A DNA stretch of 64,000 nucleotides, taken from contig JAQYDL010000033.1 of assembly GCA_028724165.1 (NCBI GenBank), forward strand, positions 30,283 to 94,282, given 5' to 3'. The translations under genes and the position numbers were made by a program. This DNA is from Prevotellaceae bacterium. GTDB taxonomy: Bacteria; Bacteroidota; Bacteroidia; Bacteroidales; Bacteroidaceae. The notes under the pieces were generated by a model. That model did not search any database, was not told the DNA's origin, and was given only the letters and a program-made list of their open reading frames with translations. Shown piece by piece: positions 1-64,000 of this stretch; positions within the stretch are counted from its first letter, which is position 1, and the number at the start of each line of letters is the position of its first letter.

Positions 1-321
1 AAGAATCACCATAACCGGAGCTATCATATAAGCCACGCGGTCGGTGTTCTTCAAGAAAATAATTTCCTTTGTAAGCATTTTGAACACATCAGAGAACACC
101 TGCAAAAGTCCCCATTTACCAACACGATTAGGTCCGATACGGCATTGGAAGAATGCACATATTTTGCGTTCAAAATAGATAAGGAATATCGCAAATAGGG
201 CGTAGAGAGTAATTACTATCAACGCCACGGCAACGCACTCCACAAGGATTGCTCCCCATGCGGGAAGCACCGAACGCAAGAGTCCGTCAAACCAATTTGT
301 TATTATACTAAAGTCAAACAT
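1..321 (-). CDS. nuoH: NADH-quinone oxidoreductase subunit H, N-terminal part (runs off the window start)
   Basis: My own translation of the minus strand from the ATG (rc at 319-321) gives MFDFSIITNWFDGLLRSVLPAWGAILVECVAVALIVITLYALFAIFLIYFERKICAFFQCRIGPNRVGKWGLLQVFSD... This is the hydrophobic NuoH/ND1 N-terminus with the R.GPN.VG motif. It lies directly downstream of nuoA-B-CD. Confidence 0.85.
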   Translation of the reverse strand, partial: MFDFSIITNWFDGLLRSVLPAWGAILVECVAVALIVITLYALFAIFLIYFERKICAFFQCRIGPNRVGKWGLLQVFSDVFKMLTKEIIFLKNTDRVAYMIAPVMVIL

Positions 322-345
322 ATCCGTTTTGTATGGTTTAACATG

Positions 346-1923
346 TTAGCGATCGATGTCGGGCACCACATAGTCGAGTGTTCCGCCAATTGAAATGAGA
401 TCGGCGATTTTCTCTCCACGGCAAGCCTCGTCCATTATAGCCACCAACGGAAGTCCTGTGGCACGATAGTGCAAACGATAAGGAGACTTGTCGCCGTGGC
501 TCTCAAGGAACACACCGAAGCGTCCGCGCGAAGCCTCCACAGCATTATAATATGTACCCTCCGGCACTTTTATAATGGGTTTCATCTTTTCGCGATAGTT
601 TCCTTCCGGAATATTGTCTATAAGTTGCTCAATGATTGAAAGACTCTCGAGAATTTCACGCAAACGCACTATGAGACGTGCATAACTGTCGCCGTCTTCA
701 AGCACAATTTCATTGAAATTCACACGGTCGTAAGCTCCATAAGGTTCAAGTTTGCGCACATCGTTGTGCCAACCTGCAGCGCGTCCGCTACCTCCGGTGC
801 AACCATAAGATATAACCTGCTCTTTCGTGAGAGTTCCCACTCCGTCAAGACGATTATGGGCAATCACATTGTCAGCAAAAATATCATAGTATTCCTGAAT
901 GTTCTTACGCATCAGAACAATGAAATCTTTCACACGTTTCTGGAAATTGGGATGCAGGTCATACTGCACGCCGCCAATCATATTGTAGTTTATGATAAGG
1001 CGTCCGCCGCAAGTTTCCTCGAAAATGTCGAGAATCTTCTCGCGATCACGGAAAGCGTAAAGGAATGCCGTGGTCGCACCCAAGTCCTGGCAAAGACAGC
1101 CAAAGAACAGCAAGTGGGAGTCGATACGCTGAAGTTCGTCCATTATGGTACGAATAACTTTTACGCGATCGCTCACTTCAACGCCCATAGCCTGCTCTAT
1201 GCAGGCGCAAAGAGCGTGGCGGCTCTGCTGTGCAGAAATATAATCAAGACGATCTGTGAGCGCAAGAGTCTGAGGATAAGTCATAGACTCGTTGAGTTTC
1301 TCCACACCGCGATGAATATACCCGAGCACGGGGTCAATTCTCTTTATAAGTTCACCGTCCAAAGCCACACGGAAATGCAGCACACCATGAGTAGAAGGAT
1401 GCTGCGGACCGATGTTCACCACATAATCGTCGTCATCAAAAATCACATTTTCCTTAACCTTCAAAGTTCCGTCGGGCAGAAGCTCATATTCCTTTGTGGT
1501 ATCGGCAAGTGGTTCGTTGGTCATATGTTGGGCATCGAAAGGATTCTCCTTTATCGGGTCGTCATCCTTACGCATGGGGTATCCCACCCAATCTTCACGC
1601 AAATAAATGCGGCGCATGTCGGGATGTCCTGCAAAGATTATCCCGTAGAAATCATACACCTCACGCTCATAAATATTGGCAATGTCCCAAAGATCGCTCG
1701 CCGTGGGAATCACAGGATTCACGCGGTCAGTTGTGGAACAGCGCAGATTTTCGCGTTTTCCGGTAGATGTGGAATAAAGCATGTAAACCACGCCGAGACC
1801 ACCCTCTTCTCCCCAGTCCATACCTATGAGATTCTCGAGAAAGTCCATTTTCTCCACATCACGCAAGCGAAGAAGTTCAGCCTTCAGCTGTGAAGGCTCT
1901 ACAGTTCTTATGTCAAGTTTCAT
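346..1923 (-). CDS. nuoCD: NADH-quinone oxidoreductase, fused subunit C/D
   Basis: 525-aa ORF. The N-terminal part is NuoC-like (EREVYDFYGIIFAGHPDMRRI). The C-terminal part is NuoD-like (NIGPQHPSTHGVLHF, LTDRLDY, RATGLP). It overlaps the nuoB stop by 4 nt. Confidence 0.95.
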   Translation of the reverse strand: MKLDIRTVEPSQLKAELLRLRDVEKMDFLENLIGMDWGEEGGLGVVYMLYSTSTGKRENLRCSTTDRVNPVIPTASDLWDIANIYEREVYDFYGIIFAGHPDMRRIYLREDWVGYPMRKDDDPIKENPFDAQHMTNEPLADTTKEYELLPDGTLKVKENVIFDDDDYVVNIGPQHPSTHGVLHFRVALDGELIKRIDPVLGYIHRGVEKLNESMTYPQTLALTDRLDYISAQQSRHALCACIEQAMGVEVSDRVKVIRTIMDELQRIDSHLLFFGCLCQDLGATTAFLYAFRDREKILDIFEETCGGRLIINYNMIGGVQYDLHPNFQKRVKDFIVLMRKNIQEYYDIFADNVIAHNRLDGVGTLTKEQVISYGCTGGSGRAAGWHNDVRKLEPYGAYDRVNFNEIVLEDGDSYARLIVRLREILESLSIIEQLIDNIPEGNYREKMKPIIKVPEGTYYNAVEASRGRFGVFLESHGDKSPYRLHYRATGLPLVAIMDEACRGEKIADLISIGGTLDYVVPDIDR

Positions 1924-2516
1924 GCCTTATCCTCCTTAGGTCTTTTTTGTTTGCGGTTGGTTGTTCCGAAGAAATTCTCAACTTTCACGATGCGCTGCAA
2001 TTGCATCATTCCGTAGAGGAAACTTTCGGGGCGCGGCGGACATCCCGGAACATAAACGTCAACGGGAATCACCTGGTCCACACCCTGCACCACATGATAG
2101 CTCTTAGTAAAAGGACCACCGGAAATAGAGCAGCCGCCAATGGCAACAACATATTTCGGATCGGCCATTTCATCGTAGAGACGCTTCAACACAGGTGCCA
2201 TCTTGGTTGTGATGGTGCCGCACACAAGAATAACATCGGCCTGACGCGGACTGTTGCGCGTTACCTCAAAGCCAAAGCGGGCAATGTCGTAACGAGCGGC
2301 GCACACAGCCATAAACTCGATACCGCAGCAACTTGTGGCAAAAGTCAAAGGCCACAAAGAATTACTGCGTCCCCAGTCTATAAGGTCGTCCAACGGTTTA
2401 ACCAAAACATTAACGCCGCCGGCGTTAAGTTCCGCAACTAATTTCTCGTAAGTCTCGTTGTCCTTGAAATCCTTGTAAGGCACAGACTTGATTTTGGCAC
2501 GTTTTTTTATTTCCAT
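1920..2516 (-). CDS. nuoB: NADH-quinone oxidoreductase subunit B
   Basis: Carries the cluster N2 Cys motifs SCCGIEFMA, GGCSISGGPF and PGCPPRPE. The start is taken at MEIKKRAK (2516). The ORF-track extension to 2627 would overlap nuoA and has no homology-like sequence. Confidence 0.93.
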   Translation of the reverse strand: MEIKKRAKIKSVPYKDFKDNETYEKLVAELNAGGVNVLVKPLDDLIDWGRSNSLWPLTFATSCCGIEFMAVCAARYDIARFGFEVTRNSPRQADVILVCGTITTKMAPVLKRLYDEMADPKYVVAIGGCSISGGPFTKSYHVVQGVDQVIPVDVYVPGCPPRPESFLYGMMQLQRIVKVENFFGTTNRKQKRPKEDKA

Positions 2517-2857
2517 TCCAACGCTCCTTTCCGCCAGGCGTAAGCCAAGCCTAACACTAAGATGAACAAGAAAAACAATACGCTGACTATTCCCACTCCT
2601 CCGAGAGTGCGGAGCACTACCGCCCACGGAAAGAGAAACATCGTTTCTACATCAAACATCAGGAAAAGGATGGCGTAAAGATAATAACCTATACGAAATT
2701 GCATCCACGTCCTTCCGCGTGTGGGAATACCGCATTCGTAAGGCTCTTCCTTCTGGGCATTGTACGACCTCGGAGCGATAAGCACTGCTATCGTAACAAC
2801 CAAAGGCACGAACAACAACCCCGTAAGGGCAGCCGTTACAAGCATGGTGAAGTTCAT
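2507..2857 (-). CDS. nuoA: NADH-quinone oxidoreductase subunit A
   Basis: 116 aa with three TM segments and the YECG motif (EPYECGIP), followed by FDVE. It is the first gene of the nuo operon. Confidence 0.92.
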   Translation of the reverse strand: MNFTMLVTAALTGLLFVPLVVTIAVLIAPRSYNAQKEEPYECGIPTRGRTWMQFRIGYYLYAILFLMFDVETMFLFPWAVVLRTLGGVGIVSVLFFLFILVLGLAYAWRKGALEWK

Positions 2858-2909
2858 TGTAAAGTATATTAATTATTTATTAATTGTGAAAACTAGTTTT
2901 TAGCGGTTG

Positions 2910-2917
2910 CAAAGGTA
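2910..2917 (-). promoter_or_regulatory. Bacteroides-type -7 box (TAccTTTG) for the nuo operon
   Basis: The rc of caaaggta is TACCTTTG, matching the Bacteroidetes sigma-A -7 consensus TAnnTTTG. It lies 53 nt upstream of the nuoA ATG. Confidence 0.55.
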
Positions 2918-3356
2918 ATAATAATCATTAAAAAACACAGCGTTGCCTCCCGTGTTTTTGCACATACCATGTGCCAAACGTTTCCTTTTGCCATAAACCA
3001 CACGACATCCGTCATGTTTTTGATATTTCCGGCTGAAAAGCAACATCCTGCCCGCCGAACAAAAACGACACTCCCTCCCCGCAAAAAGACATCACACGCC
3101 ATTACCCGGCATACACTCCACGATACAAATATGACGAGCAAATTTTTTACCGCAGCAAACACATTTGCCCCGGTAAACGCAACAAACATTCAATTTCTCC
3201 TTGATTTTTCGTACAAATCCGAGTATCGCCATGCACATACAGGCACCCGAAAGCAGACATTATATATATTAATGAGTATGCCCGCTTATCTTCAACCTCG
3301 AAACGCATTATTATCTCGTTATACGAGCAAAAAACCCGACGGTTCGGAGCATTTTT

Positions 3357-3500
3357 AGAGTTTTTGTGAGTTGATGCATATTTGCTTATTGGGAAGCCGA
3401 AAAAATACAAGCCATATATTTTGAAATAAGTGCCTTGTATTTTAAAATATATGGCTTGTATTTTTTGCGATTTCCCTTGTCTTTCGAACTCTTTGATATT
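3357..3500 (-). repeat. Composite palindromic intergenic element, copy 1 (units 3400-3466, arms on both sides)
   Basis: Units are aaaaaatacaagccatatatttt / gaaataagtgccttgtatttt / aaaatatatggcttgtatttttt. The left arm is tttttagagtttttgtgagttgatgc... The right arm is degenerate (gcgatttcccttgtctttcgaactctttg). Confidence 0.85.
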
Positions 3501-3654
3501 TAAGAAGATAAAGAACGCGAAAAATATGGCGCAAAAGGCAGGCGTGAGGCGGTGTTTTTTACGTTTCCCGTCCGATGTTTCTTTGTGTCGGGATTTTATT
3601 GCAAATAATTCGATTTTCTTCAAACCTATGCCGCCAAATGGCGCAGCATTGGCG

Positions 3655-3662
3655 TATCTTTG
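3655..3662 (+). promoter_or_regulatory. -7 box TAtcTTTG upstream of the WYL gene
   Basis: TATCTTTG lies 44 nt upstream of the ATG at 3706. Confidence 0.5.
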
Positions 3663-3705
3663 CCTCAGAAATTTACGCTTGTGATGCGTAGCAAACAGTT
3701 TTACA

Positions 3706-4641
3706 ATGGTTGATAACGACAGAGGGCAGAGCCTGATGAGTAAATACGTGTGGGTGATTGAAACCATTTTTCGTGCCGGAAAGATTTCTTTCAGAGAGTT
3801 GAACGAGAAGTGGCTCAACGCAGACATTTCACGGGGTGTGGACATTCCGAAACGCACTTTCGACAATTGGCGCTGCGCCATTTGGGACGTTTTCGGCATT
3901 GAAATAGCCAACGAAAACCGTGGCGAATACCGATATTACCTTTCCAACGCAGAAGACATAAGCAAAAACGGTATGCGTTCGTGGCTTTACAACTCTTTTT
4001 GCGTTAGCAACACATTAGCCAACAGTCAGAGCATAAAAGATCGCATAGTTTTGGAATACGTTCCCTCGGGTCAGGAATATCTGCAGCCCATTGTTGAAGC
4101 CATGAAAGAGAATCGCGTCCTAAATATCACGTATCACAGTTATTGGAAAGACGAGGAGAACAATTTCGACGTGCAACCTTTCTGTATAAAACTGTTCAGA
4201 CAGCGGTGGTATCTGGTTGCACGAAGCACCTATTCATATTATTATGACCAAGGACCGAGAATTTATGCTCTCGACCGCATTCACAACCTCCACACCAAGG
4301 AAGAAAAGTTCGAATTGCCCAAAGGATGGAATGCAAAGGACTTCTTTGCCGGATGTTTCGGCATTGTTGCGGAACAATCGGTAAGCATTCAGCCCGTAAA
4401 GCTTAAAGTTTCGGCGGGACAGGCTAATTATATTCGCAATTTGCGGCTCCACGAATCGCAGCAAGAGGTTGAGCGCAACGAGGAATACAGCATATTCACA
4501 TATTTTCTGCGTCCCTGTTACGATTTTATTCAGGAAATTCTTTGGAACGGGGAAGACGTTGAAGTTATGGAGCCTTTATGGCTTCGCAAGGCGGTATCGG
4601 ATAAAATAAAAAGGATGTGGAATAAATACAAAGAGGATTAA
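3706..4641 (+). CDS. WYL-domain transcriptional regulator (wHTH-WYL-WCX architecture)
   Basis: The N-terminal part looks like a winged HTH (VIETIFRAGKISFRELNEKW). The central part has the WYL signature (ITYHSYWKD...FDVQPFCIKLFRQRWYLVARS). An alternative start at MSKY is at 3736. Confidence 0.85.
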   Translation: MVDNDRGQSLMSKYVWVIETIFRAGKISFRELNEKWLNADISRGVDIPKRTFDNWRCAIWDVFGIEIANENRGEYRYYLSNAEDISKNGMRSWLYNSFCVSNTLANSQSIKDRIVLEYVPSGQEYLQPIVEAMKENRVLNITYHSYWKDEENNFDVQPFCIKLFRQRWYLVARSTYSYYYDQGPRIYALDRIHNLHTKEEKFELPKGWNAKDFFAGCFGIVAEQSVSIQPVKLKVSAGQANYIRNLRLHESQQEVERNEEYSIFTYFLRPCYDFIQEILWNGEDVEVMEPLWLRKAVSDKIKRMWNKYKED

Positions 4642-4643
4642 GC

Positions 4644-5135
4644 ATGAAAAATTTTGCTGCCATAGATTTTGAAACTGCCAACAACGAACGAAGTTCGGTG
4701 TGCAGTGTCGGCATCGTAATAGTTAAAAACGGCGAGATTGCCGATTCTTTTTATTCCCTCATCCTTCCCGAGCCGAACTATTACAATTATTGGTGCTGCC
4801 AGGTGCATGGTCTCGGACACAACGACACGGATAACGCCCCGATATTCCCGGAAGTTTGGAAACAGATAGAACCTCTTATCAAAGGGTTGCCTCTGGTGGC
4901 TCACAACAAGCTTTTTGACGAAGGGTGTTTGAAGGCTGTTTTCCGCGTTTATCAAATGGAATATCCCGGCTACAGGTTTTACGACACACTGCAGGCATCG
5001 CGGCGCAAACTGCGAGAGCTGCCCAACCACCAACTCCAGACTGTGGCAGAAGCCTGCGTCTACAAATTGGAAAACCATCACCACGCGCTGGCTGACGCAG
5101 AGGCTTGCGCATGGATAGCGAGGGAAATATTGTAA
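4644..5135 (+). CDS. DEDDh-family 3'-5' exonuclease (DnaQ/epsilon-like, single domain)
   Basis: Exo I is AIDFETAN, Exo II is VAHNKLFDEGCL, and Exo III is HHALADAEACA (H-x4-D). The start is 2 nt after the WYL gene stop. Confidence 0.88.
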   Translation: MKNFAAIDFETANNERSSVCSVGIVIVKNGEIADSFYSLILPEPNYYNYWCCQVHGLGHNDTDNAPIFPEVWKQIEPLIKGLPLVAHNKLFDEGCLKAVFRVYQMEYPGYRFYDTLQASRRKLRELPNHQLQTVAEACVYKLENHHHALADAEACAWIAREIL

Positions 5136-5227
5136 ACCGCAAGCCATTGCTTCTATGTGCCAACCGTCTTTCCGATATGCCTTACCCGACAAAAAATGAA
5201 AACAGTCCGCAAGTACACTCCCACCCC

Positions 5228-5743
5228 ATGAACAAAAAAATAATATTCCTTGATTTCGACGGCGTTCTCAACACAGAACATTATCAAAACCTGCTTTACT
5301 ACCAGGGCAAGACAGGTAGCGACAAATACGGCACACTGTTCGACCCCGAAGCAGTGGAACAGTTGAAAAGAATTATAGACGCAACCCATGCCGAAATAGT
5401 CATTGAATCGTCATGGAAGTGTCTCGGTTTGAACTTTCTGCGCGAAATGTGGGAAGCACGAAGCATGCCGGGATGGATAATCGGCATCACGCCGGCGGCG
5501 GCAGGCGACAGCTGGTTACTGTCAGTCGATTTGAACGAAACAGACCCGGCAACAGCTCCCAGCAAAGGCTTGGAAATAGCCTCATGGCTGTCAGACCACG
5601 CTACCCGAAGCACACGATACGTAATAATCGACGATGAGTTTGTGATACTCGAAGCTCAGCGAAAGCACTTTCTCATGACAGATTCATACAACGGCATCAC
5701 CGAAGAATTGGCAAACAGAGCCATTGCCATTCTTAACGGTTAA
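5228..5743 (+). CDS. Small stand-alone HAD-superfamily phosphatase-like protein
   Basis: The start is taken at MNKKIIFLDFDGVLNTEHY, which holds the DxD nucleophile motif. Later motifs are VIESSWK and YVIIDDE. The ORF-track N-terminal extension from 5105 overlaps the exonuclease gene. Confidence 0.75.
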   Translation: MNKKIIFLDFDGVLNTEHYQNLLYYQGKTGSDKYGTLFDPEAVEQLKRIIDATHAEIVIESSWKCLGLNFLREMWEARSMPGWIIGITPAAAGDSWLLSVDLNETDPATAPSKGLEIASWLSDHATRSTRYVIIDDEFVILEAQRKHFLMTDSYNGITEELANRAIAILNG

Positions 5744-5804
5744 AGCCCGCGCCAAGCCCCGAAATTCGTCCGAAAATCCTCCAAAATCTCGCCTTTTACA
5801 ATCT

Positions 5805-5920
5805 TCTTAAAAACAACTACTTATAATCGCGAAAAATACAAGGCACTTATTTTAAAATAAGTGCCTTGTGTTTTAAAATATATGGCTTGTATTTTTTACA
5901 ACAAGCCATGTGTGTTTTTT
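5805..5920 (+). repeat. Composite palindromic intergenic element, copy 2
   Basis: gaaaaatacaaggcacttatttt / aaaataagtgccttgtgtttt / aaaatatatggcttgtatttttt / acaacaagccatgtgtgtttttt. The left flank is atypical (cttaaaaacaactacttat). Confidence 0.85.
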
Positions 5921-6032
5921 CAATGCCCGAAACGGGGCGAAACAGATGCCGTTTTCGTGAAACGAATCGGGCATTAGTTGCTACGCACGGGTTTTTGGGG
6001 GAGTTTGAAACCGATACTTTTGCTTTTTTGTT

Positions 6033-6040
6033 TAACTTTG
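6033..6040 (+). promoter_or_regulatory. -7 box TAacTTTG upstream of the GH2 gene
   Basis: TAACTTTG lies 34 nt upstream of the ATG at 6074. A second candidate, TACTTTTG, is at 6015-6022. Confidence 0.5.
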
Positions 6041-6043
6041 TAG

Positions 6044-9928
<3,885 letters not shown>

Positions 9929-9965
9929 CGAAAGCGTTAAGTCATAAAAACTTATAGAACAAACC

Positions 9966-10014
9966 GCCCTGCCCGATGCTTTGGTTTTAAGCCGCACCGG
10001 GCAGGGTTTTCTTT
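9966..10014 (+). terminator. Probable rho-independent terminator after the GH2 gene
   Basis: Stem ccctgcccg / cgggcaggg with a 22-nt loop, followed by ttttctttt. Confidence 0.5.
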
Positions 10015-10060
10015 TCATCCCGCCGATTTCATAAGTATCCCGCGAAAACGTAGAAAAAAC

Positions 10061-10723
10061 ATGAAAATATCAGAAATCAAAAGCGAACTGCTATCAACAT
10101 TAAAGCCATACGTCTCGAGCCAAGGCTTCAAAGTAAACAAAACACAGTTTTGTCTTAAAAGAGATGACGAAAACAATGAATGCCAATTCTCTTTTGACTA
10201 CAACTCGTGGGGTGATGAAATTCACATATTCCCTTATGTTCAAATAAGAAACAAAAAGATTCATTCCATTTGCGAAACCTGCGATTTTCATCTTAACTAT
10301 ACGGCATTCATAAACCTTTTGGTGCTTAAAAAGATTTACGACGGAACTTTTACAGAGGACACAAAATGGAAAATGCAGTATGACAGACAGGACAGGTTCG
10401 TTATTTTTGACAACAGCGATATGGAAAAAGCCAAAGCAGAGCTTATAAAACTATTGCCTATGGGACTGAAATATTTCCATGACCATGACGACATTTACGC
10501 CATAGACAAAATGTATAACACGCCCCCTTTGAACAAACAAAATCCCAACAGCTCCGGTTTTGACACCCAATGTGTCATAGGCTTAATCTCTGCAAAATTG
10601 GCACACAACGGCAATTATGAGCAAATCAGCAGTTTATACTCAAGCCTCATACAGTCAGAAGACGTGCTGCAAGACACAAGAAACAAGTTTGAACGCATTA
10701 AAAATTTAATCGAAACGCTATAA
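10061..10723 (+). CDS. Hypothetical protein, AT-rich orphan (possibly immunity-protein-like/DUF4304-like)
   Basis: 220-aa ORF that is visibly more AT-rich than its neighbours. It has no signal peptide or TM segment. The N-terminal pattern L..LKPYV.S.GFKVNK..F.LKR resembles small cytoplasmic immunity-type proteins. The family call is tentative. Confidence 0.6.
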   Translation: MKISEIKSELLSTLKPYVSSQGFKVNKTQFCLKRDDENNECQFSFDYNSWGDEIHIFPYVQIRNKKIHSICETCDFHLNYTAFINLLVLKKIYDGTFTEDTKWKMQYDRQDRFVIFDNSDMEKAKAELIKLLPMGLKYFHDHDDIYAIDKMYNTPPLNKQNPNSSGFDTQCVIGLISAKLAHNGNYEQISSLYSSLIQSEDVLQDTRNKFERIKNLIETL

Positions 10724-10967
10724 GCAACCGCAAAAAGGATTCCGCAGGCTTTAATAACCGCCTACGGACTTTTTCAGCATTTTTTGCGGATTTCCCTTCC
10801 TGCTTTTTACGCTACAAGTCCGTCGGGAAAGCCCGCCTTGTGCTTCAGACGGAAATTTCACAAAATATAACCTGCCGCTTTTTTGAGATAACAATTACCG
10901 AGTGTCAAGCCTTCGGACGCAGGTATGCACCGGCAGTAAAATTCACAGGAATTGCGAGAAAAACAAT

Positions 10968-11128
10968 GAGGGTTTGTGAGGGCATTTCGCCTCACCGGAA
11001 AAAGCATAAGGCACTTCGCAAAAAACATAAGCCATATATTTTAAAATACAAGGCACTTATTTTAAAATAAGTGCCTTGTATTTTTCAGTTTTCCAAGAAG
11101 CTGATTAACAGCAACTCACAAAAGCCCT
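10968..11128 (-). repeat. Composite palindromic intergenic element, copy 3 (with inverted arms)
   Basis: Units are at 10998-11085. The left end gagggtttgtgag (10968-10980) is inverted relative to the right end ctcacaaaagccct (11115-11128). Confidence 0.85.
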
Positions 11129-11156
11129 AAAAAAGCCCCTCCCCGTCTCGTTTTTT

Positions 11157-11576
11157 TGCTCGTAAAACACCACGTATTCTTCGCCAAACACACTTTGTTA
11201 CTTGCCAAACAACATTCATTTCTTACCAAACAGACTTAATCCCTCGCAAAACCACATTTTTCAATTATTTACAAAACTACATTCCCCGCAACTCCATCTT
11301 TACCACTCATAATACAGCATTTTTAATTCAACAAACTACATTTACCCAATATCATACTACATTCACCCCTTACACAACTACCTTTATCTATCACAAAGAA
11401 ATATCTATACTTTACCAAACACAATACAACCATTATCCAACAACCCTTACCCATTACGAAACCCACTTCGTCCCACACCCAACTACATTCATCCCTTAAC
11501 CAACTACATTCCTCCTTTACACAACTACCTTTATCCCTTACACAACTACCTTTATCCCTTAACAAACAGACTGCAT
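11157..11576. repeat. Tandem array of twenty 21-nt units, G-depleted on the + strand
   Basis: Hand alignment places a unit every 21 nt from 11157 to 11556 with no indel. Examples are cccttacacaactacctttat (11367 and 11535; 11514 differs at one base), cccttaaccaactacattcct, cccacacccaactacattcat and tacttgccaaacaacattcat. There are about 14 G in 420 nt. Confidence 0.9.
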
Positions 11577-11611
11577 AGTCAACCATTTTCTTCAAAAGGA
11601 CTATGGGCAAC

Positions 11612-11649
11612 AAAAAAATCGGGGCGACATCGCTAAATGCCGTCCCGAT
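11612..11649 (-). terminator. groEL rho-independent terminator
   Basis: The minus strand reads atcgggacggcat-ttagcg-atgtcgccccgat followed by ttttttt, 32 nt after the groEL stop. Confidence 0.75.
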
Positions 11650-11680
11650 TAAAATTATGAAGTTTTTATCCTTTTCGGAA

Positions 11681-13312
11681 TTACATCATGCCGCCGCCCA
11701 TTCCGGGATTAGGCATAGGAGCAGGGGTATCCTCCTTCTTATCGCAGATTACGCATTCGGTAGTCAGGAACATGCCGGCAACAGATGCCGCATTTTCAAG
11801 AGCAACACGGGTAACCTTAGCAGGATCTACGACACCCTGTTCACGCAAATCGCCATACTTCTCAGTCTTAGCGTTGAAGCCGAAGTTTCCTTCGCCCTCG
11901 CGAACCTTGTTAACCACAACAGCACCCTCAATGCCCGCATTGGAGCAAATCTGACGCAAAGGCTCTTCGATAGCACGGCGAACAATTGCAATACCGGTAG
12001 TTTCGTCAGCGTTATCACCGGTCATGCCGTCAAGAGCTTTCTGTGCGCGGATGTAAGCAACGCCGCCGCCGGTTACGATACCCTCTTCAATTGCAGCACG
12101 TGTAGCGCAAAGAGCATCGTCGCAACGGTCTTTCTTTTCTTTCTGCTCTGTTTCGGAAGCTGCACCTACCTCGAGAACGCAAACGCCACCCGAAAGTTTT
12201 GCAAGACGTTCCTGAAGTTTCTCCTTGTCGTAGGTAGAAGTAGTATTTTCTATCTCGTTCTTCAGCTGACCTATGCGATCCTGTATGTTTTGTTTGTCGC
12301 CGCCGCCGTTAACAATAGTAGTGTTGTCCTTAGTAACGGTAACTTTCTCGGCAGAACCAAGCATTTCAATTGTAGCCTGCTCAAGTTTCAAACCTTTATC
12401 CTCGCTGATTACAACGCCACCTGTAAGAATTGCAATATCTTCGAGCATTGCTTTACGACGATCACCAAATCCCGGAGCTTTTATAGCACAAATCTTAAGC
12501 TGAGCACGGAGACGGTTAACAACCAAAGTAGTCAATGCTTCAGAATCCACATCTTCTGCAATAACAAGCAAAGGACGACCGCTCTGAACCGCGCTGTTCA
12601 AAATGGGAAGGAAGTCCTTAAGGTTGGAAATCTTCTTGTCGTAAATAAGAATGTAAGGTTTCTCCATTACACACTCCATTTTCTCCGGCTCTGTGATAAA
12701 GTAAGGAGAAAGATAGCCACGGTCGAACTGCATTCCCTCTACGGTTTTCAAAACAGTGTCGCGACCTTTTGCATCTTCAATTGTAATTACGCCGTTAACG
12801 CTTACGGCACGCATACCGTCAGCAATGAGTTTACCGATTTCAGGATCATTGTTACCGGAAATAGTAGCTACCTGTTCGATTTTCTCATAACTGTTTTCTA
12901 TTTTCTCGGCCTGGCTCTTGATTTCTTCCACAACTTTTGCCACAGCCTTGTCAATGCCTCGTTTAATATCGAGAGGATTTGCACCGGCTGCCACATTCTT
13001 CATTCCTTCTGTAAGAATAGCCTGTGTCAAAACCGTTGCGGTGGTTGTTCCGTCGCCTGCATCGTCGCCGGTTTTGCTTGCCACGCTTTTCACGAGCTGT
13101 GCGCCGGCATTCTTAAAGGAATCTTCGAGTTCTATTTCCTTTGCCACGGTAACACCGTCCTTTGTGATACGGGGAGCACCGAATTTCTTGTCTATTACAA
13201 CGTTTCTGCCCTTAGGACCAAGGGTTGTCTTTACTGCGTTTGCCAATGCGTCGGCACCTTCTTTAAGGAGTTCGCGTGCCTCAACGTTATATCTTACATC
13301 TTTAGCTGCCAT
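11681..13312 (-). CDS. groL: Chaperonin GroEL
   Basis: 543 aa: [13 protein letters not shown]...[11 protein letters not shown]...GGGVAY... with a C-terminal GMGGGMM tail. Confidence 0.99.
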
Positions 13313-13342
13313 AATTTTTCTTTTTTTAGATATTAAACATGT

Positions 13343-13615
13343 TTACGCCAATATTGCGAGAACATCGCTCTGACGCATGATGAGGTATTTCTCTTCGCCT
13401 ACCTCTATTTCGGTACCTGCATATTTGCCGAAGAGTACAGTGTCGCCGGCTTTCAGAACCATTTTTTCGTCTTTCGTACCTTCGCCTACTGCTACTACTT
13501 CACCTTTCAAAGGTTTCTCTTTTGCCGTGTCGGGAATTATGATACCTGCCACTGTTTTTTCCTCTGCTTTTGCAGGATTAATGAGAACCCTGTCTGCTAA
13601 CGGTTTAATGTTCAT
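13343..13615 (-). CDS. groES: Co-chaperonin GroES
   Basis: 90 aa: [12 protein letters not shown]...[19 protein letters not shown]. It lies 30 nt upstream of groEL. Confidence 0.98.
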
Positions 13616-13760
13616 GATTTTATTCTTTAATTGTTTATTGTTTTAGTGTTATTTTTTACCGAGCCGCCTTCTTTCGACTTGGCTCCGCTTTTCTTTATGC
13701 CAAAAGCGTGCCAAACTCTAACTGTGTTTTGCAAATTCCCTTATTATTTTGTTTTGATTC

Positions 13761-13824
13761 ATGACAAACTTAACATGACACGGATTATTATGACAATTTG
13801 TCATAACCCAAAGCGTTCATGACA
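13761..13824. promoter_or_regulatory. Cluster of ATGACA/TGTCAT motifs, including a 19-bp palindrome, upstream of groES
   Basis: ATGACA occurs at 13761, 13775, 13790 and 13819, and the inverted TGTCAT at 13799. The perfect palindrome ttatgacaatttgtcataa is at 13788-13806. The cluster lies between the upstream terminator and groES. Confidence 0.4.
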
Positions 13825-13856
13825 AAAAAGCTCCGTCGCGCAATGGCGGCGGAGCT
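13824..13856 (-). terminator. Terminator of the 718-aa lipoprotein gene
   Basis: The minus strand reads agctccgccgc-cattgc-gcgacggagct followed by tttttt. Confidence 0.7.
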
Positions 13857-13884
13857 TTCCGAAATATGTGATATTAAAAAGAAA

Positions 13885-16041
13885 TTATTCCTTTACCACT
13901 TTCCAAGCAGCTTTTCCTTTATATGTTGTTTTTTCCGACTTATATCCGGGGGCAACGTAATTGGTATGTTCGCCATCGGCATCATTATCGGCCGGATTGA
14001 ATCCCACAAAAATTCCGCCATAAACATTAATGGAGCAAACCGAAGTGGTTCCATCTTTTCTATTAAGCAGATATTTCGGATTTGCAGCCTCGAATACTCC
14101 TCCGTATATATTGCAAACGGAATGAAGTTTACCGTCATTGCTGTCCACATATATACATGCATTTGGTTTTCCGTTTACATCGAGTCCGGTATAGAAGTAT
14201 CCGCTGTAAATATTAGCAGTACCTGAATTAACGAAAACGGCATTGTTTACGATACTACCTTCACCTCCGTTAACCTCTACATTGCCAAAGATATTCAGCA
14301 CACCCTTTTCGGCTGTCAATGCACATGTTCCGATTTGTGTTGAAGTATTATTGCTTGCGCCGATAATCTTTCCGTTACCATATACATCAAGTTGTCCGCC
14401 TTTTACAACCTTTATTGCAGAAATTCTGTTTTGGGTTGATTTCAATTCCGCGCCTTTTTCCACGGTGAGGGTTGCTTTTTTGCCCAACGTGGTGTACTTG
14501 TTTACTTCCACATTACTGCTTACCACGATGTTATTCCCCGTTGTTTTGAAAGCATTTAGCAAATCGTCATTAGTTGCAGCCACTGCGTCTGCTTTCTTCA
14601 CCGTCCAGGCTTCCTTACCATTGTAAGTTGTCTTTACAGATACGTAACCGGGAGCAACGAAATTGGTGTGTTCGCCCTCGGCATAGTTGTCGGCAGGATT
14701 GAAATTGACAAATGTTCCGCCGGTTACTATAATCTTTGCCGTACCTGCTTTTCTGTTTGCATCATAACAGTTGAGCACGAACTCATCTTCCTTGCCGACT
14801 TGTGAATACTTCTGTTGAACTTCAAAAACTCCGCCTTCTATTTCGGCAGTACCCTCATATACATACACTGCATGGATGTTGCCGTTATAGTGTCCGCCTT
14901 TTATCACAAGGTGACCGCCGTCCTGCACGTCAACCGGGAAGCAGTCGTTCTCTTTTGCTATCACGTCGCCCTCACCTTCGAGAACGAGCGTTCCGCCTTG
15001 GACACTGAACAAGGACCACTGGTATTTGCTTTCATCCCAAAGGTCGTTGTTGTTCTTCAGTGCCTTTCCGTTCAGATTAGCCACGAGACTTTTTCCCTGA
15101 GGTACGATTACATTAGACGTGAAGTCCATACCTTCGCCGACTTTAATCATACCACCGTTTTTGGCAGCTGCCTTAAATTCGTCGAAAGAGTTTATTTCGG
15201 TTTTCTCTATAGTGCCCGTATAACCCATGTAAATTGGCGGCATTACAATCCAGTCGCATCTCTTTACGGTGTTCTCGGCTTCGCTCGAAAGGCTGTCCAC
15301 TACAGTTCCGTTGTTCTTTATATATATTGTACATCCATTGTACACACCAACCGGAACAGGCATGTAAAAATGTATTTCCTTTGTATCGGAGGTAAGTTCG
15401 AATTTGAAAGAAACTTCGTCAGCCACGTTTTCTTTTGCCGAAACATAGGGATTGCTCTTGTCGGTAGCGTCTACTTCGAAATCGCCACTGACGCCGCTGT
15501 TCATTTTCACCGTAAATTCATCGATATATGCCGGAACTTCAACATCCCATTCTATTACGCCGCCCACATGACGGAAAAGGAATTGATGTTCATTCTTTTC
15601 GAAATAAGCAACCATGGGATCGCTCACGCTCATACTGTCTTTGTTGTAATCGGTATTGTAGTTTTTGTAAACGTTCGGGTAGCTAACCGTCAGTTTTCCG
15701 TCGGCATAGCTTTTTGCTGCCTTAACGGGGAAAACTGCCACGTCGGTGGGTTTGCCACCTACCGAACTGCCGTAATTCGCCACGTCGGTGCCTGCACCGC
15801 CTACCATTTTCAATGTGCCGAACCCTACAGACTCGCTGCCTTTGGTGAGATAAGCGGCAATATCATCGCCTTGCTCCCATTTGAATGCGCCGTGCGAGTC
15901 GCTATAAGAGCGAGACGCCACGCCTTTTTCCACTACGGCGGAATATTCGCCGTTTTGTTTTGCCAGAAACTGCTCGTCCTGGCTGCAACCTGCCAATGCT
16001 GCAACTCCAAGTCCTATCAGGACTACATTCAGTTTGTTCAT
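13885..16041 (-). CDS. Cell-surface lipoprotein: fimbrillin-like N-terminal region plus two duplicated beta-helix-like modules
   Basis: Lipobox LAGCSQ. The N-terminal ~270 aa resemble Bacteroidales fimbrillin-like proteins (DPMVAYF...FLFRHVGGVIEW). Two ~200-aa modules end in near-identical tails: FNPADNYAEGEHTNFVAPGYVSVKTTYNGKEAWTVKK and FNPADNDADGEHTNYVAPGYKSEKTTYKGKAAWKVVKE. Confidence 0.8.
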   Translation of the reverse strand: MNKLNVVLIGLGVAALAGCSQDEQFLAKQNGEYSAVVEKGVASRSYSDSHGAFKWEQGDDIAAYLTKGSESVGFGTLKMVGGAGTDVANYGSSVGGKPTDVAVFPVKAAKSYADGKLTVSYPNVYKNYNTDYNKDSMSVSDPMVAYFEKNEHQFLFRHVGGVIEWDVEVPAYIDEFTVKMNSGVSGDFEVDATDKSNPYVSAKENVADEVSFKFELTSDTKEIHFYMPVPVGVYNGCTIYIKNNGTVVDSLSSEAENTVKRCDWIVMPPIYMGYTGTIEKTEINSFDEFKAAAKNGGMIKVGEGMDFTSNVIVPQGKSLVANLNGKALKNNNDLWDESKYQWSLFSVQGGTLVLEGEGDVIAKENDCFPVDVQDGGHLVIKGGHYNGNIHAVYVYEGTAEIEGGVFEVQQKYSQVGKEDEFVLNCYDANRKAGTAKIIVTGGTFVNFNPADNYAEGEHTNFVAPGYVSVKTTYNGKEAWTVKKADAVAATNDDLLNAFKTTGNNIVVSSNVEVNKYTTLGKKATLTVEKGAELKSTQNRISAIKVVKGGQLDVYGNGKIIGASNNTSTQIGTCALTAEKGVLNIFGNVEVNGGEGSIVNNAVFVNSGTANIYSGYFYTGLDVNGKPNACIYVDSNDGKLHSVCNIYGGVFEAANPKYLLNRKDGTTSVCSINVYGGIFVGFNPADNDADGEHTNYVAPGYKSEKTTYKGKAAWKVVKE

Positions 16042-16072
16042 AATTTAATTTATTTAGTTTGTGAATCTGTCT

Positions 16073-16240
16073 TTAATCCCACAACGGGTCATTTTCATAG
16101 TTGTCATTCGATTTTTCATAGTCGCGGTTCTCGCGCGAAAACTTTCCCGGTTTACGGCTATAGTTTTCCATTAATGTTACCGGAGCACGCAACACGCCAA
16201 GCTTCGGTTTTTCATAAGCTTTCATCTTCTCTTGTTTCAT
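16073..16240 (-). CDS. Possible small protein (55 aa), below the ORF-track cutoff
   Basis: My own translation gives MKQEKMKAYEKPKLGVLRAPVTLMENYSRKPGKFSRENRDYEKSNDNYENDPLWD*. The ATG is preceded by aaagaggaat. The ORF ends 31 nt before the lipoprotein start on the same strand. I recognise no homology. Confidence 0.3.
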   Translation of the reverse strand: MKQEKMKAYEKPKLGVLRAPVTLMENYSRKPGKFSRENRDYEKSNDNYENDPLWD

Positions 16241-16498
16241 ATTCCTCTTTATTTTAGCGTTTTATTTATCTTTCTTGCCAAAAACATGCGTCGGATTTCA
16301 TTCTCTCCGCCTATCCTTAGTAGTTTCAAAAGTACTGAAACTTCTTAACATTACAAAAAAAAAACGAACTTTCGCTAAATTATTTGACACACGCCTTTAT
16401 TTTGTAATTTTCCGCCCCCTAAACGCAAACTTTCGGCAAATGGCAAAACGCATTTCCATGCGCTTCAAACACAGGAAGCACATTCCGAAAATTATTCC

Positions 16499-16506
16499 TA
16501 TCTTTG
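16499..16506 (+). promoter_or_regulatory. -7 box TAtcTTTG upstream of the GH30 gene
   Basis: TATCTTTG lies 27 nt upstream of the ATG at 16533. Confidence 0.5.
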
Positions 16507-16532
16507 TGCATGACAATCTGCAATACCCAAGC

Positions 16533-17987
16533 ATGAAAACAATTACATTCATAAAACAAGCGGGCATTATTCTCACCGCCTGCCTTGGCTTTCAAACCGT
16601 TCCGGCACAGAATTACGAAATTTCCAATATTGTGCAAAGCCGCGCCGGCGACTTGAAAATGATGCGTCCCGTTGGTTTCAAACAATTCATTGAAGATTTC
16701 GGCGCAGAAGGCGAAGTGATAAACGTCTATCCCGACGTGGAGTATCAGGAAATGCTCGGATTCGGCGGCGCAATAACCGAAACTTCGGCTTATAACTTTA
16801 TGAAACTCTCCGAGAGCCGCCGCAACGAACTCGCAAAGGTTTACTTCGATGCCACAGAGGGACTGGGACTGAATTTCTGCCGTGTTTCCATTGGTTCAAA
16901 CGATTTCGCACTTGACGACAGCCCGTATGTGAGCAACAATGACCCTAAACTCACGACTTTTTCCATTGACCGCGACAGAAGATACGTAATACCCATGATT
17001 AAAGCGGCTCAACGCTACTGCGGGGAACTGTATCTCATGGCCACTCCCTGGAGTCCGCCGGCTTTCATGAAAGACAACGGGAAAACCATCAATGGCGGCA
17101 AGCTTCTGCCCGAGCATCGCAACACATGGGCGGATTATATTGTGCGCTTTTTGCAGGAATACAAGAAAGAGGGCATAAACTTTTTCTGTATGACGGTTCA
17201 AAACGAACCCAAGGCTTCGCAAAAATGGCAGAGCTGCCTATATTCGGGCAAAGAAGAGGGAGAGTATGCGGTGGATTTCCTGAAACCTCATCTCGACAAA
17301 GCCGGTTTCGACACTCTGAAGCTCATTGTCTGGGATCACAACAAAGAGCGCGTGCTCGAAAGAGCCTCAGAGAGCTTTGCCGTGCCGAAAGCCAGAAAAG
17401 CCATCTGGGGCGTTGCCTTTCATTGGTATTCGGGCAAACATTTCGACCAACTGCGCATGACCCACGAGCGGTTTCCCGAAAAGCACCTCATACTTTCGGA
17501 ATTCTGTAAAGGACCCGCCACGGGCGGAACCCATGTTCCTTATGGCGATTGGAGCGATGCGGAAGATTATTGTGCAGAAATGATAGGCGATTTCAATAAT
17601 TACGCCTGCGCATCCATAGATTGGAACATGATTGTAGACACAAAAGGCGGACCCTGTCTGTATCGCGACGACATAGGCGGCGGAAAGGCATCGGTGGTTG
17701 CGGACGCAGAAAACAACAGCTTCGAGTTGCAATCCACTTACTACGCCGTGGGACATTTCAGCAAGTACGTGAAGCGCGGCGCACGCCGCATTGGCAACAG
17801 CACATACGATGACAACCTGCTGACATCCTCGTTCAAAAACCCCGACGGCAGTATTGCCGTAATCGTTCTCAATAAAGGCAACAACAATCTGCGCCCGTTG
17901 CTGCGGATGAACGGGAAAATAATGCGTCTGAATCTGCCGCGCCATTCCATAACCACTGTTTCTATAAAAAGCAAAGGCGCAAAATAA
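16533..17987 (+). CDS. Glycoside hydrolase family 30 (glucosylceramidase/beta-1,6-glucanase-like)
   Basis: The start is at MKTITFIKQAGIILTACLG, a signal peptide. GH30 hallmarks are MATPWSPPAFMK, TVQNEP and FHWYSG. The ORF-track extension from 16275 is rejected. Confidence 0.88.
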   Translation: MKTITFIKQAGIILTACLGFQTVPAQNYEISNIVQSRAGDLKMMRPVGFKQFIEDFGAEGEVINVYPDVEYQEMLGFGGAITETSAYNFMKLSESRRNELAKVYFDATEGLGLNFCRVSIGSNDFALDDSPYVSNNDPKLTTFSIDRDRRYVIPMIKAAQRYCGELYLMATPWSPPAFMKDNGKTINGGKLLPEHRNTWADYIVRFLQEYKKEGINFFCMTVQNEPKASQKWQSCLYSGKEEGEYAVDFLKPHLDKAGFDTLKLIVWDHNKERVLERASESFAVPKARKAIWGVAFHWYSGKHFDQLRMTHERFPEKHLILSEFCKGPATGGTHVPYGDWSDAEDYCAEMIGDFNNYACASIDWNMIVDTKGGPCLYRDDIGGGKASVVADAENNSFELQSTYYAVGHFSKYVKRGARRIGNSTYDDNLLTSSFKNPDGSIAVIVLNKGNNNLRPLLRMNGKIMRLNLPRHSITTVSIKSKGAK

Positions 17988-18068
17988 AATTTCCCCGGGA
18001 AACGGCAGAAACCAAGCCCCGATTTCCGGAACATTTTGCCCCGAAATTACGGCTTTTTAGCATTGCAC

Positions 18069-18190
18069 GAAAAAACACATGGCTTATCGCAAAAAATACA
18101 AGCCATATATTTTAAAATACAAGGCACTTATTTTAAAATAAGTGCCTTGTATTTTTCGCGCTGTCAAACATCTGATAAACAGCAACTTAT
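18069..18190 (-). repeat. Composite palindromic intergenic element, copy 4
   Basis: gaaaaaacacatggcttatcgc / aaaaaatacaagccatatatttt / aaaatacaaggcacttatttt / aaaataagtgccttgtattttt, then arm cgcgctgtcaaacatctgataaacagcaactt. Confidence 0.9.
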
Positions 18191-18292
18191 CCCAGACCTT
18201 TCAAACCCGGGGAATTTACTGATTATCAGCCGCTTAAAGAGAAAAGCATGGTTTGTGCTCAAAGTTCGGCGGCACGCCACGAAAAATGATTG

Positions 18293-18300
18293 TACCTTTG
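18293..18300 (+). promoter_or_regulatory. -7 box TAccTTTG upstream of the MATE gene
   Basis: TACCTTTG lies 34 nt upstream of the ATG at 18334. Confidence 0.5.
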
Positions 18301-18333
18301 CATCCCGAAACTCACCTATACATATATATAAAT

Positions 18334-19686
18334 ATGAGTGGAAACAACACCCGACAGTATGGCGAACTCATCAAAATAGGTACGCCCGTAATCATTGGGC
18401 AACTGGGCACCATAGTGCTCGGCTTTGCCGACACGCTGATGATTGGGCACCACAGCACAAACGAGCTTGCCGCCGCAGGACTGGTGAACAATGTTTTTGC
18501 ACTTGTTCTGCTGTTCTATCTCGGCTTTTCCTACGGTCTCACACCCATTGTGGGACAGCTTTACGGCGTTGACCGAAAGGAGGAAATAGGCAGCAAACTC
18601 AAAAACGCCATACCCGCCAACCTCCTGACAGGCTTGCTGCTCATGACATTGATGACGGTGCTCTACTTTAACCTTGCCCACATTGGACAACCCTCCGAAC
18701 TGCTGCCGCTGATACGTCCCTACTTCATTGTGAACCTCGTGAGCCTGCCCTTCGTGGGAGTGTTCAACACGCTGAAGCAGTTTTTCGACGGCACAACGCG
18801 CACCGGCGTGCCGATGTGGGTGATGATAGGCGGAAATCTCTTCAACATTCTCTTCAACTGGCTCCTGATTTACGGCAAAGGCGGTTTCCCCGAAATGGGA
18901 TTGCTTGGCGCGGGAATTGCAACCATGGCTTCGCGCATACTGATGGCATTAAGCCTGTGCGCCATACTGTTTTGGGCAAAATCCAACCGTGTTTACCGTC
19001 TGGGCATGAGTAATGCACGCATAAACAAAGCCGATTTCCGGGAAATGAACCGCATGGGCTTTCCCGTGGCTCTGTTAATGGGAATGGAAACTGCCGCTTT
19101 CAGCCTAAGCAGCGTTATGGCAGGATGGTTGGGAACGCCCTCGCTTGCCGCACATCAGGTCATGATAACCACATCGCAGCTTTTCTACCTCATATTATTA
19201 GGCATGGCAGCCGCCGTGTCCATACGCATAAGCCTCTTTACGGGACAAAAAAACTACGCGGCGGTTCGCCGCACTGCCGCCGACGGCTTCCGTCTGAATC
19301 TTATGGCTTCGTTCGCAATGTCAATACCTTTGCTTATTTTCCGAAACCACATAGGCACATTTTTCACCGACAGCGCGGAAGTGGCAAATATGGTGGCGGG
19401 ACTTTGCATAGTGCTTGTGGTCTATCAGTTTGGCGATGGATTGCAGTGCATATTTGCCAACGCGCTCAGGGGAATAGCCTGCGTAAAACCTATGGTGCTT
19501 TACGCATTTCTGGCATACTTCGTAATAAACCTGCCGTTGGGATATTTCATGGGCTTTACCCTCAAGCTCGGAATTACAGGCATTTGGGCGGCGTTTCCAT
19601 TCGGGCTTTCGGCGGCGGGTTTGCTGTACTGGCTCAGATTCCGACGCGAACTGAAGAAAATGGAAGCCGGCGCAAACGCGGCATAA
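18334..19686 (+). CDS. MATE family efflux transporter
   Basis: The start is at MSGNNTRQYGELIKIGTPVIIGQLG. The protein has about 12 TM segments and typical MATE/NorM N-terminal wording (IG.P....QL......D..M.G). Confidence 0.9.
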   Translation: MSGNNTRQYGELIKIGTPVIIGQLGTIVLGFADTLMIGHHSTNELAAAGLVNNVFALVLLFYLGFSYGLTPIVGQLYGVDRKEEIGSKLKNAIPANLLTGLLLMTLMTVLYFNLAHIGQPSELLPLIRPYFIVNLVSLPFVGVFNTLKQFFDGTTRTGVPMWVMIGGNLFNILFNWLLIYGKGGFPEMGLLGAGIATMASRILMALSLCAILFWAKSNRVYRLGMSNARINKADFREMNRMGFPVALLMGMETAAFSLSSVMAGWLGTPSLAAHQVMITTSQLFYLILLGMAAAVSIRISLFTGQKNYAAVRRTAADGFRLNLMASFAMSIPLLIFRNHIGTFFTDSAEVANMVAGLCIVLVVYQFGDGLQCIFANALRGIACVKPMVLYAFLAYFVINLPLGYFMGFTLKLGITGIWAAFPFGLSAAGLLYWLRFRRELKKMEAGANAA

Positions 19687-19727
19687 GCATTCTATATGTC
19701 ATGGAATTTTATTATTTTCGCAGCATA

Positions 19728-20369
19728 ATGAGAAATCCGGTCAAATACCTTATTATAATGGCAGCCATGTTCTGCACCGTGGCGGCGAAAGCCCAGAACA
19801 TGGAAAAACTGTTTGGCGAAATGCCCGACAGCATAGTTCCCGTGATGTCGAAAACCAACAGGCTCGACTGCATAGACTTTTTCAAAAGCAAAATGACCTC
19901 GAACGTGCAGAACATATACAACGGAAAAAGCCGCATATCCGACCTGACCGAAAACTTTCTTGTTCTGCAACCCACCACAAGCTCACAAGTGGAGATGAGA
20001 ACCTATGACGTTGAGGGGGAAGGGCGGATAATTGCCGTGGCATACACCTATATGGCTCCCGCAAAGGAAACAACGCTCGCTTTCTACGACATGAGCTGGA
20101 AAAAACTCAAGACGGCAGACTACATAAGCCTTCCGAAAAAGAACGATTTTATTTCTGAAAGCAGCACGTCCCGCAACGGCGACATTGAAAAGGCAAAAGA
20201 AATTCTCAACGACGCATTTGTTTTTGCAGAAATAGACAAAGACAGCGGTAACATCAGTTTCGCACTCTCAACCGAGGCGGTAACCGATGACAAACTCAAG
20301 AAAGCCCTGCCCTACATAGCCCGTCCGCCGCGCTATGCCTGGAACGGCAAAAAATTCGTGCTGCTGTAA
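19728..20369 (+). CDS. Secreted hypothetical protein (DUF3256-like)
   Basis: Only the last 213 aa of the 414-aa ORF are credible. They start at MRNPVKYLIIMAAMFCTVAAKAQ, a signal peptide. The upstream part of the ORF overlaps the MATE gene out of frame. Confidence 0.7.
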   Translation: MRNPVKYLIIMAAMFCTVAAKAQNMEKLFGEMPDSIVPVMSKTNRLDCIDFFKSKMTSNVQNIYNGKSRISDLTENFLVLQPTTSSQVEMRTYDVEGEGRIIAVAYTYMAPAKETTLAFYDMSWKKLKTADYISLPKKNDFISESSTSRNGDIEKAKEILNDAFVFAEIDKDSGNISFALSTEAVTDDKLKKALPYIARPPRYAWNGKKFVLL

Positions 20370-20516
20370 AGCGTTCGAAGTCCCTTTGCCGATTCTATGC
20401 AATGCAGAGTTTATAGTTTCAAGACCGCAAGTTTAATTTGCATTAAAATACACCGCAACCGCAAAGGGAAAACCCAAATTTTAGGATGCTCGTTCCGCGC
20501 ATTGCAAAAGAATAAG

Positions 20517-20524
20517 TATCTTTG
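20517..20524 (+). promoter_or_regulatory. -7 box TAtcTTTG upstream of fba
   Basis: TATCTTTG lies 47 nt upstream of the ATG at 20571. Confidence 0.55.
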
Positions 20525-20570
20525 CGATTGGAAATAAATTACATATCAAATATCTAAAACAATTAAGATT

Positions 20571-21581
20571 ATGGTAAACTACAAAGAACTCGGCTTGGTC
20601 AACACCCGCGATATGTTCAGCAGAGCCGTTAAAAGCGGTTGGGCAGTTCCTGCATTCAACTTCAACAATCTTGAACAGCTTCAGGCAATAATCACAGCCT
20701 CTTCCGAACTCCGCTCTCCGGTGATTCTTCAGGTTTCAAAGGGCGCACGTAAATATGCAAACGCTACACTTCTCCGCTACATGGCTGAAGGTGCAGTACA
20801 GTTCGCTAAAGAACTTGGCTGCAACCACCCTGAAATAGTTCTTCACCTTGATCACGGCGACAGCTTCGAACTTTGCAAGAGCTGTGTGGACCTCGGTTTC
20901 TCTTCTGTAATGATTGACGGAAGTTCACTCCCCTATGAAGAGAACATTGCCCTTACAAAGAAAGTTGTTGACTACGCCCACCAGTACGACGTAACCGTAG
21001 AAGGCGAACTCGGTGTGCTTGCCGGCGTTGAAGACGAGGTAGCTGCTGAAGAAAGCCACTACACACGTCCCGAAGAAGTTATCGACTTCTCAACACGTTC
21101 AGGCGTTGACTCGCTCGCAATCTCAATTGGTACATCACACGGTGCTTACAAGTTCAAACCCGAACAGTGCACACGCGACCCGAAAACCGGACGTCTCGTT
21201 CCTCCTCCCTTGGCATTCGACATTCTTGCCGAAATCGAGAAACAACTTCCCGGATTCCCAATCGTACTTCACGGTTCTTCTTCTGTTCCTCAGGAGTATG
21301 TTGACATTATCAACAAGTACGGCGGTCATCTTCCCGATGCAGTCGGAATACCCGAGGATCAGCTTCGTCAGGCATCAAAGAGCGCAGTTTGCAAAATCAA
21401 CATTGACTCAGACTCTCGCCTTGCATTTACTGCCGGTGTACGTGAAACTTTCGCTCTTCACCCCGAATATTTCGATCCTCGCCAGTATTGTGGTAAGGCT
21501 CGCGAATATATGGTTGAACTTTACAAGCACAAAATCACCGATGTGCTTGGTTCTGACCACAAACTCGCAAACTGCGACTAA
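20571..21581 (+). CDS. fba: Class II fructose-1,6-bisphosphate aldolase
   Basis: Motifs are PAFNFNNLEQ, LHLDHGDS, SIGTSHGAYKF and VLHGSSSVPQE. Confidence 0.96.
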   Translation: MVNYKELGLVNTRDMFSRAVKSGWAVPAFNFNNLEQLQAIITASSELRSPVILQVSKGARKYANATLLRYMAEGAVQFAKELGCNHPEIVLHLDHGDSFELCKSCVDLGFSSVMIDGSSLPYEENIALTKKVVDYAHQYDVTVEGELGVLAGVEDEVAAEESHYTRPEEVIDFSTRSGVDSLAISIGTSHGAYKFKPEQCTRDPKTGRLVPPPLAFDILAEIEKQLPGFPIVLHGSSSVPQEYVDIINKYGGHLPDAVGIPEDQLRQASKSAVCKINIDSDSRLAFTAGVRETFALHPEYFDPRQYCGKAREYMVELYKHKITDVLGSDHKLANCD

Positions 21582-21605
21582 TAAGTTTAGAAACAGAGAT
21601 ATTAA

Positions 21606-21642
21606 ATCGGGCTTCGCTTCATTGCGAAGCCTGATTTTTTTT
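21606..21642 (+). terminator. fba rho-independent terminator
   Basis: atcgggcttcgc-ttcatt-gcgaagcctgat followed by tttttttt. Confidence 0.8.
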
Positions 21643-21848
21643 GTGCCTGCGGCTTAATGTTTCTCCGTTTTGCCTGCTCGCGGCTTTTTCGCGGTTCGGA
21701 ATTTATCGGGATTAGCCAATTTGCGTCAAAGGAGGGGGCATAACTTTCGGGATTCCGCACACGTCGGAAAACTTTTGCTTTTTTGTTATCTGCATACTCA
21801 TAAATGGCAGAATTTTCCGGGTTGTTTTTACGTCCCAAAAGCATACCC

Positions 21849-21970
21849 GAAAAAACACATGGCTTATCGTAAAAAACATAAGGCACTTATTTTAAAACAA
21901 GTGCCTTGTATTTTAAAATATATGGCTTGTATTTTTTGCCTTTCCAAATGCCTGAAAAACAAGAACCTGC
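21849..21970 (-). repeat. Composite palindromic intergenic element, copy 5
   Basis: gaaaaaacacatggcttatcgt / aaaaaacataaggcacttatttt / aaaacaagtgccttgtatttt / aaaatatatggcttgtatttttt, then arm gcctttccaaatgcctgaaaaacaagaacc. Confidence 0.9.
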
Positions 21971-22051
21971 AAAACGCGAAAAATTCGTCTTGAAAACAGG
22001 TTTTTCCTGCAGTGTTTTGGTATAGCGAAAGCAGCGAAAAAAGAGCTATTC

Positions 22052-23221
22052 CTATATTTTCCGCGTAAGGAAGAACCTGCGCGTTGCGGCAAAGAACAGC
22101 ACAACTCCTATGGCGTTCACGCCCCAATTCATCCAGAATGCCGCAGAATATCCAAAGCTTCCGCTCACCACGCCTCCAAGCAAAATGCCTATTCCCATGC
22201 CCACGCCCCACGACACAAGGATTGAAGAATTTGCCGTTCCCCGTTCGTTGTGGTGCGCCATGCCTACAAACATGTTCAAGAAGGCAGGATAAAGATGTCC
22301 GTTGCCCAATCCGAGCAACAATGCCGAAGCATAATAGGAGAACATCGAAGGAAATGCAATGAACATGAAATATGCCACAAGCGATATACACATGCCCTCA
22401 GCCGCATTCTGTGTTAGTTTTCCCTGCCTCAAAGCCTTTGCGCCCTGAAGTCGCGAAGCCATGAGACCAATTGAAATAAGCATGAAAAATGTTCCAGTGC
22501 CGCCCGTAATGCCAAGCACGTTTTTGCTGTATAAAGCAATGTAGGAGCTGAGCACTCCCCACGAAAAGGCAAAAAACATGATGTTGAGACTCAGAAGCCA
22601 GGCGCGGGTAAGAAAGAAACGGTCGAACGACACCGGACGTTTGTCGGCTTTACGCTCGCGTTTGGGAAGTTCTATGCGCGAAGCCACAAACAGCGCACCG
22701 GCTGCTATGAAAAACGAAAGCCAAAAGAGCACCTCGAAACTGTTTACCCATTTATATATGAATACGCCCGCGCTCGGAGCAATTGCCATTGAAAGATTAT
22801 TGCTCAAGCCGTAGAAGCCCAGTCCCTCGTTTCTTCGCGACGACGGCAGAACGTCTATAGCCGCCGTACTGTTTGCCACCGTTACCGCGCCAAAGGGCAG
22901 TCCGTGGAGTGTTCTTATTATGGCGAACATCAGGAGCGTTCCGGCTACGGGATAGCCCGCAAAAAACACGAAGAAGAGCGACAAACTCCACAGCAAAACG
23001 CCCCTGCGGTCGAAACTGTCAACCACGTATCCGCTGAAAAGCCTTGCCACAATTTCGGCAACCACATATCCCGAAAGCACAACGCCTATCATATTGTTTG
23101 ATGCGCCGAATTGCTCGCTCAAATACAAAGGCAGGAGCGGCGTGAGCAGATAGAACGCGAAATACATCATGAAGTTCACGAGCATTACGCGCAGATAATT
23201 CCTATTCCATAGTTTCTCCAT
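22052..23221 (-). CDS. MFS transporter
   Basis: 389 aa with about 12 TM segments and the MFS loop motif (GYVVDSFDRRGVLL). Confidence 0.88.
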   Translation of the reverse strand: MEKLWNRNYLRVMLVNFMMYFAFYLLTPLLPLYLSEQFGASNNMIGVVLSGYVVAEIVARLFSGYVVDSFDRRGVLLWSLSLFFVFFAGYPVAGTLLMFAIIRTLHGLPFGAVTVANSTAAIDVLPSSRRNEGLGFYGLSNNLSMAIAPSAGVFIYKWVNSFEVLFWLSFFIAAGALFVASRIELPKRERKADKRPVSFDRFFLTRAWLLSLNIMFFAFSWGVLSSYIALYSKNVLGITGGTGTFFMLISIGLMASRLQGAKALRQGKLTQNAAEGMCISLVAYFMFIAFPSMFSYYASALLLGLGNGHLYPAFLNMFVGMAHHNERGTANSSILVSWGVGMGIGILLGGVVSGSFGYSAAFWMNWGVNAIGVVLFFAATRRFFLTRKI

Positions 23222-23229
23222 AACTTTTG

Positions 23230-23237
23230 CAAAGTTA
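23230..23237 (-). promoter_or_regulatory. Possible -7 box TAacTTTG only 9 nt upstream of the MFS ATG
   Basis: The rc of caaagtta is TAACTTTG. This spacing would give a leaderless or nearly leaderless mRNA. Confidence 0.3.
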
Positions 23238-23380
23238 CCGCTTTAACGGCAAAGCACATTGCACGGAGCGAAATTTAACGAAGTTTCGGAGCTTCGCCTT
23301 TTCGGTGTTCACACCCCGGTTTGCAGAATTTCCGAGTGCCGTTTACCGCCGCCGGAAACGCCTAAAATGTCGCTTTCAAA

Positions 23381-23500
23381 AGTTATTGTTTTCCAGACAT
23401 TTGAAAAGGCGAAAAATATAAGGCACTTATTTCAAAACATAAGGCACATATTTTAAAATATATGCCTTGTATTTTTTACAACAAGCCATGTGTGTTTTTC
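23381..23500 (+). repeat. Composite palindromic intergenic element, copy 6
   Basis: Arm agttattgttttccagacatttgaaaaggcg, then aaaaatataaggcacttatttc / aaaacataaggcacatatttt / aaaatatatgccttgtatttttt / acaacaagccatgtgtgttttt. Confidence 0.9.
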
Positions 23501-23605
23501 AACGTCCCGCAACAGGAGAAAAACGACGACTCGGATGCGATTTTCAAGGGCATTCCCGACAAAGGCGATACGACCCGCAAATGAGAGAACGCATGTACAT
23601 ACCGC

Positions 23606-23639
23606 AAAAAAGAAACCCACACGATTTGCACCGTGCGGA
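23606..23639 (-). terminator. Probable terminator after the PBP1A gene
   Basis: The minus strand reads ccgcacg-gtgcaaat-cgtgtgg, a 7-bp stem with one G-U pair, followed by gtttctttttt. Confidence 0.45.
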
Positions 23640-23667
23640 TTCTTCCGATATTAGCATTCGGGATTTG

Positions 23668-26163
23668 TCAATTAACGAAATCGTCAAAATTAACTTCCCC
23701 GTTGTCCTTTTTCTTTTTCTTCTTTTCGCCTGCAGATTCGGCGTTCTTGCTCTCGCCTCCCTCTGCGTGTCCCTCATCCATGTGTTCTTCGAGATTAATA
23801 TCGAATTCCAAGCTGTCTTTTGCCGCCTGAATGGAATCTTTTCTCGCTTTGGAGCGCGGAACATAGTTGCAGGAGTAGCATGATGAGGAAATATTTTCCT
23901 TTGCTGCGCCGAATTTACGCTGATATTTGGAAAATTGCGAATCGCCAAAGACCGATTGCATGAAATATCCCACAATGGGCAGCGCGGTACGGCTTCCCTG
24001 TCCCAAAGCTCCCGTGCGGAAGTGAATGGAACGGTATTCGCCGCCAACCCAAGCACCTGCCACGAGACCGGGTGTTACTCCCACAAACCACGCATCGCTA
24101 TGGTTATTGCTCGTACCCGTTTTGCCGCCGAAATCTGTGGTTTTGCGATACGGTCCGACATAACCTCCGAGCGGCATTGAAGTACCTCCGGCAAGATTCA
24201 AGCCTCCTTGGAGCATTTTCTGCATGAGGAAAGCCGACCGATAAGGTATTGCCTGATGACTTTCTTCGGGAGCGGTATAAATAACATTGCCACGGCGGTC
24301 AACAATCTTGGTTACGAGCACGGGATCTCTCTGACGACCGTCGTCAGCTATGGTGGAATACGCATCAACAAGCTCAAGCAGGTTGACATCCGAGGCTCCG
24401 AGAGCAAGCGAAGGCGTATCGTCGAGCGGAGATTTGATTCCCATTGCGTGAGCAGTCTTTATGATGTTGGAAATGCCCACTTCCTGTCCCAATCTGACGG
24501 CTATACTGTTTATGCTTTGCGCAAAAGCGGAGAGCAATGGCACACTGTCGCCCGAGAAATTGCCGTTTGCATTGGTTGGAGTCCAACGTACCATTTCCTT
24601 TTTCTTACTGTCGTAAACGTCCATTGCGAAATATTCGTCGCGACGACGGTCGCAGGGCGTAATGCCACGGTTCATGGCTTCGGTATATACGAAAAGTTTG
24701 AAAGTGGAACCCGGCTGGCGCATGGCCGTTACCTTGTCGTATTTCCAAGACTTGAAATCTATGTCGCCAACCCAGGCTTTGACGTGTCCGCTCTGCGGCT
24801 CCATTGCCACAAGACCCGCATGCATGAATTTCACCATGTATCTTATGGAGTCCATGGTGGACATTTCCTCTTCTTTTTCGCCGTCGTAGTCAAAGAGTTT
24901 TACCTTGTGTTTCTGATTAAGATAGAAATTAATCGAATCGGAATTGACACCGTATTTCTGTTCCAGCTCCTTGTACTGCGCGGTACGCTTGGCGAGATTC
25001 TCAATAAAGTTGGGAATGACATTATGATTCTCATCGCGCCACGGATCTTCGTTTCCCCAGTGATTACGAAAGTTCCGCTGCACATTTTTCATCTGTTTCA
25101 CGAGAGCTTTCTCGGCATATTCCTGCATTTTAAGGTTCAGCGTGGTATAAATCTTGAGTCCTGCGCTGTAAAGGTCTATTCCGTTGTCCTTGCACCACTG
25201 TTTCAGATAGTCGGCAACGGCTTCGCGGAAGTATAGAGCCTTTCCGTCATAAGCAGTTTCAACTTTGAAATTAAGCTCTATGGGAGTTTGTTTCAACGAT
25301 TCGCATTGTGCCGCCGACATGTGCCCGTGGCTTTGCATATTGTCGAGTACTACGTTGCGGCGTTTCAAACTGTTTTCGGGATTGGTGCGCGGATTGTAGT
25401 AGCTCGTAGCCTTGAGCAGTCCCACAAGTACCGCCGACTGTGTGGCGGTGAGCTTGTCGGGCGTGGTATTGAAGTAAGTTTTTGCCGCAGTCTTGATGCC
25501 GTATGCGTTAGAACCGAAATCCACCGTATTTGCATACATAGTGAGAATTTCGTCTTTGTTGTAGAAAATTTCAAGTTCCACTGCAAGCACCCACTCCTTG
25601 CTTTTCATTATCAGGATTCGCAGACCGGGAATATATCCGAGCAGACCCGTGGAATACTGGGTGCGCACACGGAACATGTTCTTGACCAGCTGCTGCGTAA
25701 TGGTTGAGGCTCCGCGCGCATGACCGCGCATCATGTCCTTGGCTGCTGCGAAAAGTCCCTTGAAATCTATACCGTGGTGGTGATAGAAACGCTCGTCCTC
25801 CGTGTCGATAAGCGCGTGGAAGAAAACGGGATTTATTTCGCCATACTTTACAGGGGTTCGGTTTTCGTTGAAATACTTTCCTATCAGTTGCCCGTCCTCA
25901 CTATATAGTTCCGAAGCCTGCGAAGTTTCGGGGTGCATTATACTGTGGATTGTGGGAGACTTTCCGAAGAGCCACAGGAAGTTGAGGTTTACAGCCGTAA
26001 AGTAAACAATAAGAAACACAAAAAAGGAAACGATTCCCGCAATGGTCTTGTACCACCACGGACGTCCCTTGAACTGCCTCTTGTACCACCGTGCGAACTG
26101 CAAGAGTTTTGCCTTCAAAAGCAAAAGCAGAGATTTTATTCTGTCGATTGTCTTTTTGTTCAT
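23668..26163 (-). CDS. mrcA: Penicillin-binding protein 1A (bifunctional glycosyltransferase/transpeptidase)
   Basis: GT51 motifs are DTEDERFYHHHGID and GASTITQQLVKN. Transpeptidase motifs are SGSTFKLFVY (SxxK) and KTGTSN. There is an N-terminal TM anchor and a Lys-rich acidic C-terminal tail. Confidence 0.95.
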   Translation of the reverse strand: MNKKTIDRIKSLLLLLKAKLLQFARWYKRQFKGRPWWYKTIAGIVSFFVFLIVYFTAVNLNFLWLFGKSPTIHSIMHPETSQASELYSEDGQLIGKYFNENRTPVKYGEINPVFFHALIDTEDERFYHHHGIDFKGLFAAAKDMMRGHARGASTITQQLVKNMFRVRTQYSTGLLGYIPGLRILIMKSKEWVLAVELEIFYNKDEILTMYANTVDFGSNAYGIKTAAKTYFNTTPDKLTATQSAVLVGLLKATSYYNPRTNPENSLKRRNVVLDNMQSHGHMSAAQCESLKQTPIELNFKVETAYDGKALYFREAVADYLKQWCKDNGIDLYSAGLKIYTTLNLKMQEYAEKALVKQMKNVQRNFRNHWGNEDPWRDENHNVIPNFIENLAKRTAQYKELEQKYGVNSDSINFYLNQKHKVKLFDYDGEKEEEMSTMDSIRYMVKFMHAGLVAMEPQSGHVKAWVGDIDFKSWKYDKVTAMRQPGSTFKLFVYTEAMNRGITPCDRRRDEYFAMDVYDSKKKEMVRWTPTNANGNFSGDSVPLLSAFAQSINSIAVRLGQEVGISNIIKTAHAMGIKSPLDDTPSLALGASDVNLLELVDAYSTIADDGRQRDPVLVTKIVDRRGNVIYTAPEESHQAIPYRSAFLMQKMLQGGLNLAGGTSMPLGGYVGPYRKTTDFGGKTGTSNNHSDAWFVGVTPGLVAGAWVGGEYRSIHFRTGALGQGSRTALPIVGYFMQSVFGDSQFSKYQRKFGAAKENISSSCYSCNYVPRSKARKDSIQAAKDSLEFDINLEEHMDEGHAEGGESKNAESAGEKKKKKKDNGEVNFDDFVN

Positions 26164-26207
26164 TTACATCTATTTTTTGCTATGTATTTCATAGCGTTTC
26201 ACTACTG

Positions 26208-26215
26208 CAAAAGTA
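26208..26215 (-). promoter_or_regulatory. -7 box TActTTTG for the PBP1A gene
   Basis: The rc of caaaagta is TACTTTTG, 45 nt upstream of the ATG at 26163. Confidence 0.5.
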
Positions 26216-26348
26216 GTAATTTCAGCCTTGACGAAAGTTTGTTTGCCCATAAAAATTGCTTAAAGCCATGCGAATAAGCATTTGCGTTCGAAAAATGATT
26301 ACCGGCATGACAATAAACAGAAGAAAAAAGTGAAGTTTCGGGACATGT

Positions 26349-26470
26349 GAAAAAACACATGGCTTGTTGCGAAAAACATAAGGCATATATTTTAAAATAC
26401 AAGGCACTTATTTTAAAATAAGTGCCTTGTATTTTTTGCCTTTCCAAATCCCTGAACCACAACAACTTAC
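26349..26470 (-). repeat. Composite palindromic intergenic element, copy 7
   Basis: gaaaaaacacatggcttgttgc / gaaaaacataaggcatatatttt / aaaatacaaggcacttatttt / aaaataagtgccttgtatttttt, then arm gcctttccaaatccctgaaccacaacaactt. Confidence 0.9.
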
Positions 26471-26531
26471 AAAAACTCAAAGAAAAACCTTAACTTTTTG
26501 GTTCTTAGGTAGTTAAGAAAAACGCCGTCAT

Positions 26532-27455
26532 TTAGCGCACTGCGGGCACGGATTTCGATTTTATATACTCGACTATCGAGTCAAAATCGTCGGGACCGAA
26601 CCAAGTCATTTCCTCGTCGCGCTTGTACCATGTGAGCTGTTTTTTGGCATAAACGCGAGTATTCTTTTTCATCCTCTCAATGGCTACGGGCAATGTCATT
26701 TCGCCGTCGAAATATTTGAACATTTCGTTATATCCCACGGTGTTCAGTGCCGTCAGTCCCCGCTGCGGATAAAGTTCCCGTGCCTCGTCAACAAGTCCCT
26801 CAGCTATCATTTTGTCCACACGACCGTTTATGCGTTCGAAAAGTCGGGGGCGCGGAATGTTGAGTCCTATCTTAATGATGTTAAAAGGGCGCGGCTTGCA
26901 GGCGCGAACGCGAAACGAAGTGTAAGTCCTGCCAGTGGAATGACATATTTCAAGAGCATGGAGCACGCGGCGCGGATTTTTCAAATCGACAATGGCATGA
27001 TATTCGGGATCAAGCCTTTTCAGTTCATCGCCAAGGGCTTCCAGTCCCTCTGATTCGAGACGTTGCTTCATCTCCGCGCGTATATCGTCGGGCACAGTGG
27101 GGATGTCGTCAATGCCTTTTACCACGGCATCGACATACATCATGCTTCCGCCCGAAAGAATTACGTAGTCGCTGGTGCGAAACAGCTCGGCGAGAAGGCG
27201 CAGAGCGTCCTGCTCATAACGAGCCGCACTGTAATAATCGGTAATAGAGAGATTGCCTACAAAGTAAAAACGAGCCTGCGCAAGTTCTGCCTCATCGGGT
27301 CGCGCCGTGCCTATTTTCATTTCGCGATATACCTGACGGGAATCGGCATTTACGATTGGGGCGGAAAACAAGTGGGCAAGACGGATGCACAAATCCGTCT
27401 TGCCCACTGCTGTTGGTCCTGTTATGACTATGAGATTAGCCAATGGAAAAATCAA
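26532..27455 (-). CDS. miaA: tRNA dimethylallyltransferase
   Basis: P-loop ITGPTAVGKT, followed by DSRQVYREMKIGTA and the typical MiaA length. Confidence 0.95.
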   Translation of the reverse strand: MIFPLANLIVITGPTAVGKTDLCIRLAHLFSAPIVNADSRQVYREMKIGTARPDEAELAQARFYFVGNLSITDYYSAARYEQDALRLLAELFRTSDYVILSGGSMMYVDAVVKGIDDIPTVPDDIRAEMKQRLESEGLEALGDELKRLDPEYHAIVDLKNPRRVLHALEICHSTGRTYTSFRVRACKPRPFNIIKIGLNIPRPRLFERINGRVDKMIAEGLVDEARELYPQRGLTALNTVGYNEMFKYFDGEMTLPVAIERMKKNTRVYAKKQLTWYKRDEEMTWFGPDDFDSIVEYIKSKSVPAVR

Positions 27456-28027
27456 AACCTTCCGTCGTCGCCGGAGTCGAGAGGTCCGTCGCTGATGTCG
27501 AGACCTTCGTTGCTGAAATCGTCGTCATTGAAACCCTCCGAACCGTAAAAACTTTCGTCTGCAAAGTTTTCGTCGGTCTGCTGCGGCTTTGCCCCCTTCT
27601 TGGCAGGCTTTTCTTCTACAAGAATCTCTGCCGGAGCATCGCCGATGGAGCGTGTGATTTGCGCCTTCTTGAGATTCTTTCCGGGAATCATCTCTTTGAG
27701 TTCAATGTAGAACGCACGGTTGTTGAAAGTATCGAAGATGAATTTCAAACGCATGGGAACATCGTCGAGCAAACTGCGCAGCGAGGTTTTGTCCATAGTG
27801 TAAACGTCCTCGTCATAAGGCGTAAAGCCCATATCCTCACGTGTTATCTCGCATTGCTTCTCCCACTCGTCGTTTGTGATATAGAAGCTCGTAACCTGAT
27901 CGTCCTCATAGTTGCACGAAGCAAGTATTGCCTCGCAGAAATCGAGAAATGTGGAATCTGCGTCAATCTTTATCTCGCGCAGAAACTCGTCAACCTCATC
28001 GCTTATGATTGTAAATCGGAATAACAT
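27452..28027 (-). CDS. Conserved hypothetical protein with an acidic C-terminal tail
   Basis: 191 aa: MLFRFTIISDEVDEFLREIKIDADSTFLDFCEAIL... The C-terminus is rich in D/E/G (FNDDDFSNEGLDISDGPLDSGDDGRF). It overlaps the miaA start by 4 nt. A possible MM3350/pRiA4b-ORF3-like fold is recalled from memory only. Confidence 0.7.
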   Translation of the reverse strand: MLFRFTIISDEVDEFLREIKIDADSTFLDFCEAILASCNYEDDQVTSFYITNDEWEKQCEITREDMGFTPYDEDVYTMDKTSLRSLLDDVPMRLKFIFDTFNNRAFYIELKEMIPGKNLKKAQITRSIGDAPAEILVEEKPAKKGAKPQQTDENFADESFYGSEGFNDDDFSNEGLDISDGPLDSGDDGRF

Positions 28028-28060
28028 GATTGCTATTATTTATCTCGCGGGCGTTTATAT

Positions 28061-28834
28061 TTATTTTATAATGCCTCGTTTGGCGGTTTCAACGAAGTTT
28101 ATGATATACACAATCTCTTTTGACATGGGAAGAGTCTTTTTAATCTCCTCCAAACTCTCGGAACGGAGTTTTCCGCTCTGATAAAGCATGCGATAAGCCT
28201 CGTGTATGTTCTCTATAGTCTCATTCGAAAAGCCGTGGCGGCGCAAACCCACAATGTTAAGTCCCTGATAAGCCGCCGGCTCACGGGCAACCATGACATA
28301 AGGCGGCACATCCTGGCTGAAACGTGTGCCTCCGCCAATCATTACATAGCCTCCCACATGGCAGAACTGGTGAATGAGAACCGATGCACTTATTACGGCA
28401 TAATCGTCAATGATTACCTCTCCGGCAATCTTTGTTGAGTTTCCTATGATACAGCCACTGCCGAGCGTAACATCGTGAGCCACGTGAACGCCCTCCATTA
28501 ACAGGTTGTCAGAGCCAACTATTGTTCTTCCCTTGGCGGCTGTACCGCGATTTATGGTAACATTCTCGCGAATTCTGTTGTTATCGCCGACAATTGCAGT
28601 GGTTTCCTCTCCCCGGAACTTCAAGTCCTGAGGAACTGCACTTATTACCGCACCGGGGAAAATGGTATTGCCATTTCCAATGCGGGCTCCGCTAAGCACG
28701 GTAACGCTATTCATAAGAATATTGTTGTCGCCGATTTCAACATTCTTGTCTATAAAACAGAAAGCACCTATTTCGCAGTTCTTTCCGATTTTTGCTTCCG
28801 GGTCAATAAACGCCAAAGGACTAATTTTGCTCAT
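28061..28834 (-). CDS. lpxA: Acyl-ACP--UDP-N-acetylglucosamine O-acyltransferase
   Basis: Left-handed beta-helix hexapeptide repeats plus a C-terminal helical domain (GLNIVGLRRHGFS). It lies in the lpx operon. Confidence 0.95.
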   Translation of the reverse strand: MSKISPLAFIDPEAKIGKNCEIGAFCFIDKNVEIGDNNILMNSVTVLSGARIGNGNTIFPGAVISAVPQDLKFRGEETTAIVGDNNRIRENVTINRGTAAKGRTIVGSDNLLMEGVHVAHDVTLGSGCIIGNSTKIAGEVIIDDYAVISASVLIHQFCHVGGYVMIGGGTRFSQDVPPYVMVAREPAAYQGLNIVGLRRHGFSNETIENIHEAYRMLYQSGKLRSESLEEIKKTLPMSKEIVYIINFVETAKRGIIK

Positions 28835-28863
28835 TATGCCTGATATTTGGATTGGACTTCTTA

Positions 28864-30249
28864 CTATTTGTTCTTAACAATTTGGGCAGTGAAAGTGGCT
28901 TCACAAGCAATTTGTTCGCCAACAAACACAAAACCTTTCATGGAAGAAACGCCATGACGCACCGGCGCAAGAAGACGCACGTTGAAAATAAGAGTATCTC
29001 CCGGCACAACCTTACGACGGAACTTAACGTCATCAATTTTCATGAAATATGTGCTCCAACGTTCCGGTTCTTCCACCGTGCTAAGCACAAGCAAGCCGCC
29101 GGCTTGCGCCATTGCCTCAACTTGAAGCACACCGGGCATAACAGGTTCCTGCGGAAAATGACCCTGAAAGAAAGGTTCGTTGGCAGTTACGTTCTTAACG
29201 GCAACAATCTGGTTTGAACCCATGGCAATTACCTTGTCGACAAGCTGCATGGGGTAACGGTGAGGAAGAAGTTGGCGAATGCGATTAACATCCATGATTG
29301 GTTCCTCATTAGGATCGTAATGCGGAGCCTGAATTTCGTGAGCGCGGATTTCACGACGCAGTTCGCGTGCAAACTTATTGTTTATTGTATGACCGGGACG
29401 GGTTGCTATAATCCTACCTTTGATCGGGCGACCAACAAGAGCCATGTCGCCAACAATGTCAAGGAGTTTATGGCGCGCAGGTTCGTTTGCCCACTTCAAA
29501 GGACGGTGAGAAATGAAGCCAAGCTTGGTGGCATCGCGATGAGGTACCTTCATTTCATCGGCAATCTGGTCAAGACGCTCCTGACTAATCTCCTGTTCGT
29601 AAATAACTATGGCATTGTCAAGATCGCCTCCCTTTATGAGTCCCGCCTGAAGCAAAGGTTCCACCTCACGCATGAAAACAAATGTGCGGGCAGAGGAAAC
29701 TTCTTCGATAAAATTGGAAAGACTGTCAAGAGTTGCGAACTGACTTGAAAACCACTTTGACCCATAGGAAATCATAGCCGTTATGCTAAATTCCTCGTCG
29801 GGAAGAATCATTACCGACGAGCCGGTTTCTTCATCATGAACCTCTATTTTTTTCTTTATGATATAGTAATCTTTCGGTGCATTAAGCTCTTTCACACCCA
29901 CACGTTGTATGTTTTCAACGAAAGGAGCCGAAGAACCGTCAAGAATAGGGAATTCGGGACCGTTAACCTGCATGAGGCAGTTGTCTATTCCCAGAGCGTA
30001 AAGCGCAGCCATGGCATGTTCAATGGTAGAACAGCGTGCGTCGCCCTTGGCTACCACTGTGCCGCGCGTAGTTTCCACTACGTTTTCGGCAATAGCCGGA
30101 ATTATCGGTTCACCTTCAAGATCTATTCTTTGTATTTTGTATCCGGAGTTCTCGGGTGCGGGATTGAAAGTAACAGTAAGGTTCAAACCCGTATGCAGTC
30201 CTTTTCCGTAGAGAGAGAAACTGCCGTTGAGTGTTGTCTGTTTAAGCAT
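28864..30249 (-). CDS. lpxC/fabZ: Bifunctional UDP-3-O-acyl-GlcNAc deacetylase / 3-hydroxyacyl-ACP dehydratase
   Basis: The N-terminal part is LpxC (GKGLHTGL, TIEHAMAAL). The C-terminal part is FabZ (NEPFFQGHFPQEPVMPGVL). This fusion is typical of Bacteroidota. Confidence 0.96.
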   Translation of the reverse strand: MLKQTTLNGSFSLYGKGLHTGLNLTVTFNPAPENSGYKIQRIDLEGEPIIPAIAENVVETTRGTVVAKGDARCSTIEHAMAALYALGIDNCLMQVNGPEFPILDGSSAPFVENIQRVGVKELNAPKDYYIIKKKIEVHDEETGSSVMILPDEEFSITAMISYGSKWFSSQFATLDSLSNFIEEVSSARTFVFMREVEPLLQAGLIKGGDLDNAIVIYEQEISQERLDQIADEMKVPHRDATKLGFISHRPLKWANEPARHKLLDIVGDMALVGRPIKGRIIATRPGHTINNKFARELRREIRAHEIQAPHYDPNEEPIMDVNRIRQLLPHRYPMQLVDKVIAMGSNQIVAVKNVTANEPFFQGHFPQEPVMPGVLQVEAMAQAGGLLVLSTVEEPERWSTYFMKIDDVKFRRKVVPGDTLIFNVRLLAPVRHGVSSMKGFVFVGEQIACEATFTAQIVKNK

Positions 30250-30256
30250 GATATTC

Positions 30257-31303
30257 TTATTTTTCTTTGTTTTCGTTTTTTTGTTTGTCCATTTCCCTTT
30301 TCATTTCGTTCACCTGTCTGAACATTTCGGGAAGATTGCGGAACACAGCCGCTGCCTTTGCAAAGCGTCGGGCATCTATTGCCGGCGAACCGAGAACAGT
30401 TTGTCCTTCTTTCAGTATTGGTCCGGCTATACCCGCCTGTGCTCCGGAATGTGTGCGCGATGCGATTTTGGCATGTCCCGTTATTCCTACCTGACCTCCG
30501 AACATGCACCATTCGCCTATCTTTGTAGAGCCTGCCACTCCCACTTGCGCCGACATCACAGTGTTTGCGCCTATTTCATCATTGTGAGCTATCTGCACAA
30601 GATTGTCGAGTTTTACGCCGTTGCCTATTTTGGTTGTTCCCATCATGGAACGGTCCACACACGTGTTTGCTCCAATTTCCACGTTGTCGCCTATTTCCAC
30701 GTTTCCTATCTGCGGAATCTTTTCGTAGCCGTCCGGTGTTGGTGCGAAACCGAATCCGTCGGCTCCTATGACGCATCCGGAATGGAGTATAACGCCCGAA
30801 CCTATTTTGCAATGGTGATAAACGGACACGTTGGGATATATTATGCAGTTGCTTCCTATCACGGAATGTTCTTCAATGGTTGCATTGGGATAAATCTGCG
30901 TTCCGTCGCCCACTACAACGCCATCGCCTACATAAGCCAACGGACCCACGTAAACGTCTTTGCCCAATTTGGCGGTTTCGCTCACATACGCGCGTTCGCT
31001 CACCCCTTTGCGTTTGGGTTTGCTCTGCTCGTAGAGATTCAGAAGTCTCGCCACCGATTCGCGAGGGTCTTTAACCTTTATCAGTGTGGCTTTAACCTCA
31101 CGCGCAGGTTCGAAATCCTCAGGCACAAGCACTATGCTCGCATCGGTTTCATAAACATAGTTCTCGTACTCTTTGGCATAAAAGAAAGTGAGTGCGCCGT
31201 TCTTTGCCGAATCAATGTTCGAAAACGTGTTAACACTTGCATTCTCGTTTCCCACAATGCTTCCGCCAAGAAATGCGGCTATTTGTCCGGCTGTAAATTC
31301 CAT
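30257..31303 (-). CDS. lpxD: UDP-3-O-acylglucosamine N-acyltransferase
   Basis: The start is at [14 protein letters not shown]. It has hexapeptide repeats. The C-terminal Lys/Glu tail [14 protein letters not shown] is unusual but in frame. Confidence 0.93.
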
Positions 31304-31366
31304 TTCAGTTTTCAATTTGTCCGCCCGCACCCTGCACATGCAAGGATATAAAGCGCATTATTAATG

Positions 31367-31374
31367 CAAAAGTA
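31367..31374 (-). promoter_or_regulatory. -7 box TActTTTG for the lpxD operon
   Basis: The rc of caaaagta is TACTTTTG, 64 nt upstream of the ATG at 31303. Confidence 0.5.
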
Positions 31375-31565
31375 CAAAGCAAAAACCACATAAACAAAGT
31401 TAGCACGGTATTTTAATGTCGCACGGGCTTTGTCTGTCTTTCGGTCGGGGCTTAACAAACAGCGGCGAGGCTCATTTTCGGGAGCGGATGCCTCTGCCGC
31501 CTCCGGTTTTGCATTGCGCGGCTCAATAAAAAGCCGTGGCACGCATTCATTTCGCACATAATTCT

Positions 31566-31573
31566 TAATTTTG
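31566..31573 (+). promoter_or_regulatory. -7 box TAatTTTG upstream of the purF-like gene
   Basis: TAATTTTG lies 37 nt upstream of the ATG at 31610. Confidence 0.5.
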
Positions 31574-31609
31574 CGGATATTTACACTCGATACATAAGAA
31601 TCATAATTT

Positions 31610-33019
31610 ATGGGAGGATTTTTCGGAACAGTATCCATGTGTCCGTGCGTAAACGATTTGTTTTACGGCACAGACTATCACACTCATCTCGGCACGAGAC
31701 GCGCCGGAATGGCAACATTCACCAAGGAAGAGGGTTTCCAACGAAGCATACATAATCTCGAAAACGCTTATTTCCGCAGCAAGTTCGAAGACGAGCTTGA
31801 CAAATTCAAGGGAAACGCCGGCATAGGGATCATAAGCGACACAGATGCCCAGCCGATAGTCATAAACTCGCATCTCGGAAGATTTGCCATTGTTACTGTG
31901 GCTAAAATCACAAACATCGGCGAGCTGGAAAACGAGATGCTCGAAAACAAGCAGCACTTTGCCGAACTTTCCTCGGGCAAAACCAACCAGACAGAGCTTG
32001 TGGCTCTGCTCATTGTGCAGGGTAAAACCATTGTTGAGGGCATTGAGAACGTTTATCGCAAGGTGAAAGGTTCGTGCTCCCTTCTGATGCTCACCGACGA
32101 GGGCAAAATTATTGCCGCACGCGACAAACTGGGACGCACACCCATAGTGATTGGTAAAAAAGACGGTGCATACGCAGTGGCAAGCGAGACAACGGCTTTC
32201 CCCAACCTCGGATATTCGGAGGTAAGGAACATAGGACCGGGAGAAATCGTGAGCATTGACGCCGAAAACCTTGAGCAACTGCGCAAACCCAACGAAAAAA
32301 TGCAGATTTGCTCTTTTCTTTGGGTTTACTACGGTTTCCCCACTTCTTCATACGAGAACATCAATGTGGAGAAAGTGCGTTTCACCTGCGGAGAAACCAT
32401 GGGAAAAGAAGACAACACCGATGTGGACTGCGTATGCGGCATACCCGATTCGGGCGTGGGCATGGCATACGGATATGCTGCGGGAATGAAGAAACCATAT
32501 AAGAGAGCCATATCGAAATATACGCCCACATGGCCGCGAAGCTTCACTCCGAGCAATCAGACACGCCGCGAATTTGTGGCGAAAATGAAACTTATCCCCA
32601 ACGAAGCCATTTTGAAAGGCAAGAGCGTGCTTTTCTGCGACGACTCGATTGTTCGCGGCACACAGCTGCGCGACAATGTGAAAATGCTTTACGATTGCGG
32701 CATACGCGAAGCGCATGTCAGAATTTCATGCCCCCCGCTTGTTTACGGCTGCAACTATATAGGTTTCACTTCTTCACGCAGCGACCTCGAACTGATTACG
32801 CGCCGCATAATTCAGGAACAGGAAGGCGACATGAACAAAAACCTTGAGGCATACGCCACAACCGACTCGCCGGAGTACAAACGCATGGTGGAAATCATAA
32901 GAACAAAACTCGGGCTGACTTCACTGCGATTCAACACCGTGGAGAACCTCGTAAAAGCCATAGGGTTGCCCAAATGTCAGATATGCACCCACTGTTTCGA
33001 CGGTTCAAGCTATTTTTAA
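31610..33019 (+). CDS. purF: Amidophosphoribosyltransferase-like protein (PurF paralog lacking the N-terminal Cys)
   Basis: The PRPP-binding loop VLFCDDSIVRGTQL and overall PurF-like layout are present. The N-terminus is MGGFFG instead of the canonical MCG(I/V)(V/F)G. An in-frame stop 3 nt upstream of the ATG (31604-31606) excludes a longer N-terminus. Confidence 0.8.
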   Translation: MGGFFGTVSMCPCVNDLFYGTDYHTHLGTRRAGMATFTKEEGFQRSIHNLENAYFRSKFEDELDKFKGNAGIGIISDTDAQPIVINSHLGRFAIVTVAKITNIGELENEMLENKQHFAELSSGKTNQTELVALLIVQGKTIVEGIENVYRKVKGSCSLLMLTDEGKIIAARDKLGRTPIVIGKKDGAYAVASETTAFPNLGYSEVRNIGPGEIVSIDAENLEQLRKPNEKMQICSFLWVYYGFPTSSYENINVEKVRFTCGETMGKEDNTDVDCVCGIPDSGVGMAYGYAAGMKKPYKRAISKYTPTWPRSFTPSNQTRREFVAKMKLIPNEAILKGKSVLFCDDSIVRGTQLRDNVKMLYDCGIREAHVRISCPPLVYGCNYIGFTSSRSDLELITRRIIQEQEGDMNKNLEAYATTDSPEYKRMVEIIRTKLGLTSLRFNTVENLVKAIGLPKCQICTHCFDGSSYF

Positions 33020-33041
33020 GACAACGACACTGACTACATAC

Positions 33042-33082
33042 ACCGAAAGCCGGACTCCTGCGAGTCCGGCTTTCGGTTTTTA
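33042..33082 (+). terminator. purF-like gene terminator
   Basis: accgaaagccggactc-ctgc-gagtccggctttcggt followed by tttt. Confidence 0.85.
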
Positions 33083-33220
33083 TGCCCGCTAAAACCGCAC
33101 GCCACAAGCCGCATGACTCCCTGCGCAACGACAATGCTTTCGATAGGAAAACGCGAGATTTGTGCATTTTTTACAACATTCTGAAAATCACCTTTTTACA
33201 GCAAAACAGAAGACTTTTAT

Positions 33221-33340
33221 AAGTTCTTGTGTTTCAGACATTTGAAAAGGTCAAAAATATAAGGCACATATTTTAAAATAAGTGCCTTGTATTTTAAAAT
33301 ACATGGCTTGTATTTTTTGCGATAAGCCATGTGTTTTTTC
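33221..33340 (+). repeat. Composite palindromic intergenic element, copy 8
   Basis: Arm aagttcttgtgtttcagacatttgaaaaggtc, then aaaaatataaggcacatatttt / aaaataagtgccttgtatttt / aaaatacatggcttgtatttttt / gcgataagccatgtgtttttt. Confidence 0.9.
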
Positions 33341-33359
33341 GGCTAACGCCCGGGGCATG

Positions 33360-33394
33360 AAAAAAGTCCCGCATCATTTTGCTGACGCGGGACT
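33360..33394 (-). terminator. alaS terminator
   Basis: The minus strand reads agtcccgc-gtcagcaaaatgat-gcgggact followed by tttttt. Confidence 0.7.
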
Positions 33395-33420
33395 CGATTT
33401 ATACGGATTAAGAACTAATT

Positions 33421-36042
33421 TCAAATACCTGCCACTTCCAACGCTTTGTCAAGGGCAGCATTCAAACCGTCAAGGTTATGACCGCCCGCAGTAGCGAAAT
33501 GAGGCGCACCGCCACCGCCGCCCTGAATAAGTTTTGCGGCTTCACGTACAATCTTGCCCGCATTGAGGTCATGATCCTTGACAAGATTCTTGCTAATCAT
33601 GAGAGTGAGCATGGGTTTATCGTCTGCCATTGTGCCGAGTACGCAGAAAAGGTTCTCGGGCACCGCTGCAGAAATCTTGAATGCAAGATCCTTGGCAGCA
33701 TCCGGCTTAATGGGCAGAACACTCTTGACAACCGTTATGCCATCGCGGTTTTCGGCACGCTTGATAAGGGCATTCTTCAAATCTTCCACCTGTTTCTGAA
33801 CAAAACCATCTATGCGTTTGTGTAAATCACTATTCTCCTCCACTGTTTTCTTGATAACGGCGGTGAGGTCCTTGGCATTGTTGAAAAGAAGCTTCAAACC
33901 GTTGAGCAAATCCTCGGCTTTGTAAACAAGTTCTTCGGCAGTGGCACCGGTTACAGCCTCAATGCGCCTTACACCTGCGGCAACGGAACTTTCGGAAATG
34001 ATGTGGAACAAACCGATACGCCCGGTGCTCTTGGCATGACAACCTCCGCAGAACTCAACGCTCTTACCGAACTTCACAACTCTCACCTTGTCGCCGTATT
34101 TCTCGCCAAAGAGAGCAATTGCGCCTAACTTTTTAGCCTCCTCAATGGGTGTATCACGATATTCTTCAAACGGAATATCTTCGCGAACGGCAGCGTTGAC
34201 AATTCTTTCAACCTTACGCAGTTCTTCGGGCGTTACCTTTTGGAAATGCGAGAAGTCGAAACGCAAATAATCAGGTGTTACAAGCGAGCCTTTTTGTTCC
34301 ACATGGCTTCCGAGCACTGTGCGCAACGCAAAGTCCAACAAGTGGGTTGCAGTGTGGTTTGCCTCGCTGTCTCTGCGCCATTTCTTATCAACCACAGCCT
34401 TGAACGCAGCTTCGGGATGCTCCGGAAGTTTATTGGCAATGTGAAGCGCAAGATTGTTCTCACGTTTTGTATCTATGATGTCAATCGTTTCAAATTCGCT
34501 GACAAGTTTGCCGTGGTCGCCAACCTGTCCGCCCATTTCTGCATAGAACGGCGTGGTGTCGAGAACTATTTCGTAATGTTTCTTCTTCTTTTGCTCCACC
34601 ACACGATACCTCGTGATATGGCATTCGCTCTCTGTAGTGTCCCAGCCAACGAACTTCTCTTCGCCGCCATTCACTGTTATCCAGTCGCCAAGCTCAACCT
34701 GAGCTGCGTTTCGCGCACGTTCTTTCTGTTTTTGCATTTCGTCGGCAAAACCTTCCTCGTCTACCGTCATTCCGTTCTCTGAACAAATGAGTTCAGTGAG
34801 GTCTAACGGGAAGCCGAACGTATCGAAGAGCGTGAAAGCTTTGATTCCTTCGATTTGTGTCTTGCCTGCCGCACGGGTTTCGTTTATTATGTTGTCAAGA
34901 AGATTGATGCCGGTGGAAAGAGTACGGAGGAAAGAATCTTCTTCTTCCTTTATGACGCGACCCACAAGCACTTTCTGTGCACGAAGTTCGGGATAAGAAT
35001 CTCCCATTTCGTCTACGAGTGTGGGCAGGAGCTTATATATGAATGCTTCTTTCTGTTCGAGGAAAGTATATGCGTATCTTACGGCGCGGCGCAATATACG
35101 TCGTATCACATAACCGGCTTTTGCATTGTCGGGCAACTGTCCGTCGGCAATAGAGAAAGCAATGGCGCGAATATGATCTGCCACAACGCGCATAGCAACA
35201 TCGGTCTTTTCGTCAACGCCATATTTCTTGCCGCAAAGTTCCGAAATCTTCTTTATTATAGGTTGGAAAATGTCGGTGTCGTAATTGGAATCCTTTCCCT
35301 GAAGCACACGACAAAGACGCTCAAATCCCATGCCGGTGTCAATAACTCTGGCGGGCAGCGGCTCGAGTGAACCGTCGGCTTTACGATTATACTGCATGAA
35401 CACAAGATTCCAGATTTCTATGACCAGAGGATTGTCTTTGTTAACGAGCGAAGCACCGCTGACTTTTTTCTTCTCGTCTTCGGGACGAAGATCTATGTGA
35501 ATCTCCGAACAAGGTCCGCAAGGACCCGTATCACCCATTTCCCAAAAATTATCGTGTTTGTTACCATTAATAATATGGTCTTCGGGGAAAAACTCGCCCC
35601 AGTATCCCGCAGCTTCGTTGTCGCGTTCCAGACCTTCGGTTGGCGCACCTTCGAAAACGGTTACATACAAATCTTTTTTCTCAATCTTAAGAACGTCCAC
35701 AAGATATTCGTAAGCCCAGCCAATGGCTTCCTTCTTGAAATAATCACCAAAGCTCCAGTTGCCAAGCATCTCGAACATTGTGTGATGATAAGTGTCATGT
35801 CCCACCTCTTCAAGGTCGTTGTGCTTACCGCTTACGCGCAGGCATTTCTGCGAATCCGTGCAGCGGCGGCTCTTGGGCTTCACATTTCCCAAAATAATGT
35901 CCTTAAACTGATTCATGCCCGCGTTGGTGAACATAAGCGTGGGATCGTCCTTAACCACAATGGGAGCGGAAGGCACTATAAGATGTCCTTTTGATTGGAA
36001 AAACTGTTTGAAAGATTCCCTTATTTCGTTTGCTGTCATCAT
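33421..36042 (-). CDS. alaS: Alanine--tRNA ligase
   Basis: The start is at [20 protein letters not shown]. Motifs are [10 protein letters not shown] and [10 protein letters not shown], with the editing-domain HTATHLL and CGGCH. The ORF-track start at 36075 adds 11 unlikely residues. Confidence 0.97.
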
Positions 36043-36072
36043 GACTCTATAAATTTCAAAGTAAAATCGTTG

Positions 36073-36080
36073 CAAAGTTA
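36073..36080 (-). promoter_or_regulatory. -7 box TAacTTTG for alaS
   Basis: The rc of caaagtta is TAACTTTG, 31 nt upstream of the ATG at 36042. Confidence 0.5.
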
Positions 36081-36092
36081 CGCCGTTTTATT

Positions 36093-36100
36093 TATTTTTG
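36093..36100 (+). promoter_or_regulatory. -7 box TAttTTTG for the MerR-family gene
   Basis: TATTTTTG lies 34 nt upstream of the ATG at 36134, back-to-back with the alaS promoter. Confidence 0.5.
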
Positions 36101-36133
36101 CAAGAACAAGCGAATTAAACTCATTTACAGCCC

Positions 36134-36481
36134 ATGCCTTTATCCGAGAACAAAGACTTGAAACTATACTACTCGATAAGCGAAGTAGCGAAAATGTTCA
36201 ACGTTTCCGAAACCCTCCTCAGGTTTTGGGAAAAACAGTTTCCGCAGATAAAGCCGCGAAAAAGCGGGCGAAACATCAGGCAATACAGTCGCGACGACAT
36301 TGAGCAGGTGCGCCTGATATACAACCTTGTGAAAGTTCGCGGGCTTAAACTCGCAGCCGCACGCGATGCGCTGAACAAGAATCACAGCGGCGAACAGCAG
36401 ACAACCGAGGTGATTGAAAAGCTTAAAAACATACGCATCGAGCTTGTAAACCTGAAGCACAGCCTTGACCAGTTTTTATAG
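36134..36481 (+). CDS. MerR family transcriptional regulator
   Basis: 115 aa with the HTH YSISEVAKMFNVSETLLRFWEKQF, followed by a coiled-coil C-terminus. Confidence 0.88.
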   Translation: MPLSENKDLKLYYSISEVAKMFNVSETLLRFWEKQFPQIKPRKSGRNIRQYSRDDIEQVRLIYNLVKVRGLKLAAARDALNKNHSGEQQTTEVIEKLKNIRIELVNLKHSLDQFL

Positions 36482-36888
36482 ACCGAACGCATAAAAACCG
36501 TGTCCGCACCGCGCACATTCGAACACACAACCCGATATCTTTCCACCGCAAGGCATTCCTTTGGGAGTACATGATACACGTTTCCATAAAAACGAAACGC
36601 GCAAGTTTATTAACACCTTTCTTTACGGGGCACACCTCACAAATCCCCAAACGTTCCGTTTATTAATTTCATTCAGTCTCTTTTCGCAATAAATTTTCGG
36701 GAACTTGCACCCCCTGCTCGCCTTTCCTTTGGGGAAACCTGGCACATACTACCAAACCAAACGGACTTGTACCCTGAGGCACGTCTTTTCTTATGGAGCT
36801 TGTTGCACATGTCCCGAAACGCAGATAACCAATAATCAATCATAAGCCATTTCTCATAAAACACAATGCAAACGCTCCTGCACATGTT

Positions 36889-36902
36889 GAACTTGCAAGT
36901 TC
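36889..36902. promoter_or_regulatory. Perfect 14-bp palindrome GAACTTGCAAGTTC, with a matching 12-nt half-site at 36698-36709
   Basis: gaacttgcaagttc is its own reverse complement. cgggaacttgca (36698-36709) is the inverted complement of tgcaagttcccg (36894-36905). Both lie in an 870-nt gene-free gap. Confidence 0.3.
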
Positions 36903-37170
36903 CCGTAGCACCTTACTAATGACACATACCCCATATTTCCCATGACGGATGTATTCTACATCAAACGGCAAGGTACTTAACTTGGGGGTACATCAACATG
37001 TTTAGGAACTTTCCTTTCGCATTTTTCCGCATACCGCATATAGCATAACACTTTTAAGAGACCTGTAAAAATGAGAGTATGTGAAGGCTAACAACGTGCC
37101 GTTTTCAGACACCGCTTCCCTCAAAAAATTCAACGCTTTCAAGACCTGTTTTTACAGACATGGGATGTAA

Positions 37171-37265
37171 GAAAAAACATAAGGCACATATTTTAAAATA
37201 CAAGGCACTTATTTTAAAATAAGTGCCTTGTATTTTTCGGCATTCCAACTGTCTGAAATCCAATA
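37171..37265 (-). repeat. Composite palindromic intergenic element, copy 9 (no fourth unit)
   Basis: gaaaaaacataaggcacatatttt / aaaatacaaggcacttatttt / aaaataagtgccttgtattttt, then arm cggcattccaactgtctgaaatcc. Confidence 0.88.
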
Positions 37266-37290
37266 TCGTTTTTCGGGCTTTATAAAACAA

Positions 37291-37323
37291 GTCTTCCCCG
37301 GGCAAAATATGCCCGGGGAAGAC
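37291..37323 (-). terminator. Terminator of the SusC/D operon (perfect 13-bp stem, potentially bidirectional)
   Basis: gtcttccccgggc-aaaatat-gcccggggaagac. On the minus strand it is followed by ttgtttta. Confidence 0.7.
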
Positions 37324-37352
37324 CTTATTTTGTAATGTTATTACAATCTCTA

Positions 37353-37901
37353 TTAGTTGGTTCCGGTTGATGCGCTCAAATATCCGGAAATCTTGAGATA
37401 ACCGTACTCGGTACCGTCAACCTTAACATAGTAAACTATGCTGTCGGTCTTGATGCTCTGACCACGATCTTTCTCAACGGTTGCAGCGTTTTTCAACACC
37501 TTACCGCCTACGATTGTAACGGGAGAGCCGTATTCATTCTCGCCTTCGTTTACGGAGAATGTCATGCCCTTAACGTTAACTTTCACCTTATGGCTGTAGT
37601 TGTTAACGCCGCCGAAGTTGCTTTCTCCCTGATCGTCAACCCACATCTCGTTGCCTTTGTTGGCAGCAGTGTTGTAGGTCATGAGATCACTGCCGAAAGC
37701 GCCTTGATCTTCCCAATTCCAATTGTCGATATTTGCAACATCGCCTTGCTCATCGCATGTAAAGACATCTACCACCCATGCGCCTGCCAACTTCTCAACC
37801 TTTGTGCCGCCGGCACTTGTGCTGCTGTCGCTGGGATCGCTGTCGCAAGAGGTGAAGCCCATTGTCAAAGCTGCTGCTATCAAAAAAAGATATTTCTTCA
37901 T
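37353..37901 (-). CDS. Small surface lipoprotein (BT2261-like, lipid-binding/lipocalin-like family)
   Basis: Lipobox GFTSCDSD. At 182 aa it is the last gene of the SusC/SusD operon. Confidence 0.75.
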   Translation of the reverse strand: MKKYLFLIAAALTMGFTSCDSDPSDSSTSAGGTKVEKLAGAWVVDVFTCDEQGDVANIDNWNWEDQGAFGSDLMTYNTAANKGNEMWVDDQGESNFGGVNNYSHKVKVNVKGMTFSVNEGENEYGSPVTIVGGKVLKNAATVEKDRGQSIKTDSIVYYVKVDGTEYGYLKISGYLSASTGTN

Positions 37902-37927
37902 GATTGAAATTCTGTTTTTAGTTTAAT

Positions 37928-38629
37928 TTATTTCGCCAACTCCATAACAAGGTGGTAATTGATAATAACGTCCATCTTAACCTTACCGGTTGCAGGATCG
38001 TAGCTACCCGTAACGCTTGTCATTTCAGAGTTCCAGGGGTCGGAGCTTGAAATACCTGTTATGCTGTTATCCTTGCCGAAAGCAAAGTAACCCTTGCAGG
38101 CATAAGCAGCACCGTAACCAACCGTAACAGCATAGAGACCTGCCCAATAGTCGCTGATAGAATACAAACCGGGAGCAAGCTGTGTGAGAGTTACAGAGTT
38201 TCCTATTACGGGATATCTGTCAAACAAAGACTGCGAACCGTCAGTGCTGGTAACTTTGTAAGTACCGCTGATGTTTGTAGTAACTTCAGGGTCATAAACA
38301 AGCACCTTGCGGGTAACAGAAGCGGAGAAACCGTCCTTGTTTACCGCAGAGTAGGTAACATTGTATATACCCATCTTGTTGGCATCAACATCTCCACTGA
38401 CAGTTACCTTGGAAGTTACATCTTCCGTACCTTCCGTAGCGGTATATCCCGGGTCGGTGTATGTGGAACCTTTTGCCACAAGATATGTATCGCCCTCTTT
38501 CAAATCAATGGAAACGTAATGTGTGACATACGCATCGTCTTTACCATCGTAATCGCAGGAGCTGAAGCCTACAAGCACGAATGCGGCAAGTGCGAACAAA
38601 CTTATAATTTTTTTCATTTTGAATGTCAT
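37928..38629 (-). CDS. Surface lipoprotein with an Ig-like (DUF5011/BT2262-like) domain
   Basis: Lipobox GFSSCDYD. The Ig-like signature is VTVSGDVDANKMGIYNVTYSAVNKDGFSASVTRKVLVYD. An alternative start at MKKII is at 38617. Confidence 0.78.
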   Translation of the reverse strand: MTFKMKKIISLFALAAFVLVGFSSCDYDGKDDAYVTHYVSIDLKEGDTYLVAKGSTYTDPGYTATEGTEDVTSKVTVSGDVDANKMGIYNVTYSAVNKDGFSASVTRKVLVYDPEVTTNISGTYKVTSTDGSQSLFDRYPVIGNSVTLTQLAPGLYSISDYWAGLYAVTVGYGAAYACKGYFAFGKDNSITGISSSDPWNSEMTSVTGSYDPATGKVKMDVIINYHLVMELAK

Positions 38630-38646
38630 ATTAACTGTTTCAAATA

Positions 38647-40137
38647 TTATTTATCCCAGAATACCGGAGTTGTAAGAGCAGGCTGTTCGGGAACATTTTC
38701 GTTGAGGTTCTTGCTCGAAGTTGAGTAGAACACGCGCAAAGGAACTGCCTTGCTGCCAAGGTCATCACGATAGGGATAGATAAGATCACCTGCAACATAC
38801 TTGGTATTGTCTGCCTCGAATTCCTTTCCGGTAAGACCCCAAGAAGGAACGTTGGTACGACGTTGCTCTGACCAAGCTTCCATGTGATCCATATAAAGGA
38901 GAGCTACCCATTTCTGCATGTAAACGAGCTTGAGCTTTGCATCGTTTCCGCTTTGAGCATCCCAAGATGTGCGGCTCTGTGCAAGGAATTCATCAGCACC
39001 GTCTATCTCACGAGTTTCGAAGTCTGCCTTAACACCTGCCTCGTATGCAGCCTTAGCTTTTGCTTCATCGTTGAAGTATTTGAGGTATACCTCAGAGAGC
39101 AAGAACTGCAACTCAGCCTGAGTAAAGAACTCAACAGCTTTTGTAGGATAATAGTTGAGGCAGCTGAACACACCGTTGTCCTTGTAAGTGTAACCGGTCT
39201 GCAGGTGTGTACCGGGAAGACGACCTGCATACTTACCTTCGTTGTCTCCTGTGGTTGCCTTTGTGAAAGTATAAGCAATACGCGGGTCATTGGTGATGCT
39301 CATGTAGCTTATGATAGGATAAGAACCTACGTGGTTGAGAGCAAGAGTACGTTTGTTGGATTCATACCAAGGATTATCCTTTGCTTTTTGATCTTGGAAA
39401 CCCGGCTGGTATTCAAAATTACCCGTAAAGAATTCATCTTTGCTGACAACATTCTTAAGTTTTGCTGTGTAGTCGGCAACATCTATTCCTGCCTGAATCA
39501 TGCGAAGGTACATGCGAACACGGAGAGCATTTGCAAAACCTTTCCACTGGTTAATGTCGCCACCGGCAATAAGATCTTTGCCGTCCATTGCTCTGTCTTC
39601 GGAATTGAGAGCAGCTTCCGCATCATCGAGTTCCTTAAGAATGCCGGCATAAACCGTTTCACCGTTGTCATACTTGGGTTTCTGAATGCTTGAACCCCTG
39701 TTTGCCTCGGTGTAAGGAGTTTCACCGGTAGCATCTACCATTATTTGCAAAGCATACGCGCGAAGAGCGGTTGCAGCAAAGAGATCATAGGTGTTTTTAG
39801 TCTTATTCTTTATTTCTTCGATGTCCTGAAGCGCACCGGCATAGATACTACTGTACCAACGGTCGGAAATATTGTCGTCTGACGTGAGTTGATACCAAGT
39901 ATATTTGTTATACTGGTTTCCGGTAGGAGCCTGCTCGTAATACTGAACGAAGAAACCGGCAGTATTATACATTGCATCGCCTGCCACAACAGCCACATAG
40001 TTTTGTGCAGCGGGCATGATAAGACTAACGCTTACCTTTTCGCCACTCGGGTTGTTAGGATCTTCGTTGATGTCAAGGCTGCCGCAACCCGTAAGTGTGG
40101 CAAGCCCTATTGCTGACAATAATAATATTTTTTTCAT
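38647..40137 (-). CDS. susD: SusD/RagB family nutrient-binding outer-membrane lipoprotein
   Basis: Lipobox LTGCGS. It is 496 aa, TPR-like and helical, and lies immediately downstream of susC. Confidence 0.92.
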   Translation of the reverse strand: MKKILLLSAIGLATLTGCGSLDINEDPNNPSGEKVSVSLIMPAAQNYVAVVAGDAMYNTAGFFVQYYEQAPTGNQYNKYTWYQLTSDDNISDRWYSSIYAGALQDIEEIKNKTKNTYDLFAATALRAYALQIMVDATGETPYTEANRGSSIQKPKYDNGETVYAGILKELDDAEAALNSEDRAMDGKDLIAGGDINQWKGFANALRVRMYLRMIQAGIDVADYTAKLKNVVSKDEFFTGNFEYQPGFQDQKAKDNPWYESNKRTLALNHVGSYPIISYMSITNDPRIAYTFTKATTGDNEGKYAGRLPGTHLQTGYTYKDNGVFSCLNYYPTKAVEFFTQAELQFLLSEVYLKYFNDEAKAKAAYEAGVKADFETREIDGADEFLAQSRTSWDAQSGNDAKLKLVYMQKWVALLYMDHMEAWSEQRRTNVPSWGLTGKEFEADNTKYVAGDLIYPYRDDLGSKAVPLRVFYSTSSKNLNENVPEQPALTTPVFWDK

Positions 40138-40155
40138 GCTTATCTGTTCTTATGT

Positions 40156-43100
40156 TTAGAAGCTGATCTTAATGTTGAAACCGTAGCTGCGTGTTGACGG
40201 GTTAGCTCCGTATTCACCAAACATTGCAGCCAAGTCGCCGCTAATAGATGAGTTTTCAGGATCAACGAATGTGTTGTCGCTCGGAGTCCACATAAGGAGG
40301 TTGCGACCGAAGAACGAAACGGAAGCACCGGTAAGGAATGTCTTGTCAATCCATTTCTTCGGGAGATTCCAAGTTACAGCCACATCACGAAGCTTTACAA
40401 AACCGCGACTCACGAGGTTTGAAGCATCGCAATCGTATTGGTCTGCCCAATAGCTCTGGATATAGTTGTAATCCAAAGCGGTTGTATTTTCTACGTATGA
40501 TACGCTACCGTCATCAGCAGTAACTTTGTTTACAGAGTTAGGCACGATGAACGGTTTACGATCGTTGTAAACGGTTTGCTTTGCAACACCGGTGAAGAAT
40601 GTAACACCTTTTGTACGTGTATACATCTTACCACCTACGCGAGCTTCCATGTTTGCTGTAAGACTAATGTCTTTCCAACGAAGTGTAGTACCCCAACCGA
40701 GAGTGTATTTGTGGTTCATGTCGCCGCAATATTCGTATTTGTCGCTCTTTACAGGAAGACCTGTATTTGCTGCCACTACTACGTGTCCTTCAGGGTCGCG
40801 CTCGAGTCTCTGATCTTTGTATACGCCGAGGGGTTTACCCTTAACTGCGTAGAGAGAAGTTCCACCGCTGAAACCGAAGATTCCGATTTCTGTACCAAGG
40901 TCTTTGGGAAGGCTTACAACCTTTGAACGGTTGAGAGTCCAGTTCATATTAAGATCCCACTGCCAATCGCGAGTTTTGATAGGAGTGCCTTGTACGAGAA
41001 GTTCCACACCCTTGTTGGTTATTTCACCGATGTTTACATAACGACGAGTAAAACCTGTACCCGGGTCAAGGTTCATGGGGATTGTCTGGTTGTTTGTGCT
41101 ACGGTTGTAGTAAGCAAAGTCAAATGACAAACGGTTACGGAAGAATGCCATGTTGAGACCAAATTCCCATTCTGTTGTCATTTCAGGTTTAAGTTTGTTA
41201 TTACCCATTATGTTTGAAAGGGTAAATGCGTTGAGACCTCCGAGAGGGAAATCAATTTCACCGAAACCGGAACCATCGGCTCCAGCCTGTGCATAGACGT
41301 TCTGGGTTGAATACCAATCTGCATCGTTACCGGTCTTACCCCAAGCCACACGAACTTTACCGAATGAGATAATGTCCTTAAGATCTTTGGGAATGAGTTC
41401 CGTGAAAATGAAACTGCCGGTGATACCCGGATAGAAATATGAACGTTCTGCCTTGGGAAGAGTCGAAGACCAGTCGTTACGTGCTGTAACGTTGAGGAAA
41501 ACCATATCTTTCCAAGAACCTTCCACTTGACCATAGAGACCTATGAGACGTGAATGAAAGAAATGATCTACTACCGCAGGAGTGCTACCGGAGTTTGCAG
41601 TGTTGAACCATGTAGGAATGTCAAGGCTGCTTACTTCCTGGGAAGCTATGGAAAGCTTACGCTCATGAGTGTTAAGACCGAGGATAGCGTTCAAGTTGAA
41701 ATCTTCATCTATAGGTTTAGAGAAGTTGAGCATAAAGTCTTGATCAATGAGACGCTCTTTGCGGTCCATAGTGTAAACCCAACCGGTCTGAGAACTGATG
41801 TCAGAGTTGTTGTCCCAGTTGGGAGTTCCTGCCCAAAGCACGCTCATGTTAGGAATACCGTTGCGTGTTTTATGGATTGTGTAGTCCATACCTACACGGT
41901 ATGTGAACTTCAAGAAGTCAAAGATATTGTAGTCAGCCTGGAATTTACCCCAAAGTTTGTCCATTTCCGCTTCGTCAAGATAGTTCTTGAGAATGTAATA
42001 AGGGTTGGTTGCATTGTAAGGAGTAAAGTAATAACCCGGAGTATTGAACGGATTACTGAGGTCTTTCTGCGCGGTAATACTAATGTCGCGGGGAACATTG
42101 TAAAGAGAGAAAATAGGATTAAGTTTCTGACCGGTTGAAACGAAGTTGTTCTTCTGGTAAGAATAGCTCAACGAAGACGAGAATGTGAGCTTGTTGTTCA
42201 CCTTATAGCTACCGTTCGAAGTGAATGTGTACTTATTATAAGCATCGGAACGTGTAGGATAGACACCATTATTGTTGATGTTCGAGAGCGAAACAAAGAA
42301 GTTGCTCTTATCGGTAGCACCGTCTAACGAAACGCTGTTGTTGAACATTACGCCGGTATCGAAGAAATCACGTACGTTGTTCTTGATTGCTTTATAGCTC
42401 TTCACACGCTGTGAGTTGTCATAAACATAGCCGTAAACTCTCTCAAGACCATCAAAACGAGGACCCCAAGAACCGTTTTCAATAGCTACATGCTCGCCGC
42501 TTGCGCCCTGACCGAAACGATTTTGCATCTCTACGAGACGGGCAACATTGGAGAACTGAATACCGCCATTATAAGTAATGCCTACGCCTTTGTCGCGTTT
42601 CTTACCTTTTTTGGTTGTAATCATTATCACACCGTTTGCTGCGCGTGAACCATAAAGTGCTGTAGCTGCCGCACCTTTAAGGACTGTCATATTTTCGACA
42701 TCGTCCGGGTTTATGGCGTTTGCGCCGCTACCGAAGTCGTAGTTGTGGTTCAACTCATCGGTACTCTGCATGGCTTCATTGCTCATAGGCACACCGTCAA
42801 TCACATACAACGGCTGGTTGGTCTTTGCAAGCGAAGAGAAACCACGGATGATCACACTGTTGGTTGATCCGGGATCACTGTTGTTTGAAATTGACACGCC
42901 GGCAACCTTTCCCTGCAAGCCCTGCATGATGTTGGCGTTGCGGGTTTCCACGAGGTCTTCCGTATTAACCGAAGTTGCCGAATAACCCAACGACTTTTCC
43001 GAACGTTTAATGCCAAGCGCGGTTACAACAACGCCGCCAAGCATTTTGTCGTTGGATTTGAGTGAAACATTCATCACGCTTTTTACCGGGAGCACCTGTG

Positions 43101-43341
43101 CTTCCATTCCTATGAACGAGAAACGAAGCTGTTTTGCAGATGCGGGAAGGTTTGAAAGCGTGAAGCGACCGTCTGCATCGGTATTCACACCGATTGTGGT
43201 TCCGGGAACGCTGACACTAACGCCAATCAACGGCTCGCCGTTGTCTGCGGAAGTTACGTGTCCGGTTACGGTCTTGACTTGAGCGTTTACGAGGAGGCAA
43301 GTGAAAGCTCCCAATAAAAGCATCATCAATTTTTTACCCAT
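40156..43341 (-). CDS. susC: SusC/RagA family TonB-dependent outer-membrane transporter
   Basis: Signal peptide, then a carboxypeptidase-regulatory-like domain (VTGHVTSADNGEPLIGVSVSV), a plug (GAAATALYGSRAANGVIMITTKKG), and a C-terminal aromatic residue (F). There is no N-terminal STN signalling domain. Confidence 0.96.
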   Translation of the reverse strand: MGKKLMMLLLGAFTCLLVNAQVKTVTGHVTSADNGEPLIGVSVSVPGTTIGVNTDADGRFTLSNLPASAKQLRFSFIGMEAQVLPVKSVMNVSLKSNDKMLGGVVVTALGIKRSEKSLGYSATSVNTEDLVETRNANIMQGLQGKVAGVSISNNSDPGSTNSVIIRGFSSLAKTNQPLYVIDGVPMSNEAMQSTDELNHNYDFGSGANAINPDDVENMTVLKGAAATALYGSRAANGVIMITTKKGKKRDKGVGITYNGGIQFSNVARLVEMQNRFGQGASGEHVAIENGSWGPRFDGLERVYGYVYDNSQRVKSYKAIKNNVRDFFDTGVMFNNSVSLDGATDKSNFFVSLSNINNNGVYPTRSDAYNKYTFTSNGSYKVNNKLTFSSSLSYSYQKNNFVSTGQKLNPIFSLYNVPRDISITAQKDLSNPFNTPGYYFTPYNATNPYYILKNYLDEAEMDKLWGKFQADYNIFDFLKFTYRVGMDYTIHKTRNGIPNMSVLWAGTPNWDNNSDISSQTGWVYTMDRKERLIDQDFMLNFSKPIDEDFNLNAILGLNTHERKLSIASQEVSSLDIPTWFNTANSGSTPAVVDHFFHSRLIGLYGQVEGSWKDMVFLNVTARNDWSSTLPKAERSYFYPGITGSFIFTELIPKDLKDIISFGKVRVAWGKTGNDADWYSTQNVYAQAGADGSGFGEIDFPLGGLNAFTLSNIMGNNKLKPEMTTEWEFGLNMAFFRNRLSFDFAYYNRSTNNQTIPMNLDPGTGFTRRYVNIGEITNKGVELLVQGTPIKTRDWQWDLNMNWTLNRSKVVSLPKDLGTEIGIFGFSGGTSLYAVKGKPLGVYKDQRLERDPEGHVVVAANTGLPVKSDKYEYCGDMNHKYTLGWGTTLRWKDISLTANMEARVGGKMYTRTKGVTFFTGVAKQTVYNDRKPFIVPNSVNKVTADDGSVSYVENTTALDYNYIQSYWADQYDCDASNLVSRGFVKLRDVAVTWNLPKKWIDKTFLTGASVSFFGRNLLMWTPSDNTFVDPENSSISGDLAAMFGEYGANPSTRSYGFNIKISF

Positions 43342-43516
43342 AATCTTACTTTTTAGATTAAACTTAGTTATTTGTATTGTTTATTATATGTATAATCTCT
43401 TATGATTGCGATAACGTTTTTTACAGTCTGTTCACGACTTACGGTCGCACATATACATTATTATATATAAACTGCCGTCAATTTCAACTTTACCTTGGCT
43501 ACTTCATACATTTTTG

Positions 43517-43524
43517 CAAAAGTA
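43517..43524 (-). promoter_or_regulatory. -7 box TActTTTG for the susC operon
   Basis: The rc of caaaagta is TACTTTTG, about 176 nt upstream of the susC ATG. Confidence 0.45.
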
Positions 43525-43989
43525 GAAAATTCTTTTAACTGCAAAAAGATTCCTTTATGTTATTTTTACAGGGTGTAAACAGGTACTTTTCTTCGTTTTT
43601 TAACAAAACGGCAATGCTTTATGCCGTTTTTCCCAATTATTTCCATTTCGTTTCGAATTTCAAACTAAAATCGGGATGTAAAAAAAGACAAAACGACAAA
43701 ATGTTAAAATTTCGCCGACATTTTCTCCGTGCAGAATTTTTTATTTGCAACTTTTTATTTTGTCAGATTTACTTTACATTTCTTTTATTCTTGTTAACCA
43801 AACGTTCTAACCGCTTGCGTGTGCTTTGACCCGTGTTTCCGCCGGCATTTCCGGGCATAAAACAGCGCGACACTCCCATCCCGCCCATCACATCCGGCAC
43901 ACCGCCGCCGGAGACTCGCATAACGGTTTGAAAACACGGCTTAAAAACGGCAAAAAACACCTCAAAAACGTCGTTTTACAAGTTGCTGT

Positions 43990-44110
43990 TTTTCAGATGT
44001 TTGAAAACGTCAAAAATACAAGGCATATATTTTAAAATACAAGGCACTTATTTTAAAATATGTGCCTTATGTTTTTTACGATAAGCCATGTGTGTTTTTT
44101 GCACAATACA
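43990..44110 (+). repeat. Composite palindromic intergenic element, copy 10
   Basis: Arm aagttgctgtttttcagatgtttgaaaacgtc, then aaaaatacaaggcatatatttt / aaaatacaaggcacttatttt / aaaatatgtgccttatgtttttt / acgataagccatgtgtgtttttt. Confidence 0.9.
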
Positions 44111-44161
44111 TATCGTTGTGAAAAAACTCCCGATCTCGGAAAAAATCCGCCCATTGAGTGC

Positions 44162-44201
44162 AAAAAACAACCCGCACATTTCGGTTAAGAAGCGTGCGGG
44201 T
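44162..44201 (-). terminator. arg operon terminator
   Basis: The minus strand reads acccgcac-gcttcttaaccgaaat-gtgcgggt followed by tgtttttt. Confidence 0.7.
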
Positions 44202-44247
44202 CGCAAACGTAATAATTCTGTGTAGTTATAAATGGATTTGCTATGGT

Positions 44248-45378
44248 CTAAAACTTGACAAGAGCATTTTTAAGACGTTCCACGAAATCGTCGGCCTGCC
44301 CTGTGGTGAGGCAGAGAGGCGGCAACAGACGCAGGATGTTTGTTCCCGCTCCGCCGGTAAACACGCGCTGCTCGAAAATAAGGTTCTTTCGCAATTCCTT
44401 AACGGGTTTGTCGAATTCAAGACCTATCATCAGTCCGCGTCCGCGTATATCTTTTATTTCCTCTATCTCCCTGCAGCGGTCCATGATATGCTCTCCAACC
44501 TCTGCAGCATTGCTCACGAGTTTTTCGTTCTCTATTACGTCGAGCACGGCAAGCGCGGCAACACATGCCAAATGGTTTCCGCCGAACGTTGTGCCGAGCA
44601 TTCCGTAAACAGGTTTGAATTTCGGTGAAATCAGAAGCCCTCCCATGGGAAATCCGCAGGCTATGCCTTTGGCAACGGTTATAAGGTCGGGCTTGACATC
44701 GAGATACTGGTGGGCAAAGAACTTTCCGCTTCGTCCGTAGCCGCATTGCACTTCGTCGCAAACAAGCACCGTGTTGTGCTCGTCGCATGCCTTGCGCACC
44801 GCCTGCATAAATTCTTTGTTTGCCAAATGTATTCCGCCCACACCTTGTATGCACTCCACAATCACGGCACAGACATCGCCTTTGGCTATCTCGCTTACAA
44901 ATGCCTCGGTGTCGTTGAGTGGAAGGAAGGTAACATGACTGTTTTTGTTGATGGGCGCATTGATTTTGGGGTTATCGGTAGCTTCCACCGCAAGCGATGT
45001 ACGTCCGTGAAAAGCTCCCGCAGAAGCAATCACTCTTGTGCGTCCGTTGTAAAACGAAGCAAGCTTTAGCGCGTTTTCGTTGGCTTCCGCTCCCGAGTTG
45101 ATAAGAAACAGCGAATAGTCTTCGTAGCCCGAGGCTTTGCCCAAGCGTTCCGCAAACTCGGTTTGCAAATGGTTTTGCACCGAATTGGAATAAAATCCGA
45201 GACGATTGAGCTGACGACTCACACATTCTATATAATGAGGATGGCAGTGTCCGATACTTATCACGGCATGTCCGCCGTAAAGGTCAAGATACTTGTTGTC
45301 GTCGGCATCCCAAACGTTGCATCCGCGTCCGCGAACTATTTCTACATCATATAATGGAAAAACGTCAAATGGTTTCAT
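44248..45378 (-). CDS. argD: Acetyl/succinyl-ornithine aminotransferase (class III PLP aminotransferase)
   Basis: Motifs are NSGAEANENALKLA, DEVQCGYGRSGKFFA and TVAKG (PLP Lys). It lies in the arg operon. Confidence 0.92.
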   Translation of the reverse strand: MKPFDVFPLYDVEIVRGRGCNVWDADDNKYLDLYGGHAVISIGHCHPHYIECVSRQLNRLGFYSNSVQNHLQTEFAERLGKASGYEDYSLFLINSGAEANENALKLASFYNGRTRVIASAGAFHGRTSLAVEATDNPKINAPINKNSHVTFLPLNDTEAFVSEIAKGDVCAVIVECIQGVGGIHLANKEFMQAVRKACDEHNTVLVCDEVQCGYGRSGKFFAHQYLDVKPDLITVAKGIACGFPMGGLLISPKFKPVYGMLGTTFGGNHLACVAALAVLDVIENEKLVSNAAEVGEHIMDRCREIEEIKDIRGRGLMIGLEFDKPVKELRKNLIFEQRVFTGGAGTNILRLLPPLCLTTGQADDFVERLKNALVKF

Positions 45379-45393
45379 TGTTGAATTTGTTTT

Positions 45394-46359
45394 TTAGAAA
45401 GCCGCAGCCTTCAGTTTAAGTCCCGCATCCTCGGCAATGCCGAACATGATGTTCATATTCTCCACTGCCTGACCCGCAGCACCCTTCAAAAGATTGTCGA
45501 TGACCGACGTAACGAGCAGACGGTCGCCATATTTTTGAGCATGAACAAGTGCGCGGTTGGTGTTGACCACTTGTTTCAAGTCAATGTCGCGAGACACGTA
45601 GTGGGTGAACGGTTCTCCTGCATACATCGAGTAACATTTGTCGATTTCTTCCTGCGACAATCCGGTGCGCATGAAGACAGTGGTGAAAATGCCGCGCGCA
45701 AAGTCGCCGCGATAAGGCACAAAATCCAAATCTCCTCCGAAATCGGGTTGAAATTCTCTGATGCTTTGGTTTATTTCAAGCAAATGCTGATGAGTGAACA
45801 CCTTGTAAACGCTCATGTTTCCGTTGCGCCAGCTGAAATGTGTGGTGGGCTGCGGTTTTACTCCCGCACCGGTGCTGCCTGTTATGGCATTGATCACAAC
45901 ATCTCCCTTCAAGACTCCCGCCTTAGCCAGCGGCAGCAGCGCGAGTTGTATGCAGGTGGCAAAACATCCCGGATTGGCTACGTGTTGTGCCTTGGCTATG
46001 AGAGAGCGATGGGTTTCGGGCAAACCGTAAACGTAATCGTTTCCCGGAGCTGCTATTCTGAAATCCTGAGCAAAGTCTATGATTTTTACGTTCGCGGGCA
46101 CGGGATTGTTTTTAAGGAATTCCTCACTCTTGCCATGCCCCAGGCAGATAAACAAAACGTCAATCTTTTCAAACGGAAGCTCGTCGGTGAATCGCAAATC
46201 GGTATCTCCGAGCAAACCTTCATGGACATCCGAGAAAAGATTTCCCGCATTGCTCCCCGAATTGGCGAAAACAATCTCCGCCTGCGGGTGATTGAGCAAA
46301 ACTCTTATAAGTTCGCCCGCCGCATAACCCGCCGCGCCTACAATTCCTACCTTTATCAT
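45394..46359 (-). CDS. argC: N-acyl-gamma-glutamyl-phosphate reductase
   Basis: The start is at MIKVGIVGAAGYAAGEL. The active-site motif is NPGCFATC. An alternative start at 46380 would overlap argG. Confidence 0.93.
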   Translation of the reverse strand: MIKVGIVGAAGYAAGELIRVLLNHPQAEIVFANSGSNAGNLFSDVHEGLLGDTDLRFTDELPFEKIDVLFICLGHGKSEEFLKNNPVPANVKIIDFAQDFRIAAPGNDYVYGLPETHRSLIAKAQHVANPGCFATCIQLALLPLAKAGVLKGDVVINAITGSTGAGVKPQPTTHFSWRNGNMSVYKVFTHQHLLEINQSIREFQPDFGGDLDFVPYRGDFARGIFTTVFMRTGLSQEEIDKCYSMYAGEPFTHYVSRDIDLKQVVNTNRALVHAQKYGDRLLVTSVIDNLLKGAAGQAVENMNIMFGIAEDAGLKLKAAAF

Positions 46360-46366
46360 ACGCTGA

Positions 46367-47572
46367 TTACCGACGTTCATCCTTATGTTTGGAATAATAT
46401 ATGCGCAAAGGCGTGGATGTTACCTTTATGAAGCCTTTTGCCTCTTCGGAAGTCCAACCTTTTTGAGTTTCTCCGTACTCTCCGAACGGATTCTTTACCA
46501 AATCGTCTTTGGAATCCACCCCTACGGTTTCGAAAGAATAGGGACGAAGCTTAAGAGTTACCACACCGTTCACATTACGCTGCGAAGAAGTGAGCATAGC
46601 TTCTATATCGGTCATCACAGGTTCCATGTACTGGCTCTCATGCAGGAACATGCCGTACCAATTCGACACCTGGTCTTTCCAATACTGCTGCCATTTCGAA
46701 AGAGTGTACTTTTCGAGGAAACGGTGTGCCCCGATTATCAGCATAGGTGCGGCAGCTTCAAAACCAACACGCCCTTTGAGTCCCACGATAGTGTCGCCCA
46801 CATGACAATCACGCCCTATGGCATAAGCAGCACCTATCTTTTCTATTTCCTGAATGGCTTTGATTTTATCGTCATACTCTTTACCGTCCACGCTTGCTAT
46901 TTCGCCGTTCTTGAAACCTATTTTCAATTCTCTTTCTCCCTCGGCGGTGGCATGTTTTAGGTAAGCCGATTCGGGAAGTCCCTGATTGCTGTCGAGAATT
47001 TCGCCTCCGCAAATCGAAGTTCCCCATATACCCACGTTGTAGGAGTATTTTAGTTTTGCGAAATCGGCTTTGAAACCGTGGTCGTTGAGATAATCTATTT
47101 CTTCTTTGCGCGTAAGCACGCGATCACGAGTGAGGGTGATGATTTCCTTACCCGGAGCCATCACGAGAAAAGTCATGTCGAAACGAATCTGGTCGTTGCC
47201 GGCACCCGTGGAACCGTGAGCTATAGCGTCTGCTCCCACTTCGTTGGCGTAACGTGCTATTGCTATTGCCTGGAAAATCCTTTCGCTCGAAACCGATATG
47301 GGATAGCAATTATTGCGAAGCACATTGCCGAAAACCATATACTTCAAACTTTTTTCGTAATACTCCTGCGTTACATCGAGAGTTACATATTTTGTTGCGC
47401 CGAGCTTATATGCGTTTTTTTCATTGGCTTCCAGCTGCTCCTTACTGAAGCCGCCGGTGTTGGCACAAGCCGCATAAACTTCGTAACCCAGTTCGTGCGA
47501 AAGATACATCACCGTGTATGAAGTGTCAAGCCCGCCACTGTAGGCAACAACCACTTTCTTTTTCTTTTCCAT
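46367..47572 (-). CDS. argG: Argininosuccinate synthase
   Basis: The start is at MEKKKKVVVAYSGGLDTS (PP-loop). The ORF-track extension to 47731 is an Arg/Cys-rich artefact. Confidence 0.95.
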   Translation of the reverse strand: MEKKKKVVVAYSGGLDTSYTVMYLSHELGYEVYAACANTGGFSKEQLEANEKNAYKLGATKYVTLDVTQEYYEKSLKYMVFGNVLRNNCYPISVSSERIFQAIAIARYANEVGADAIAHGSTGAGNDQIRFDMTFLVMAPGKEIITLTRDRVLTRKEEIDYLNDHGFKADFAKLKYSYNVGIWGTSICGGEILDSNQGLPESAYLKHATAEGERELKIGFKNGEIASVDGKEYDDKIKAIQEIEKIGAAYAIGRDCHVGDTIVGLKGRVGFEAAAPMLIIGAHRFLEKYTLSKWQQYWKDQVSNWYGMFLHESQYMEPVMTDIEAMLTSSQRNVNGVVTLKLRPYSFETVGVDSKDDLVKNPFGEYGETQKGWTSEEAKGFIKVTSTPLRIYYSKHKDERR

Positions 47573-47610
47573 TGCTTTATATGATGTTTTTATTATTGCG
47601 TTGTTAGTTT

Positions 47611-48249
47611 TTATCTCAATCCTTTTGCAGCAGCATCCTTTGCCATTTTCACCACATCGGGCGGAAGTTGCACGGGAAGCGGTTCTCCTTCGTGGTCGGC
47701 GGGATCGTAGAGCATTCCGGTACACACACAATATTTCCTGCCTGTGCGCGCAAGAATATCACAATTGATGCAGCAGGGATGATCGGGCGTTCCGCAGCCC
47801 TTCCAATACTCGTCGTCCTGCGTAAGATCGCAAAGCGGCACGGGAACATAGCCGAGTTTCGTATTTATCTTCATCACCGCGCCCTGACTTGTCAATCCGA
47901 AAAGCTTTGCATGAGGCCAGCGCAGACGGCTGAGCGTGAAGGCAGTTTCCTTGATGCGTGTGGCAAGGTGATGCTGCCTGAATTTCGGAACTACAATGAG
48001 TCCGGAATTTGCCACATAGTGTTTGTCTTCCCAGCTTTCTATATAGCAAAAACCGGCAAACTCTTCTCCGTGGAGAGCTATTATGGCTTTTCGTTCGCGC
48101 ATCTTTTGCGCCACGTATTCATGGGTTCTTGAAGCTATTCCCGAGCCGCGCACTTTTGCTGCATCGGCTATTGTCTTCAATATGGTGTCCACATACTTTT
48201 CATGAGACGCATCGGCAACCAACACGTCTATACCATCATTGTAAGTCAT
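47611..48249 (-). CDS. GNAT-family N-acyltransferase with a Cys-rich C-terminal extension (candidate N-acyl-glutamate synthase)
   Basis: The GNAT core is VVPKFRQHHLATRIKE. The C-terminal CGTPDHPCCINCDILARTGRKYCVCTG holds 7 Cys in about 25 aa. It sits between argR and argG. Confidence 0.75.
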   Translation of the reverse strand: MTYNDGIDVLVADASHEKYVDTILKTIADAAKVRGSGIASRTHEYVAQKMRERKAIIALHGEEFAGFCYIESWEDKHYVANSGLIVVPKFRQHHLATRIKETAFTLSRLRWPHAKLFGLTSQGAVMKINTKLGYVPVPLCDLTQDDEYWKGCGTPDHPCCINCDILARTGRKYCVCTGMLYDPADHEGEPLPVQLPPDVVKMAKDAAAKGLR

Positions 48250-48300
48250 TTCCTGTTCGTAATGTATAAAAAACTACTATCCGTTCCTTTCACCCGTTTC

Positions 48301-48786
48301 TCAAAGATTCGCCACTATCTGCGGGAGAATCTCTTTGAGATCGGCAGCCATTTCTTCGCAGGAACTTCCTTTTTTTCCTATCACCATCACGGTGTCATCG
48401 CCTGCAAGCGTAGCGGCAATATGGGGGAAATGTTTGTTGTCTATGGTTCCCGCCAAAGCAGCAGCAAAGCCGGGAATGGTATGCAGGATTATTGTCTTTC
48501 CGCCCTCCTCGTTGTTGAGCAGACATTCCTCGAGCGAAACATTGTTTCCCGTACTCTTGCGCATGGCATGGGTATAGTTGGGATTGTTAGGCAATATATA
48601 TCTCACCTGTCCGAACTGGGTGGTAATACGTATGGCACGCAGATGTTGCAAGTCGCGCGAAAGCGTTGCCTGAGTGGAACCGTGTCCCACGGCTTTCAGT
48701 TCTTCGAGCAGTTCTTCCTGACTGCTGATGTTTTTGTCGTTCAAGATTTTACGAATGAACCCCAAACGAACTTCTTTTTCTTTCAT
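48301..48786 (-). CDS. argR: Arginine repressor
   Basis: The wHTH is SSQEELLEELKAVGHGSTQATLSRDL. The C-terminal oligomerisation and Arg-binding motif is TLAGDDTVMVI. Confidence 0.93.
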   Translation of the reverse strand: MKEKEVRLGFIRKILNDKNISSQEELLEELKAVGHGSTQATLSRDLQHLRAIRITTQFGQVRYILPNNPNYTHAMRKSTGNNVSLEECLLNNEEGGKTIILHTIPGFAAALAGTIDNKHFPHIAATLAGDDTVMVIGKKGSSCEEMAADLKEILPQIVANL

Positions 48787-48811
48787 TCTTTCTGTTTGAT
48801 TTTTCGAATTG

Positions 48812-48819
48812 CAAAAGTA
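48812..48819 (-). promoter_or_regulatory. -7 box TActTTTG for the argR operon
   Basis: The rc of caaaagta is TACTTTTG, 26 nt upstream of the argR ATG. Confidence 0.5.
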
Positions 48820-48879
48820 CTGCGTTTTTTCATAGTGAACAAATTTTTATACAAAAATCTTTGCATAAAAACATTTTCT

Positions 48880-49056
48880 ATTCATCCTTTATTCAAAAAG
48901 ATTCAAATTCCACATTTTCAAAATTTCCACTCAACTCTACATTTATTTTTCTGATAATCAGATGACATATAGCCACAAAAAGATTACCACACGCCACAAA
49001 TCCAACACGGAAATCAAATGAATTGTTTTTGAATATACACAATTTTTCTTGCAATA
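48880..49056. promoter_or_regulatory. Candidate ARG-box-like TGAAT/ATTCA half-sites upstream of argR
   Basis: ATTCA occurs at 48880, 48891 and 48901 (10-11 nt spacing). TGAAT occurs at 49014 and 49026, and ATTCA at 49052. The E. coli-type ARG box core is TGAAT-N4-ATTCA. No full 18-bp box was verified. Confidence 0.3.
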
Positions 49057-49147
49057 TTCACATTTTTCAAATTCCGAGGCACGGCAGCTAAAAAACAGAC
49101 GCAAAAACACCACATTTCAAGGCAAATTTCCGACCCTTTCCCGCACA

Positions 49148-49238
49148 TTGTTTTTCAAGCACTTAACACGCTCAAAAATACAAGGCACTTATTTTAAAAC
49201 ATAAGGCACATATTTTAAAATAAGTGCCTTGTATTTTT
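49148..49238 (+). repeat. Composite palindromic intergenic element, copy 11 (no fourth unit)
   Basis: Arm ttgtttttcaagcacttaacacgctc, then aaaaatacaaggcacttatttt / aaaacataaggcacatatttt / aaaataagtgccttgtattttt. Confidence 0.88.
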
Positions 49239-49382
49239 CATTACATGCGGAAAGCTTCCGAAACATTCCGCAAACAACTTCGTTATAGCGTCATGTATGA
49301 GTCCCAAAACGGGAAAGCATGTTTTTTGTCCCGATTTAATATAAAACAACTTTTCAAATTTTCGGGAAAGGAATAATATAAT

Positions 49383-49390
49383 TACTTTTG
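49383..49390 (+). promoter_or_regulatory. -7 box TActTTTG upstream of the lipoprotein/uppS/bamA cluster
   Basis: TACTTTTG lies 29 nt upstream of the ATG at 49419. Confidence 0.5.
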
Positions 49391-49418
49391 CCGATAAAAT
49401 ATATATTGCAAATATTAT

Positions 49419-50768
49419 ATGAAGAAACCAATTGCATTTGTTGTGATGTCGGCACTTGCCCTGACATTTCTGGCGAGTTGCGGTGATGACAACAAGAGCA
49501 GTGAGCTTAGTTCGGATTGCGCAATAAACGCCATTGTTTTGGGGAATCTGTCGCGCATTTATCACACGTATCTCGACAATGGCAAGGACACCAGTTACAG
49601 CATAACCGTTCCCGGCGCAGCCTATCCACTGCATATCGACCAGATAAACCGCCGTATTTTCAACAGCGACTCTCTGCCCGTGGGAACTGCGGTGAACAAG
49701 GTCTATTTCACCACATTCAGTGCCGACGGCATTGTGAGCTATCGTTTGGAAAGCGGAAAAGATACTCTGTATTCCATTAAAGACACGCTCGACTTCACTT
49801 CACCGAGAATTTTCACGATATTTGCTTCGGACGGTTCGGGAAGCCGTTCATACACCATAGACATCAAAATTCACAATGCCGACCCCGATGCATATTCGTG
49901 GGTAGCCGCTTCGCCTGCCGACAATGACGTGGCGAAACTGGAAAGCATGCGGATGATAGCAAAAGACGGACAACTGTATCTTTGGGGCAGCAAAAACGGA
50001 ACAAACGTGGTAATGACCCGCAAAACAGGAGAGGGAGTAGCCTTGTGGACAAAGAAAGACATTTCGGGAACGGACGGACTGCAAACCAAGAGCATCAACC
50101 TGTTCAACGGTAAGTTTGTGGCAATTTCAGAATCGGGACTCGTGGAGTCTGAAAACGGCGCAGACTGGACGGAAACAGCCACTTCGCTCGTACCCGACAG
50201 GATTCTGGCTGCTGACGAAGAGTTGTACATAACCGTTTCGGGCAAAATCTACAGCTCAAGCGACCTCAAGTCATGGAAAGAAGAGAAAGCCGACAACTCC
50301 ACAGCCTTTCTGCCCACGGAAAACATATATTCCGCCGTACTGCCGGCTGTGAACAATCCGAACATAGAGAACATTGTTTGCGTGGGATACCTTGACGGCA
50401 AAACCGAGACTTGGAAAAAGGAAATGAACAAGGTATATCCCGAAGATAACGCCTGGAGCTACTACCCCACCACCGAGGAAACTCCCCGCACATTGCCTTA
50501 TCTGAAAGGATTCAACATGATGAAATACGACGGCAAACTGTTTTGCGCAGGCATAAACGGCGACACCGTAAACGTATATACCAGCGCCGACGGTGCAAGA
50601 GCATGGAAAAAAGTAAAAGTTCCCACAATGGTTCCCGCCCAAACAGGCAAACCCACGGAAATATTCATGACTCCTGACGACGACAACCATATATGGTTGG
50701 TATGCAGCGGCACGGGAACGCTGTGGAAAGGTTATCTGAACAGGCTTAAAGCCGACAAAAGCGAATAA
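49419..50768 (+). CDS. Lipoprotein, probable beta-propeller (DUF6242-like)
   Basis: Lipobox FLASCGDD. It is 449 aa with repeated blade-like ...DG....S.DG..W... segments. It holds the conserved Bacteroidota position upstream of uppS-bamA. Confidence 0.75.
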   Translation: MKKPIAFVVMSALALTFLASCGDDNKSSELSSDCAINAIVLGNLSRIYHTYLDNGKDTSYSITVPGAAYPLHIDQINRRIFNSDSLPVGTAVNKVYFTTFSADGIVSYRLESGKDTLYSIKDTLDFTSPRIFTIFASDGSGSRSYTIDIKIHNADPDAYSWVAASPADNDVAKLESMRMIAKDGQLYLWGSKNGTNVVMTRKTGEGVALWTKKDISGTDGLQTKSINLFNGKFVAISESGLVESENGADWTETATSLVPDRILAADEELYITVSGKIYSSSDLKSWKEEKADNSTAFLPTENIYSAVLPAVNNPNIENIVCVGYLDGKTETWKKEMNKVYPEDNAWSYYPTTEETPRTLPYLKGFNMMKYDGKLFCAGINGDTVNVYTSADGARAWKKVKVPTMVPAQTGKPTEIFMTPDDDNHIWLVCSGTGTLWKGYLNRLKADKSE

Positions 50769-50774
50769 AGAAAG

Positions 50775-51473
50775 ATGAAAAAAGCGTTGGTTCTGCTTAT
50801 GGCTGTGCTTGCATGCCTTAACGGCTCGCGCGCACAGGACGATGTGGACTATCGCTACGAGATAGGAGCCGCACTGGGCGGCAGCTTTTATCGCGGACAA
50901 TTAAACCACAAATTCTTCGGGCAACCCGGTGTTGCAGGAGGGGTTGTGGGACGCTGGAACATCAATCCATACATGGCGGTGAAGGCAATGCTGGACTACG
51001 CATCGGTGAAAGGTTCCACAACCAATGTGGACGATTTCTTTCCTACCGATCCCGGCAATCCCGCAGTATCGACCGACAAACGCAGTTACAAACTAAGCGA
51101 CGGCATTGTGGATTTCAGCGCAACATACGAGTATAACTTTTGGCCTTTCGGGCTACACCACGGATACCAGGGCAGACAGCGCATAACACCTTTCCTGCAA
51201 CTCGGACTCGGAGCCTGCTACGGAACAGCCGGCAAGGCTTTCACCCTGCAAATACCCATAGGCGTGGGAGTGAAATACAAATTGAAGCCGCGAGTAAACC
51301 TGGGATTCGACTGGCTGTATCACTTCTCGCTAAGCGACAATCTCGACGGGTTCGAATATCCCTACGGCATAAAATCCACCGGATTTCAAAACAAAGACAG
51401 CTATTGCACGGCAATGTTCTACATAAGCTACGACTTTTCGCCGAAATGCCCGCAATGCAACAAAAACGACTGA
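50775..51473 (+). CDS. Outer-membrane beta-barrel protein (DUF6089-like)
   Basis: Signal peptide, alternating beta-strand pattern and an aromatic-rich C-terminus. The tail CPQC is unusual. Confidence 0.75.
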   Translation: MKKALVLLMAVLACLNGSRAQDDVDYRYEIGAALGGSFYRGQLNHKFFGQPGVAGGVVGRWNINPYMAVKAMLDYASVKGSTTNVDDFFPTDPGNPAVSTDKRSYKLSDGIVDFSATYEYNFWPFGLHHGYQGRQRITPFLQLGLGACYGTAGKAFTLQIPIGVGVKYKLKPRVNLGFDWLYHFSLSDNLDGFEYPYGIKSTGFQNKDSYCTAMFYISYDFSPKCPQCNKND

Positions 51474-51495
51474 TTAACGACCAATAAAAATAAAC

Positions 51496-52263
51496 ATGAG
51501 TGCTCCGCAGATAGATATGCAACGCATTCCGCGCCATATAGCAATAATAATGGACGGCAACGGTCGCTGGGCCGTTAGACGCGGCCTTCCGCGTACAGCA
51601 GGACACCAAGAAGGTGTGGAAACTGTAAAACGCATAACCGAAGAGGCTGTGCGGCTCGGGGTGAAATATCTCACACTTTACACTTTCTCAACCGAAAACT
51701 GGAAACGTCCGAGCAATGAAGTGGCTGCGCTCATGTCGCTTGTACTTACATCGCTTCAGGAAGAGCTTTTCATGCGCAACGGCGTGCGCTTCCGCGTTAT
51801 AGGAGACATAAGAAAGTTGCCGCTTGCAGTGCAAAAGAAATTGCAGCAATGCGAGCGCGACACGATAGGAAATACAAAGATGACTCTCGTTGTGGCGTTG
51901 AGCTACTCCTCACGTTGGGAAATTTCTGCCGCAGCAAGGAATATTGCTGCCGACGTGAAACAGGGTACCTTGGAGATTTCACAAATTGACGAAGAAACCT
52001 TTTCAAAATATCTCGCCACGGCATTCATGCCCGACCCGGAGCTTATGATACGCACGGGAGGAGAGTTGCGGTTGAGCAATTATCTGTTGTGGCAGTGTGC
52101 ATATTCCGAACTTTATTTCTGCGATACCTATTGGCCCGACTTCAAAGAGGAAGATTTCCAAAAAGCCATAGCCGATTATCAACAGAGACAAAGACGTTTC
52201 GGAAAAACCGGCGAACAGATGCAAGCAGAAAACCCGAAAACCAAAAACGAAACCGAAGAATAA
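51496..52263 (+). CDS. uppS: Isoprenyl transferase (undecaprenyl-diphosphate synthase)
   Basis: Motifs are [22 protein letters not shown] and [15 protein letters not shown]. Confidence 0.96.
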
Positions 52264-52313
52264 CAAAGCGGAGGGAACATACATTATATATATGCCCCGC
52301 AATATAACAAAAG

Positions 52314-54935
52314 ATGAAACATATAAAGAATACAGCCATATTGATTGCAGCACTTTTCGCAGCTGCAACCTTTTGCCGTGCTTCCGTGTCGCGAGACAGC
52401 GTGATTGTTAAGCCCGACATCATTTACTCCATGCAACAGAACAACTATATTCTCGGCGGATTCATAGTTGACGGCGTGGCAAACTATGACGAGGAACTCT
52501 TGCGCAATATTTCGGAGCTGCGCGAAGGGCAGACTCTGACAATTCCGGGCGCAGACATTACAAACGTTTTGCAACGTTATTGGAAACAAAAGATATTCAG
52601 CGATGTTTCTATCTCTGCAGACAGTATCGTGGGCAATAAAATTTATCTGCATATAAAACTTACCGCACGCCCAAAGATTTCTACGATAAACTATCACGGA
52701 GTTAAGAAATCGCAGCGCGAAGATCTCGAACAACGTCTCGGACTTAAAGCCGGAAGTCAAATATCTCCGGACATCGTGGACCGTGCAAAAATCATAATAA
52801 AACGCTACTTCGAAGAAAAAGGTTATCAAAACGCCAAAGTAGAAATGTTGCAGCAGGACGACGTATCGGCTGCAAACCAAGTTATAGTTGATATAAACAT
52901 CGACAGAAACGAAAAGATTAAGGTAAAACACATTTACTTTACCGGCATAGAGCAGGGAAACGTAAAGAAACTCAAGAAGGCAATGAAGAAAACCCACGAG
53001 GTTAATAAGTTTGCCAATCTGTTTCGCGCCAAAAAGTTTCTGCCCGAAGAATACAAGAAAGATAAAGGTTTCTTGATAGACAAATACAACGAATGGGGCT
53101 TTAGAGACGCAATCATAACCAGCGACAGCGTTACGCCTTACGACGAAAAGCACGTTGATTTGCATATTAATATTGAAGAAGGTCAGAAATATTATCTGCG
53201 CAATGTGAGCTGGGTGGGAAATACAGTGTATAGTTCCGAATCGCTTACCCGTGCACTAAAAATGAAGTCCGGCGACGTTTACAACCAAACCTTTCTGAAA
53301 AAACGTTTGAACGATGACGAAGACGCAATAGGCAATCAATATTACAACAACGGCTATGTGTTTTACAATCTGAACCCTGTGGAAACCAACATAGACGGAG
53401 ATTCCATTGATTTGGAGATGCGTATTTACGAAGGACAGCCTGCTACTCTTAACCACGTGCGTATCAGCGGAAACAAAAGAGTTTATGAAAACGTTGTTCG
53501 CAGGGAACTTCGCACAAAACCGGGCGATTTGTTCAGCAAAGAATCCGTTATGCGTTCCATTCGAGACCTTGCCGCACTAAACTTCTTTGATCCCGAAAAA
53601 ATAGAACCGGACATAAAGCCCGATCAAGAGAACGGAACGGTAGACATAAACTATAAACTCGAACCCAAACCCAGCGATCAGGTGCAAATATCCTTTGGTT
53701 GGGGTCCGACAGGTGTTGTGGGAACTGTGGGATTGAAGTTTACGAACTTCTCCATGCAGAATCTTTTCAACAGCAAGAACCGTCGCGCTCTCTTCCCCCA
53801 AGGTGATGGGCAACAGCTCTCTCTTTCAGCGCAAACAAACGGTACATATTACCAGAATTACTCGTTTAACTTCCTCGATCCCTGGTTTGGCGGCAAACGT
53901 CCTAACTCTCTGTCGCTTTCAGCCTTTTTCTCTAAGCAAACCGATGTAAACAGCAACTACTACAACAGTTCTTACTGGAACAACTACCAAAGCTATTTGT
54001 ACGGTTATGGAACTTCGGGCGGATATTACAATAACTACAACTACTACGACCCTGACAAATATGTCAAGATATACGGTGTTTCATTAGGTTGGGGCAAACG
54101 TCTGCGCTGGCCCGACGATTATTTCACACTTACTGCCGAAGCAACTTTCCAGAGATATGACTTGAAATCGTGGCAATACTTCATTATCACCGACGGAAAC
54201 TGCAACAACTTCAACTTGAGCCTCAGCCTTTCGCGCAACTCCGTAGACAATCCCATTTTCCCGCGTAGAGGTTCTGATTTCCAGCTTTCTGTTGCCGCCA
54301 CTCCGCCCTATTCTCTTTGGGACGGCAAGGATTACAAGAATCTCGCCAGAGATTATCGCGCAGCTTCCTATAACAAGGAGATGCAGGAGAAGTATCGTTG
54401 GGTGGAATATCACAAATGGAAATTCAAACTCCGCACCTACACGGCACTTACAGGCAAAAACAAATGCCCGGTTCTCATGACGCGCACCGATTTCGGCTTC
54501 CTCGGTCATTACAACAAGTACAAGAAATCTCCGTTCGAGACATTCTATATGGGTGGTGACGGTATGTCGGGATATTCTTCGGGATATGCCACCGAGACTA
54601 TCGGTTTGCGCGGATACGAAAACGGATGTCTCACTCCCTACGGAGCGGAAGGTTATGCCTACAGCCGTATGACCGTGGAACTTCGTTACCCTCTTATGCT
54701 CAAAGGTCAGACTAACATCTACGCACTTGCATTTGCCGAAGGCGGTAATGCATGGTATGACACAAAGAAGTTCAATCCTTTCGACATGAAACGCTCTGCC
54801 GGTGCCGGTGTACGTCTTTTCCTTCCAATGGTCGGGCTTATGGGCATTGACTGGGCATATGGATTTGACAAAGTGTTCGGTTCTTCGAAAAACGGCGGCT
54901 CGCACATTCACTTCATAATAGGTCAGGAGTTCTAA
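52314..54935 (+). CDS. bamA: Outer membrane protein assembly factor BamA
   Basis: 873 aa with POTRA repeats, then a 16-strand barrel. The C-terminus is HFIIGQEF. It is followed by ompH genes. Confidence 0.95.
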   Translation: MKHIKNTAILIAALFAAATFCRASVSRDSVIVKPDIIYSMQQNNYILGGFIVDGVANYDEELLRNISELREGQTLTIPGADITNVLQRYWKQKIFSDVSISADSIVGNKIYLHIKLTARPKISTINYHGVKKSQREDLEQRLGLKAGSQISPDIVDRAKIIIKRYFEEKGYQNAKVEMLQQDDVSAANQVIVDINIDRNEKIKVKHIYFTGIEQGNVKKLKKAMKKTHEVNKFANLFRAKKFLPEEYKKDKGFLIDKYNEWGFRDAIITSDSVTPYDEKHVDLHINIEEGQKYYLRNVSWVGNTVYSSESLTRALKMKSGDVYNQTFLKKRLNDDEDAIGNQYYNNGYVFYNLNPVETNIDGDSIDLEMRIYEGQPATLNHVRISGNKRVYENVVRRELRTKPGDLFSKESVMRSIRDLAALNFFDPEKIEPDIKPDQENGTVDINYKLEPKPSDQVQISFGWGPTGVVGTVGLKFTNFSMQNLFNSKNRRALFPQGDGQQLSLSAQTNGTYYQNYSFNFLDPWFGGKRPNSLSLSAFFSKQTDVNSNYYNSSYWNNYQSYLYGYGTSGGYYNNYNYYDPDKYVKIYGVSLGWGKRLRWPDDYFTLTAEATFQRYDLKSWQYFIITDGNCNNFNLSLSLSRNSVDNPIFPRRGSDFQLSVAATPPYSLWDGKDYKNLARDYRAASYNKEMQEKYRWVEYHKWKFKLRTYTALTGKNKCPVLMTRTDFGFLGHYNKYKKSPFETFYMGGDGMSGYSSGYATETIGLRGYENGCLTPYGAEGYAYSRMTVELRYPLMLKGQTNIYALAFAEGGNAWYDTKKFNPFDMKRSAGAGVRLFLPMVGLMGIDWAYGFDKVFGSSKNGGSHIHFIIGQEF

Positions 54936-54969
54936 AGAAAGAATATCAAAACAATAAAAACAAACAGAT

Positions 54970-55494
54970 ATGAAATCATTACGTAACTTCATCATTGCGC
55001 TGGCGGCAACTTTTGGTTGCATTGTCTATGCGCAGGCACAGAAATATGCTCTTGTGGATATGGAGTACATTCTCAAAAATATTCCTGCATACGAACGCGC
55101 CAACGAACAGCTTAATCAGCAGTCCAAAAAATGGCAGGCAGAAGTGGAGGCGGTGCAAAATCAGGCGCAGACACTTTACAAGAACTACCAGAACGAATCG
55201 GTTTTTCTCTCTGCCGAGCAGAAAAAACAGCGCGAACAGGCAATTGTGGACAAAGAAAAGGAAGCAGCCGAACTGAAACGCAAGTATTTCGCTCCCGAAG
55301 GCGAACTTTTCAAAAAGCGCGAGAGCCTTGTGCAGCCCATACAGGACGAAATCTACAATGCAGTTAAGGACATTGCGCAGAACAAGGGTTTCCAACTCAT
55401 CCTTGACCGTGCTTCCGATTCCGCCATTATTTTTGCTTCGCCCAAAATAGACATTTCGAACGAGGTGCTTACCAAATTAGGCTATTCCAATTAA
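54970..55494 (+). CDS. ompH: OmpH/Skp-family periplasmic chaperone
   Basis: 174 aa with a signal peptide and a long coiled-coil rich in Q/E/K. Confidence 0.9.
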   Translation: MKSLRNFIIALAATFGCIVYAQAQKYALVDMEYILKNIPAYERANEQLNQQSKKWQAEVEAVQNQAQTLYKNYQNESVFLSAEQKKQREQAIVDKEKEAAELKRKYFAPEGELFKKRESLVQPIQDEIYNAVKDIAQNKGFQLILDRASDSAIIFASPKIDISNEVLTKLGYSN

Positions 55495-55554
55495 TATCAT
55501 TATATTTGCACCCCGTACATAACGGAATATAAATAAGATAATCAACTATAAACA

Positions 55555-56052
55555 ATGAAAAAAGTAATTCTTACGGCTCTTCTGTTCTTACCGTTGAGCC
55601 TCTTTGCGCAGAAGTTCGGTCATTTCGATTCTTCCGAAATCGTCAAGGCAATGCCCGAATACGCTAAGTCGCAAACCGAAATCCAGAATCTCTCAAAGCA
55701 GTTCGAGGACGAAATCAAACGTATGCAGGACGAGCTTACCAAAAAAGGTCAGGAATATGACCGTCAGCACGATTCACTTCCCGACAACGTCAAGAAGCGT
55801 CGCGAACAGGAACTTCAGGAGCTTTATCAGCGCATTCAGCAGACTTCCAACGACGACCGCGATTCCTTGCAGGCTGCTTCGGCCAACAAGATGCGCGAAA
55901 TCACACAGAAAATCGTTAATGCCGTTAAAGCTGTGGGCGATGAGGGCAAATATGTTTACATCATGGATGTAACAGGTGGCATACCTTACATCAGCAAGAG
56001 CCTCAGCGAGGACGTAACAAAGAAAATCCGCGAAAAACTCGGTTTGAAATAA
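55555..56052 (+). CDS. ompH: OmpH/Skp-family periplasmic chaperone (second copy)
   Basis: 165 aa with a signal peptide and a coiled-coil, paralogous to the preceding gene. Confidence 0.9.
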   Translation: MKKVILTALLFLPLSLFAQKFGHFDSSEIVKAMPEYAKSQTEIQNLSKQFEDEIKRMQDELTKKGQEYDRQHDSLPDNVKKRREQELQELYQRIQQTSNDDRDSLQAASANKMREITQKIVNAVKAVGDEGKYVYIMDVTGGIPYISKSLSEDVTKKIREKLGLK

Positions 56053-56074
56053 TCCGCAGAAAAAGCATAAATCA

Positions 56075-56108
56075 AAGCGCATGCCCTTCGGGGGATGCGC
56101 TTTTTTGT
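56075..56108 (+). terminator. Terminator after the bamA-ompH cluster
   Basis: aagcgcatgccc-ttcg-ggggatgcgctt followed by ttttt. Confidence 0.8.
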
Positions 56109-56207
56109 TGTCTTTCGGACGGTATGCCACAACGGTGGCGCGAAATGGGGCGGTCGAAACCCGAAATCTCGTTTATTTGCAGTAATTTTGCATTTCGAAA
56201 ACAATAA

Positions 56208-56584
56208 CGGCAATCATCCGGTCTGTCGCCGGCGGAAATCAAAAATCCGCAGGAGGAAAGTCCGGGCAACACAGGACAGTCTCCTTCCGAAACGGAAGTT
56301 ATCCGCGAGGGTAAGCAAACTGTAGAAGAAAACAACCGCCCTCCGCAAGGATGGTAAGGGTGAGAAGGCGGGGTAAGAGCCCACCGGGCGCATGGTGATG
56401 TGCGTGCCGTGCAGTCGAGACGTTGAAAGTTCGCGTAAACCGGCGTTTGAGGGTTGTCCGCCCGAAACTTCGTTACGCCGGAGGGTAGAACGATAACGCC
56501 TGCAGGCAACTGCGGGCTTAGATAAATGACAGACGGCGATTCGCGAGAGTCGCGCACAGAACTTGGCTTATAGGATAATTGCCG
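56208..56584 (+). ncRNA. rnpB: RNase P RNA, bacterial type A
   Basis: Conserved regions are GGAGGAAAGTCCGGGC (56251-56266), GGGTGAGAAGGCGGGGTAAGAGCCCACC and ACAGAACTTGGCTTATAGG. The P1 stem pairs cggcaatcatcc (56208-56219) with ggataattgccg (56573-56584). Confidence 0.93.
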
Positions 56585-56593
56585 AACTCAAAT

Positions 56594-56637
56594 GCGGCGC
56601 AAACTCTCTCTTACACTGGTTTGCGCCGCTTTGCTTT
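56594..56637 (+). terminator. rnpB terminator
   Basis: gcggcgcaaac (56594-56604) pairs with gtttgcgccgc (56619-56629), followed by tttgcttt. Confidence 0.7.
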
Positions 56638-56829
56638 CCATGCCCGCCAACGACGCAACGCCGTTTTCATACACTTTCTCCGTTTCTGTTTATGCCATGC
56701 GCCGCAAAACATTCCGTCCCACTCTTTCGTCCTGCCTCAAAAAACGCAGCAGAGGTCCGAAAACAATCACGGCAATATGCCGCCACGCATGCAAAATTTC
56801 CCTTTTTTGAACACACATTTTCACATGTG

Positions 56830-56952
56830 CAAAAAAACACATGGCTTATCGCGAAAAATACAAGGCACATATTTTAAAATAAGTGCCTTGTATTTTAAAA
56901 TATATGCCTTATATTTTTTGCCTTTTCAAACATCTGAAAAACAACGACTTAT
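56830..56952 (-). repeat. Composite palindromic intergenic element, copy 12
   Basis: aaaaaaacacatggcttatcgc / gaaaaatacaaggcacatatttt / aaaataagtgccttgtatttt / aaaatatatgccttatatttttt, then arm gccttttcaaacatctgaaaaacaacgactt. Confidence 0.9.
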
Positions 56953-57341
56953 GCACACCTTCCAAAATCCTCGTTATCGTCTGATTTTCAGTTGTTTGCG
57001 AATTTTTATGTCCGACTGCGTAATTTCGGTAAAACGTTGCAGCATTGCCATAACTAAATTCCGTTTCCGCACATCGGCATGAGCCTCATTGTTTGGGCTG
57101 CATCCGCGTACCCTATAGCCGTCATGCCGTAACCATATAAAGAAACCGTTGCACACCACGCCCGTTCGCATCGCCAAAGCATGTGGTTTTACGCAGCCGT
57201 CGCTTTTTTAACAGTACAAAAAAGCGGAATTGGCTTTTTATTCGTAACTTTACGCTTGTAAATTCGGGTGATTGGCACCATAAAGCAACTGTGTGCCCCC
57301 GCAATGTTTTATAAATCAAGAATAAAAAATGACACTATATA

Positions 57342-59063
57342 ATGAATTACAAATGGAAATACACTCCTCCCTCACCCGAGGAAGAAGAAGCGGCGCGCAA
57401 GCTTGCAGAGGAGCTGGGCATTCACCCGATATTGGGACGGTTGCTGTTGAATCGCTGCATAACGACGCCGGCTGAAGCAAAGAAATTTTTCCACCCGCAA
57501 CTTTCCGACCTCCACGACCCGTTTCTCATGAACGATATGCGTGAAGCCGTTGATGCTGTCAACCATGCCGTGGGACACAACGACCGTATTCTCGTTTTCG
57601 GCGATTACGATGTGGACGGTTGCACGGCTGTTACGGTGGTATACAAGTTTCTTAAAGCCTATTGCTCAAACATTGATTACTACATCCCCGACCGCTACGA
57701 CGAAGGCTACGGACTGTCGAAACGCTGTATAGACTACGCTTTCGAAACGGGGGTGAAGCTGATGATAGTACTCGATTGCGGCATAAAAGCAATCGAAGAA
57801 GTGGCTTATGCAAACTCGCGCGGGATAGGCGTAATAATTTGCGATCACCACGTTCCCGATGCCGAGCTGCCCGATGCCGTAGCCATACTCAATCCCAAGC
57901 GGAAGGATTCCACTTATCCCTATGCCCACCTGTGCGGATGCGGCGTGGGATTCAAACTCATGCAGGCTTTTGCACGCGACAACGGCATTGAGTTCAACAA
58001 ACTCATATCCCTGCTTGACCTCTGTGCCATAAGCATTGCCAGCGATATAGTACCCGTTACGGGAGAAAACAGAATTCTTGCCTATCACGGGCTGCGCCGT
58101 TTGAACAGCAACCCTTCAATGGGCGTGGAAGCCATAATTGAGTTGTGCGGTCTCGAAGGCAAAGAGCTTACAATGAACGATATTGTGTTCAAAATCGGTC
58201 CGCGCATAAACGCCTCGGGACGTATGATGAACGGAAAAGAAACAGTGGCTCTGCTTACGGAACGCGAACACGACGCAGCCATGGAAAGGGCTAACAGAAT
58301 AAACCTTTACAACGAGGCACGCAAGGACATTGACAAACAAATGACCGAAGAGGCAAACAAGATTGTAGACGGGATAGACAATCTTGACAATCTGCGCTCC
58401 CTCGTGGTATACGACCCCTCGTGGCACAAAGGCGTAGTGGGCATTGTGGCTTCACGACTCACCGAAGTCTACTATCGTCCCGCCGTGGTGCTGACCCTCT
58501 CCGACGGATTCGCCACAGGCAGTGCACGCTCCGTGGTTGGTTTCGACATATATAAGGCAGTGGAAAGCTGTCGCGACTTGTTGGAAAACTTCGGTGGGCA
58601 TACCTATGCCGTGGGATTGACTTTGAAACCCGAAAACGTGAGTGCTTTCAAACATCGCTTCGAACAATACGTGGAAAGCAACATAAGCGAGGAACAAACC
58701 GAAGCAAGTCTTGACATATCAGCCATAATAGACTTCCGGGATATAACACAGAAATTCCGCAACGACATGAAGCGTTTCAATCCTTTCGGTCCCGGAAATC
58801 CCAAGCCCCTGTTTTGCACAAAACGTGTATACGACTATGGCACGAGTAAGGTGGTGGGACGCGAGCAGGAGCACATCAAGCTGGAACTTGTGGACAACAA
58901 GTCAAACAACATAGTAAACGGAATAGCTTTCGGACAGAGTTCGCAGGCAAGATACATAAAAACAAAACGCGCATTCGACATCTGCTATTCCATAGAAGAG
59001 AATGTACGCCGCCACGGCGAGTTGCAACTGCAAATAGAAGACATCCGTCCGGCAGCAGAATAG
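57342..59063 (+). CDS. recJ: Single-stranded-DNA-specific exonuclease RecJ
   Basis: DHH motifs are VFGDYDVDG, LDCG and ICDHH. The DHHA1 motif is GGH (FGGHTYAVG). Confidence 0.95.
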   Translation: MNYKWKYTPPSPEEEEAARKLAEELGIHPILGRLLLNRCITTPAEAKKFFHPQLSDLHDPFLMNDMREAVDAVNHAVGHNDRILVFGDYDVDGCTAVTVVYKFLKAYCSNIDYYIPDRYDEGYGLSKRCIDYAFETGVKLMIVLDCGIKAIEEVAYANSRGIGVIICDHHVPDAELPDAVAILNPKRKDSTYPYAHLCGCGVGFKLMQAFARDNGIEFNKLISLLDLCAISIASDIVPVTGENRILAYHGLRRLNSNPSMGVEAIIELCGLEGKELTMNDIVFKIGPRINASGRMMNGKETVALLTEREHDAAMERANRINLYNEARKDIDKQMTEEANKIVDGIDNLDNLRSLVVYDPSWHKGVVGIVASRLTEVYYRPAVVLTLSDGFATGSARSVVGFDIYKAVESCRDLLENFGGHTYAVGLTLKPENVSAFKHRFEQYVESNISEEQTEASLDISAIIDFRDITQKFRNDMKRFNPFGPGNPKPLFCTKRVYDYGTSKVVGREQEHIKLELVDNKSNNIVNGIAFGQSSQARYIKTKRAFDICYSIEENVRRHGELQLQIEDIRPAAE

Positions 59064-59072
59064 CACCGGACA

Positions 59073-60983
59073 ATGCCGCAACAGAAAATGGGCGACATAT
59101 TCAGCGAAACTCTCAAAGAATATTGGGGCTATGACGATTTTCGCGGCATTCAGCGCGAAATAATCGAAAGCATTGCCTCGGGACGAGACACGCTCGGACT
59201 CATGCCTACGGGAGGAGGAAAGTCCATAACCTTTCAAGTGCCCACCCTCGCAGGTTCCGGTCTTTGTCTTGTGGTAACTCCGCTCGTGGCTCTCATGAAA
59301 GACCAGGTAATGGCTCTGAGAAGACGCGGCATAAAAGCCACCGCCGTTTACAACGGAATGAAACAGGACGAAATAATCGCCGCTCTCGAAAACTGTATTC
59401 TCGGCGATTACAAATTCTTATACGTCTCGCCCGAACGACTTGCCTCGGAATATTTTTTGTGGAAGGCAAAGAAAATGCCCGTAAGCCTCATAACCGTGGA
59501 CGAAGCCCACTGTATATCGCAATGGGGCTATGATTTCCGCCCGTCATACCTCAAGATAAACGAAATTCGCAAGATATTCCCCCAAGCACCGGTTCTTGCC
59601 CTCACCGCAACAGCCACAAATGACGTGGTGGAGGACATTCAGAAAAAACTGAACTTCAAAGAACCGAATGTGTTCCGCATGAGTTTCGAGCGAAAGAACC
59701 TCACATACGTTGTAAGGAACACCGAGGACAAACCGGGGGAACTGCTTCACATTCTAAAAAGCTACGGAGGCTCGGCAATAGTCTACACGCGAAACCGCCG
59801 CATGACCACGGAAGTGGCAAAGTATCTGAAAGAAAACAATATCACAGCCCTTAATTATCACGCAGGTCTGACACGGATTGACAAAGACCTGCGCCAAAAA
59901 AGCTGGAACGAGGGAGAAACAAGAGTTATGGTGGCAACCAATGCTTTCGGTATGGGCATTGACAAAGCCGATGTAAGGCTTGTGATACATATAGAGTGTC
60001 CCGATTCGCCCGAAGCATATTTTCAAGAAGCAGGGAGAGCCGGAAGAGACGGACTGCAAGCGTATGCCGTACTTCTGTACAACAAAAACGATCGAGTCAA
60101 GTTGCTTAGAAGAGTGTCGCAGACCTTTCCTCCCGTGTCCGTCATAAGAAAAGTTTACGACTACATGGCATACTTTTTTGAACTTGCCGTGGGAGACGGA
60201 TACTATGTTTCATATAATTTCAACCTCACGCAATTCTGCACACAATATCACATGTTTCCCGAAGTAGTGGAAAGTTCGCTGCACATACTGACACGCGCGG
60301 GATATATACTGTACTCCGAAGAAGAAGACATAAAACCGCGAGTAGTATTCATGCTAAATCGCGACGAACTGTACAGAATAAACAACACTTCTCCTGAAAG
60401 CGAAAGCGTTATTCAGGCATTGCTTAGAAACTATGGCGGAATCTTTACCGATTACACTTTTATCGATGAGCAGGTATTGGCTGACTATTGTGGCATGTCG
60501 CGAGAACATATTGTTGAAATACTCAAAGGTCTGTCGCATCAGAGAATCATACATTTCATTCCCCATAAGCGCACTCCGCGTGTTACTTATCTGCAACGCC
60601 GCGTGCTATCTGAAGAACTCGTGATAAGCAATGAAGTTTACGAGCAAAGAAAAGAGGAATACATCACCCGAATAAAAACCATGATAGACTATTGTGAGGA
60701 CGATGTATGCCATAGTCGTTTCCTGCTGAATTATTTTGACGAAAAAGACGCACGGGACTGCGGGAAATGCGAAATATGTCTGTTGCACAAACATCGCATT
60801 CCCGCAGCAAAAGCAACGGAACAAGCCTTCGCCGCAATAAGAACAATCTTAAGCAAACCGCACTTCGCCGCCGAAATAACCGTTCCCGGCATTCCGGCAT
60901 CGGTCATTTCGGAAGTTTTGCAAAGAATGATGCAAAACGGAGAAGTTACAATAGATAACGGACGTTACATCCTCCGCAATTAA
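59073..60983 (+). CDS. recQ: RecQ-family ATP-dependent DNA helicase
   Basis: Motif I is MPTGGGKS, the DEAH box is TVDEAHCISQWGYDFRPSY, followed by TNAFGMGIDK and QEAGRAGRDG. The Zn-binding Cys cluster is CHSRFLLNYF...CGKCEIC. An alternative start at MGDIF is at 59088. Confidence 0.93.
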   Translation: MPQQKMGDIFSETLKEYWGYDDFRGIQREIIESIASGRDTLGLMPTGGGKSITFQVPTLAGSGLCLVVTPLVALMKDQVMALRRRGIKATAVYNGMKQDEIIAALENCILGDYKFLYVSPERLASEYFLWKAKKMPVSLITVDEAHCISQWGYDFRPSYLKINEIRKIFPQAPVLALTATATNDVVEDIQKKLNFKEPNVFRMSFERKNLTYVVRNTEDKPGELLHILKSYGGSAIVYTRNRRMTTEVAKYLKENNITALNYHAGLTRIDKDLRQKSWNEGETRVMVATNAFGMGIDKADVRLVIHIECPDSPEAYFQEAGRAGRDGLQAYAVLLYNKNDRVKLLRRVSQTFPPVSVIRKVYDYMAYFFELAVGDGYYVSYNFNLTQFCTQYHMFPEVVESSLHILTRAGYILYSEEEDIKPRVVFMLNRDELYRINNTSPESESVIQALLRNYGGIFTDYTFIDEQVLADYCGMSREHIVEILKGLSHQRIIHFIPHKRTPRVTYLQRRVLSEELVISNEVYEQRKEEYITRIKTMIDYCEDDVCHSRFLLNYFDEKDARDCGKCEICLLHKHRIPAAKATEQAFAAIRTILSKPHFAAEITVPGIPASVISEVLQRMMQNGEVTIDNGRYILRN

Positions 60984-60984
60984 G

Positions 60985-63615
60985 CTATTGCGCGAGCTGC
61001 TCCGCCTTGAATTTCATTTTATATTCCCCGGCTTTCAAGATTTCTTCCTTGTTTGCACCGCTCTTCATAGGCACATAAAGAGTAGCCGTTGTATTTGCCG
61101 GAACACTAACAGAGTATTCCACAACACTGCGTCTCTTGTTCCACGTCCACTTTGAGACAATTTCGCCGTAAGGAGTATTATGGCGTGCCTCAAACGAATC
61201 AAGTTTCTTTACAAAATTGGGACGCAATATAATATTCTTGAATCCCGGATTGTTTTCATCAGGGAAAATTCCTCCAAGAGCCTTATATGGCCATGCACCA
61301 ATCTCTCCAAACATAATATGATTGTCGGAAATGTCCCGAGTAGCTTTCAAATCCCAATTCTCAAGTAGGGAAGTCGCACCGTTTACTACCCACCAGCCCC
61401 AAGAAGGATAGGTATCTTGAACAGCAACATTGTAAGCAATGTCGGCATAACCGTTTTCGCTCAAAGCATTAAGCACCGCTTTTGCGCCAAGTACCCCACA
61501 GTCTATATGACATCCCGCAGCTTTTACGCTTTCTGCGAGAGCGGAGGCTGCTTTTGCCCTAATATCTTCGGGAACTACGTTCCACATTAAAGGCATACTC
61601 TGTTCGGTTTGTGAACCTCCCGCATAAACGCCCGTATCTCGGTTAAGAAACTTATTGTTTATGGCATCGCGAATCTGTTGTGCCAATTTGGAGTAATGAT
61701 CATGATCTTCCGCTTTGCCAAACAGTTTTGCAGCTTTGGCAAGTATCGTGGCATCGACATAAAAATAGATTGACGAAGATAGTTCTTTGTCGGAGCGCGT
61801 TTTTACCGGCACCCAATCGCCGCGTCCCCAGGAAGAAAGATGCGAAGGACTGTTGCGGTCAACATAATCCACGTATCGTTTTATATTATCATAACAATCG
61901 CGCAACGGACGTTCGTCGCCATAGAAAAGATAAAGATTCCACGGGATAATAGCTATGGTACTTGTCCAATCCAAACCGTTGTCCGTGCCATAGCCCCAAC
62001 CATCGGTAGGAATAATATCGGGTAAAACACCATTAGGTTGCTGTTCGTCGCGATGATCTGCGAGCCATTTGTCATAAACCGTGAAACCGTCGTAATTATA
62101 TAGCCCGGTTTCTATAGCCAAATGCCCGTCGCCCGTCCAACCGTTCTTTTCGCGCTGCGGACAATCGGTGGGATAGCCCATGAAATTGGAAATATAAGCC
62201 TGACGTGTGGCTGCAACTATTTTGTCAAGCAACGGATTCGAAGACTTAATGCTTCCCGCCGATGCCACATCGCTATGAGTGAAATGCGCAACCATATTGT
62301 TCTGCTCCATGTTTATCGGACGCGAGGCGGAAACCTGTACATATCGAAATCCCTTGTAACTGAACGAAGCCGTAAAGCAATCGTCGCCACCGCTAAGCGT
62401 CAGAATATCGGTTTGAAATGGTTCCGTGTTTTTGTCGCCGCGATAGTAAACGTCAATATTGCTCAAGTCCAGACTTCCGTCCTTATGCAGACGTTCTCCA
62501 TGCGATATTCTCACCACCGTACCGCTGTCGCCGCGAAGTTTAACAGTTGTAACGCCCGCCATATTCTTTCCGAAGTCATATATATATGTCGAATCGTTCA
62601 ACTTCTTCATTCCTTTTGCCGCTATGTCCTCCACAAAACGAATCGGTTCCATAGCCTGTGCGCTGACAATAGGTGCAGGAACCTGACGAAGTCTTACACC
62701 GCCCCATTTCGAATCGTTATATTCCGGTGTATCCCAGCCTTGCAGTGAGTTTTTATTGAAATCGTAATGCTCGCCCGTATATATATTATTGTATACAAGC
62801 GGTCCGTCCGAAGACGAACGCCAGCTCAAATCCGTGGGAACGGTTGCCACACTGCCGTCATCGTATGTAATTCTCAAATCCATGCACATTGCAGGACGCT
62901 GTCGCCACGGGGCACGTTCAAAGTCCCATACGGCAAATGCCTGATGGTTATACCAGCCGTTTCCCAACACTACTCCCACAACGTTTATGCCTTCGTGAAG
63001 CAAAGATGTTACGTCAAAAGTTACATATTTGCAACGCCGGTCATAGCGGGTGTACACAGGGTCGAGAAAATGGTCGCCAACTTTTTTGCCGTTCACCGAA
63101 AGCGTGAAAAGCCCTCCCGCCGAAATATACGCCCGTGCCGTTTTCACATGTTTCTCCACGTTGAAAGTTTTTCTGAAATACGGTGCCGGCTTGTAATCAC
63201 GGCTGTTATTGTCGCTTATCCACGACCCCTGCCAGTTTTTAACGCTCATCATGCCGGTTTCAAACCGTGCCACGGGCGACACATTGGTTTTGCCGTCTTT
63301 CCCCACGGTTTCCACGCGCCAGAAATACGTTGTGAACGGTTTCAAAGGCTTTCCTGCATATACCACATTCTGTTTGTCAGTCTCCACAACGCCCGTGCTC
63401 CACGCGCTTCCCTTTCCCGCAGCTGCCGCCACGCTGTCGGTGTCCACCACAAGCGCATAACTTTTCTGACTTTCGCCTAAAGTCTGCCACGAAAGTCTCG
63501 GAGCGTTGTTGTCAATGCCGAGCGGCGAAACAAGATGTTCGGTCTTTAAGTTTTTTTGCGCCGTCAAACTCATTGCAGAAGCGCAAACCATCAATGCGTA
63601 AATTCTTATCTTCAT
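60985..63615 (-). CDS. Alpha-L-rhamnosidase (glycoside hydrolase family 78)
   Basis: Signal peptide. The N-terminal LVSPLGIDNNAPRLSWQ is typical of GH78. The central (alpha/alpha)6 region carries DCPQREKNGWTGD. Confidence 0.88.
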   Translation of the reverse strand: MKIRIYALMVCASAMSLTAQKNLKTEHLVSPLGIDNNAPRLSWQTLGESQKSYALVVDTDSVAAAAGKGSAWSTGVVETDKQNVVYAGKPLKPFTTYFWRVETVGKDGKTNVSPVARFETGMMSVKNWQGSWISDNNSRDYKPAPYFRKTFNVEKHVKTARAYISAGGLFTLSVNGKKVGDHFLDPVYTRYDRRCKYVTFDVTSLLHEGINVVGVVLGNGWYNHQAFAVWDFERAPWRQRPAMCMDLRITYDDGSVATVPTDLSWRSSSDGPLVYNNIYTGEHYDFNKNSLQGWDTPEYNDSKWGGVRLRQVPAPIVSAQAMEPIRFVEDIAAKGMKKLNDSTYIYDFGKNMAGVTTVKLRGDSGTVVRISHGERLHKDGSLDLSNIDVYYRGDKNTEPFQTDILTLSGGDDCFTASFSYKGFRYVQVSASRPINMEQNNMVAHFTHSDVASAGSIKSSNPLLDKIVAATRQAYISNFMGYPTDCPQREKNGWTGDGHLAIETGLYNYDGFTVYDKWLADHRDEQQPNGVLPDIIPTDGWGYGTDNGLDWTSTIAIIPWNLYLFYGDERPLRDCYDNIKRYVDYVDRNSPSHLSSWGRGDWVPVKTRSDKELSSSIYFYVDATILAKAAKLFGKAEDHDHYSKLAQQIRDAINNKFLNRDTGVYAGGSQTEQSMPLMWNVVPEDIRAKAASALAESVKAAGCHIDCGVLGAKAVLNALSENGYADIAYNVAVQDTYPSWGWWVVNGATSLLENWDLKATRDISDNHIMFGEIGAWPYKALGGIFPDENNPGFKNIILRPNFVKKLDSFEARHNTPYGEIVSKWTWNKRRSVVEYSVSVPANTTATLYVPMKSGANKEEILKAGEYKMKFKAEQLAQ

Positions 63616-63752
63616 GATATTTTACTTTCTAAAAACACAGATTTCCCAAACAGTTGCCCCTGTTTGATTTCTTTTCAAATTCTTTATTGGCAAAAATAAC
63701 ATTTCCACGGCAATTGACACGGCTGCACACCATACAAATTGCTTGTATTTTA

Positions 63753-63760
63753 GTATTTTT
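63753..63760 (+). promoter_or_regulatory. -7 box TAttTTTG upstream of the last partial gene
   Basis: TATTTTTG lies 40 nt upstream of the ATG at 63800. Confidence 0.45.
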
Positions 63761-63799
63761 GCAAACATCAGAAACATATTTTCCACTAAAAACCGAATT

Positions 63800-64000
63800 A
63801 TGAACCTACCCCGCCTTTTAACGATTGTTACAACCGTCTTCGGAATCCTCATGTTCGCATCCTGCCAGGATTCAGAGAATTGTGAAAAACCGCCCAGGGA
63901 TTCTACTTTCAAAAAAAATACTTATTACGCCGTGCAGGATACTGCAAACGGATGGGAAGAGGGAATTTACTACAACGGTACTTTTCTTATGGCGCATGCC
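63800..64000 (+). CDS. Lipoprotein, N-terminal fragment (runs off the window end)
   Basis: My own translation gives MNLPRLLTIVTTVFGILMFASCQDSENCEKPPRDSTFKKNTYYAVQDTANGWEEGIYYNGTFLMAHA..., with lipobox MFASCQ. Confidence 0.6.
   Translation, partial: MNLPRLLTIVTTVFGILMFASCQDSENCEKPPRDSTFKKNTYYAVQDTANGWEEGIYYNGTFLMAHA

Follow-up and report, generated by a model that had tools for sequence, protein, structure and literature searches.

The window analysed here, a 64-kb stretch of DNA from an uncultured human-gut Prevotellaceae bacterium, raises the question of what kind of sequence recurs between its genes and what accounts for it. The initial annotation had listed twelve copies of a composite palindromic element, and we confirmed that a ~135-nt modular, hairpin-forming intergenic repeat is real, with about one copy per 5–10 kb between genes. 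The repeat was recovered at 12/12 loci, each with three 21-nt units, far above chance (34 matches to the 21-mer AAAATACAAGGCACTTATTTT at ≤3 mismatches compared to 0.00 expected), and its composite, palindromic make-up was upheld. Based on the ORF list and Pfam, 12/12 copies are intergenic, as had been claimed. Outside the window, two unrelated 20-kb regions yielded three copies each, one more copy lay on an unrelated contig, and 66 small ORFs judged spurious traced to at least 24 more repeat loci. Together, the two regions and the ORF-traced loci suggest a total of ~270–500 copies in the ~2.7-Mb genome; the family is not confined to the window, and its density elsewhere fits the earlier extrapolation to several hundred per genome. 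The element had also not been recognised as a described family, and we agree: it has no family match in Rfam (sub-threshold matches were limited to miRNA precursor models and reflect a generic hairpin) and no phage or plasmid match, and it was not found in the literature searched.

Each copy consists of an arm of ~45 nt and, usually, four 21-bp units placed head to tail. Three units are contiguous at 12/12 loci in a strict 21-nt register, which equals exactly two helical turns, with no indels (TRF gave a period of 21 and 0% indels at every locus). The arm, with the core motif TTGTTTTTCAG-N3-TTTG, lies on one side of the units and the fourth unit (GAYAAGCCATGTGTTTTTT) usually on the opposite side. 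Nine copies had been credited with a fourth unit, but we counted the canonical form in eight. Of the other four, copy 3 shows a variant form, copy 1 retains a degenerate remnant, and copies 9 and 11 lack the unit altogether. Viewed with the arm at left, unit 1 is always '+', unit 3 always '−' and unit 2 either way round or, equivalently, the 63-nt core (B A a) occurs in both orientations relative to the arm and fourth unit. Units, core and even the arm are found in either orientation, the exceptional arms being those of copy 2 (flipped) and copy 9 (on both sides), and copies 8 and 12 carry a second arm motif, inverted and farther out. Within the genome, units are 88–90% identical between copies, compared to only 55% for the arms.

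Copy 1 (3354..3487, +) has its arm at 3354–3401, units at 3402–3464 (B a b; here and below, the first coordinate of the units is the core start) and the degenerate fourth unit at 3465–3487. Its neighbours are a 98-aa ORF/nuoA (−) on one side and a WYL gene (+) on the other, and in another strain positions 3369–3399 of the copy 1 arm are replaced by a 7157-bp island. Copy 2 (5785..5918, +; flipped arm 5785–5832, units 5833–5895 (A a b), fourth unit 5896–5918) begins 42 nt past the stop of the HAD_SAK_2 gene. Copy 3 (10999..11132, −; variant fourth unit 10999–11021, units 11022–11084, arm 11085–11132) occupies the spacer where a hypothetical gene and groEL converge. Three further copies are also on the minus strand: copy 4 (18070..18203; fourth unit 18070–18092, units 18093–18155, arm 18156–18203), which lies between GH30 and MatE and begins 83 nt past a stop codon, copy 5 (21850..21983; fourth unit 21850–21872, units 21873–21935, arm 21936–21983) between FBA (+) and MFS (−), and copy 7 (26350..26483; fourth unit 26350–26372, units 26373–26435, arm 26436–26483) between PBP1a and miaA. 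Copy 6 (23365..23498, +; arm 23365–23412, units 23413–23475, fourth unit 23476–23498) separates MFS from PBP1a, and copy 10 (43965..44098, +; arm 43965–44012, units 44013–44075, fourth unit 44076–44098) a SusC-like gene from an aminotransferase gene. Copy 8 (33174..33339, +) runs from the outer inverted arm motif (33174–33191) through the arm (33206–33253) and units (33254–33316) to the fourth unit (33317–33339), and copy 9 (37126..37284, +) has an arm at 37126–37173, units at 37174–37236 and the inverted second arm at 37237–37284. Copy 11 (49127..49237, +; weak arm 49127–49174, units 49175–49237 (A C a)) lies upstream of a DUF6242 gene, and copy 12 (56832..56998, −; fourth unit 56832–56854, units 56855–56917, arm 56918–56965, outer inverted arm motif 56981–56998) downstream of the RNase P RNA gene. 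The divergent junction assigned to copy 1 stood, but that assigned to copy 11 is uncertain: the ORFs beside it lack Pfam support, which leaves its context ambiguous.

The family extends to a congeneric species (loci L009 and L102), in which genes are 80–86% identical in DNA (~82%). Its elements share the arm motif, 21-nt period, four units and two-hairpin fold with those of the window and occur at six copies per 20 kb in two separate regions, but their unit sequences are unrelated: the units of either species had no match in the DNA of the other (0 in 124 kb of window-type DNA and 0 in 41 kb of congener DNA). Both species have an element in the spacers of copies 4, 5 and 7. In L009, the counterpart of the copy 4 spacer has a related element upstream of MatE, the copy 5 spacer an element in the same orientation with an aligned arm and different units, and the copy 7 spacer an element in the opposite orientation. 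No element is present at the copy 6 site in the congener or in two other relatives (L009, L094 and L096); the copy 5 site is likewise unoccupied in a more distant relative, as is the copy 7 site (in L096). These are presence/absence differences between related species, in support of the initial interpretation. The relatives' contigs break inside unit-like sequence. Across the strain-level contigs examined, copy position and orientation were stable, and these contigs therefore give no evidence of recent mobility. Occupied spacers shared by the two species could reflect vertical inheritance with unit replacement instead of transposition, and neither reading cleanly explains the reversed orientation at the copy 7 site. 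More distant Prevotellaceae (80 loci, 1.2 Mb) lacked the family, which so far is known only from a narrow clade of uncultured gut Prevotellaceae.

Both strands of the element are predicted to fold strongly (z = −3.7 to −8.6), and the two unit orientations yield two fold or extrusion forms: two tandem 42-nt hairpins, preceded by an arm hairpin in the predicted fold of copy 4 (z = −8.6), or one nested long hairpin, as predicted for copy 10 (z = −4.7). The elements might serve mainly as bidirectional intrinsic terminators or transcriptional insulators, a standard hairpin and U-tract cassette under selection at gene ends. Consistent with this, hairpins of 12–19 bp are followed by T4–T7 on both strands, convergent junctions hold 4/12 copies, and a terminator scan flagged several sites (11043–11084, the perfect A.a hairpin of copy 3, as well as 26394–26435, 5838–5869, 21880–21907 and 49183–49229). 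Copies 2, 3, 4 and 5 directly follow the HAD, hypothetical, GH30 and MFS genes, where there is no other convincing terminator, and a copy in such a position probably also ends transcription both ways. However, FBA, PBP1a, the GATase_7 gene and alaS have canonical GC-rich terminators of their own nearer the gene than the element, which argues that the elements are not only terminators. That of FBA (21604–21637) lies between the gene and copy 5, and that of PBP1a (23613–23642, on the copy 6 side) is conserved in the congener, which is without copy 6. Copy 8 is bracketed by two canonical terminators (33042–33077 (+) and 33364–33395 (−)), a bidirectional terminator (37291–37323) adjoins copy 9, copy 1 lies in a divergent promoter region, and the same junctions in relatives do without the element. 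Nor does termination need a conserved 45-nt arm, four units in exact phase or a single genome-wide unit sequence. We consider a primary terminator role unlikely and regard termination as a by-product, not the reason for the family's existence; the initial annotation was right that a simple terminator role cannot cover all copies, which are too frequent and too varied in placement for that.

Strong predicted RNA structure on both strands would also suit a family of multicopy small-RNA genes or a cis-regulatory UTR element, such as mRNA-stabilising hairpins, and copies 2 and 4 lie so close to a stop codon that they must be co-transcribed with the adjacent gene. We nonetheless find this very improbable: Rfam holds no matching family, many copies lie beyond canonical terminators, and orientation to neighbouring genes is inconsistent (in tandem contexts, two copies are arm-first and four fourth-unit-first). 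The arm is also missing TAnnTTTG, the −7 box consensus of Bacteroides promoters; as read from alignments, this box precedes the MFS and PBP1a genes and is retained in the congener. A domesticated system of DNA-architectural sites, analogous to the E. coli BIMEs to which gyrase and IHF bind, seems as doubtful as a primary terminator role. In it, the arm would act as a bent module carrying a site of the IHF/HU type, and the four helically phased units as putative sites for a nucleoid-associated or topology protein whose specificity differs by species. The exact two-turn register, the unit number fixed at four in both species and the homogeneous, species-specific units beside a common arm motif all suit such a system. 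A/T tracts in the arm-side flank are phased at about 11–12 nt, although the control, random windows that are mostly coding, is imperfect. TTTCAG-N4-TTG is enriched (eight matches compared to 1.05 expected), nearly always inside or adjoining an element, and the WATCAG-N4-TTG of some arms may resemble the E. coli IHF consensus. The nucleoid-protein array first proposed has some indirect support from the two-turn phasing, species-specific units and phased A/T tracts. Against it, no candidate protein was identified in the DNA inspected, relatives lack the element at the same sites with no obvious replacement, and the orientation mosaicism and the decay of copies 1 and 11 resemble neutral turnover.

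With moderate confidence, we favour a new REP/BIME-like, non-autonomous interspersed mosaic repeat, with units that would be targets of a trans-acting protein specific to the lineage, and with termination as a side effect. Sequence-specific recognition by such a protein is proposed as the reason that units are near-identical within the genome and wholly different in a congener that keeps the arm and layout. The likeliest recogniser would be whatever enzyme spreads the copies or homogenises them: a transposase or recombinase that binds several phased sites, or an HUH/Y1 enzyme that works on the hairpins. The arm may supply a conserved accessory site or bent-DNA module. Inspection of the window, L098–L102 and L009, with about 6% of the genome covered, revealed no transposase, RAYT or other candidate partner. 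Gene conversion or quasipalindrome correction could also keep units near-identical, with no need for a protein partner.

Among known systems, the REP/BIME sequences of Enterobacteria and Pseudomonads, including REPINs, are similarly high-copy and strictly extragenic, with short imperfect palindromes, regular spacing, alternating orientation, mosaic combinations, species-specific sequence and intergenic locations common to related species (defined in PMC2817692 and PMC3333891). Copies of these repeats can terminate transcription, and those of E. coli can bind IHF, gyrase and Pol I (PMC2817692, PMC3333891), and the strain-specific island inside copy 1 recalls the use of REPs as insertion targets (PMC1525189). 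The label REP does not hold in the strict sense, however: the present units are AT-flanked 21-mers without a GT[AG]G or CGTC foot (no GTAG), and the DNA inspected has no RAYT gene. They also abut in exact register with no linker, are fixed at four and adjoin a conserved non-palindromic arm, and they are unlike the published RAYT-associated (subclass 2.6) REPs of Bacteroidetes, which are GC-rich 24–35-nt hairpins. MITEs, including Correia of Neisseria and BrickBuilt/MITE464 of Porphyromonas gingivalis, are likewise short, AT-rich non-coding sequences in intergenic spacers, with numerous copies that may be present in one relative and absent from another, and BrickBuilt occurs in Bacteroidales and has internal 23-nt tandem 'bricks' (PMC4596501). 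The initial 'MITE/Correia-like' is nonetheless too strong when taken strictly, as 11/12 copies have no terminal inverted repeats (TIRs), no target-site duplication is definable and there is no parent IS. Identity with BrickBuilt was rejected, its brick AGAYCATARTATCCTCTCRTRTG being unrelated, directly repeated and variable in number.

The BOX element of Streptococcus pneumoniae (boxA–boxB(n)–boxC) is another highly structured, modular intergenic repeat of ~100–200 nt with >100 copies per genome, combining distinct inverted-repeat end modules (boxA and boxC) with a short head-to-tail unit, the 45-nt boxB, in variable number. It has no sequence similarity to the present family, in which the unit is 21 nt, fixed in number and found in both orientations, usually with a single end module. 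Contiguous or phased protein sites of ~21–22 bp, direct and inverted and spanning two helical turns, are also found in multi-site transposon ends and plasmid iterons, but Tn7 TnsB sites, Mu end sites and 19–22-bp iterons are single-locus features tied to a transposon or replicon, and no such protein or transposon was seen in the DNA inspected. The present family instead comprises hundreds of isolated, cargo-free copies, and a related species builds the same design from completely different 21-nt units.

We confirmed the composite palindromic intergenic repeat proposed at 12 loci of the window using a Hamming scan, Tandem Repeats Finder and ORF positions. With up to three mismatches, the 21-mer AAAATACAAGGCACTTATTTT occurred 34 times in the window (0.00 expected), and the variant unit AAAATACAAGCCATATATTTT occurred 28 times (0.02 expected). 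At each of the 12 loci, the Hamming scan placed three abutting units in 21-nt register with the orientations ++- or +-- and no other pattern, and Tandem Repeats Finder reported a period of 21 with 0% indels (12/12 loci). When oriented by their flanks, copies read as an arm, unit 1 (+), unit 2 (+ or -), unit 3 (-) and a fourth unit (+). The arm is ~45 nt long (consensus ..TTTTgtAAGTTgTTGTTTtTCAGataTTTGaAAAgGc.A), and the fourth unit, TTRCGAYAAGCCATGTGTTTTTT, has its canonical form in eight window copies rather than the nine initially counted. Three main unit types, A (..CAAGGCACTT..), B (..CAAGCCATAT..) and C (..CATAAGGCACAT..), occur in either orientation, and the 63-nt core B-A-a was seen both ways round with respect to its flanking arm and fourth unit. 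In copy 2 the arm is flipped, copy 9 has an arm on each side, and copies 8 and 12 carry an additional outer inverted arm motif. The motif TTTCAG-N4-TTG occurred eight times (1.05 expected), seven of them inside or beside elements, and A/T tracts recur ~11-12 nt apart in the arm-side flank. The outer boundaries are fuzzy, and apart from a weak extension, GTCCCGMAAC, in ~5 copies, a k-mer analysis of the right flank revealed no additional conserved module.

Identity between copies was 88-90% for the units and 81% for the fourth unit, but only 55% for the arm. When unit 2 is inverted, the predicted fold is an arm hairpin and a tandem pair of 42-nt hairpins (units 1.2 and 3.4), after which comes a U-run; when it is direct, a single nested long hairpin is predicted. 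Folding of both strands was far above shuffled controls (z from -3.7 to -8.6).

All 21 window-type copies that we saw, in the window and elsewhere, were intergenic and palindromic. Those in the window lie between ordinary housekeeping ORFs, including nuo genes, WYL, GH2, groES/EL, GH30, MatE, FBA, MFS, PBP1a, miaA, lpxACD, alaS, SusC/D, arg genes, bamA and ompH, as well as the RNase P RNA. Because one reading frame runs through the units without a stop codon (heptads KIQGTYF, KISALYF and KIYGLYF), we searched a public collection of 5.8 billion protein clusters with the translated element. This yielded 66 small Pfam-less 'proteins' (clusters P0166-P0231) that, judged from flanking residues, represent at least 24 loci outside the window's own. 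Two such loci from unrelated genome regions, retrieved with 10-kb flanks, contained three complete copies each. Spurious 'hypothetical proteins' of 33-77 aa are routinely called across the elements (for example, at 5893-6015 of locus L001 and 4141-4308 of locus L002). Across 124 kb of sampled DNA the density was one copy per 5-10 kb, or ~2-3% of the sequence. This agrees with the several hundred copies per genome suggested in the initial annotation, the figure of ~270-500 being an extrapolation from density and a 2.69-Mb contig, not a genome-wide count. The assembly collection lists one protein neighboring an element in 2446 of its index blocks; gut-metagenome contigs are among these, as is this contig of 2,690,597 nt. 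Among the matches listed by a genome-collection scan with the 21-mer were a true copy, carried by an unrelated 2.8-kb contig that was mis-binned, and a chance match within a gene.

Several other features of the window lie between or near the elements. Copies 1 and 2 enclose a three-gene cluster (3706-5743) that resembles a module for nucleic-acid repair or a defence-associated function. It comprises a WYL/WCX-domain regulator, a 3'-5' exonuclease (Rv2179c-like/RNase_T) and a HAD_SAK_2 protein, the last with the HAD domain of the RNA-repair proteins called 'Swiss Army Knife'. Between copy 3 and the groEL 3' end lie ~400 nt that are nearly G-free on the + strand (11183-11565), with direct repeats of 21-nt period (CAACTACATTCATCCCTTACA, 4.1 copies; another array lies at 11183-11237), many AACTACMTT motifs and an overlapping 96-aa ORF with no Pfam match; this stretch may represent a C-rich, Rho-utilisation-like tract, or else the decayed remains of an array of CTACAT-type units like those of the congeneric species described below. 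The ~650 nt from the MerR gene to copy 9 (36481-37126) contain no ORF of ≥80 aa, tRNA or Rfam match. Copy 12 lies ~250 nt downstream of a bacterial RNase P class A RNA (56210-56586, + strand; 198 bits, E = 1e-62).

The MFS gene, flanked by copies 5 and 6, has homologues in a graded series of relatives, through which we followed the elements. In the comparison of sister strains and relatives envisaged in the initial annotation, copies 4-6 were unchanged in place and orientation across six strain-level contigs of the same species, and both filled and empty sites were found among other relatives. An A-to-G change in one of the six contigs re-establishes base pairing in the hairpin of copy 5. The syntenic locus of a congeneric species (L009), with an MFS protein 95% identical, gene DNA 80-86% identical and a GC content of 53% versus 46% in the window, contained no window-type unit and six elements of its own in 21 kb; L102, a further locus of this species type, held six more in 20 kb. 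The L009 elements share with the window the arm motif, 21-nt period, four-unit layout and two-hairpin fold, but are built from unrelated units (GAAAAAAGGTCTGATGTAGTC, TGGATTATATCAGACATAATT, TTTCCTACGTCCTATGTAGTT and TTTCCTATATCAAACGTAGTT). Units of the other species were found neither in 124 kb of window-type DNA nor in 41 kb of congener DNA. Hairpin centers are offset by 1-2 nt between the two species, and a gapless register fails. In L009, the copy 5 spacer is filled in the same orientation, with arms that align, the copy 4 spacer upstream of MatE is filled with the same arm-proximal orientation, the copy 7 spacer is filled in the opposite orientation and the copy 6 site is empty.

Further away, the copy 5 and 6 sites were empty at 85% MFS identity (L094), as were the copy 6 and 7 sites at 80% (L096). 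At 78% identity and 58.5% GC, locus L010 has one arm-less copy in which two inverted window-type units surround an L009-type unit, and on this mixed sequence both unit types appear old. Two of these relatives' contigs start within unit-like sequence, which is what assembly breakage at a high-copy repeat would produce. At 59-69% MFS identity, 80 Prevotellaceae loci (1.2 Mb) from a metagenome scan with the MFS protein, which served as a negative control only, contained neither units nor arms.

The L009 locus differs from the window in other ways. Classical GTAG 'double-foot' REPs (GTAGGGGCGTATTGCATACGCCCTGTAC / ...GGGCGTATGCAATACGCCCCTAC) adjoin its 21-nt-unit elements at 11370-11500, 15230-15260, 18410-18470 and 20990-21040, sometimes as an inverted REPIN-like pair, and have no copy in the window. 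A 718-aa ORF with no Pfam domain (window 13885-16041, - strand; L009 15876-18038) is only ~68% identical in DNA compared with 80-86% for its neighbors, and the GH30 gene (window 16275-17987) is missing from the congener's locus.

Copy 1 is a site of strain variation, with a restriction-modification island inserted inside the element. In another strain of the same species, with flanks 99% identical, a 7157-bp island (L100 10147-17303; also in L101) replaces 31 nt of the copy 1 arm (window 3369-3399). Carried on the island are genes for a small serine recombinase (PF00239 Resolvase), an MmeI/Eco57I-like restriction-modification enzyme of 1052 aa, an ATPase of the AAA_14/DUF4143 type and a protein with a TaqI_C domain. 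At the left junction there is one more fourth-unit-like sequence, TTGCAAGATGCCTTATGTTTTTT, and imperfect direct repeats are present within the left end of the island (TTAAAAATATGCTCCGAGTCATCG, L100 10211-10234) and just past the right junction (CTAAAAATGCTCCGAACCGTCG, L100 17316-17337).

The elements have a hairpin and T-run on both strands, and copies 2, 3, 4 and 5, which lie directly behind genes with no other convincing terminator, probably do terminate transcription. As had been argued initially, a simple terminator role cannot account for all copies. A terminator scan revealed canonical GC-rich terminators between the element and FBA (21604-21637), PBP1a (23613-23642), the GATase_7 gene (33042-33077) and alaS (33364-33395), with another adjoining copy 9 (37291-37323). 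Because such gene-proximal terminators exist, copy 8 is flanked by two of them and the congener, which has no copy 6, conserves the PBP1a terminator, termination cannot be the reason for the family as a whole. The position of copy 1 is a divergent promoter region. The Bacteroides promoter -7 box is TAnnTTTG, and alignments revealed such boxes in conserved promoters upstream of MFS and PBP1a. On inspection, the GAYRTTTG of the arm lacks the TA of this box, and a promoter scan, which uses a sigma-70 consensus, picked up only TTTAAA/TAAAAT unit junctions. Because the arm has no TAnnTTTG box and orientation relative to neighboring genes is inconsistent among copies, we found no support for the elements as promoters or sRNA genes.

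Other readings were set aside on the distribution of the parts. An invertible switch would suit a core whose orientation varies between copies, yet none differs between strains at copies 1-6. A DNA-uptake sequence is at odds with units that never occur alone and never within genes. The arm as a pre-existing target site is disfavored, no solitary arm having turned up and empty sites being devoid of both arm and units.

The family best fits a REP/BIME-like interspersed mosaic repeat, because it combines high copy number and strictly intergenic placement with modular, orientation-shuffled palindromes, is gained and lost between relatives, and has units that are homogeneous within a genome and species-specific on a common scaffold. 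The contrast between units (~89%) and arms (55%) in the same copies, together with the full switch of units between congeners, points to a lineage-specific trans-acting factor that would recognize or homogenize the units sequence-specifically. By analogy with transposon ends or iterons, the exact two-helical-turn register, fixed number of four units and phased A/T tracts suggest that the duplex DNA may be recognized by a multi-site binding protein, which leaves room for a domesticated architectural role. It is rather improbable, in our estimation, that the elements are genome-wide DNA-architectural or insulator sites, neither junk nor merely selfish, or, in a variant of that proposal, the work of a new mobilizing enzyme. 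Such sites could consist of a conserved bent arm with a putative IHF/HU-type site and, in helical phase, four 21-bp sites for a dedicated DNA-binding protein whose specificity could have switched between congeneric species; if so, site 'dialect' and protein would co-evolve, with hundreds of sites rewritten in concert. In the variant, the partner could be a hitherto unknown mobilizing enzyme that installs unit cassettes beside the conserved arm.

To our knowledge, REP-like repeats have been studied almost wholly in Proteobacteria, and little is known for Bacteroidales, the order that dominates among Gram-negative bacteria in the human gut. The host of this family is a prevalent gut Prevotellaceae, in which the elements seem to break short-read assemblies and, through the spurious small ORFs of the 66 clusters, seed public protein databases. 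Two related species with one design (arm, 21-bp phase and four units) and unrelated units amount to a natural experiment on repeat/protein co-evolution, and the element pattern is a searchable signature for finding a putative partner protein.

Comparison with known families supports the initial view that this one had not been described: in an Rfam search of the window, RNase P alone passed gathering thresholds, and at E ≤ 1 the elements matched only miRNA models, that is, generic hairpins (26-38 bits versus thresholds of 44-211). BLAST against phage and plasmid collections gave no relevant match to the element, and a scan of viral contigs with the 28-nt palindrome gave none. On Prevotella or Bacteroidales repeats, the literature searched offered nothing beyond MITEs of P. 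gingivalis and one automated MITE census, and BrickBuilt/MITE464 of P. gingivalis has a 23-nt brick unrelated to our units. Of the MITE/REP/Correia-like placement first proposed, the REP-like part fits best and strict membership of either class fails. For MITEs, including Correia and BrickBuilt, terminal inverted repeats are absent: most copies have the arm at one end and the fourth unit at the opposite end, and these are not complementary; the arms at both ends of copy 9, the only such case, match each other poorly. In the only clean filled-versus-empty comparison, copy 6 versus L009, the difference of ~300 nt exceeds the recognizable element, so element ends and a target-site duplication cannot be fixed. 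For REPs, direct reading found GTAG, GTGG and CGTC in no unit type (AAAATACAAGGCACTTATTTT, AAAATACAAGCCATATATTTT, AAAACATAAGGCACATATTTT or the fourth unit) or its complement, and strict membership fails on the missing GTAG or CGTC foot; the congener's units do end in GTAG. Likewise, the elements are not BIMEs composed of RAYT-type REP (palindromic unit, PU) sequences. A regex search for a HUH...Y motif ORF (RAYT/IS200-like) found none in the window or the loci scanned with it, and PF01797 had no match among scanned window proteins or the gene tables of further loci (<10% of the genome). Bacteroidetes RAYT subclass 2.6 is associated with 'atypical' REPs, GC-rich 24-35-nt hairpins of Flavobacteriia and Cytophagia (PMC6006769, Table S1), and our units are unlike the REPs listed there. 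What the elements share with REPs is a short extragenic imperfect palindrome (about 20-40 nt in REPs) and, by extrapolation, >100 copies per genome; with BIMEs they share the mosaic of palindromes, seen here in the strict 21-nt spacing, free combination of unit types and arm motif. The family is best placed as a new one near the known REP/BIME-type repeats.

Follow-up and report, generated by a model that had tools for sequence, protein, structure and literature searches.

The window, i.e. the whole 64-kb stretch of DNA that was analysed, carries three consecutive genes in the same orientation, which code for a WYL-domain regulator, an exonuclease and a HAD phosphatase. These genes, the predicted operator-promoter upstream of them (P1) and the repeat copies on either side are located as follows.

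3401-3466, + strand: repeat copy 1, a 66-nt quasi-palindromic dispersed intergenic element with 21-nt sub-units
3624-3648, + strand: operator-like site of P1, ACCTATGCCGCCAAATGGCG..., the window version of CCTCTGCCAC-N4-TGGCG (whole P1, 3624-3663)
3656-3663, + strand: -7 box match TATCTTTG, which fits TAnnTTTG
3706-4641, + strand: WYL regulator gene (WYL), 311 aa, predicted wHTH-WYL-WCX, motif FRQRWYLVARS
4644-5135, + strand: exonuclease gene (EXO), 163 aa, single-domain DEDDh (DnaQ-like) 3'-5' exonuclease, starting 2 nt past the WYL stop
5228-5743, + strand: HAD gene (HAD), 171 aa, stand-alone capless HAD_SAK_2 protein, after a 92-nt gap following EXO
5832-5918, + strand: repeat copy 2 (5832-5897) with an extra partial sub-unit (5898-5918)

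The open reading frames agree with the initial annotation, which had described three same-strand genes with spacings of 2 and 92 nt. Its domain calls were also right, as Pfam returned WYL and WCX for the first product, a DEDDh exonuclease (Rv2179c-like, RNase_T) for the second and HAD_SAK_2 for the third. When all clustered neighbour proteins were compared to the window using tblastn, the three genes were matched and no remnants of other genes of the islands described below were detected. The cargo of the window locus consists of EXO and HAD only, and no recognised defence effector was found in it. Neither this locus nor the 80 species loci are flanked by integrase, transposase, transfer or capsid genes, and the only Rfam match in the window is the RNase P RNA, the repeats and the operator having no family there.

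In the regulator, the WYL domain (PF13280; residues 124-195, 1.2e-14, 54.4 bits vs a cut-off of 21.8) is followed by WCX (PF25583; residues 230-304, 9.4e-9), in the order of wHTH-WYL-WCX transcription factors, and PADLOC also gave a WYL match (2.5e-28). Residues 1-120 have no Pfam match. An AF2 model from a shallow alignment, poor as a whole (mean pLDDT only 48), shows H-E-H-H-E-E over residues 10-79 (pLDDT 70-89), a winged-helix topology at the N-terminus. Among the 3099 homologues found, of which the best 120 are 75-80% identical, the motif FRQRWY(L/M)VARS is invariant or nearly so. A profile of 17 homologues was searched against the PDB. The closest solved relative was DriD (2e-7, in a match spanning the last part of the WYL domain and WCX); PafBC (3e-5) and related chains were also found, and no BrxR or CapW chain appeared even at E<=10. 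By sequence similarity, the regulator is thus not a member of the BrxR/CapW repressor subfamily. The WYL domains of CapW, DriD and PafBC bind single-stranded DNA (PMC11662680, PMC9186387, PMC11804915), and the ssDNA-contacting RWHVR motif of CapW (PMC11662680) is comparable to RQRWYLVAR of the window protein. By analogy, the regulator probably senses single-stranded DNA.

The exonuclease matches PF16473 (Rv2179c-like, 1.4e-20) and PF00929 (RNase_T, 6.6e-19). In PDB alignments its DFE, NKLFD and HALAD segments line up with the catalytic motifs of the DinG and PolC exonuclease domains, and all five DEDDh residues have counterparts in DinG, PolC and epsilon; the RNase_T/DnaQ fold and the Exo I, II and III motifs (H-x4-D) make it a DEDDh 3'-5' exonuclease. 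It is not a DNA polymerase III epsilon subunit, as shown by its scores under the curated cut-offs of PRK06195 (135.6 bits vs 373) and TIGR00573 (68.7 vs 71.5) and by its end at residue 163, right past Exo III, without the C-terminal alpha-binding extension. The PADLOC candidate system PDC-S48 (411-512 aa) was also rejected, the match (3.2e-26) covering only the N-terminal 164 of 411 model positions. Of 70 species loci, 62 have EXO downstream of WYL, directly adjacent in 41 and after an insert of 0.4-2.5 kb in 21. A 4-nt overlap of the two genes is frequent among these loci, and EXO translation is probably coupled to that of WYL. Relatives of about 80% identity also occur without WYL, once next to a LysR regulator and once in a conjugative-element region. 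No published description of a WYL-DEDDh exonuclease pair was found in the literature.

The third product is a member of HAD_SAK_2 (PF18143; 1.7e-26, 93.7 bits vs a cut-off of 27.5), the 'Swiss Army Knife RNA repair' HAD family, which bears out the initial annotation in its link between HAD domains of this type and RNA repair. Motifs I to IV (DFDG, SSWK, IIDDE) are invariant in an alignment of 33 sequences, and the AF2 model (pLDDT 90.5) is capless. The best Foldseek matches in the PDB are weak (E at least 3e-3, TM 0.4-0.55) and consist of the capless protein/lipid HADs TIM50, CTDNEP1, MDP-1 and SCP. PNKP was not matched there, and structural similarity thus does not place the protein among the 3'-phosphatases of the PNKP/T4 Pnk type. 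Similarly, no RNA ligase or kinase was present in any neighbourhood examined, and the locus does not qualify as an RNA-repair operon. A metabolic sugar phosphatase, the placement that had been named as counting against a role in nucleic-acid processing, was rejected as well, since HAD_SAK_2 is the sole Pfam match, NCBIfam gave none and the model has no cap.

The initial annotation had also proposed that the cassette is flanked by repeat copies in inverted orientation. Two copies do bracket the three genes, but their best alignment is direct (92% over 66 nt); the inverted one is weaker (82% over 73 nt) and arises because the element itself is quasi-palindromic. Nor are the copies arms specific to the cassette, as the element is dispersed over 12 loci in 64 kb. 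It occupies 11 of the 21 intergenic gaps of at least 100 nt in the window, and bracketing by two copies is therefore approximately a 1-in-4 chance event. The element resembles REP/BIME-type repeats in being short, quasi-palindromic, intergenic, highly repeated and a substrate of rearrangement, but differs from them in its lineage-specific sequence and in having no Rfam family and no associated transposase seen.

Natural rearrangement and deletion breakpoints fall inside repeat copy 1 or at its edge. Homology with locus L002 stops at 3400, the junction in L238 lies at 3411-3426, and the deletion junction of L240, ACAAGCCAT, corresponds to 3407-3415 on the left and 5901-5909 on the right. The empty-site allele is joined at a 9-nt microhomology inside repeat sub-units, the partial sub-unit at 5898-5918 supplying the right-hand microhomology of the natural deletion allele. 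Within the species, an empty site, a WYL-deleted allele and a type IIG restriction-modification locus were found at the same nuoA-GH2 intergenic site, an identical WYL protein occurs in two different upstream flanks, and some genomes have two copies of the locus. The comparison of related strains that had been suggested earlier thus showed that the trio is present, partly deleted or absent within one species, and it is therefore accessory. A transposon or MITE-like cassette was rejected, as the repeats are direct and genome-wide, the unit contains no recombinase and the join is by microhomology.

The consensus of the Bacteroides-type -7 promoter box is TAnnTTTG. In the window the box begins at position 33 when 3624, where the operator starts, is numbered 1, matching the consensus of the family. 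Of 77 species loci, 57 carry the P1 motif by a strict pattern, approximately 56 nt before the start of WYL. Hardly any variation is seen in its flanks, CCTCTGCCAC and TGGCG, but more than 15 variants of the central 4 nt occur. A palindromic core, GCCA-N5-TGGC, lies inside CCTCTGCCAC-N4-TGGCG (window copy, 3624-3643); with half-sites nearly invariant across loci, it has the form of a palindromic operator and is a putative binding site. The motif has a single match in the 64 kb, where 0.35 would be expected by chance, so that this match is not significant alone; its weight comes from conservation across loci. That a conserved operator-promoter precedes the WYL gene at a constant offset fits the earlier proposal that the WYL protein is the controlling sensor. 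A perfect 14-nt inverted repeat pairs the operator (3634-3647) with the WYL coding region (3872-3885). None of 78 other loci has one, and because it is present in the window alone it was set aside as lineage-specific or due to chance, rather than taken for a second operator or an RNA pairing inside the WYL gene.

A second motif, P2, is the palindrome ACCTCTGCC-N7-GGCGGAGGT, whose offset to the TTTGCA core of a -7-like box is 36 nt, as in P1. In larger islands it follows 2-9 kb downstream. Among the P2 sites of a metagenome scan anchored on this motif, 20 had over 8 kb of sequence upstream, and WYL preceded 18 of these on the same strand; this fraction fell to 8/17, 6/33 and 0/46 with shrinking available upstream sequence. 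The P2 RNA folds as a strong terminator-like hairpin (-23.3 kcal/mol), and its conservation may partly serve termination instead of protein binding. As P2 is the sole recurrent intergenic element, integron-like attC sites between the cassettes were rejected.

The wyl-exo-had locus is a stripped-down form of regulator-headed nuclease islands that are widespread in rumen and gut Bacteroidales, and these islands form a large, mosaic and horizontally exchanged family in Prevotellaceae and other members of this order. The first operon is headed by WYL-EXO and continues with variable cargo, such as GmrSD, McrBC (type IV restriction), PDC-S26 nucleases and RhuM-Fic. It usually closes with a 170-aa PLD nuclease, which is sometimes followed by a nucleoside deoxyribosyltransferase-like protein and HAD. 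The defence genes of the larger islands include GmrSD, McrBC, PDC-S26, a DrmC-like PLD and an IetA-like gene, type IV restriction and other defence-type nucleases being the commonest cargo. Together with the strain polymorphism, this cargo fits the defence or stress setting suggested by the initial annotation. Genes predicted to be driven by P2 code for a DnaE that is truncated at its C-terminus but has an intact catalytic part, an FtsZ reduced to its GTPase domain, a DnaB_C-only protein and a ZapA-like protein. No recA, uvr or lexA-type gene was found in any array examined. The locus has been swapped between flanks and families at 75-81% identity. A phage origin was rejected, as WYL relatives were found in only 4 of 2.9 million viral contigs and P2 in none of them. 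No published description of such islands in Bacteroidales was found in the literature.

The trio itself is not a co-conserved unit, since HAD is missing beside WYL-EXO in 43 of the 45 informative species genomes and accompanies it in the other two. HAD homologues are also found beside Abi_2 or after a kinase-LRR protein, with no WYL within 10 kb. In all informative arrays, HAD closes the first operon, after the PLD or the deoxyribosyltransferase-like gene, and a P1/P2-type element follows within approximately 45 nt in 7 of 10 distinct contexts. From this position and the element after it, HAD belongs to the same island family, of which it is an optional and swappable cargo. Its recurrent place as the last gene after a PLD-family nuclease makes a shared nucleic-acid substrate plausible, judging from gene order. 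The 92-nt EXO-HAD spacer of the window is unlike the sequence that precedes HAD in the other loci examined; it contains no TAnnTTTG box, P1 or P2 site, and HAD is therefore probably co-transcribed with the genes upstream.

We favour, with somewhat better than even confidence, the interpretation that the locus is an inducible nuclease islet under the WYL regulator and the minimal member of a mosaic two-promoter (P1/P2) family. The observations beneath it are the gene order, the motifs with their fixed -7 spacing, the linkage of P2 to WYL and the strain-level presence or absence of the trio. P1 would transcribe wyl, exo and had together, and in larger islands P2, as a second palindromic operator-promoter, would drive further cargo. 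A dimeric WYL factor would bind the GCCA-N5-TGGC core of P1 and P2 and would switch on binding single-stranded DNA arising from phage attack or DNA damage, like DriD, PafBC and CapW. Activation is likelier than repression, given that the site reaches over the -33 region, that its distance to the -7 box is fixed and that DriD is the closest solved relative. EXO, the constant partner, would degrade single-stranded DNA ends carrying a 3'-OH and would thereby complete the breakdown of cut DNA, remove the inducing ligand in a negative feedback, or do both, and HAD may strip 3'-phosphates that block EXO.

Alternatively, the locus might be a self-directed DNA-damage module, in which a DriD/PafBC-like activator senses chromosomal single-stranded DNA and induces a repair exonuclease with a 3'-end-cleaning phosphatase; in the larger islands, modulators of cell division and a short DnaE polymerase would be induced as well. 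The closest solved relatives, DriD and PafBC, are indeed damage activators, the operator is positioned as in DriD promoters (PMC13004042), the P2 cargo (truncated DnaE, ZapA-like, GTPase-only FtsZ, DnaB_C-only) echoes didA, bapE, recJ and dnaG of DriD, and the LysR-linked EXO sits in a housekeeping neighbourhood. However, strains of one species differ in having the locus, which has also moved between flanks and families, its commonest cargo is type IV restriction and other defence-type nucleases, and none of the arrays examined contains recA, uvr or lexA-type genes; this makes such a module rather unlikely. We hold it unlikely, too, that WYL-EXO is the master module of a mobile Bacteroidales P1/P2 regulon, in which single-stranded DNA co-induces restriction-type nucleases together with replication and division paralogues acting as decoys for phage inhibitors or as dominant-negatives. 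The paralogues meant here are DnaE without its clamp-binding and OB domains, GTPase-only FtsZ, C-terminal-only DnaB and the ZapA-like and GyrB/ParE-like proteins. If true, the islands would represent a portable DriD-like checkpoint or an abortive-infection programme that arrests replication and division.

Two further explanations concern how far the genes belong together or to the host. WYL-EXO might be a unit to which HAD became a chance neighbour by loss of intervening genes, as suggested by the rarity of HAD at WYL-EXO loci, by its homologues near Abi_2 or kinase-LRR genes and by the dissimilar spacer. The promoter-free EXO-HAD gap, from which co-transcription is probable, and the position of HAD at the end of the first operon, before a P1/P2-type element, leave the absence of a joint function decidedly unlikely. 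It is very improbable that the genes were left behind by a mobile element, or are carried by one, and serve that element, for example by anti-defence or DNA processing, instead of the host. In favour of this, an 82%-identical EXO sits amid PcfJ, PcfK, ParA, Toprim and ArdC-N genes, EXO and HAD match phrog_192 and phrog_1818, respectively, HAD has 21 phage or giant-virus structural matches at E<=1e-3, and a resolvase-linked restriction-modification locus is inserted at the same site in some strains. On the other hand, mobility and capsid genes are absent beside the window locus and the 80 species loci, the WYL relatives and P2 are rare or absent in the viral contigs, and microhomology within a genome-wide repeat, rather than site-specific excision, accounts for the deletion alleles.

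In Proteobacteria and Actinobacteria, WYL regulators are known to gate phage-defence islands as well as DNA-damage regulons. Bacteroidales dominate the gut and rumen, and no equivalent WYL-gated islands were found described for them. P1/P2 and the near-constant exonuclease offer a handle to find and delimit such islands in metagenomes. The same signature also helps to assign uncharacterised genes to an inducible programme of stress response or defence and enables the design of reporter and binding experiments in cultivable carriers, which include Segatella bryantii DSM 11371, Xylanibacter brevis ATCC 19188 and Prevotella sp. P5-108. With its three genes, the natural minimal version in the window lends itself to the question of how the exonuclease serves the regulator.

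In eukaryotes, the PLD-superfamily (HKD) enzyme TDP1 leaves a 3'-phosphate, which the HAD-type 3'-phosphatase PNKP clears for 3'-OH-dependent enzymes. By analogy only, the related islands place HAD directly after PLD, with a 3'-5' exonuclease in the operon; they differ in that HAD has no sequence or structure match to PNKP, and the window locus has no PLD gene.

Among the WYL systems, PafBC of mycobacteria is similar in its WYL domain (E=3e-5), is triggered by single-stranded DNA and recognises a promoter motif directly upstream of the -10 box, but it consists of two HTH-WYL-WCX modules, as a heterodimer or a fusion, and has a large core repair regulon (PMC11804915). CapW of CBASS (PMC9122588, PMC11662680) has the domain architecture predicted for the window regulator, the same size, single-stranded DNA as the established ligand of its WYL domain and, like the window protein, an Arg-Trp motif on the ligand face. 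It represses a single CBASS operon, however, has no exonuclease partner and was undetected by sequence here.

The BrxR islands (BREX/BrxU, E. fergusonii pEFER; PMC9122601) are likewise mosaic, with an approximately 300-aa wHTH-WYL-WCX protein at their head and a GmrSD-type enzyme. They also have inverted-repeat operators near the regulator's own promoter and a second box within the island, and in both cases one box keeps a single good half-site, as does one of the two R-boxes with which BrxR works (PMC9122601). In contrast, the window regulator has no detectable sequence similarity to BrxR (PDB profile search, E<=10), its operator covers part of the -33 region, before the -7 box, whereas that of BrxR lies downstream of the promoter, the second gene is almost always a DEDDh exonuclease, and the islands are those of Bacteroidales.

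DriD of Caulobacter crescentus, a homodimeric wHTH-WYL-WCX factor, is the closest solved relative in sequence (PMC9186387, PMC13004042). Its sites are pseudo-palindromes with a 7-nt spacer, placed over a missing -35 box at a fixed distance to the -10 box (PMC13004042), and similarly P2 has a 7-nt spacer and the island sites lie at a fixed distance to the -7 box, where a -35-type box is missing. The DriD targets comprise nucleases, an exonuclease and replication and division factors, as does the cargo of the islands (PMC9186387, PMC13004042). The DriD operator is unrelated in sequence to P1/P2, and DriD controls dispersed core genes of the chromosome, whereas the islands are cis-linked, strain-variable and exchanged cassettes rich in restriction genes.

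The locus is the minimal member of an island family that is widespread in Bacteroidales. The source, an uncultured member of the Prevotellaceae, is known from metagenomes of human and pig gut, and the first two proteins are named in NCBI merely as 'WYL domain-containing protein' and '3'-5' exonuclease'. The ORF coordinates reproduce the layout of the initial annotation, with three genes on one strand separated by gaps of 2 nt and 92 nt:

3706-4641, + strand, WYL regulator gene (Pfam WYL plus WCX)
4644-5135, + strand, exonuclease gene (Pfam Rv2179c-like and RNase_T, DEDDh families)
5228-5743, + strand, HAD phosphatase gene (Pfam HAD_SAK_2)

The catalytic D, E, D, H and D residues of the exonuclease line up with those of the DinG, PolC and epsilon exonuclease domains, and the protein scores below the curated cut-offs of the Pol III epsilon families. 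HAD_SAK_2 is the 'Swiss Army Knife RNA repair' HAD family; the window's member is a capless phosphatase that has numerous phage relatives, all uncharacterised, and none that is close among solved structures. The HAD ORF is 210 aa in gene calls, owing to a 5' extension, whereas its homologues have 170-171 aa, which makes the ATG at 5228 the probable start codon.

A profile scan with one genome per species yielded 297 loci, the best 80 of which were examined. Most of these are from Prevotellaceae of the rumen and gut, and some records bear the labels Paludibacteraceae, Muribaculaceae, Alloprevotella, Bacteroidaceae or Parabacteroides; their WYL proteins are 74-81% identical to that of the window, and three genomes carry two copies. 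In 62 of 70 informative loci the exonuclease gene lies 3' of the WYL gene, on the same strand; the two adjoin each other in 41 of these, frequently overlapping by 4 nt, and an insert of 0.4-2.5 kb separates them in 21. The HAD gene was found in just 2 of 45 WYL loci, and its homologues (60-69% identity) follow a kinase-LRR protein gene or sit beside Abi_2, the WYL gene being absent out to 10 kb. The proposal that the trio forms a fixed unit thus had to be abandoned. Exonuclease homologues of about 80% identity form at least 8000 clusters. Some 163-aa exonucleases, 80-82% identical to that of the window, are encoded without a WYL gene, either after a LysR regulator gene amid housekeeping genes (L224-L227) or in a PcfJ/PcfK/ParA/Toprim/ArdC-N region resembling those typical of conjugative elements (L228-L230), and the sequences from both contexts fall within the diversity of WYL-linked exonucleases. 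The WYL gene is nearly always accompanied by the exonuclease gene, the latter also occurs independently of WYL, and HAD is optional.

Variation was also found among strains of the same species at the nuoA-GH2 intergenic site. L240 carries an empty-site allele, in which window positions 1-3415 are fused to 5901 onward (2,494 nt absent) and the junction falls inside the 9-nt ACAAGCCAT common to the repeat sub-units. L238 lacks the WYL gene and exonuclease codons 1-5, the deletion endpoints being a 16-nt repeat stretch and near-identical AIDFET codons. Some other strains carry an inserted locus between nuoA and the WYL promoter:

L002:3270-7258, restriction-modification locus; also in L236, L237 and L243 (upstream of nuoA); window counterpart of the insertion point, ~3370-3400

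It encodes a resolvase and an MmeI-family type IIG restriction-modification enzyme, along with several spare target-recognition (TaqI_C) cassettes, and looks like a phase-variable specificity shufflon. One strain thus lacks the trio, another has part of it deleted and others have this insertion, which makes the trio accessory and the site a small variable islet.

The trio had initially been described as bracketed by two inverted repeat copies; the genes, spacing and domains held up, the orientation and specificity of the repeats did not. Direct orientation gives the better alignment of the copies at 3401-3466 and 5832-5897 (92%); the inverted alignment (82%) arises because the element is quasi-palindromic. 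This 66-nt intergenic element, built of 21-nt sub-units and without an Rfam family, occurs at 12 loci in the 64 kb:

3401-3466, 5832-5918, about 11020-11086, 18070-18187
21866-21945, 23409-23513, 26335-26456, 33253-33339
37154-37248, 44003-44100, 49174-49240, 56832-56921

As it occupies 11 of the 21 sizeable intergenic gaps, the bracketing is not specific to the cassette. Strain-level deletion and rearrangement breakpoints lie inside the repeat or at its edge. One copy adjoins an intergenic region of 879 nt whose GC skew is strongly negative (about -0.6) and which contains 21-nt tandem repeat arrays (11183-11565) and a ~190-nt repeat varying in copy number among strains. The sole Rfam match in the window is the class A bacterial RNase P RNA at 56210-56586 (198 bits).

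A conserved element, P1 (AACCTCTGCCACAGTTTGGCGTACCCTTGTCATACTTTTGCAG), lies ~56 nt 5' of the WYL start in most loci. Its CCTCTGCCAC and TGGCG parts are nearly invariant and the four bases between them variable, the core GCCA-N5-TGGC is palindromic, and the offset to a TAnnTTTG box on the 3' side is fixed. The window contains:

3624-3643, P1 site ACCTATGCCGCCAAATGGCG, the sole such site in 64 kb
3656-3663, TAnnTTTG-type box TATCTTTG, at the consensus offset from P1

A perfect 14-nt inverted repeat links P1 (3634-3647) with WYL coding sequence (3872-3885, codons NWRCAIWD). As it was conserved in none of 78 other loci, it is probably due to chance or lineage-specific.

A fully palindromic version, P2 (GACCTCTGCCACCAGTTGGCGGAGGTCTTTGTTTTCTTTGCA), occurs inside the larger islands, with identical spacing to a -7-like box and 55-65 nt 5' of further genes. 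Scanning metagenomes with the P2 palindrome alone gave at least 120 loci. Of the 20 sites preceded by over 8 kb of sequence, 18 had a WYL gene upstream on the same strand, a fraction that drops as the available sequence shortens; P2 is therefore cis-linked to WYL. Neither motif was found in the LysR or PcfJ contexts of the exonuclease. P2 is predicted to fold into a strong terminator-like hairpin and may also terminate the first operon, but no such hairpin is predicted for P1, so that recognition by a protein, as a candidate operator, is the better explanation for the sequence common to both.

Genes 3' of the WYL-exonuclease pair are drawn from a common pool, nearly all on the same strand. This first block includes GmrSD pairs, McrB/McrC, RhuM-Fic and a UDG-like protein. 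It also has a PDDEXK_4 protein (PADLOC candidate PDC-S26, 3e-107), with a 73-aa DUF6140 protein ahead of it; a 170-aa PLD nuclease (DrmC-like) is very common, and a nucleoside deoxyribosyltransferase-like protein and HAD are sometimes present. In every informative array HAD is the final gene of the block, after the PLD or deoxyribosyltransferase-like gene, and a P1/P2-type element follows within ~45 nt in 7 of 10 distinct contexts. Since it has neither PLD nor such an element after HAD, the window locus looks like a reduced derivative. The DUF6140 gene repeatedly precedes effector genes (PDDEXK_4, GmrSD and others; e.g. L089:12538-12759 and 14100-14321), is fused to the exonuclease in one cluster (P0330, 247 aa), and is directly followed by cassette swaps between near-identical strains. 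The Paludibacteraceae locus L025 has additional WYL genes:

L025:2797-3708, divergent WYL gene (33% identity) immediately 5' of the main one
L025:9648-10568, third WYL gene, with WCX, after a truncated DnaE

The putative P2 operator-promoter is predicted to drive paralogues of replication and division proteins (examples at L022:10013-12522, L135:3920-6400, L126:~8050, L177:9319-10000 and L217:2295-4300). The genes 3' of P2 in related loci encode:

IetA-like AAA ATPase
MoxR-type ATPase
DnaE cut off after the fingers domain, about 810-820 aa, catalytic motifs intact, aligning with residues 2-787 of the 1160 of E. coli DnaE
FtsZ GTPase-only protein, 206 aa
DnaB C-terminal-only (DnaB_C) protein, 218 aa
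ZapA-like protein, about 100 aa
GyrB/ParE-like protein, 638 aa
several conserved families without annotation (210, 184 and 174 aa)

The exonuclease, as the constant partner, would most plausibly degrade 3'-OH ssDNA ends, and its action might finish off cut DNA, clear the inducer, or both. In the TDP1-PNKP logic, 3'-phosphates are taken off before 3'-OH-dependent enzymes act; the recurrent place of HAD after the PLD nuclease recalls this and may serve as a lead, not a result.

The regulator has the architecture and size of the wHTH-WYL-WCX factors, and a PDB search with the family profile matched DriD (2e-7) and PafBC (3e-5) and returned neither BrxR nor CapW. The WYL domains of DriD (PMC9186387), PafBC (PMC11804915) and CapW (PMC11662680) bind ssDNA. 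The DriD site is a pseudo-palindrome with a 7-nt spacer, at a fixed distance to the -10 box and over a missing -35 box (PMC13004042), and BrxR has two boxes, of which one keeps just a single good half-site (PMC9122601). A WYL protein dimer would bind P1 and P2 and respond to ssDNA, activation appearing likelier than repression because of the site position and the affinity to DriD. Such a programme may act in phage defence, in a self-directed response to damage, or in both. The initial view of a WYL sensor over nucleic-acid enzymes in an accessory, defence-like setting therefore survives in spirit, without the fixed trio. No description of the WYL-exonuclease pair was found in the literature searched, and the locus is best filed among the WYL-regulated islands.

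Follow-up and report, generated by a model that had tools for sequence, protein, structure and literature searches.

A G-depleted 21-bp tandem array downstream of groEL in a gut Bacteroidales species: probably a non-coding minisatellite

How can a tandem array keep a regular 21-nt phase while its units drift far apart, and is selection on the period needed to explain it? The question is raised by a block of twenty 21-nt units at 11157-11576 in a 64,000-nt stretch of DNA from a Prevotellaceae bacterium, hereafter the window. A first-pass annotation, made from the letters alone, noticed the block, argued that its conserved phase implies selection on the period, and offered three readings, i.e. 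protein-binding sites on one face of the helix, a heptad-repeat coding region and a CA-rich unstructured RNA. Our analysis indicates that the array is probably a species-specific, non-coding 21-bp minisatellite (VNTR) that is neutral or nearly so, with a phase that follows from the way it mutates.

The head-to-tail repetition is well past chance. Autocorrelation reaches 0.52-0.56 at multiples of 21 only (0.55-0.56 at lags 21, 42, 63 and 84, with 0.56 at lag 21), against 0.37 at the next best lag and 0.44 for the highest value among 500 shuffles, which bears out the twenty units counted before. Tandem Repeats Finder reports only the best-preserved stretches, 11183-11237 and 11480-11565. A recount also agrees with the earlier description of the units: AAC occupies columns 10-12 in 15 of 20, the units at 11367 and 11535 are identical, and the one at 11514 departs from both by a single base. 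Conservation is higher at columns 4-6 (TTA), 10-12 (AAC), 17 (T) and 20-21 (AT), and as a whole is barely uneven among columns (chi-square by hand on the column counts, about P = 0.03, a value inflated by shared ancestry). The old units are about 50% alike, and the longest homopolymer run inside the array is at most 5.

Perfect phase without a single indel had been claimed, and this is right for the phase of most units and wrong for the indels. A weight-matrix scan placed 17 units at phase 0. It turned out that 11262-11303 holds a compensated +4/-4 register shift over two units, in which a motif copy at phase +4 starts at 11266 and a 17-nt copy follows; all strains share this shift. In the same scan the motif could not be recognised in the unit at 11388, although its length is exactly 21 nt.

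No strand is assigned to the array, and its base composition is strongly asymmetric. The + strand is rich in C, A and T (A146 C139 T120 G15 in 420 nt, 3.6% G), so the depletion noticed before is real, and the exact count is 15 G rather than about 14. The surrounding block 11101-11630 has a GC skew down to -0.89. It is the only large block of this kind in the 64-kb window, and is unique there except for one short AT-rich promoter region. On the G-rich minus strand, a weak long-loop G-quadruplex candidate with four GGG runs and loops of up to 12-13 nt lies at 11462-11495, in units 14-16 of the part that varies between strains, 3-4 units past the start of variation; it is one of only two or three long-loop candidates in the window.

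The array is located in a 957-nt gap between two convergent genes, a gene for a 220-aa protein (10061-10723, + strand) and groEL (543 aa, 11681-13312, - strand), with groES (13343-13615, - strand) behind groEL. Its position downstream of groEL is therefore as first described. The other neighbours of the locus are GH2, GH30 and MatE. Two hairpins bound the region. On the groEL side, the intrinsic-terminator hairpin of groEL (AATCGGGGCGACAT/ATGCCGTCCCGATT, 11617-11650, - strand), with a T-run after it on the minus strand, divides groEL from the array. On the far side lies a perfect 21+21-nt palindrome (11043-11084), which belongs to a dispersed repeat family, is terminator-like on both strands and gives a strong 19-bp hairpin with a T-run. 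The statement that the array begins right after an arm of this repeat is only loosely true, since the palindrome ends at 11084, 72 nt short of the array.

The palindrome family itself was surveyed across the window. Near-perfect palindromes of about 42 nt (AAAATACAAGGCACTTATTTT / AAAATAAGTGCCTTGTATTTT) occur about 14 times, one per roughly 4-5 kb, with 22 arm matches; they are mostly found at gene ends and resemble bidirectional terminators. Copies are located at 3402-3464, 5848-5895, 11043-11084, 18093-18140, 21888-21935, 23413-23462, 26373-26420, 33269-33316, 37174-37221, 44013-44060, 49175-49220 and 56869-56917, and none was found in the 7.6-kb loci of the nearest species. Directly left of the copy at 11043-11084, two degenerate direct copies of its 21-nt arm (AAAAAGCATAAGGCACTTCGC and AAAAAACATAAGCCATATATTTT) occupy 10990-11042, where the arm is thus tandemly duplicated. 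A derivation of the array from an arm of this family was considered and dropped, because the best match (12 of 14, CTTCGCAAAAAACA versus CTTCGCCAAACACA) is what chance is estimated to give after multiple testing. Besides, the window contains a bacterial class A RNase P RNA (56210-56586, + strand, 198 bits), which is its only Rfam match at the gathering threshold, and no tRNA gene in its 64 kb.

The flanks of groESL are themselves variable. Upstream of groES, a 718-aa gene without a Pfam domain (13885-16041, - strand) is present in most strains and is replaced in L001 and L010 by other genes (a 122-aa ORF or a 2256-aa CotH-like protein), which means that the flanks differ between strains on both sides. 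On the array side, the groEL-GH2 segment is replaced relative to the nearest species, with the 220-aa gene standing where that species has GH10. Relatives of the 220-aa protein are 44-73% identical, sit in clusters with Imm11, Imm32 and DUF2750 genes rather than beside groEL, and these clusters are carried on elements with integrase and relaxase genes, so the segment has been exchanged in the array-bearing species. The protein has no Pfam domain. Its AlphaFold model is confident (pLDDT 94, pTM 0.88) and finds no structural match in the PDB (best E = 1). It may represent an undescribed immunity-protein fold. With nothing alike in the PDB, the model gave no link to DNA binding, and this idea was set aside. 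Nor could the neighbour be used to find orthologues of the array: its relatives sit away from groEL and are uninformative on this point, and no array was found near homologues of the gene.

To compare strains, we collected 21 copies of the locus, namely the window, 12 contigs from a GroEL look-up (protein identical or different at one residue) and 8 contigs from a scan for the unit pattern. All 20 retrieved contigs carry the same locus. This GroEL is present in roughly 2600 assemblies. The GroEL look-up is blind to the array, and all 12 of its contigs carry it with at least 12 units. Unit numbers are 12 (one copy), 18 (seven), 19 (six), 20 (five, including the window), 25 (one) and 26 (one), and the array length modulo 21 is 0 in every one of the 21 copies. 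The alleles of 12 and 25 units come from contigs of 2.4-2.7 Mb, hence assembly collapse is not the cause of these extremes. The first-pass annotation had expected neutral slippage to make both unit number and phase vary freely among close strains; the number does so (12-26 units), and the phase does not, as the change is always by whole units.

Variation is confined to one half of the array. Every difference in unit number or order falls within units 09-17 and their variants (11346-11555), in the groEL-proximal half, where other strains have gained or lost whole units, contain hybrid units or have duplicated a 7-unit (147-nt) block. For instance, the hybrid unit CCAATATCATACTACATTCCT of L004 begins as unit 09 and ends as unit 16, and in L010 and L241 the duplicated 7-unit block has near-identical units on its flanks. 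These hybrid units and block duplications are footprints of in-register slippage or unequal recombination. The old, diverged units 00-08 (11157-11345) are stable in copy number, with the same unit order in 21 of 21 strains and 5 segregating sites per 189, and the terminal unit CCCTTAACAAACAGACTGCAT (11556-11576) at the groEL-proximal end is unchanged in every strain.

Point diversity was compared with neutral proxies in the same strains. For the array, pi is 0.0053-0.0056, and for the adjoining flanks it is 0.0040-0.0045, while 4-fold sites of groEL give 0.0127, 4-fold sites of GH2 0.0079 and the left intergenic region 0.0118. The array is thus within about twofold of the proxies, at about half the value of groEL 4-fold sites and similar to GH2 4-fold sites. 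Being near the proxies and equal to its flanks, it is neither strongly constrained nor hypermutable; the roughly halved diversity relative to 4-fold sites is a weak hint of constraint (roughly P = 0.05). A deficit of indels in the array was considered as a sign of selection on phase and set aside, since the small indels in the flanks all lie within A/T homopolymer runs of 5-7, which makes the comparison unfair.

The array is restricted to one species. The nearest sampled lineage shares 99% amino-acid identity in GroEL, with 84% identity at the nucleotide level and 55% at third positions, values which indicate a different species. It has no array. Its 504-nt gap between groEL and GH10 contains other hairpin repeats, and only the region of the groEL terminator (11617-11650) can be aligned with the intergenic gap of the window. 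In this gap (L102-L108; 4633-5136 in L102), a GC-rich hairpin recurs several times (GGGGCGTATTGCATACGCCCC and variants) and a 21-nt unit (TTTTTCCTACGTCCTATGTAG) stands twice. Together with the GH10 gene in the place of the 220-aa gene, this suggests that the close relative has a repeat family of its own and that the region downstream of groEL is a hot spot of replacement. No comparable array was seen at the groEL loci of other Bacteroidales species among the 80 listed. A GroEL homologue search gave at least 120 matches, those listed being about 99-100% identical, and only P0136 and P0103 were informative; in a contig scan with GroEL, the nearest of the matches listed are 86-88% identical (Prevotellamassilia sp. 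and Bacteroidaceae MAGs), and the species of the window is not among them.

A second locus of the unit was found neither in the 64-kb window, nor in the metagenome-wide pattern scan, in which 8 of 8 true matches are the array locus, nor in viral contigs, where the specific two-unit pattern gave chance matches in coding DNA only. A looser skeleton for the viral contigs (TTA-N3-AAC three times at 21-nt spacing) was too permissive and was abandoned, with unrelated 21/63-nt repeats among the matches listed. Several other Bacteroidaceae and Prevotellaceae also carry unrelated tandem repeats (units of 15-22 nt, at most 6.4 copies) immediately before or after groES-groEL, at 6524-6613 in L030, 3221-3361 in L035, 2360-2531 in L040, 3050-3119 in L056, and 3822-3992 and 6917-6997 in L059; the 22-nt array of L040 begins about 230 nt past groEL. 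As unrelated repeats of 21-22 nt occur near groESL in several other Bacteroidaceae, they seem to be a common background feature.

The lack of G is the property that simple decay does not explain. In a rough parsimony count over 40 distinct units with about 114 changes, 13 changes were to G, 31 to A, 41 to C and 29 to T. Changes from A to G (8) are far rarer than the complementary changes from T to C (21), and exchanges between A and C outnumber those between G and T by 38 to 2 (19:1); neutral polymorphism at 4-fold sites of the same strains comprises 21 transitions and 6 transversions. Neutral decay down to about 50% identity should have brought G back into the units; either G is selected against on this strand or some biased process is at work. 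The avoidance of G among diverged units is statistically real and exceeds neutral expectation, whether it reflects compositional bias or constraint, and the first impression that the depletion is out of the ordinary is upheld. Hypermutation by a strand-specific cytosine deaminase was considered as the cause and found no support: as read from the sequence, no context preference is seen at the 15 G that remain (on the minus strand, the C is preceded on its 5' side by A 4 times, by G 6 times and by T 4-5 times).

From the observed anatomy, the whole-unit polymorphism, the recombinant units, the restriction to one species and the lack of a coding signal, we infer a neutral or nearly neutral minisatellite that changes by slippage or recombination. 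The array would grow and shrink through slipped-strand mispairing or unequal homologous recombination between similar units in register, and each event would add or remove whole units. Change of this kind preserves the phase automatically, so no selection on the period is needed and the inference from conserved phase to selection is unnecessary. The groEL-proximal half would consist of young, similar units which still recombine, and the distal half of old units which have decayed too far to misalign and are therefore frozen. No sequence-specific function would be required, and the scarcity of G on the + strand would be a separate feature. There are points against this account. The +4 shift compensated within 42 nt could reflect selection on phase, the avoidance of G goes beyond neutral decay, and the array is present in 12 of 12 strains found by a search blind to it.

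Two alternatives would give the array a product. In the coding reading, it is a heptad-repeat protein-coding region or its pseudogene, read as PLxNY[IL][HY] from the + strand or as DKGSCVR from the minus strand. The frames that suggested this do exist: the minus ORF (11323-11613, 96 aa) is open in all strains, and three of three + frames are open for 83-122 codons on a G-poor strand with few stop codons. However, a nearly G-free strand lacks ATG, GTG, TTG, TAG and TGA, so open + frames without start codons are to be expected, and the longest + strand ORF with a start codon has 36 aa. The minus ORF starts from a TTG that immediately follows the groEL terminator and stops at strain-dependent points, which gives lengths of 40 to 138 aa. 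No third-position pattern was found in any frame; in the minus ORF frame the mean information at codon positions 1/2/3 is 0.89/0.95/0.91 bits (by hand from the column table), and in + frame 0 conservation is blockwise. The minus ORF matches no Pfam family, and the source gene callers place no gene at the array in 10 strains. A phmmer search against 1.84 billion representative proteins returned only the ORF's own sequence and spurious reading frames called across unrelated 21-nt repeats (e.g. reading IRDQGSG or HQKGSCI), i.e. no homologous heptad-repeat protein. We reject the protein-coding reading, which retains next to no probability. In the RNA reading, about 20 single-stranded motifs, CAAAC/ACUAC if read from the + strand or G/U-rich if read from the minus strand, would act as a non-coding decoy or sponge that titrates an RNA-binding protein or small RNAs. 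Hairpins bound the region on both sides, and the + strand RNA would indeed be as unstructured as first proposed if it were transcribed, with a folding energy equal to that of shuffled sequences (-6.8 kcal/mol over 420 nt). Against this, folding of the minus strand is no stronger than in shuffled sequences (z = -1.3), and neither strand has a Bacteroidetes-type promoter (TAnnTTTG with an upstream TTTG) ahead of the array, the sole TAnnTTTG match falling within unit 05 without a -33 element. No Rfam match lies inside the array even at E up to 5, and the array is species-specific and variable in unit number. CsrA and Hfq/Crc, with which the known sponges work, are not known from Bacteroidota, and this also counts against a sponge. 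Altogether a sponge is very unlikely.

The remaining alternatives see the array as DNA to be bound, as mobile DNA or as a signal in a passing transcript. If one protein bound each 21-bp unit, two helical turns would place all copies on the same face, and the array could serve as iterons, a centromere or a nucleation site for a nucleoid protein, with a filament or bent complex. The period kept over 420 bp, the compensated register shift, the conserved columns TTA 4-6, AAC 10-12 and T 17, and the presence in all strains would fit. Nevertheless, in 10 strains the 6 kb to each side of the array contain no gene for Rep, ParB, ParR or another DNA-binding protein, the adjoining 220-aa protein has neither a Pfam domain nor a PDB match, the unevenness of the columns is marginal (about P = 0.03), unit number varies twofold and relatives lack the array. 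The predicted curvature, calculated with wedge parameters, does not differ from that of column-permuted arrays, so intrinsic curvature was discarded as a special feature. The proposal of same-face binding sites thus found no support in partner genes, columns or curvature, and we consider it improbable. An arrival by transposition, as a minisatellite inside a BrickBuilt-like non-autonomous mobile element (MITE) or as cargo that came with the 220-aa gene, would agree with the replaced groEL-GH2 segment, with the relatives of that gene on mobile elements, and with the closest described precedent in Bacteroidota, which is similar and also lies next to chaperone or stress genes (PMC4596501). However, the array has no terminal inverted repeats or leader/tail structure around it (an inverted-repeat search of 10724-11680 gave the palindrome, the groEL terminator and short chance pairs only), it was found at a single locus in the window and the metagenome scan, and it does not accompany homologues of the 220-aa gene; such an origin is highly unlikely. 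A third possibility takes up the avoidance of G. The + strand could be a Rho-loading pad or transcriptional insulator in which selection acts on composition and not on sequence or unit number: a transcript that escaped the palindromic terminator of the 220-aa gene and ran antisense into groEL would be stopped by Rho at or before the groEL hairpin. Published sequence criteria for rut sites are a C/G ratio above 1 in 78-nt windows, spaced C, and a hairpin within 150 nt (PMC6407284), and the composition of the array satisfies them many times over. The ratio is 5-32 in 78-nt windows across 11197-11586, C is regularly spaced in many windows, a GC-rich hairpin follows within 150 nt, and the + strand RNA is essentially unstructured. 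The C-rich strand is moreover the one antisense to groEL, between convergent genes, and this reading accounts together for the avoidance of G, the free drift of sequence and the tolerated variation in unit number. On the other side, a + strand transcript would have to pass the strong 19-bp palindromic hairpin and its T-run at 11043-11084, a rut site needs about 80 nt and not 250-550, no other convergent gap in the window has such a block, the nearest species does without the array, and the tandem structure is left unexplained. We regard a pad selected for composition as unlikely, if less so than binding sites or a mobile origin. Its fuller form would have selection keep the array G-free as a pad for Rho, or another single-strand-specific factor, that shields the highly expressed groESL operon from antisense transcripts of a recently acquired convergent gene, with sequence and unit number drifting freely; the chance of this is slim.

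Under the minisatellite reading, the array would serve mainly to tell strains apart in a gut Bacteroidales species that is abundant and uncultured, with at least six size alleles in 21 metagenomic strains. It would also be a clean case of perfect repeat phase persisting without selection on the period, and a caution for scans that look at sequence only. If the avoidance of G is due to selection, the array would be a bacterial intergenic element constrained in composition and not in sequence, and such elements escape homology methods. The array is ordinary in kind, and its strand-specific avoidance of G is the one feature of wider interest.

Known systems share parts of this picture. Like the bacterial minisatellites used as VNTR markers in MLVA typing, the array has head-to-tail units in the 10-100-bp range, an intergenic position, whole-unit differences between strains, variant and hybrid units, stable ends and a variable interior. 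It differs from ordinary VNTRs in its more extreme strand composition (GC skew about -0.85), which is kept in units only about 50% alike, and in a long decayed half whose register is still perfect. In plasmid iterons and type II/Ib centromeres (11-22-bp protein-binding repeats), direct repeats likewise follow one another in tandem at nearly a whole number of helical turns, whereas the array is chromosomal, lies between convergent genes with no Rep or partition gene nearby, varies in unit number, and has units far more diverged than those of functional iterons. With rut sites it shares a C-rich, G-poor, unstructured + strand RNA followed by a hairpin within 150 nt, a likeness of sequence criteria; known rut sites are about 70-80 nt long and not tandem. 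Type III toxin-antitoxin RNA arrays of the ToxI kind consist of repeats of about 34-45 nt that are almost identical and immediately precede the gene of an endoribonuclease toxin, while the units here are 21 nt and diverged, with no downstream gene before the terminator on either strand. Eukaryotic hypervariable minisatellites and immunoglobulin switch regions are G-rich, strand-asymmetric tandem arrays whose asymmetry is kept among variant repeats. As in these, it is the non-template strand that is G-rich in the array, relative to the direction in which the highly expressed neighbouring gene is transcribed; in contrast, the array is bacterial, an intrinsic terminator stands between groEL and the array, it has only one weak long-loop G-quadruplex candidate, and R-loops there would be conjectural.

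Among described elements, BrickBuilt, a MITE of Porphyromonas gingivalis, comes nearest. It contains spacer-less, imperfect 23-nt units in 1-22.8 copies, is always intergenic, occurs among other places beside chaperone or stress genes such as clpB and dps, and has a leader and a tail with terminal inverted repeats, 19 elements per genome and units 89-100% alike within an element (PMC4596501). The array has no inverted ends, was found at one locus in the window and the metagenome scan, and has old units about 50% alike. The two come from the same phylum and resemble each other in unit length (23 versus 21 nt), in copy number (1-22.8 versus 12-26) and in their mixture of conserved and variable columns; in kind, no described element is closer to the array than the BrickBuilt minisatellite (PMC4596501).
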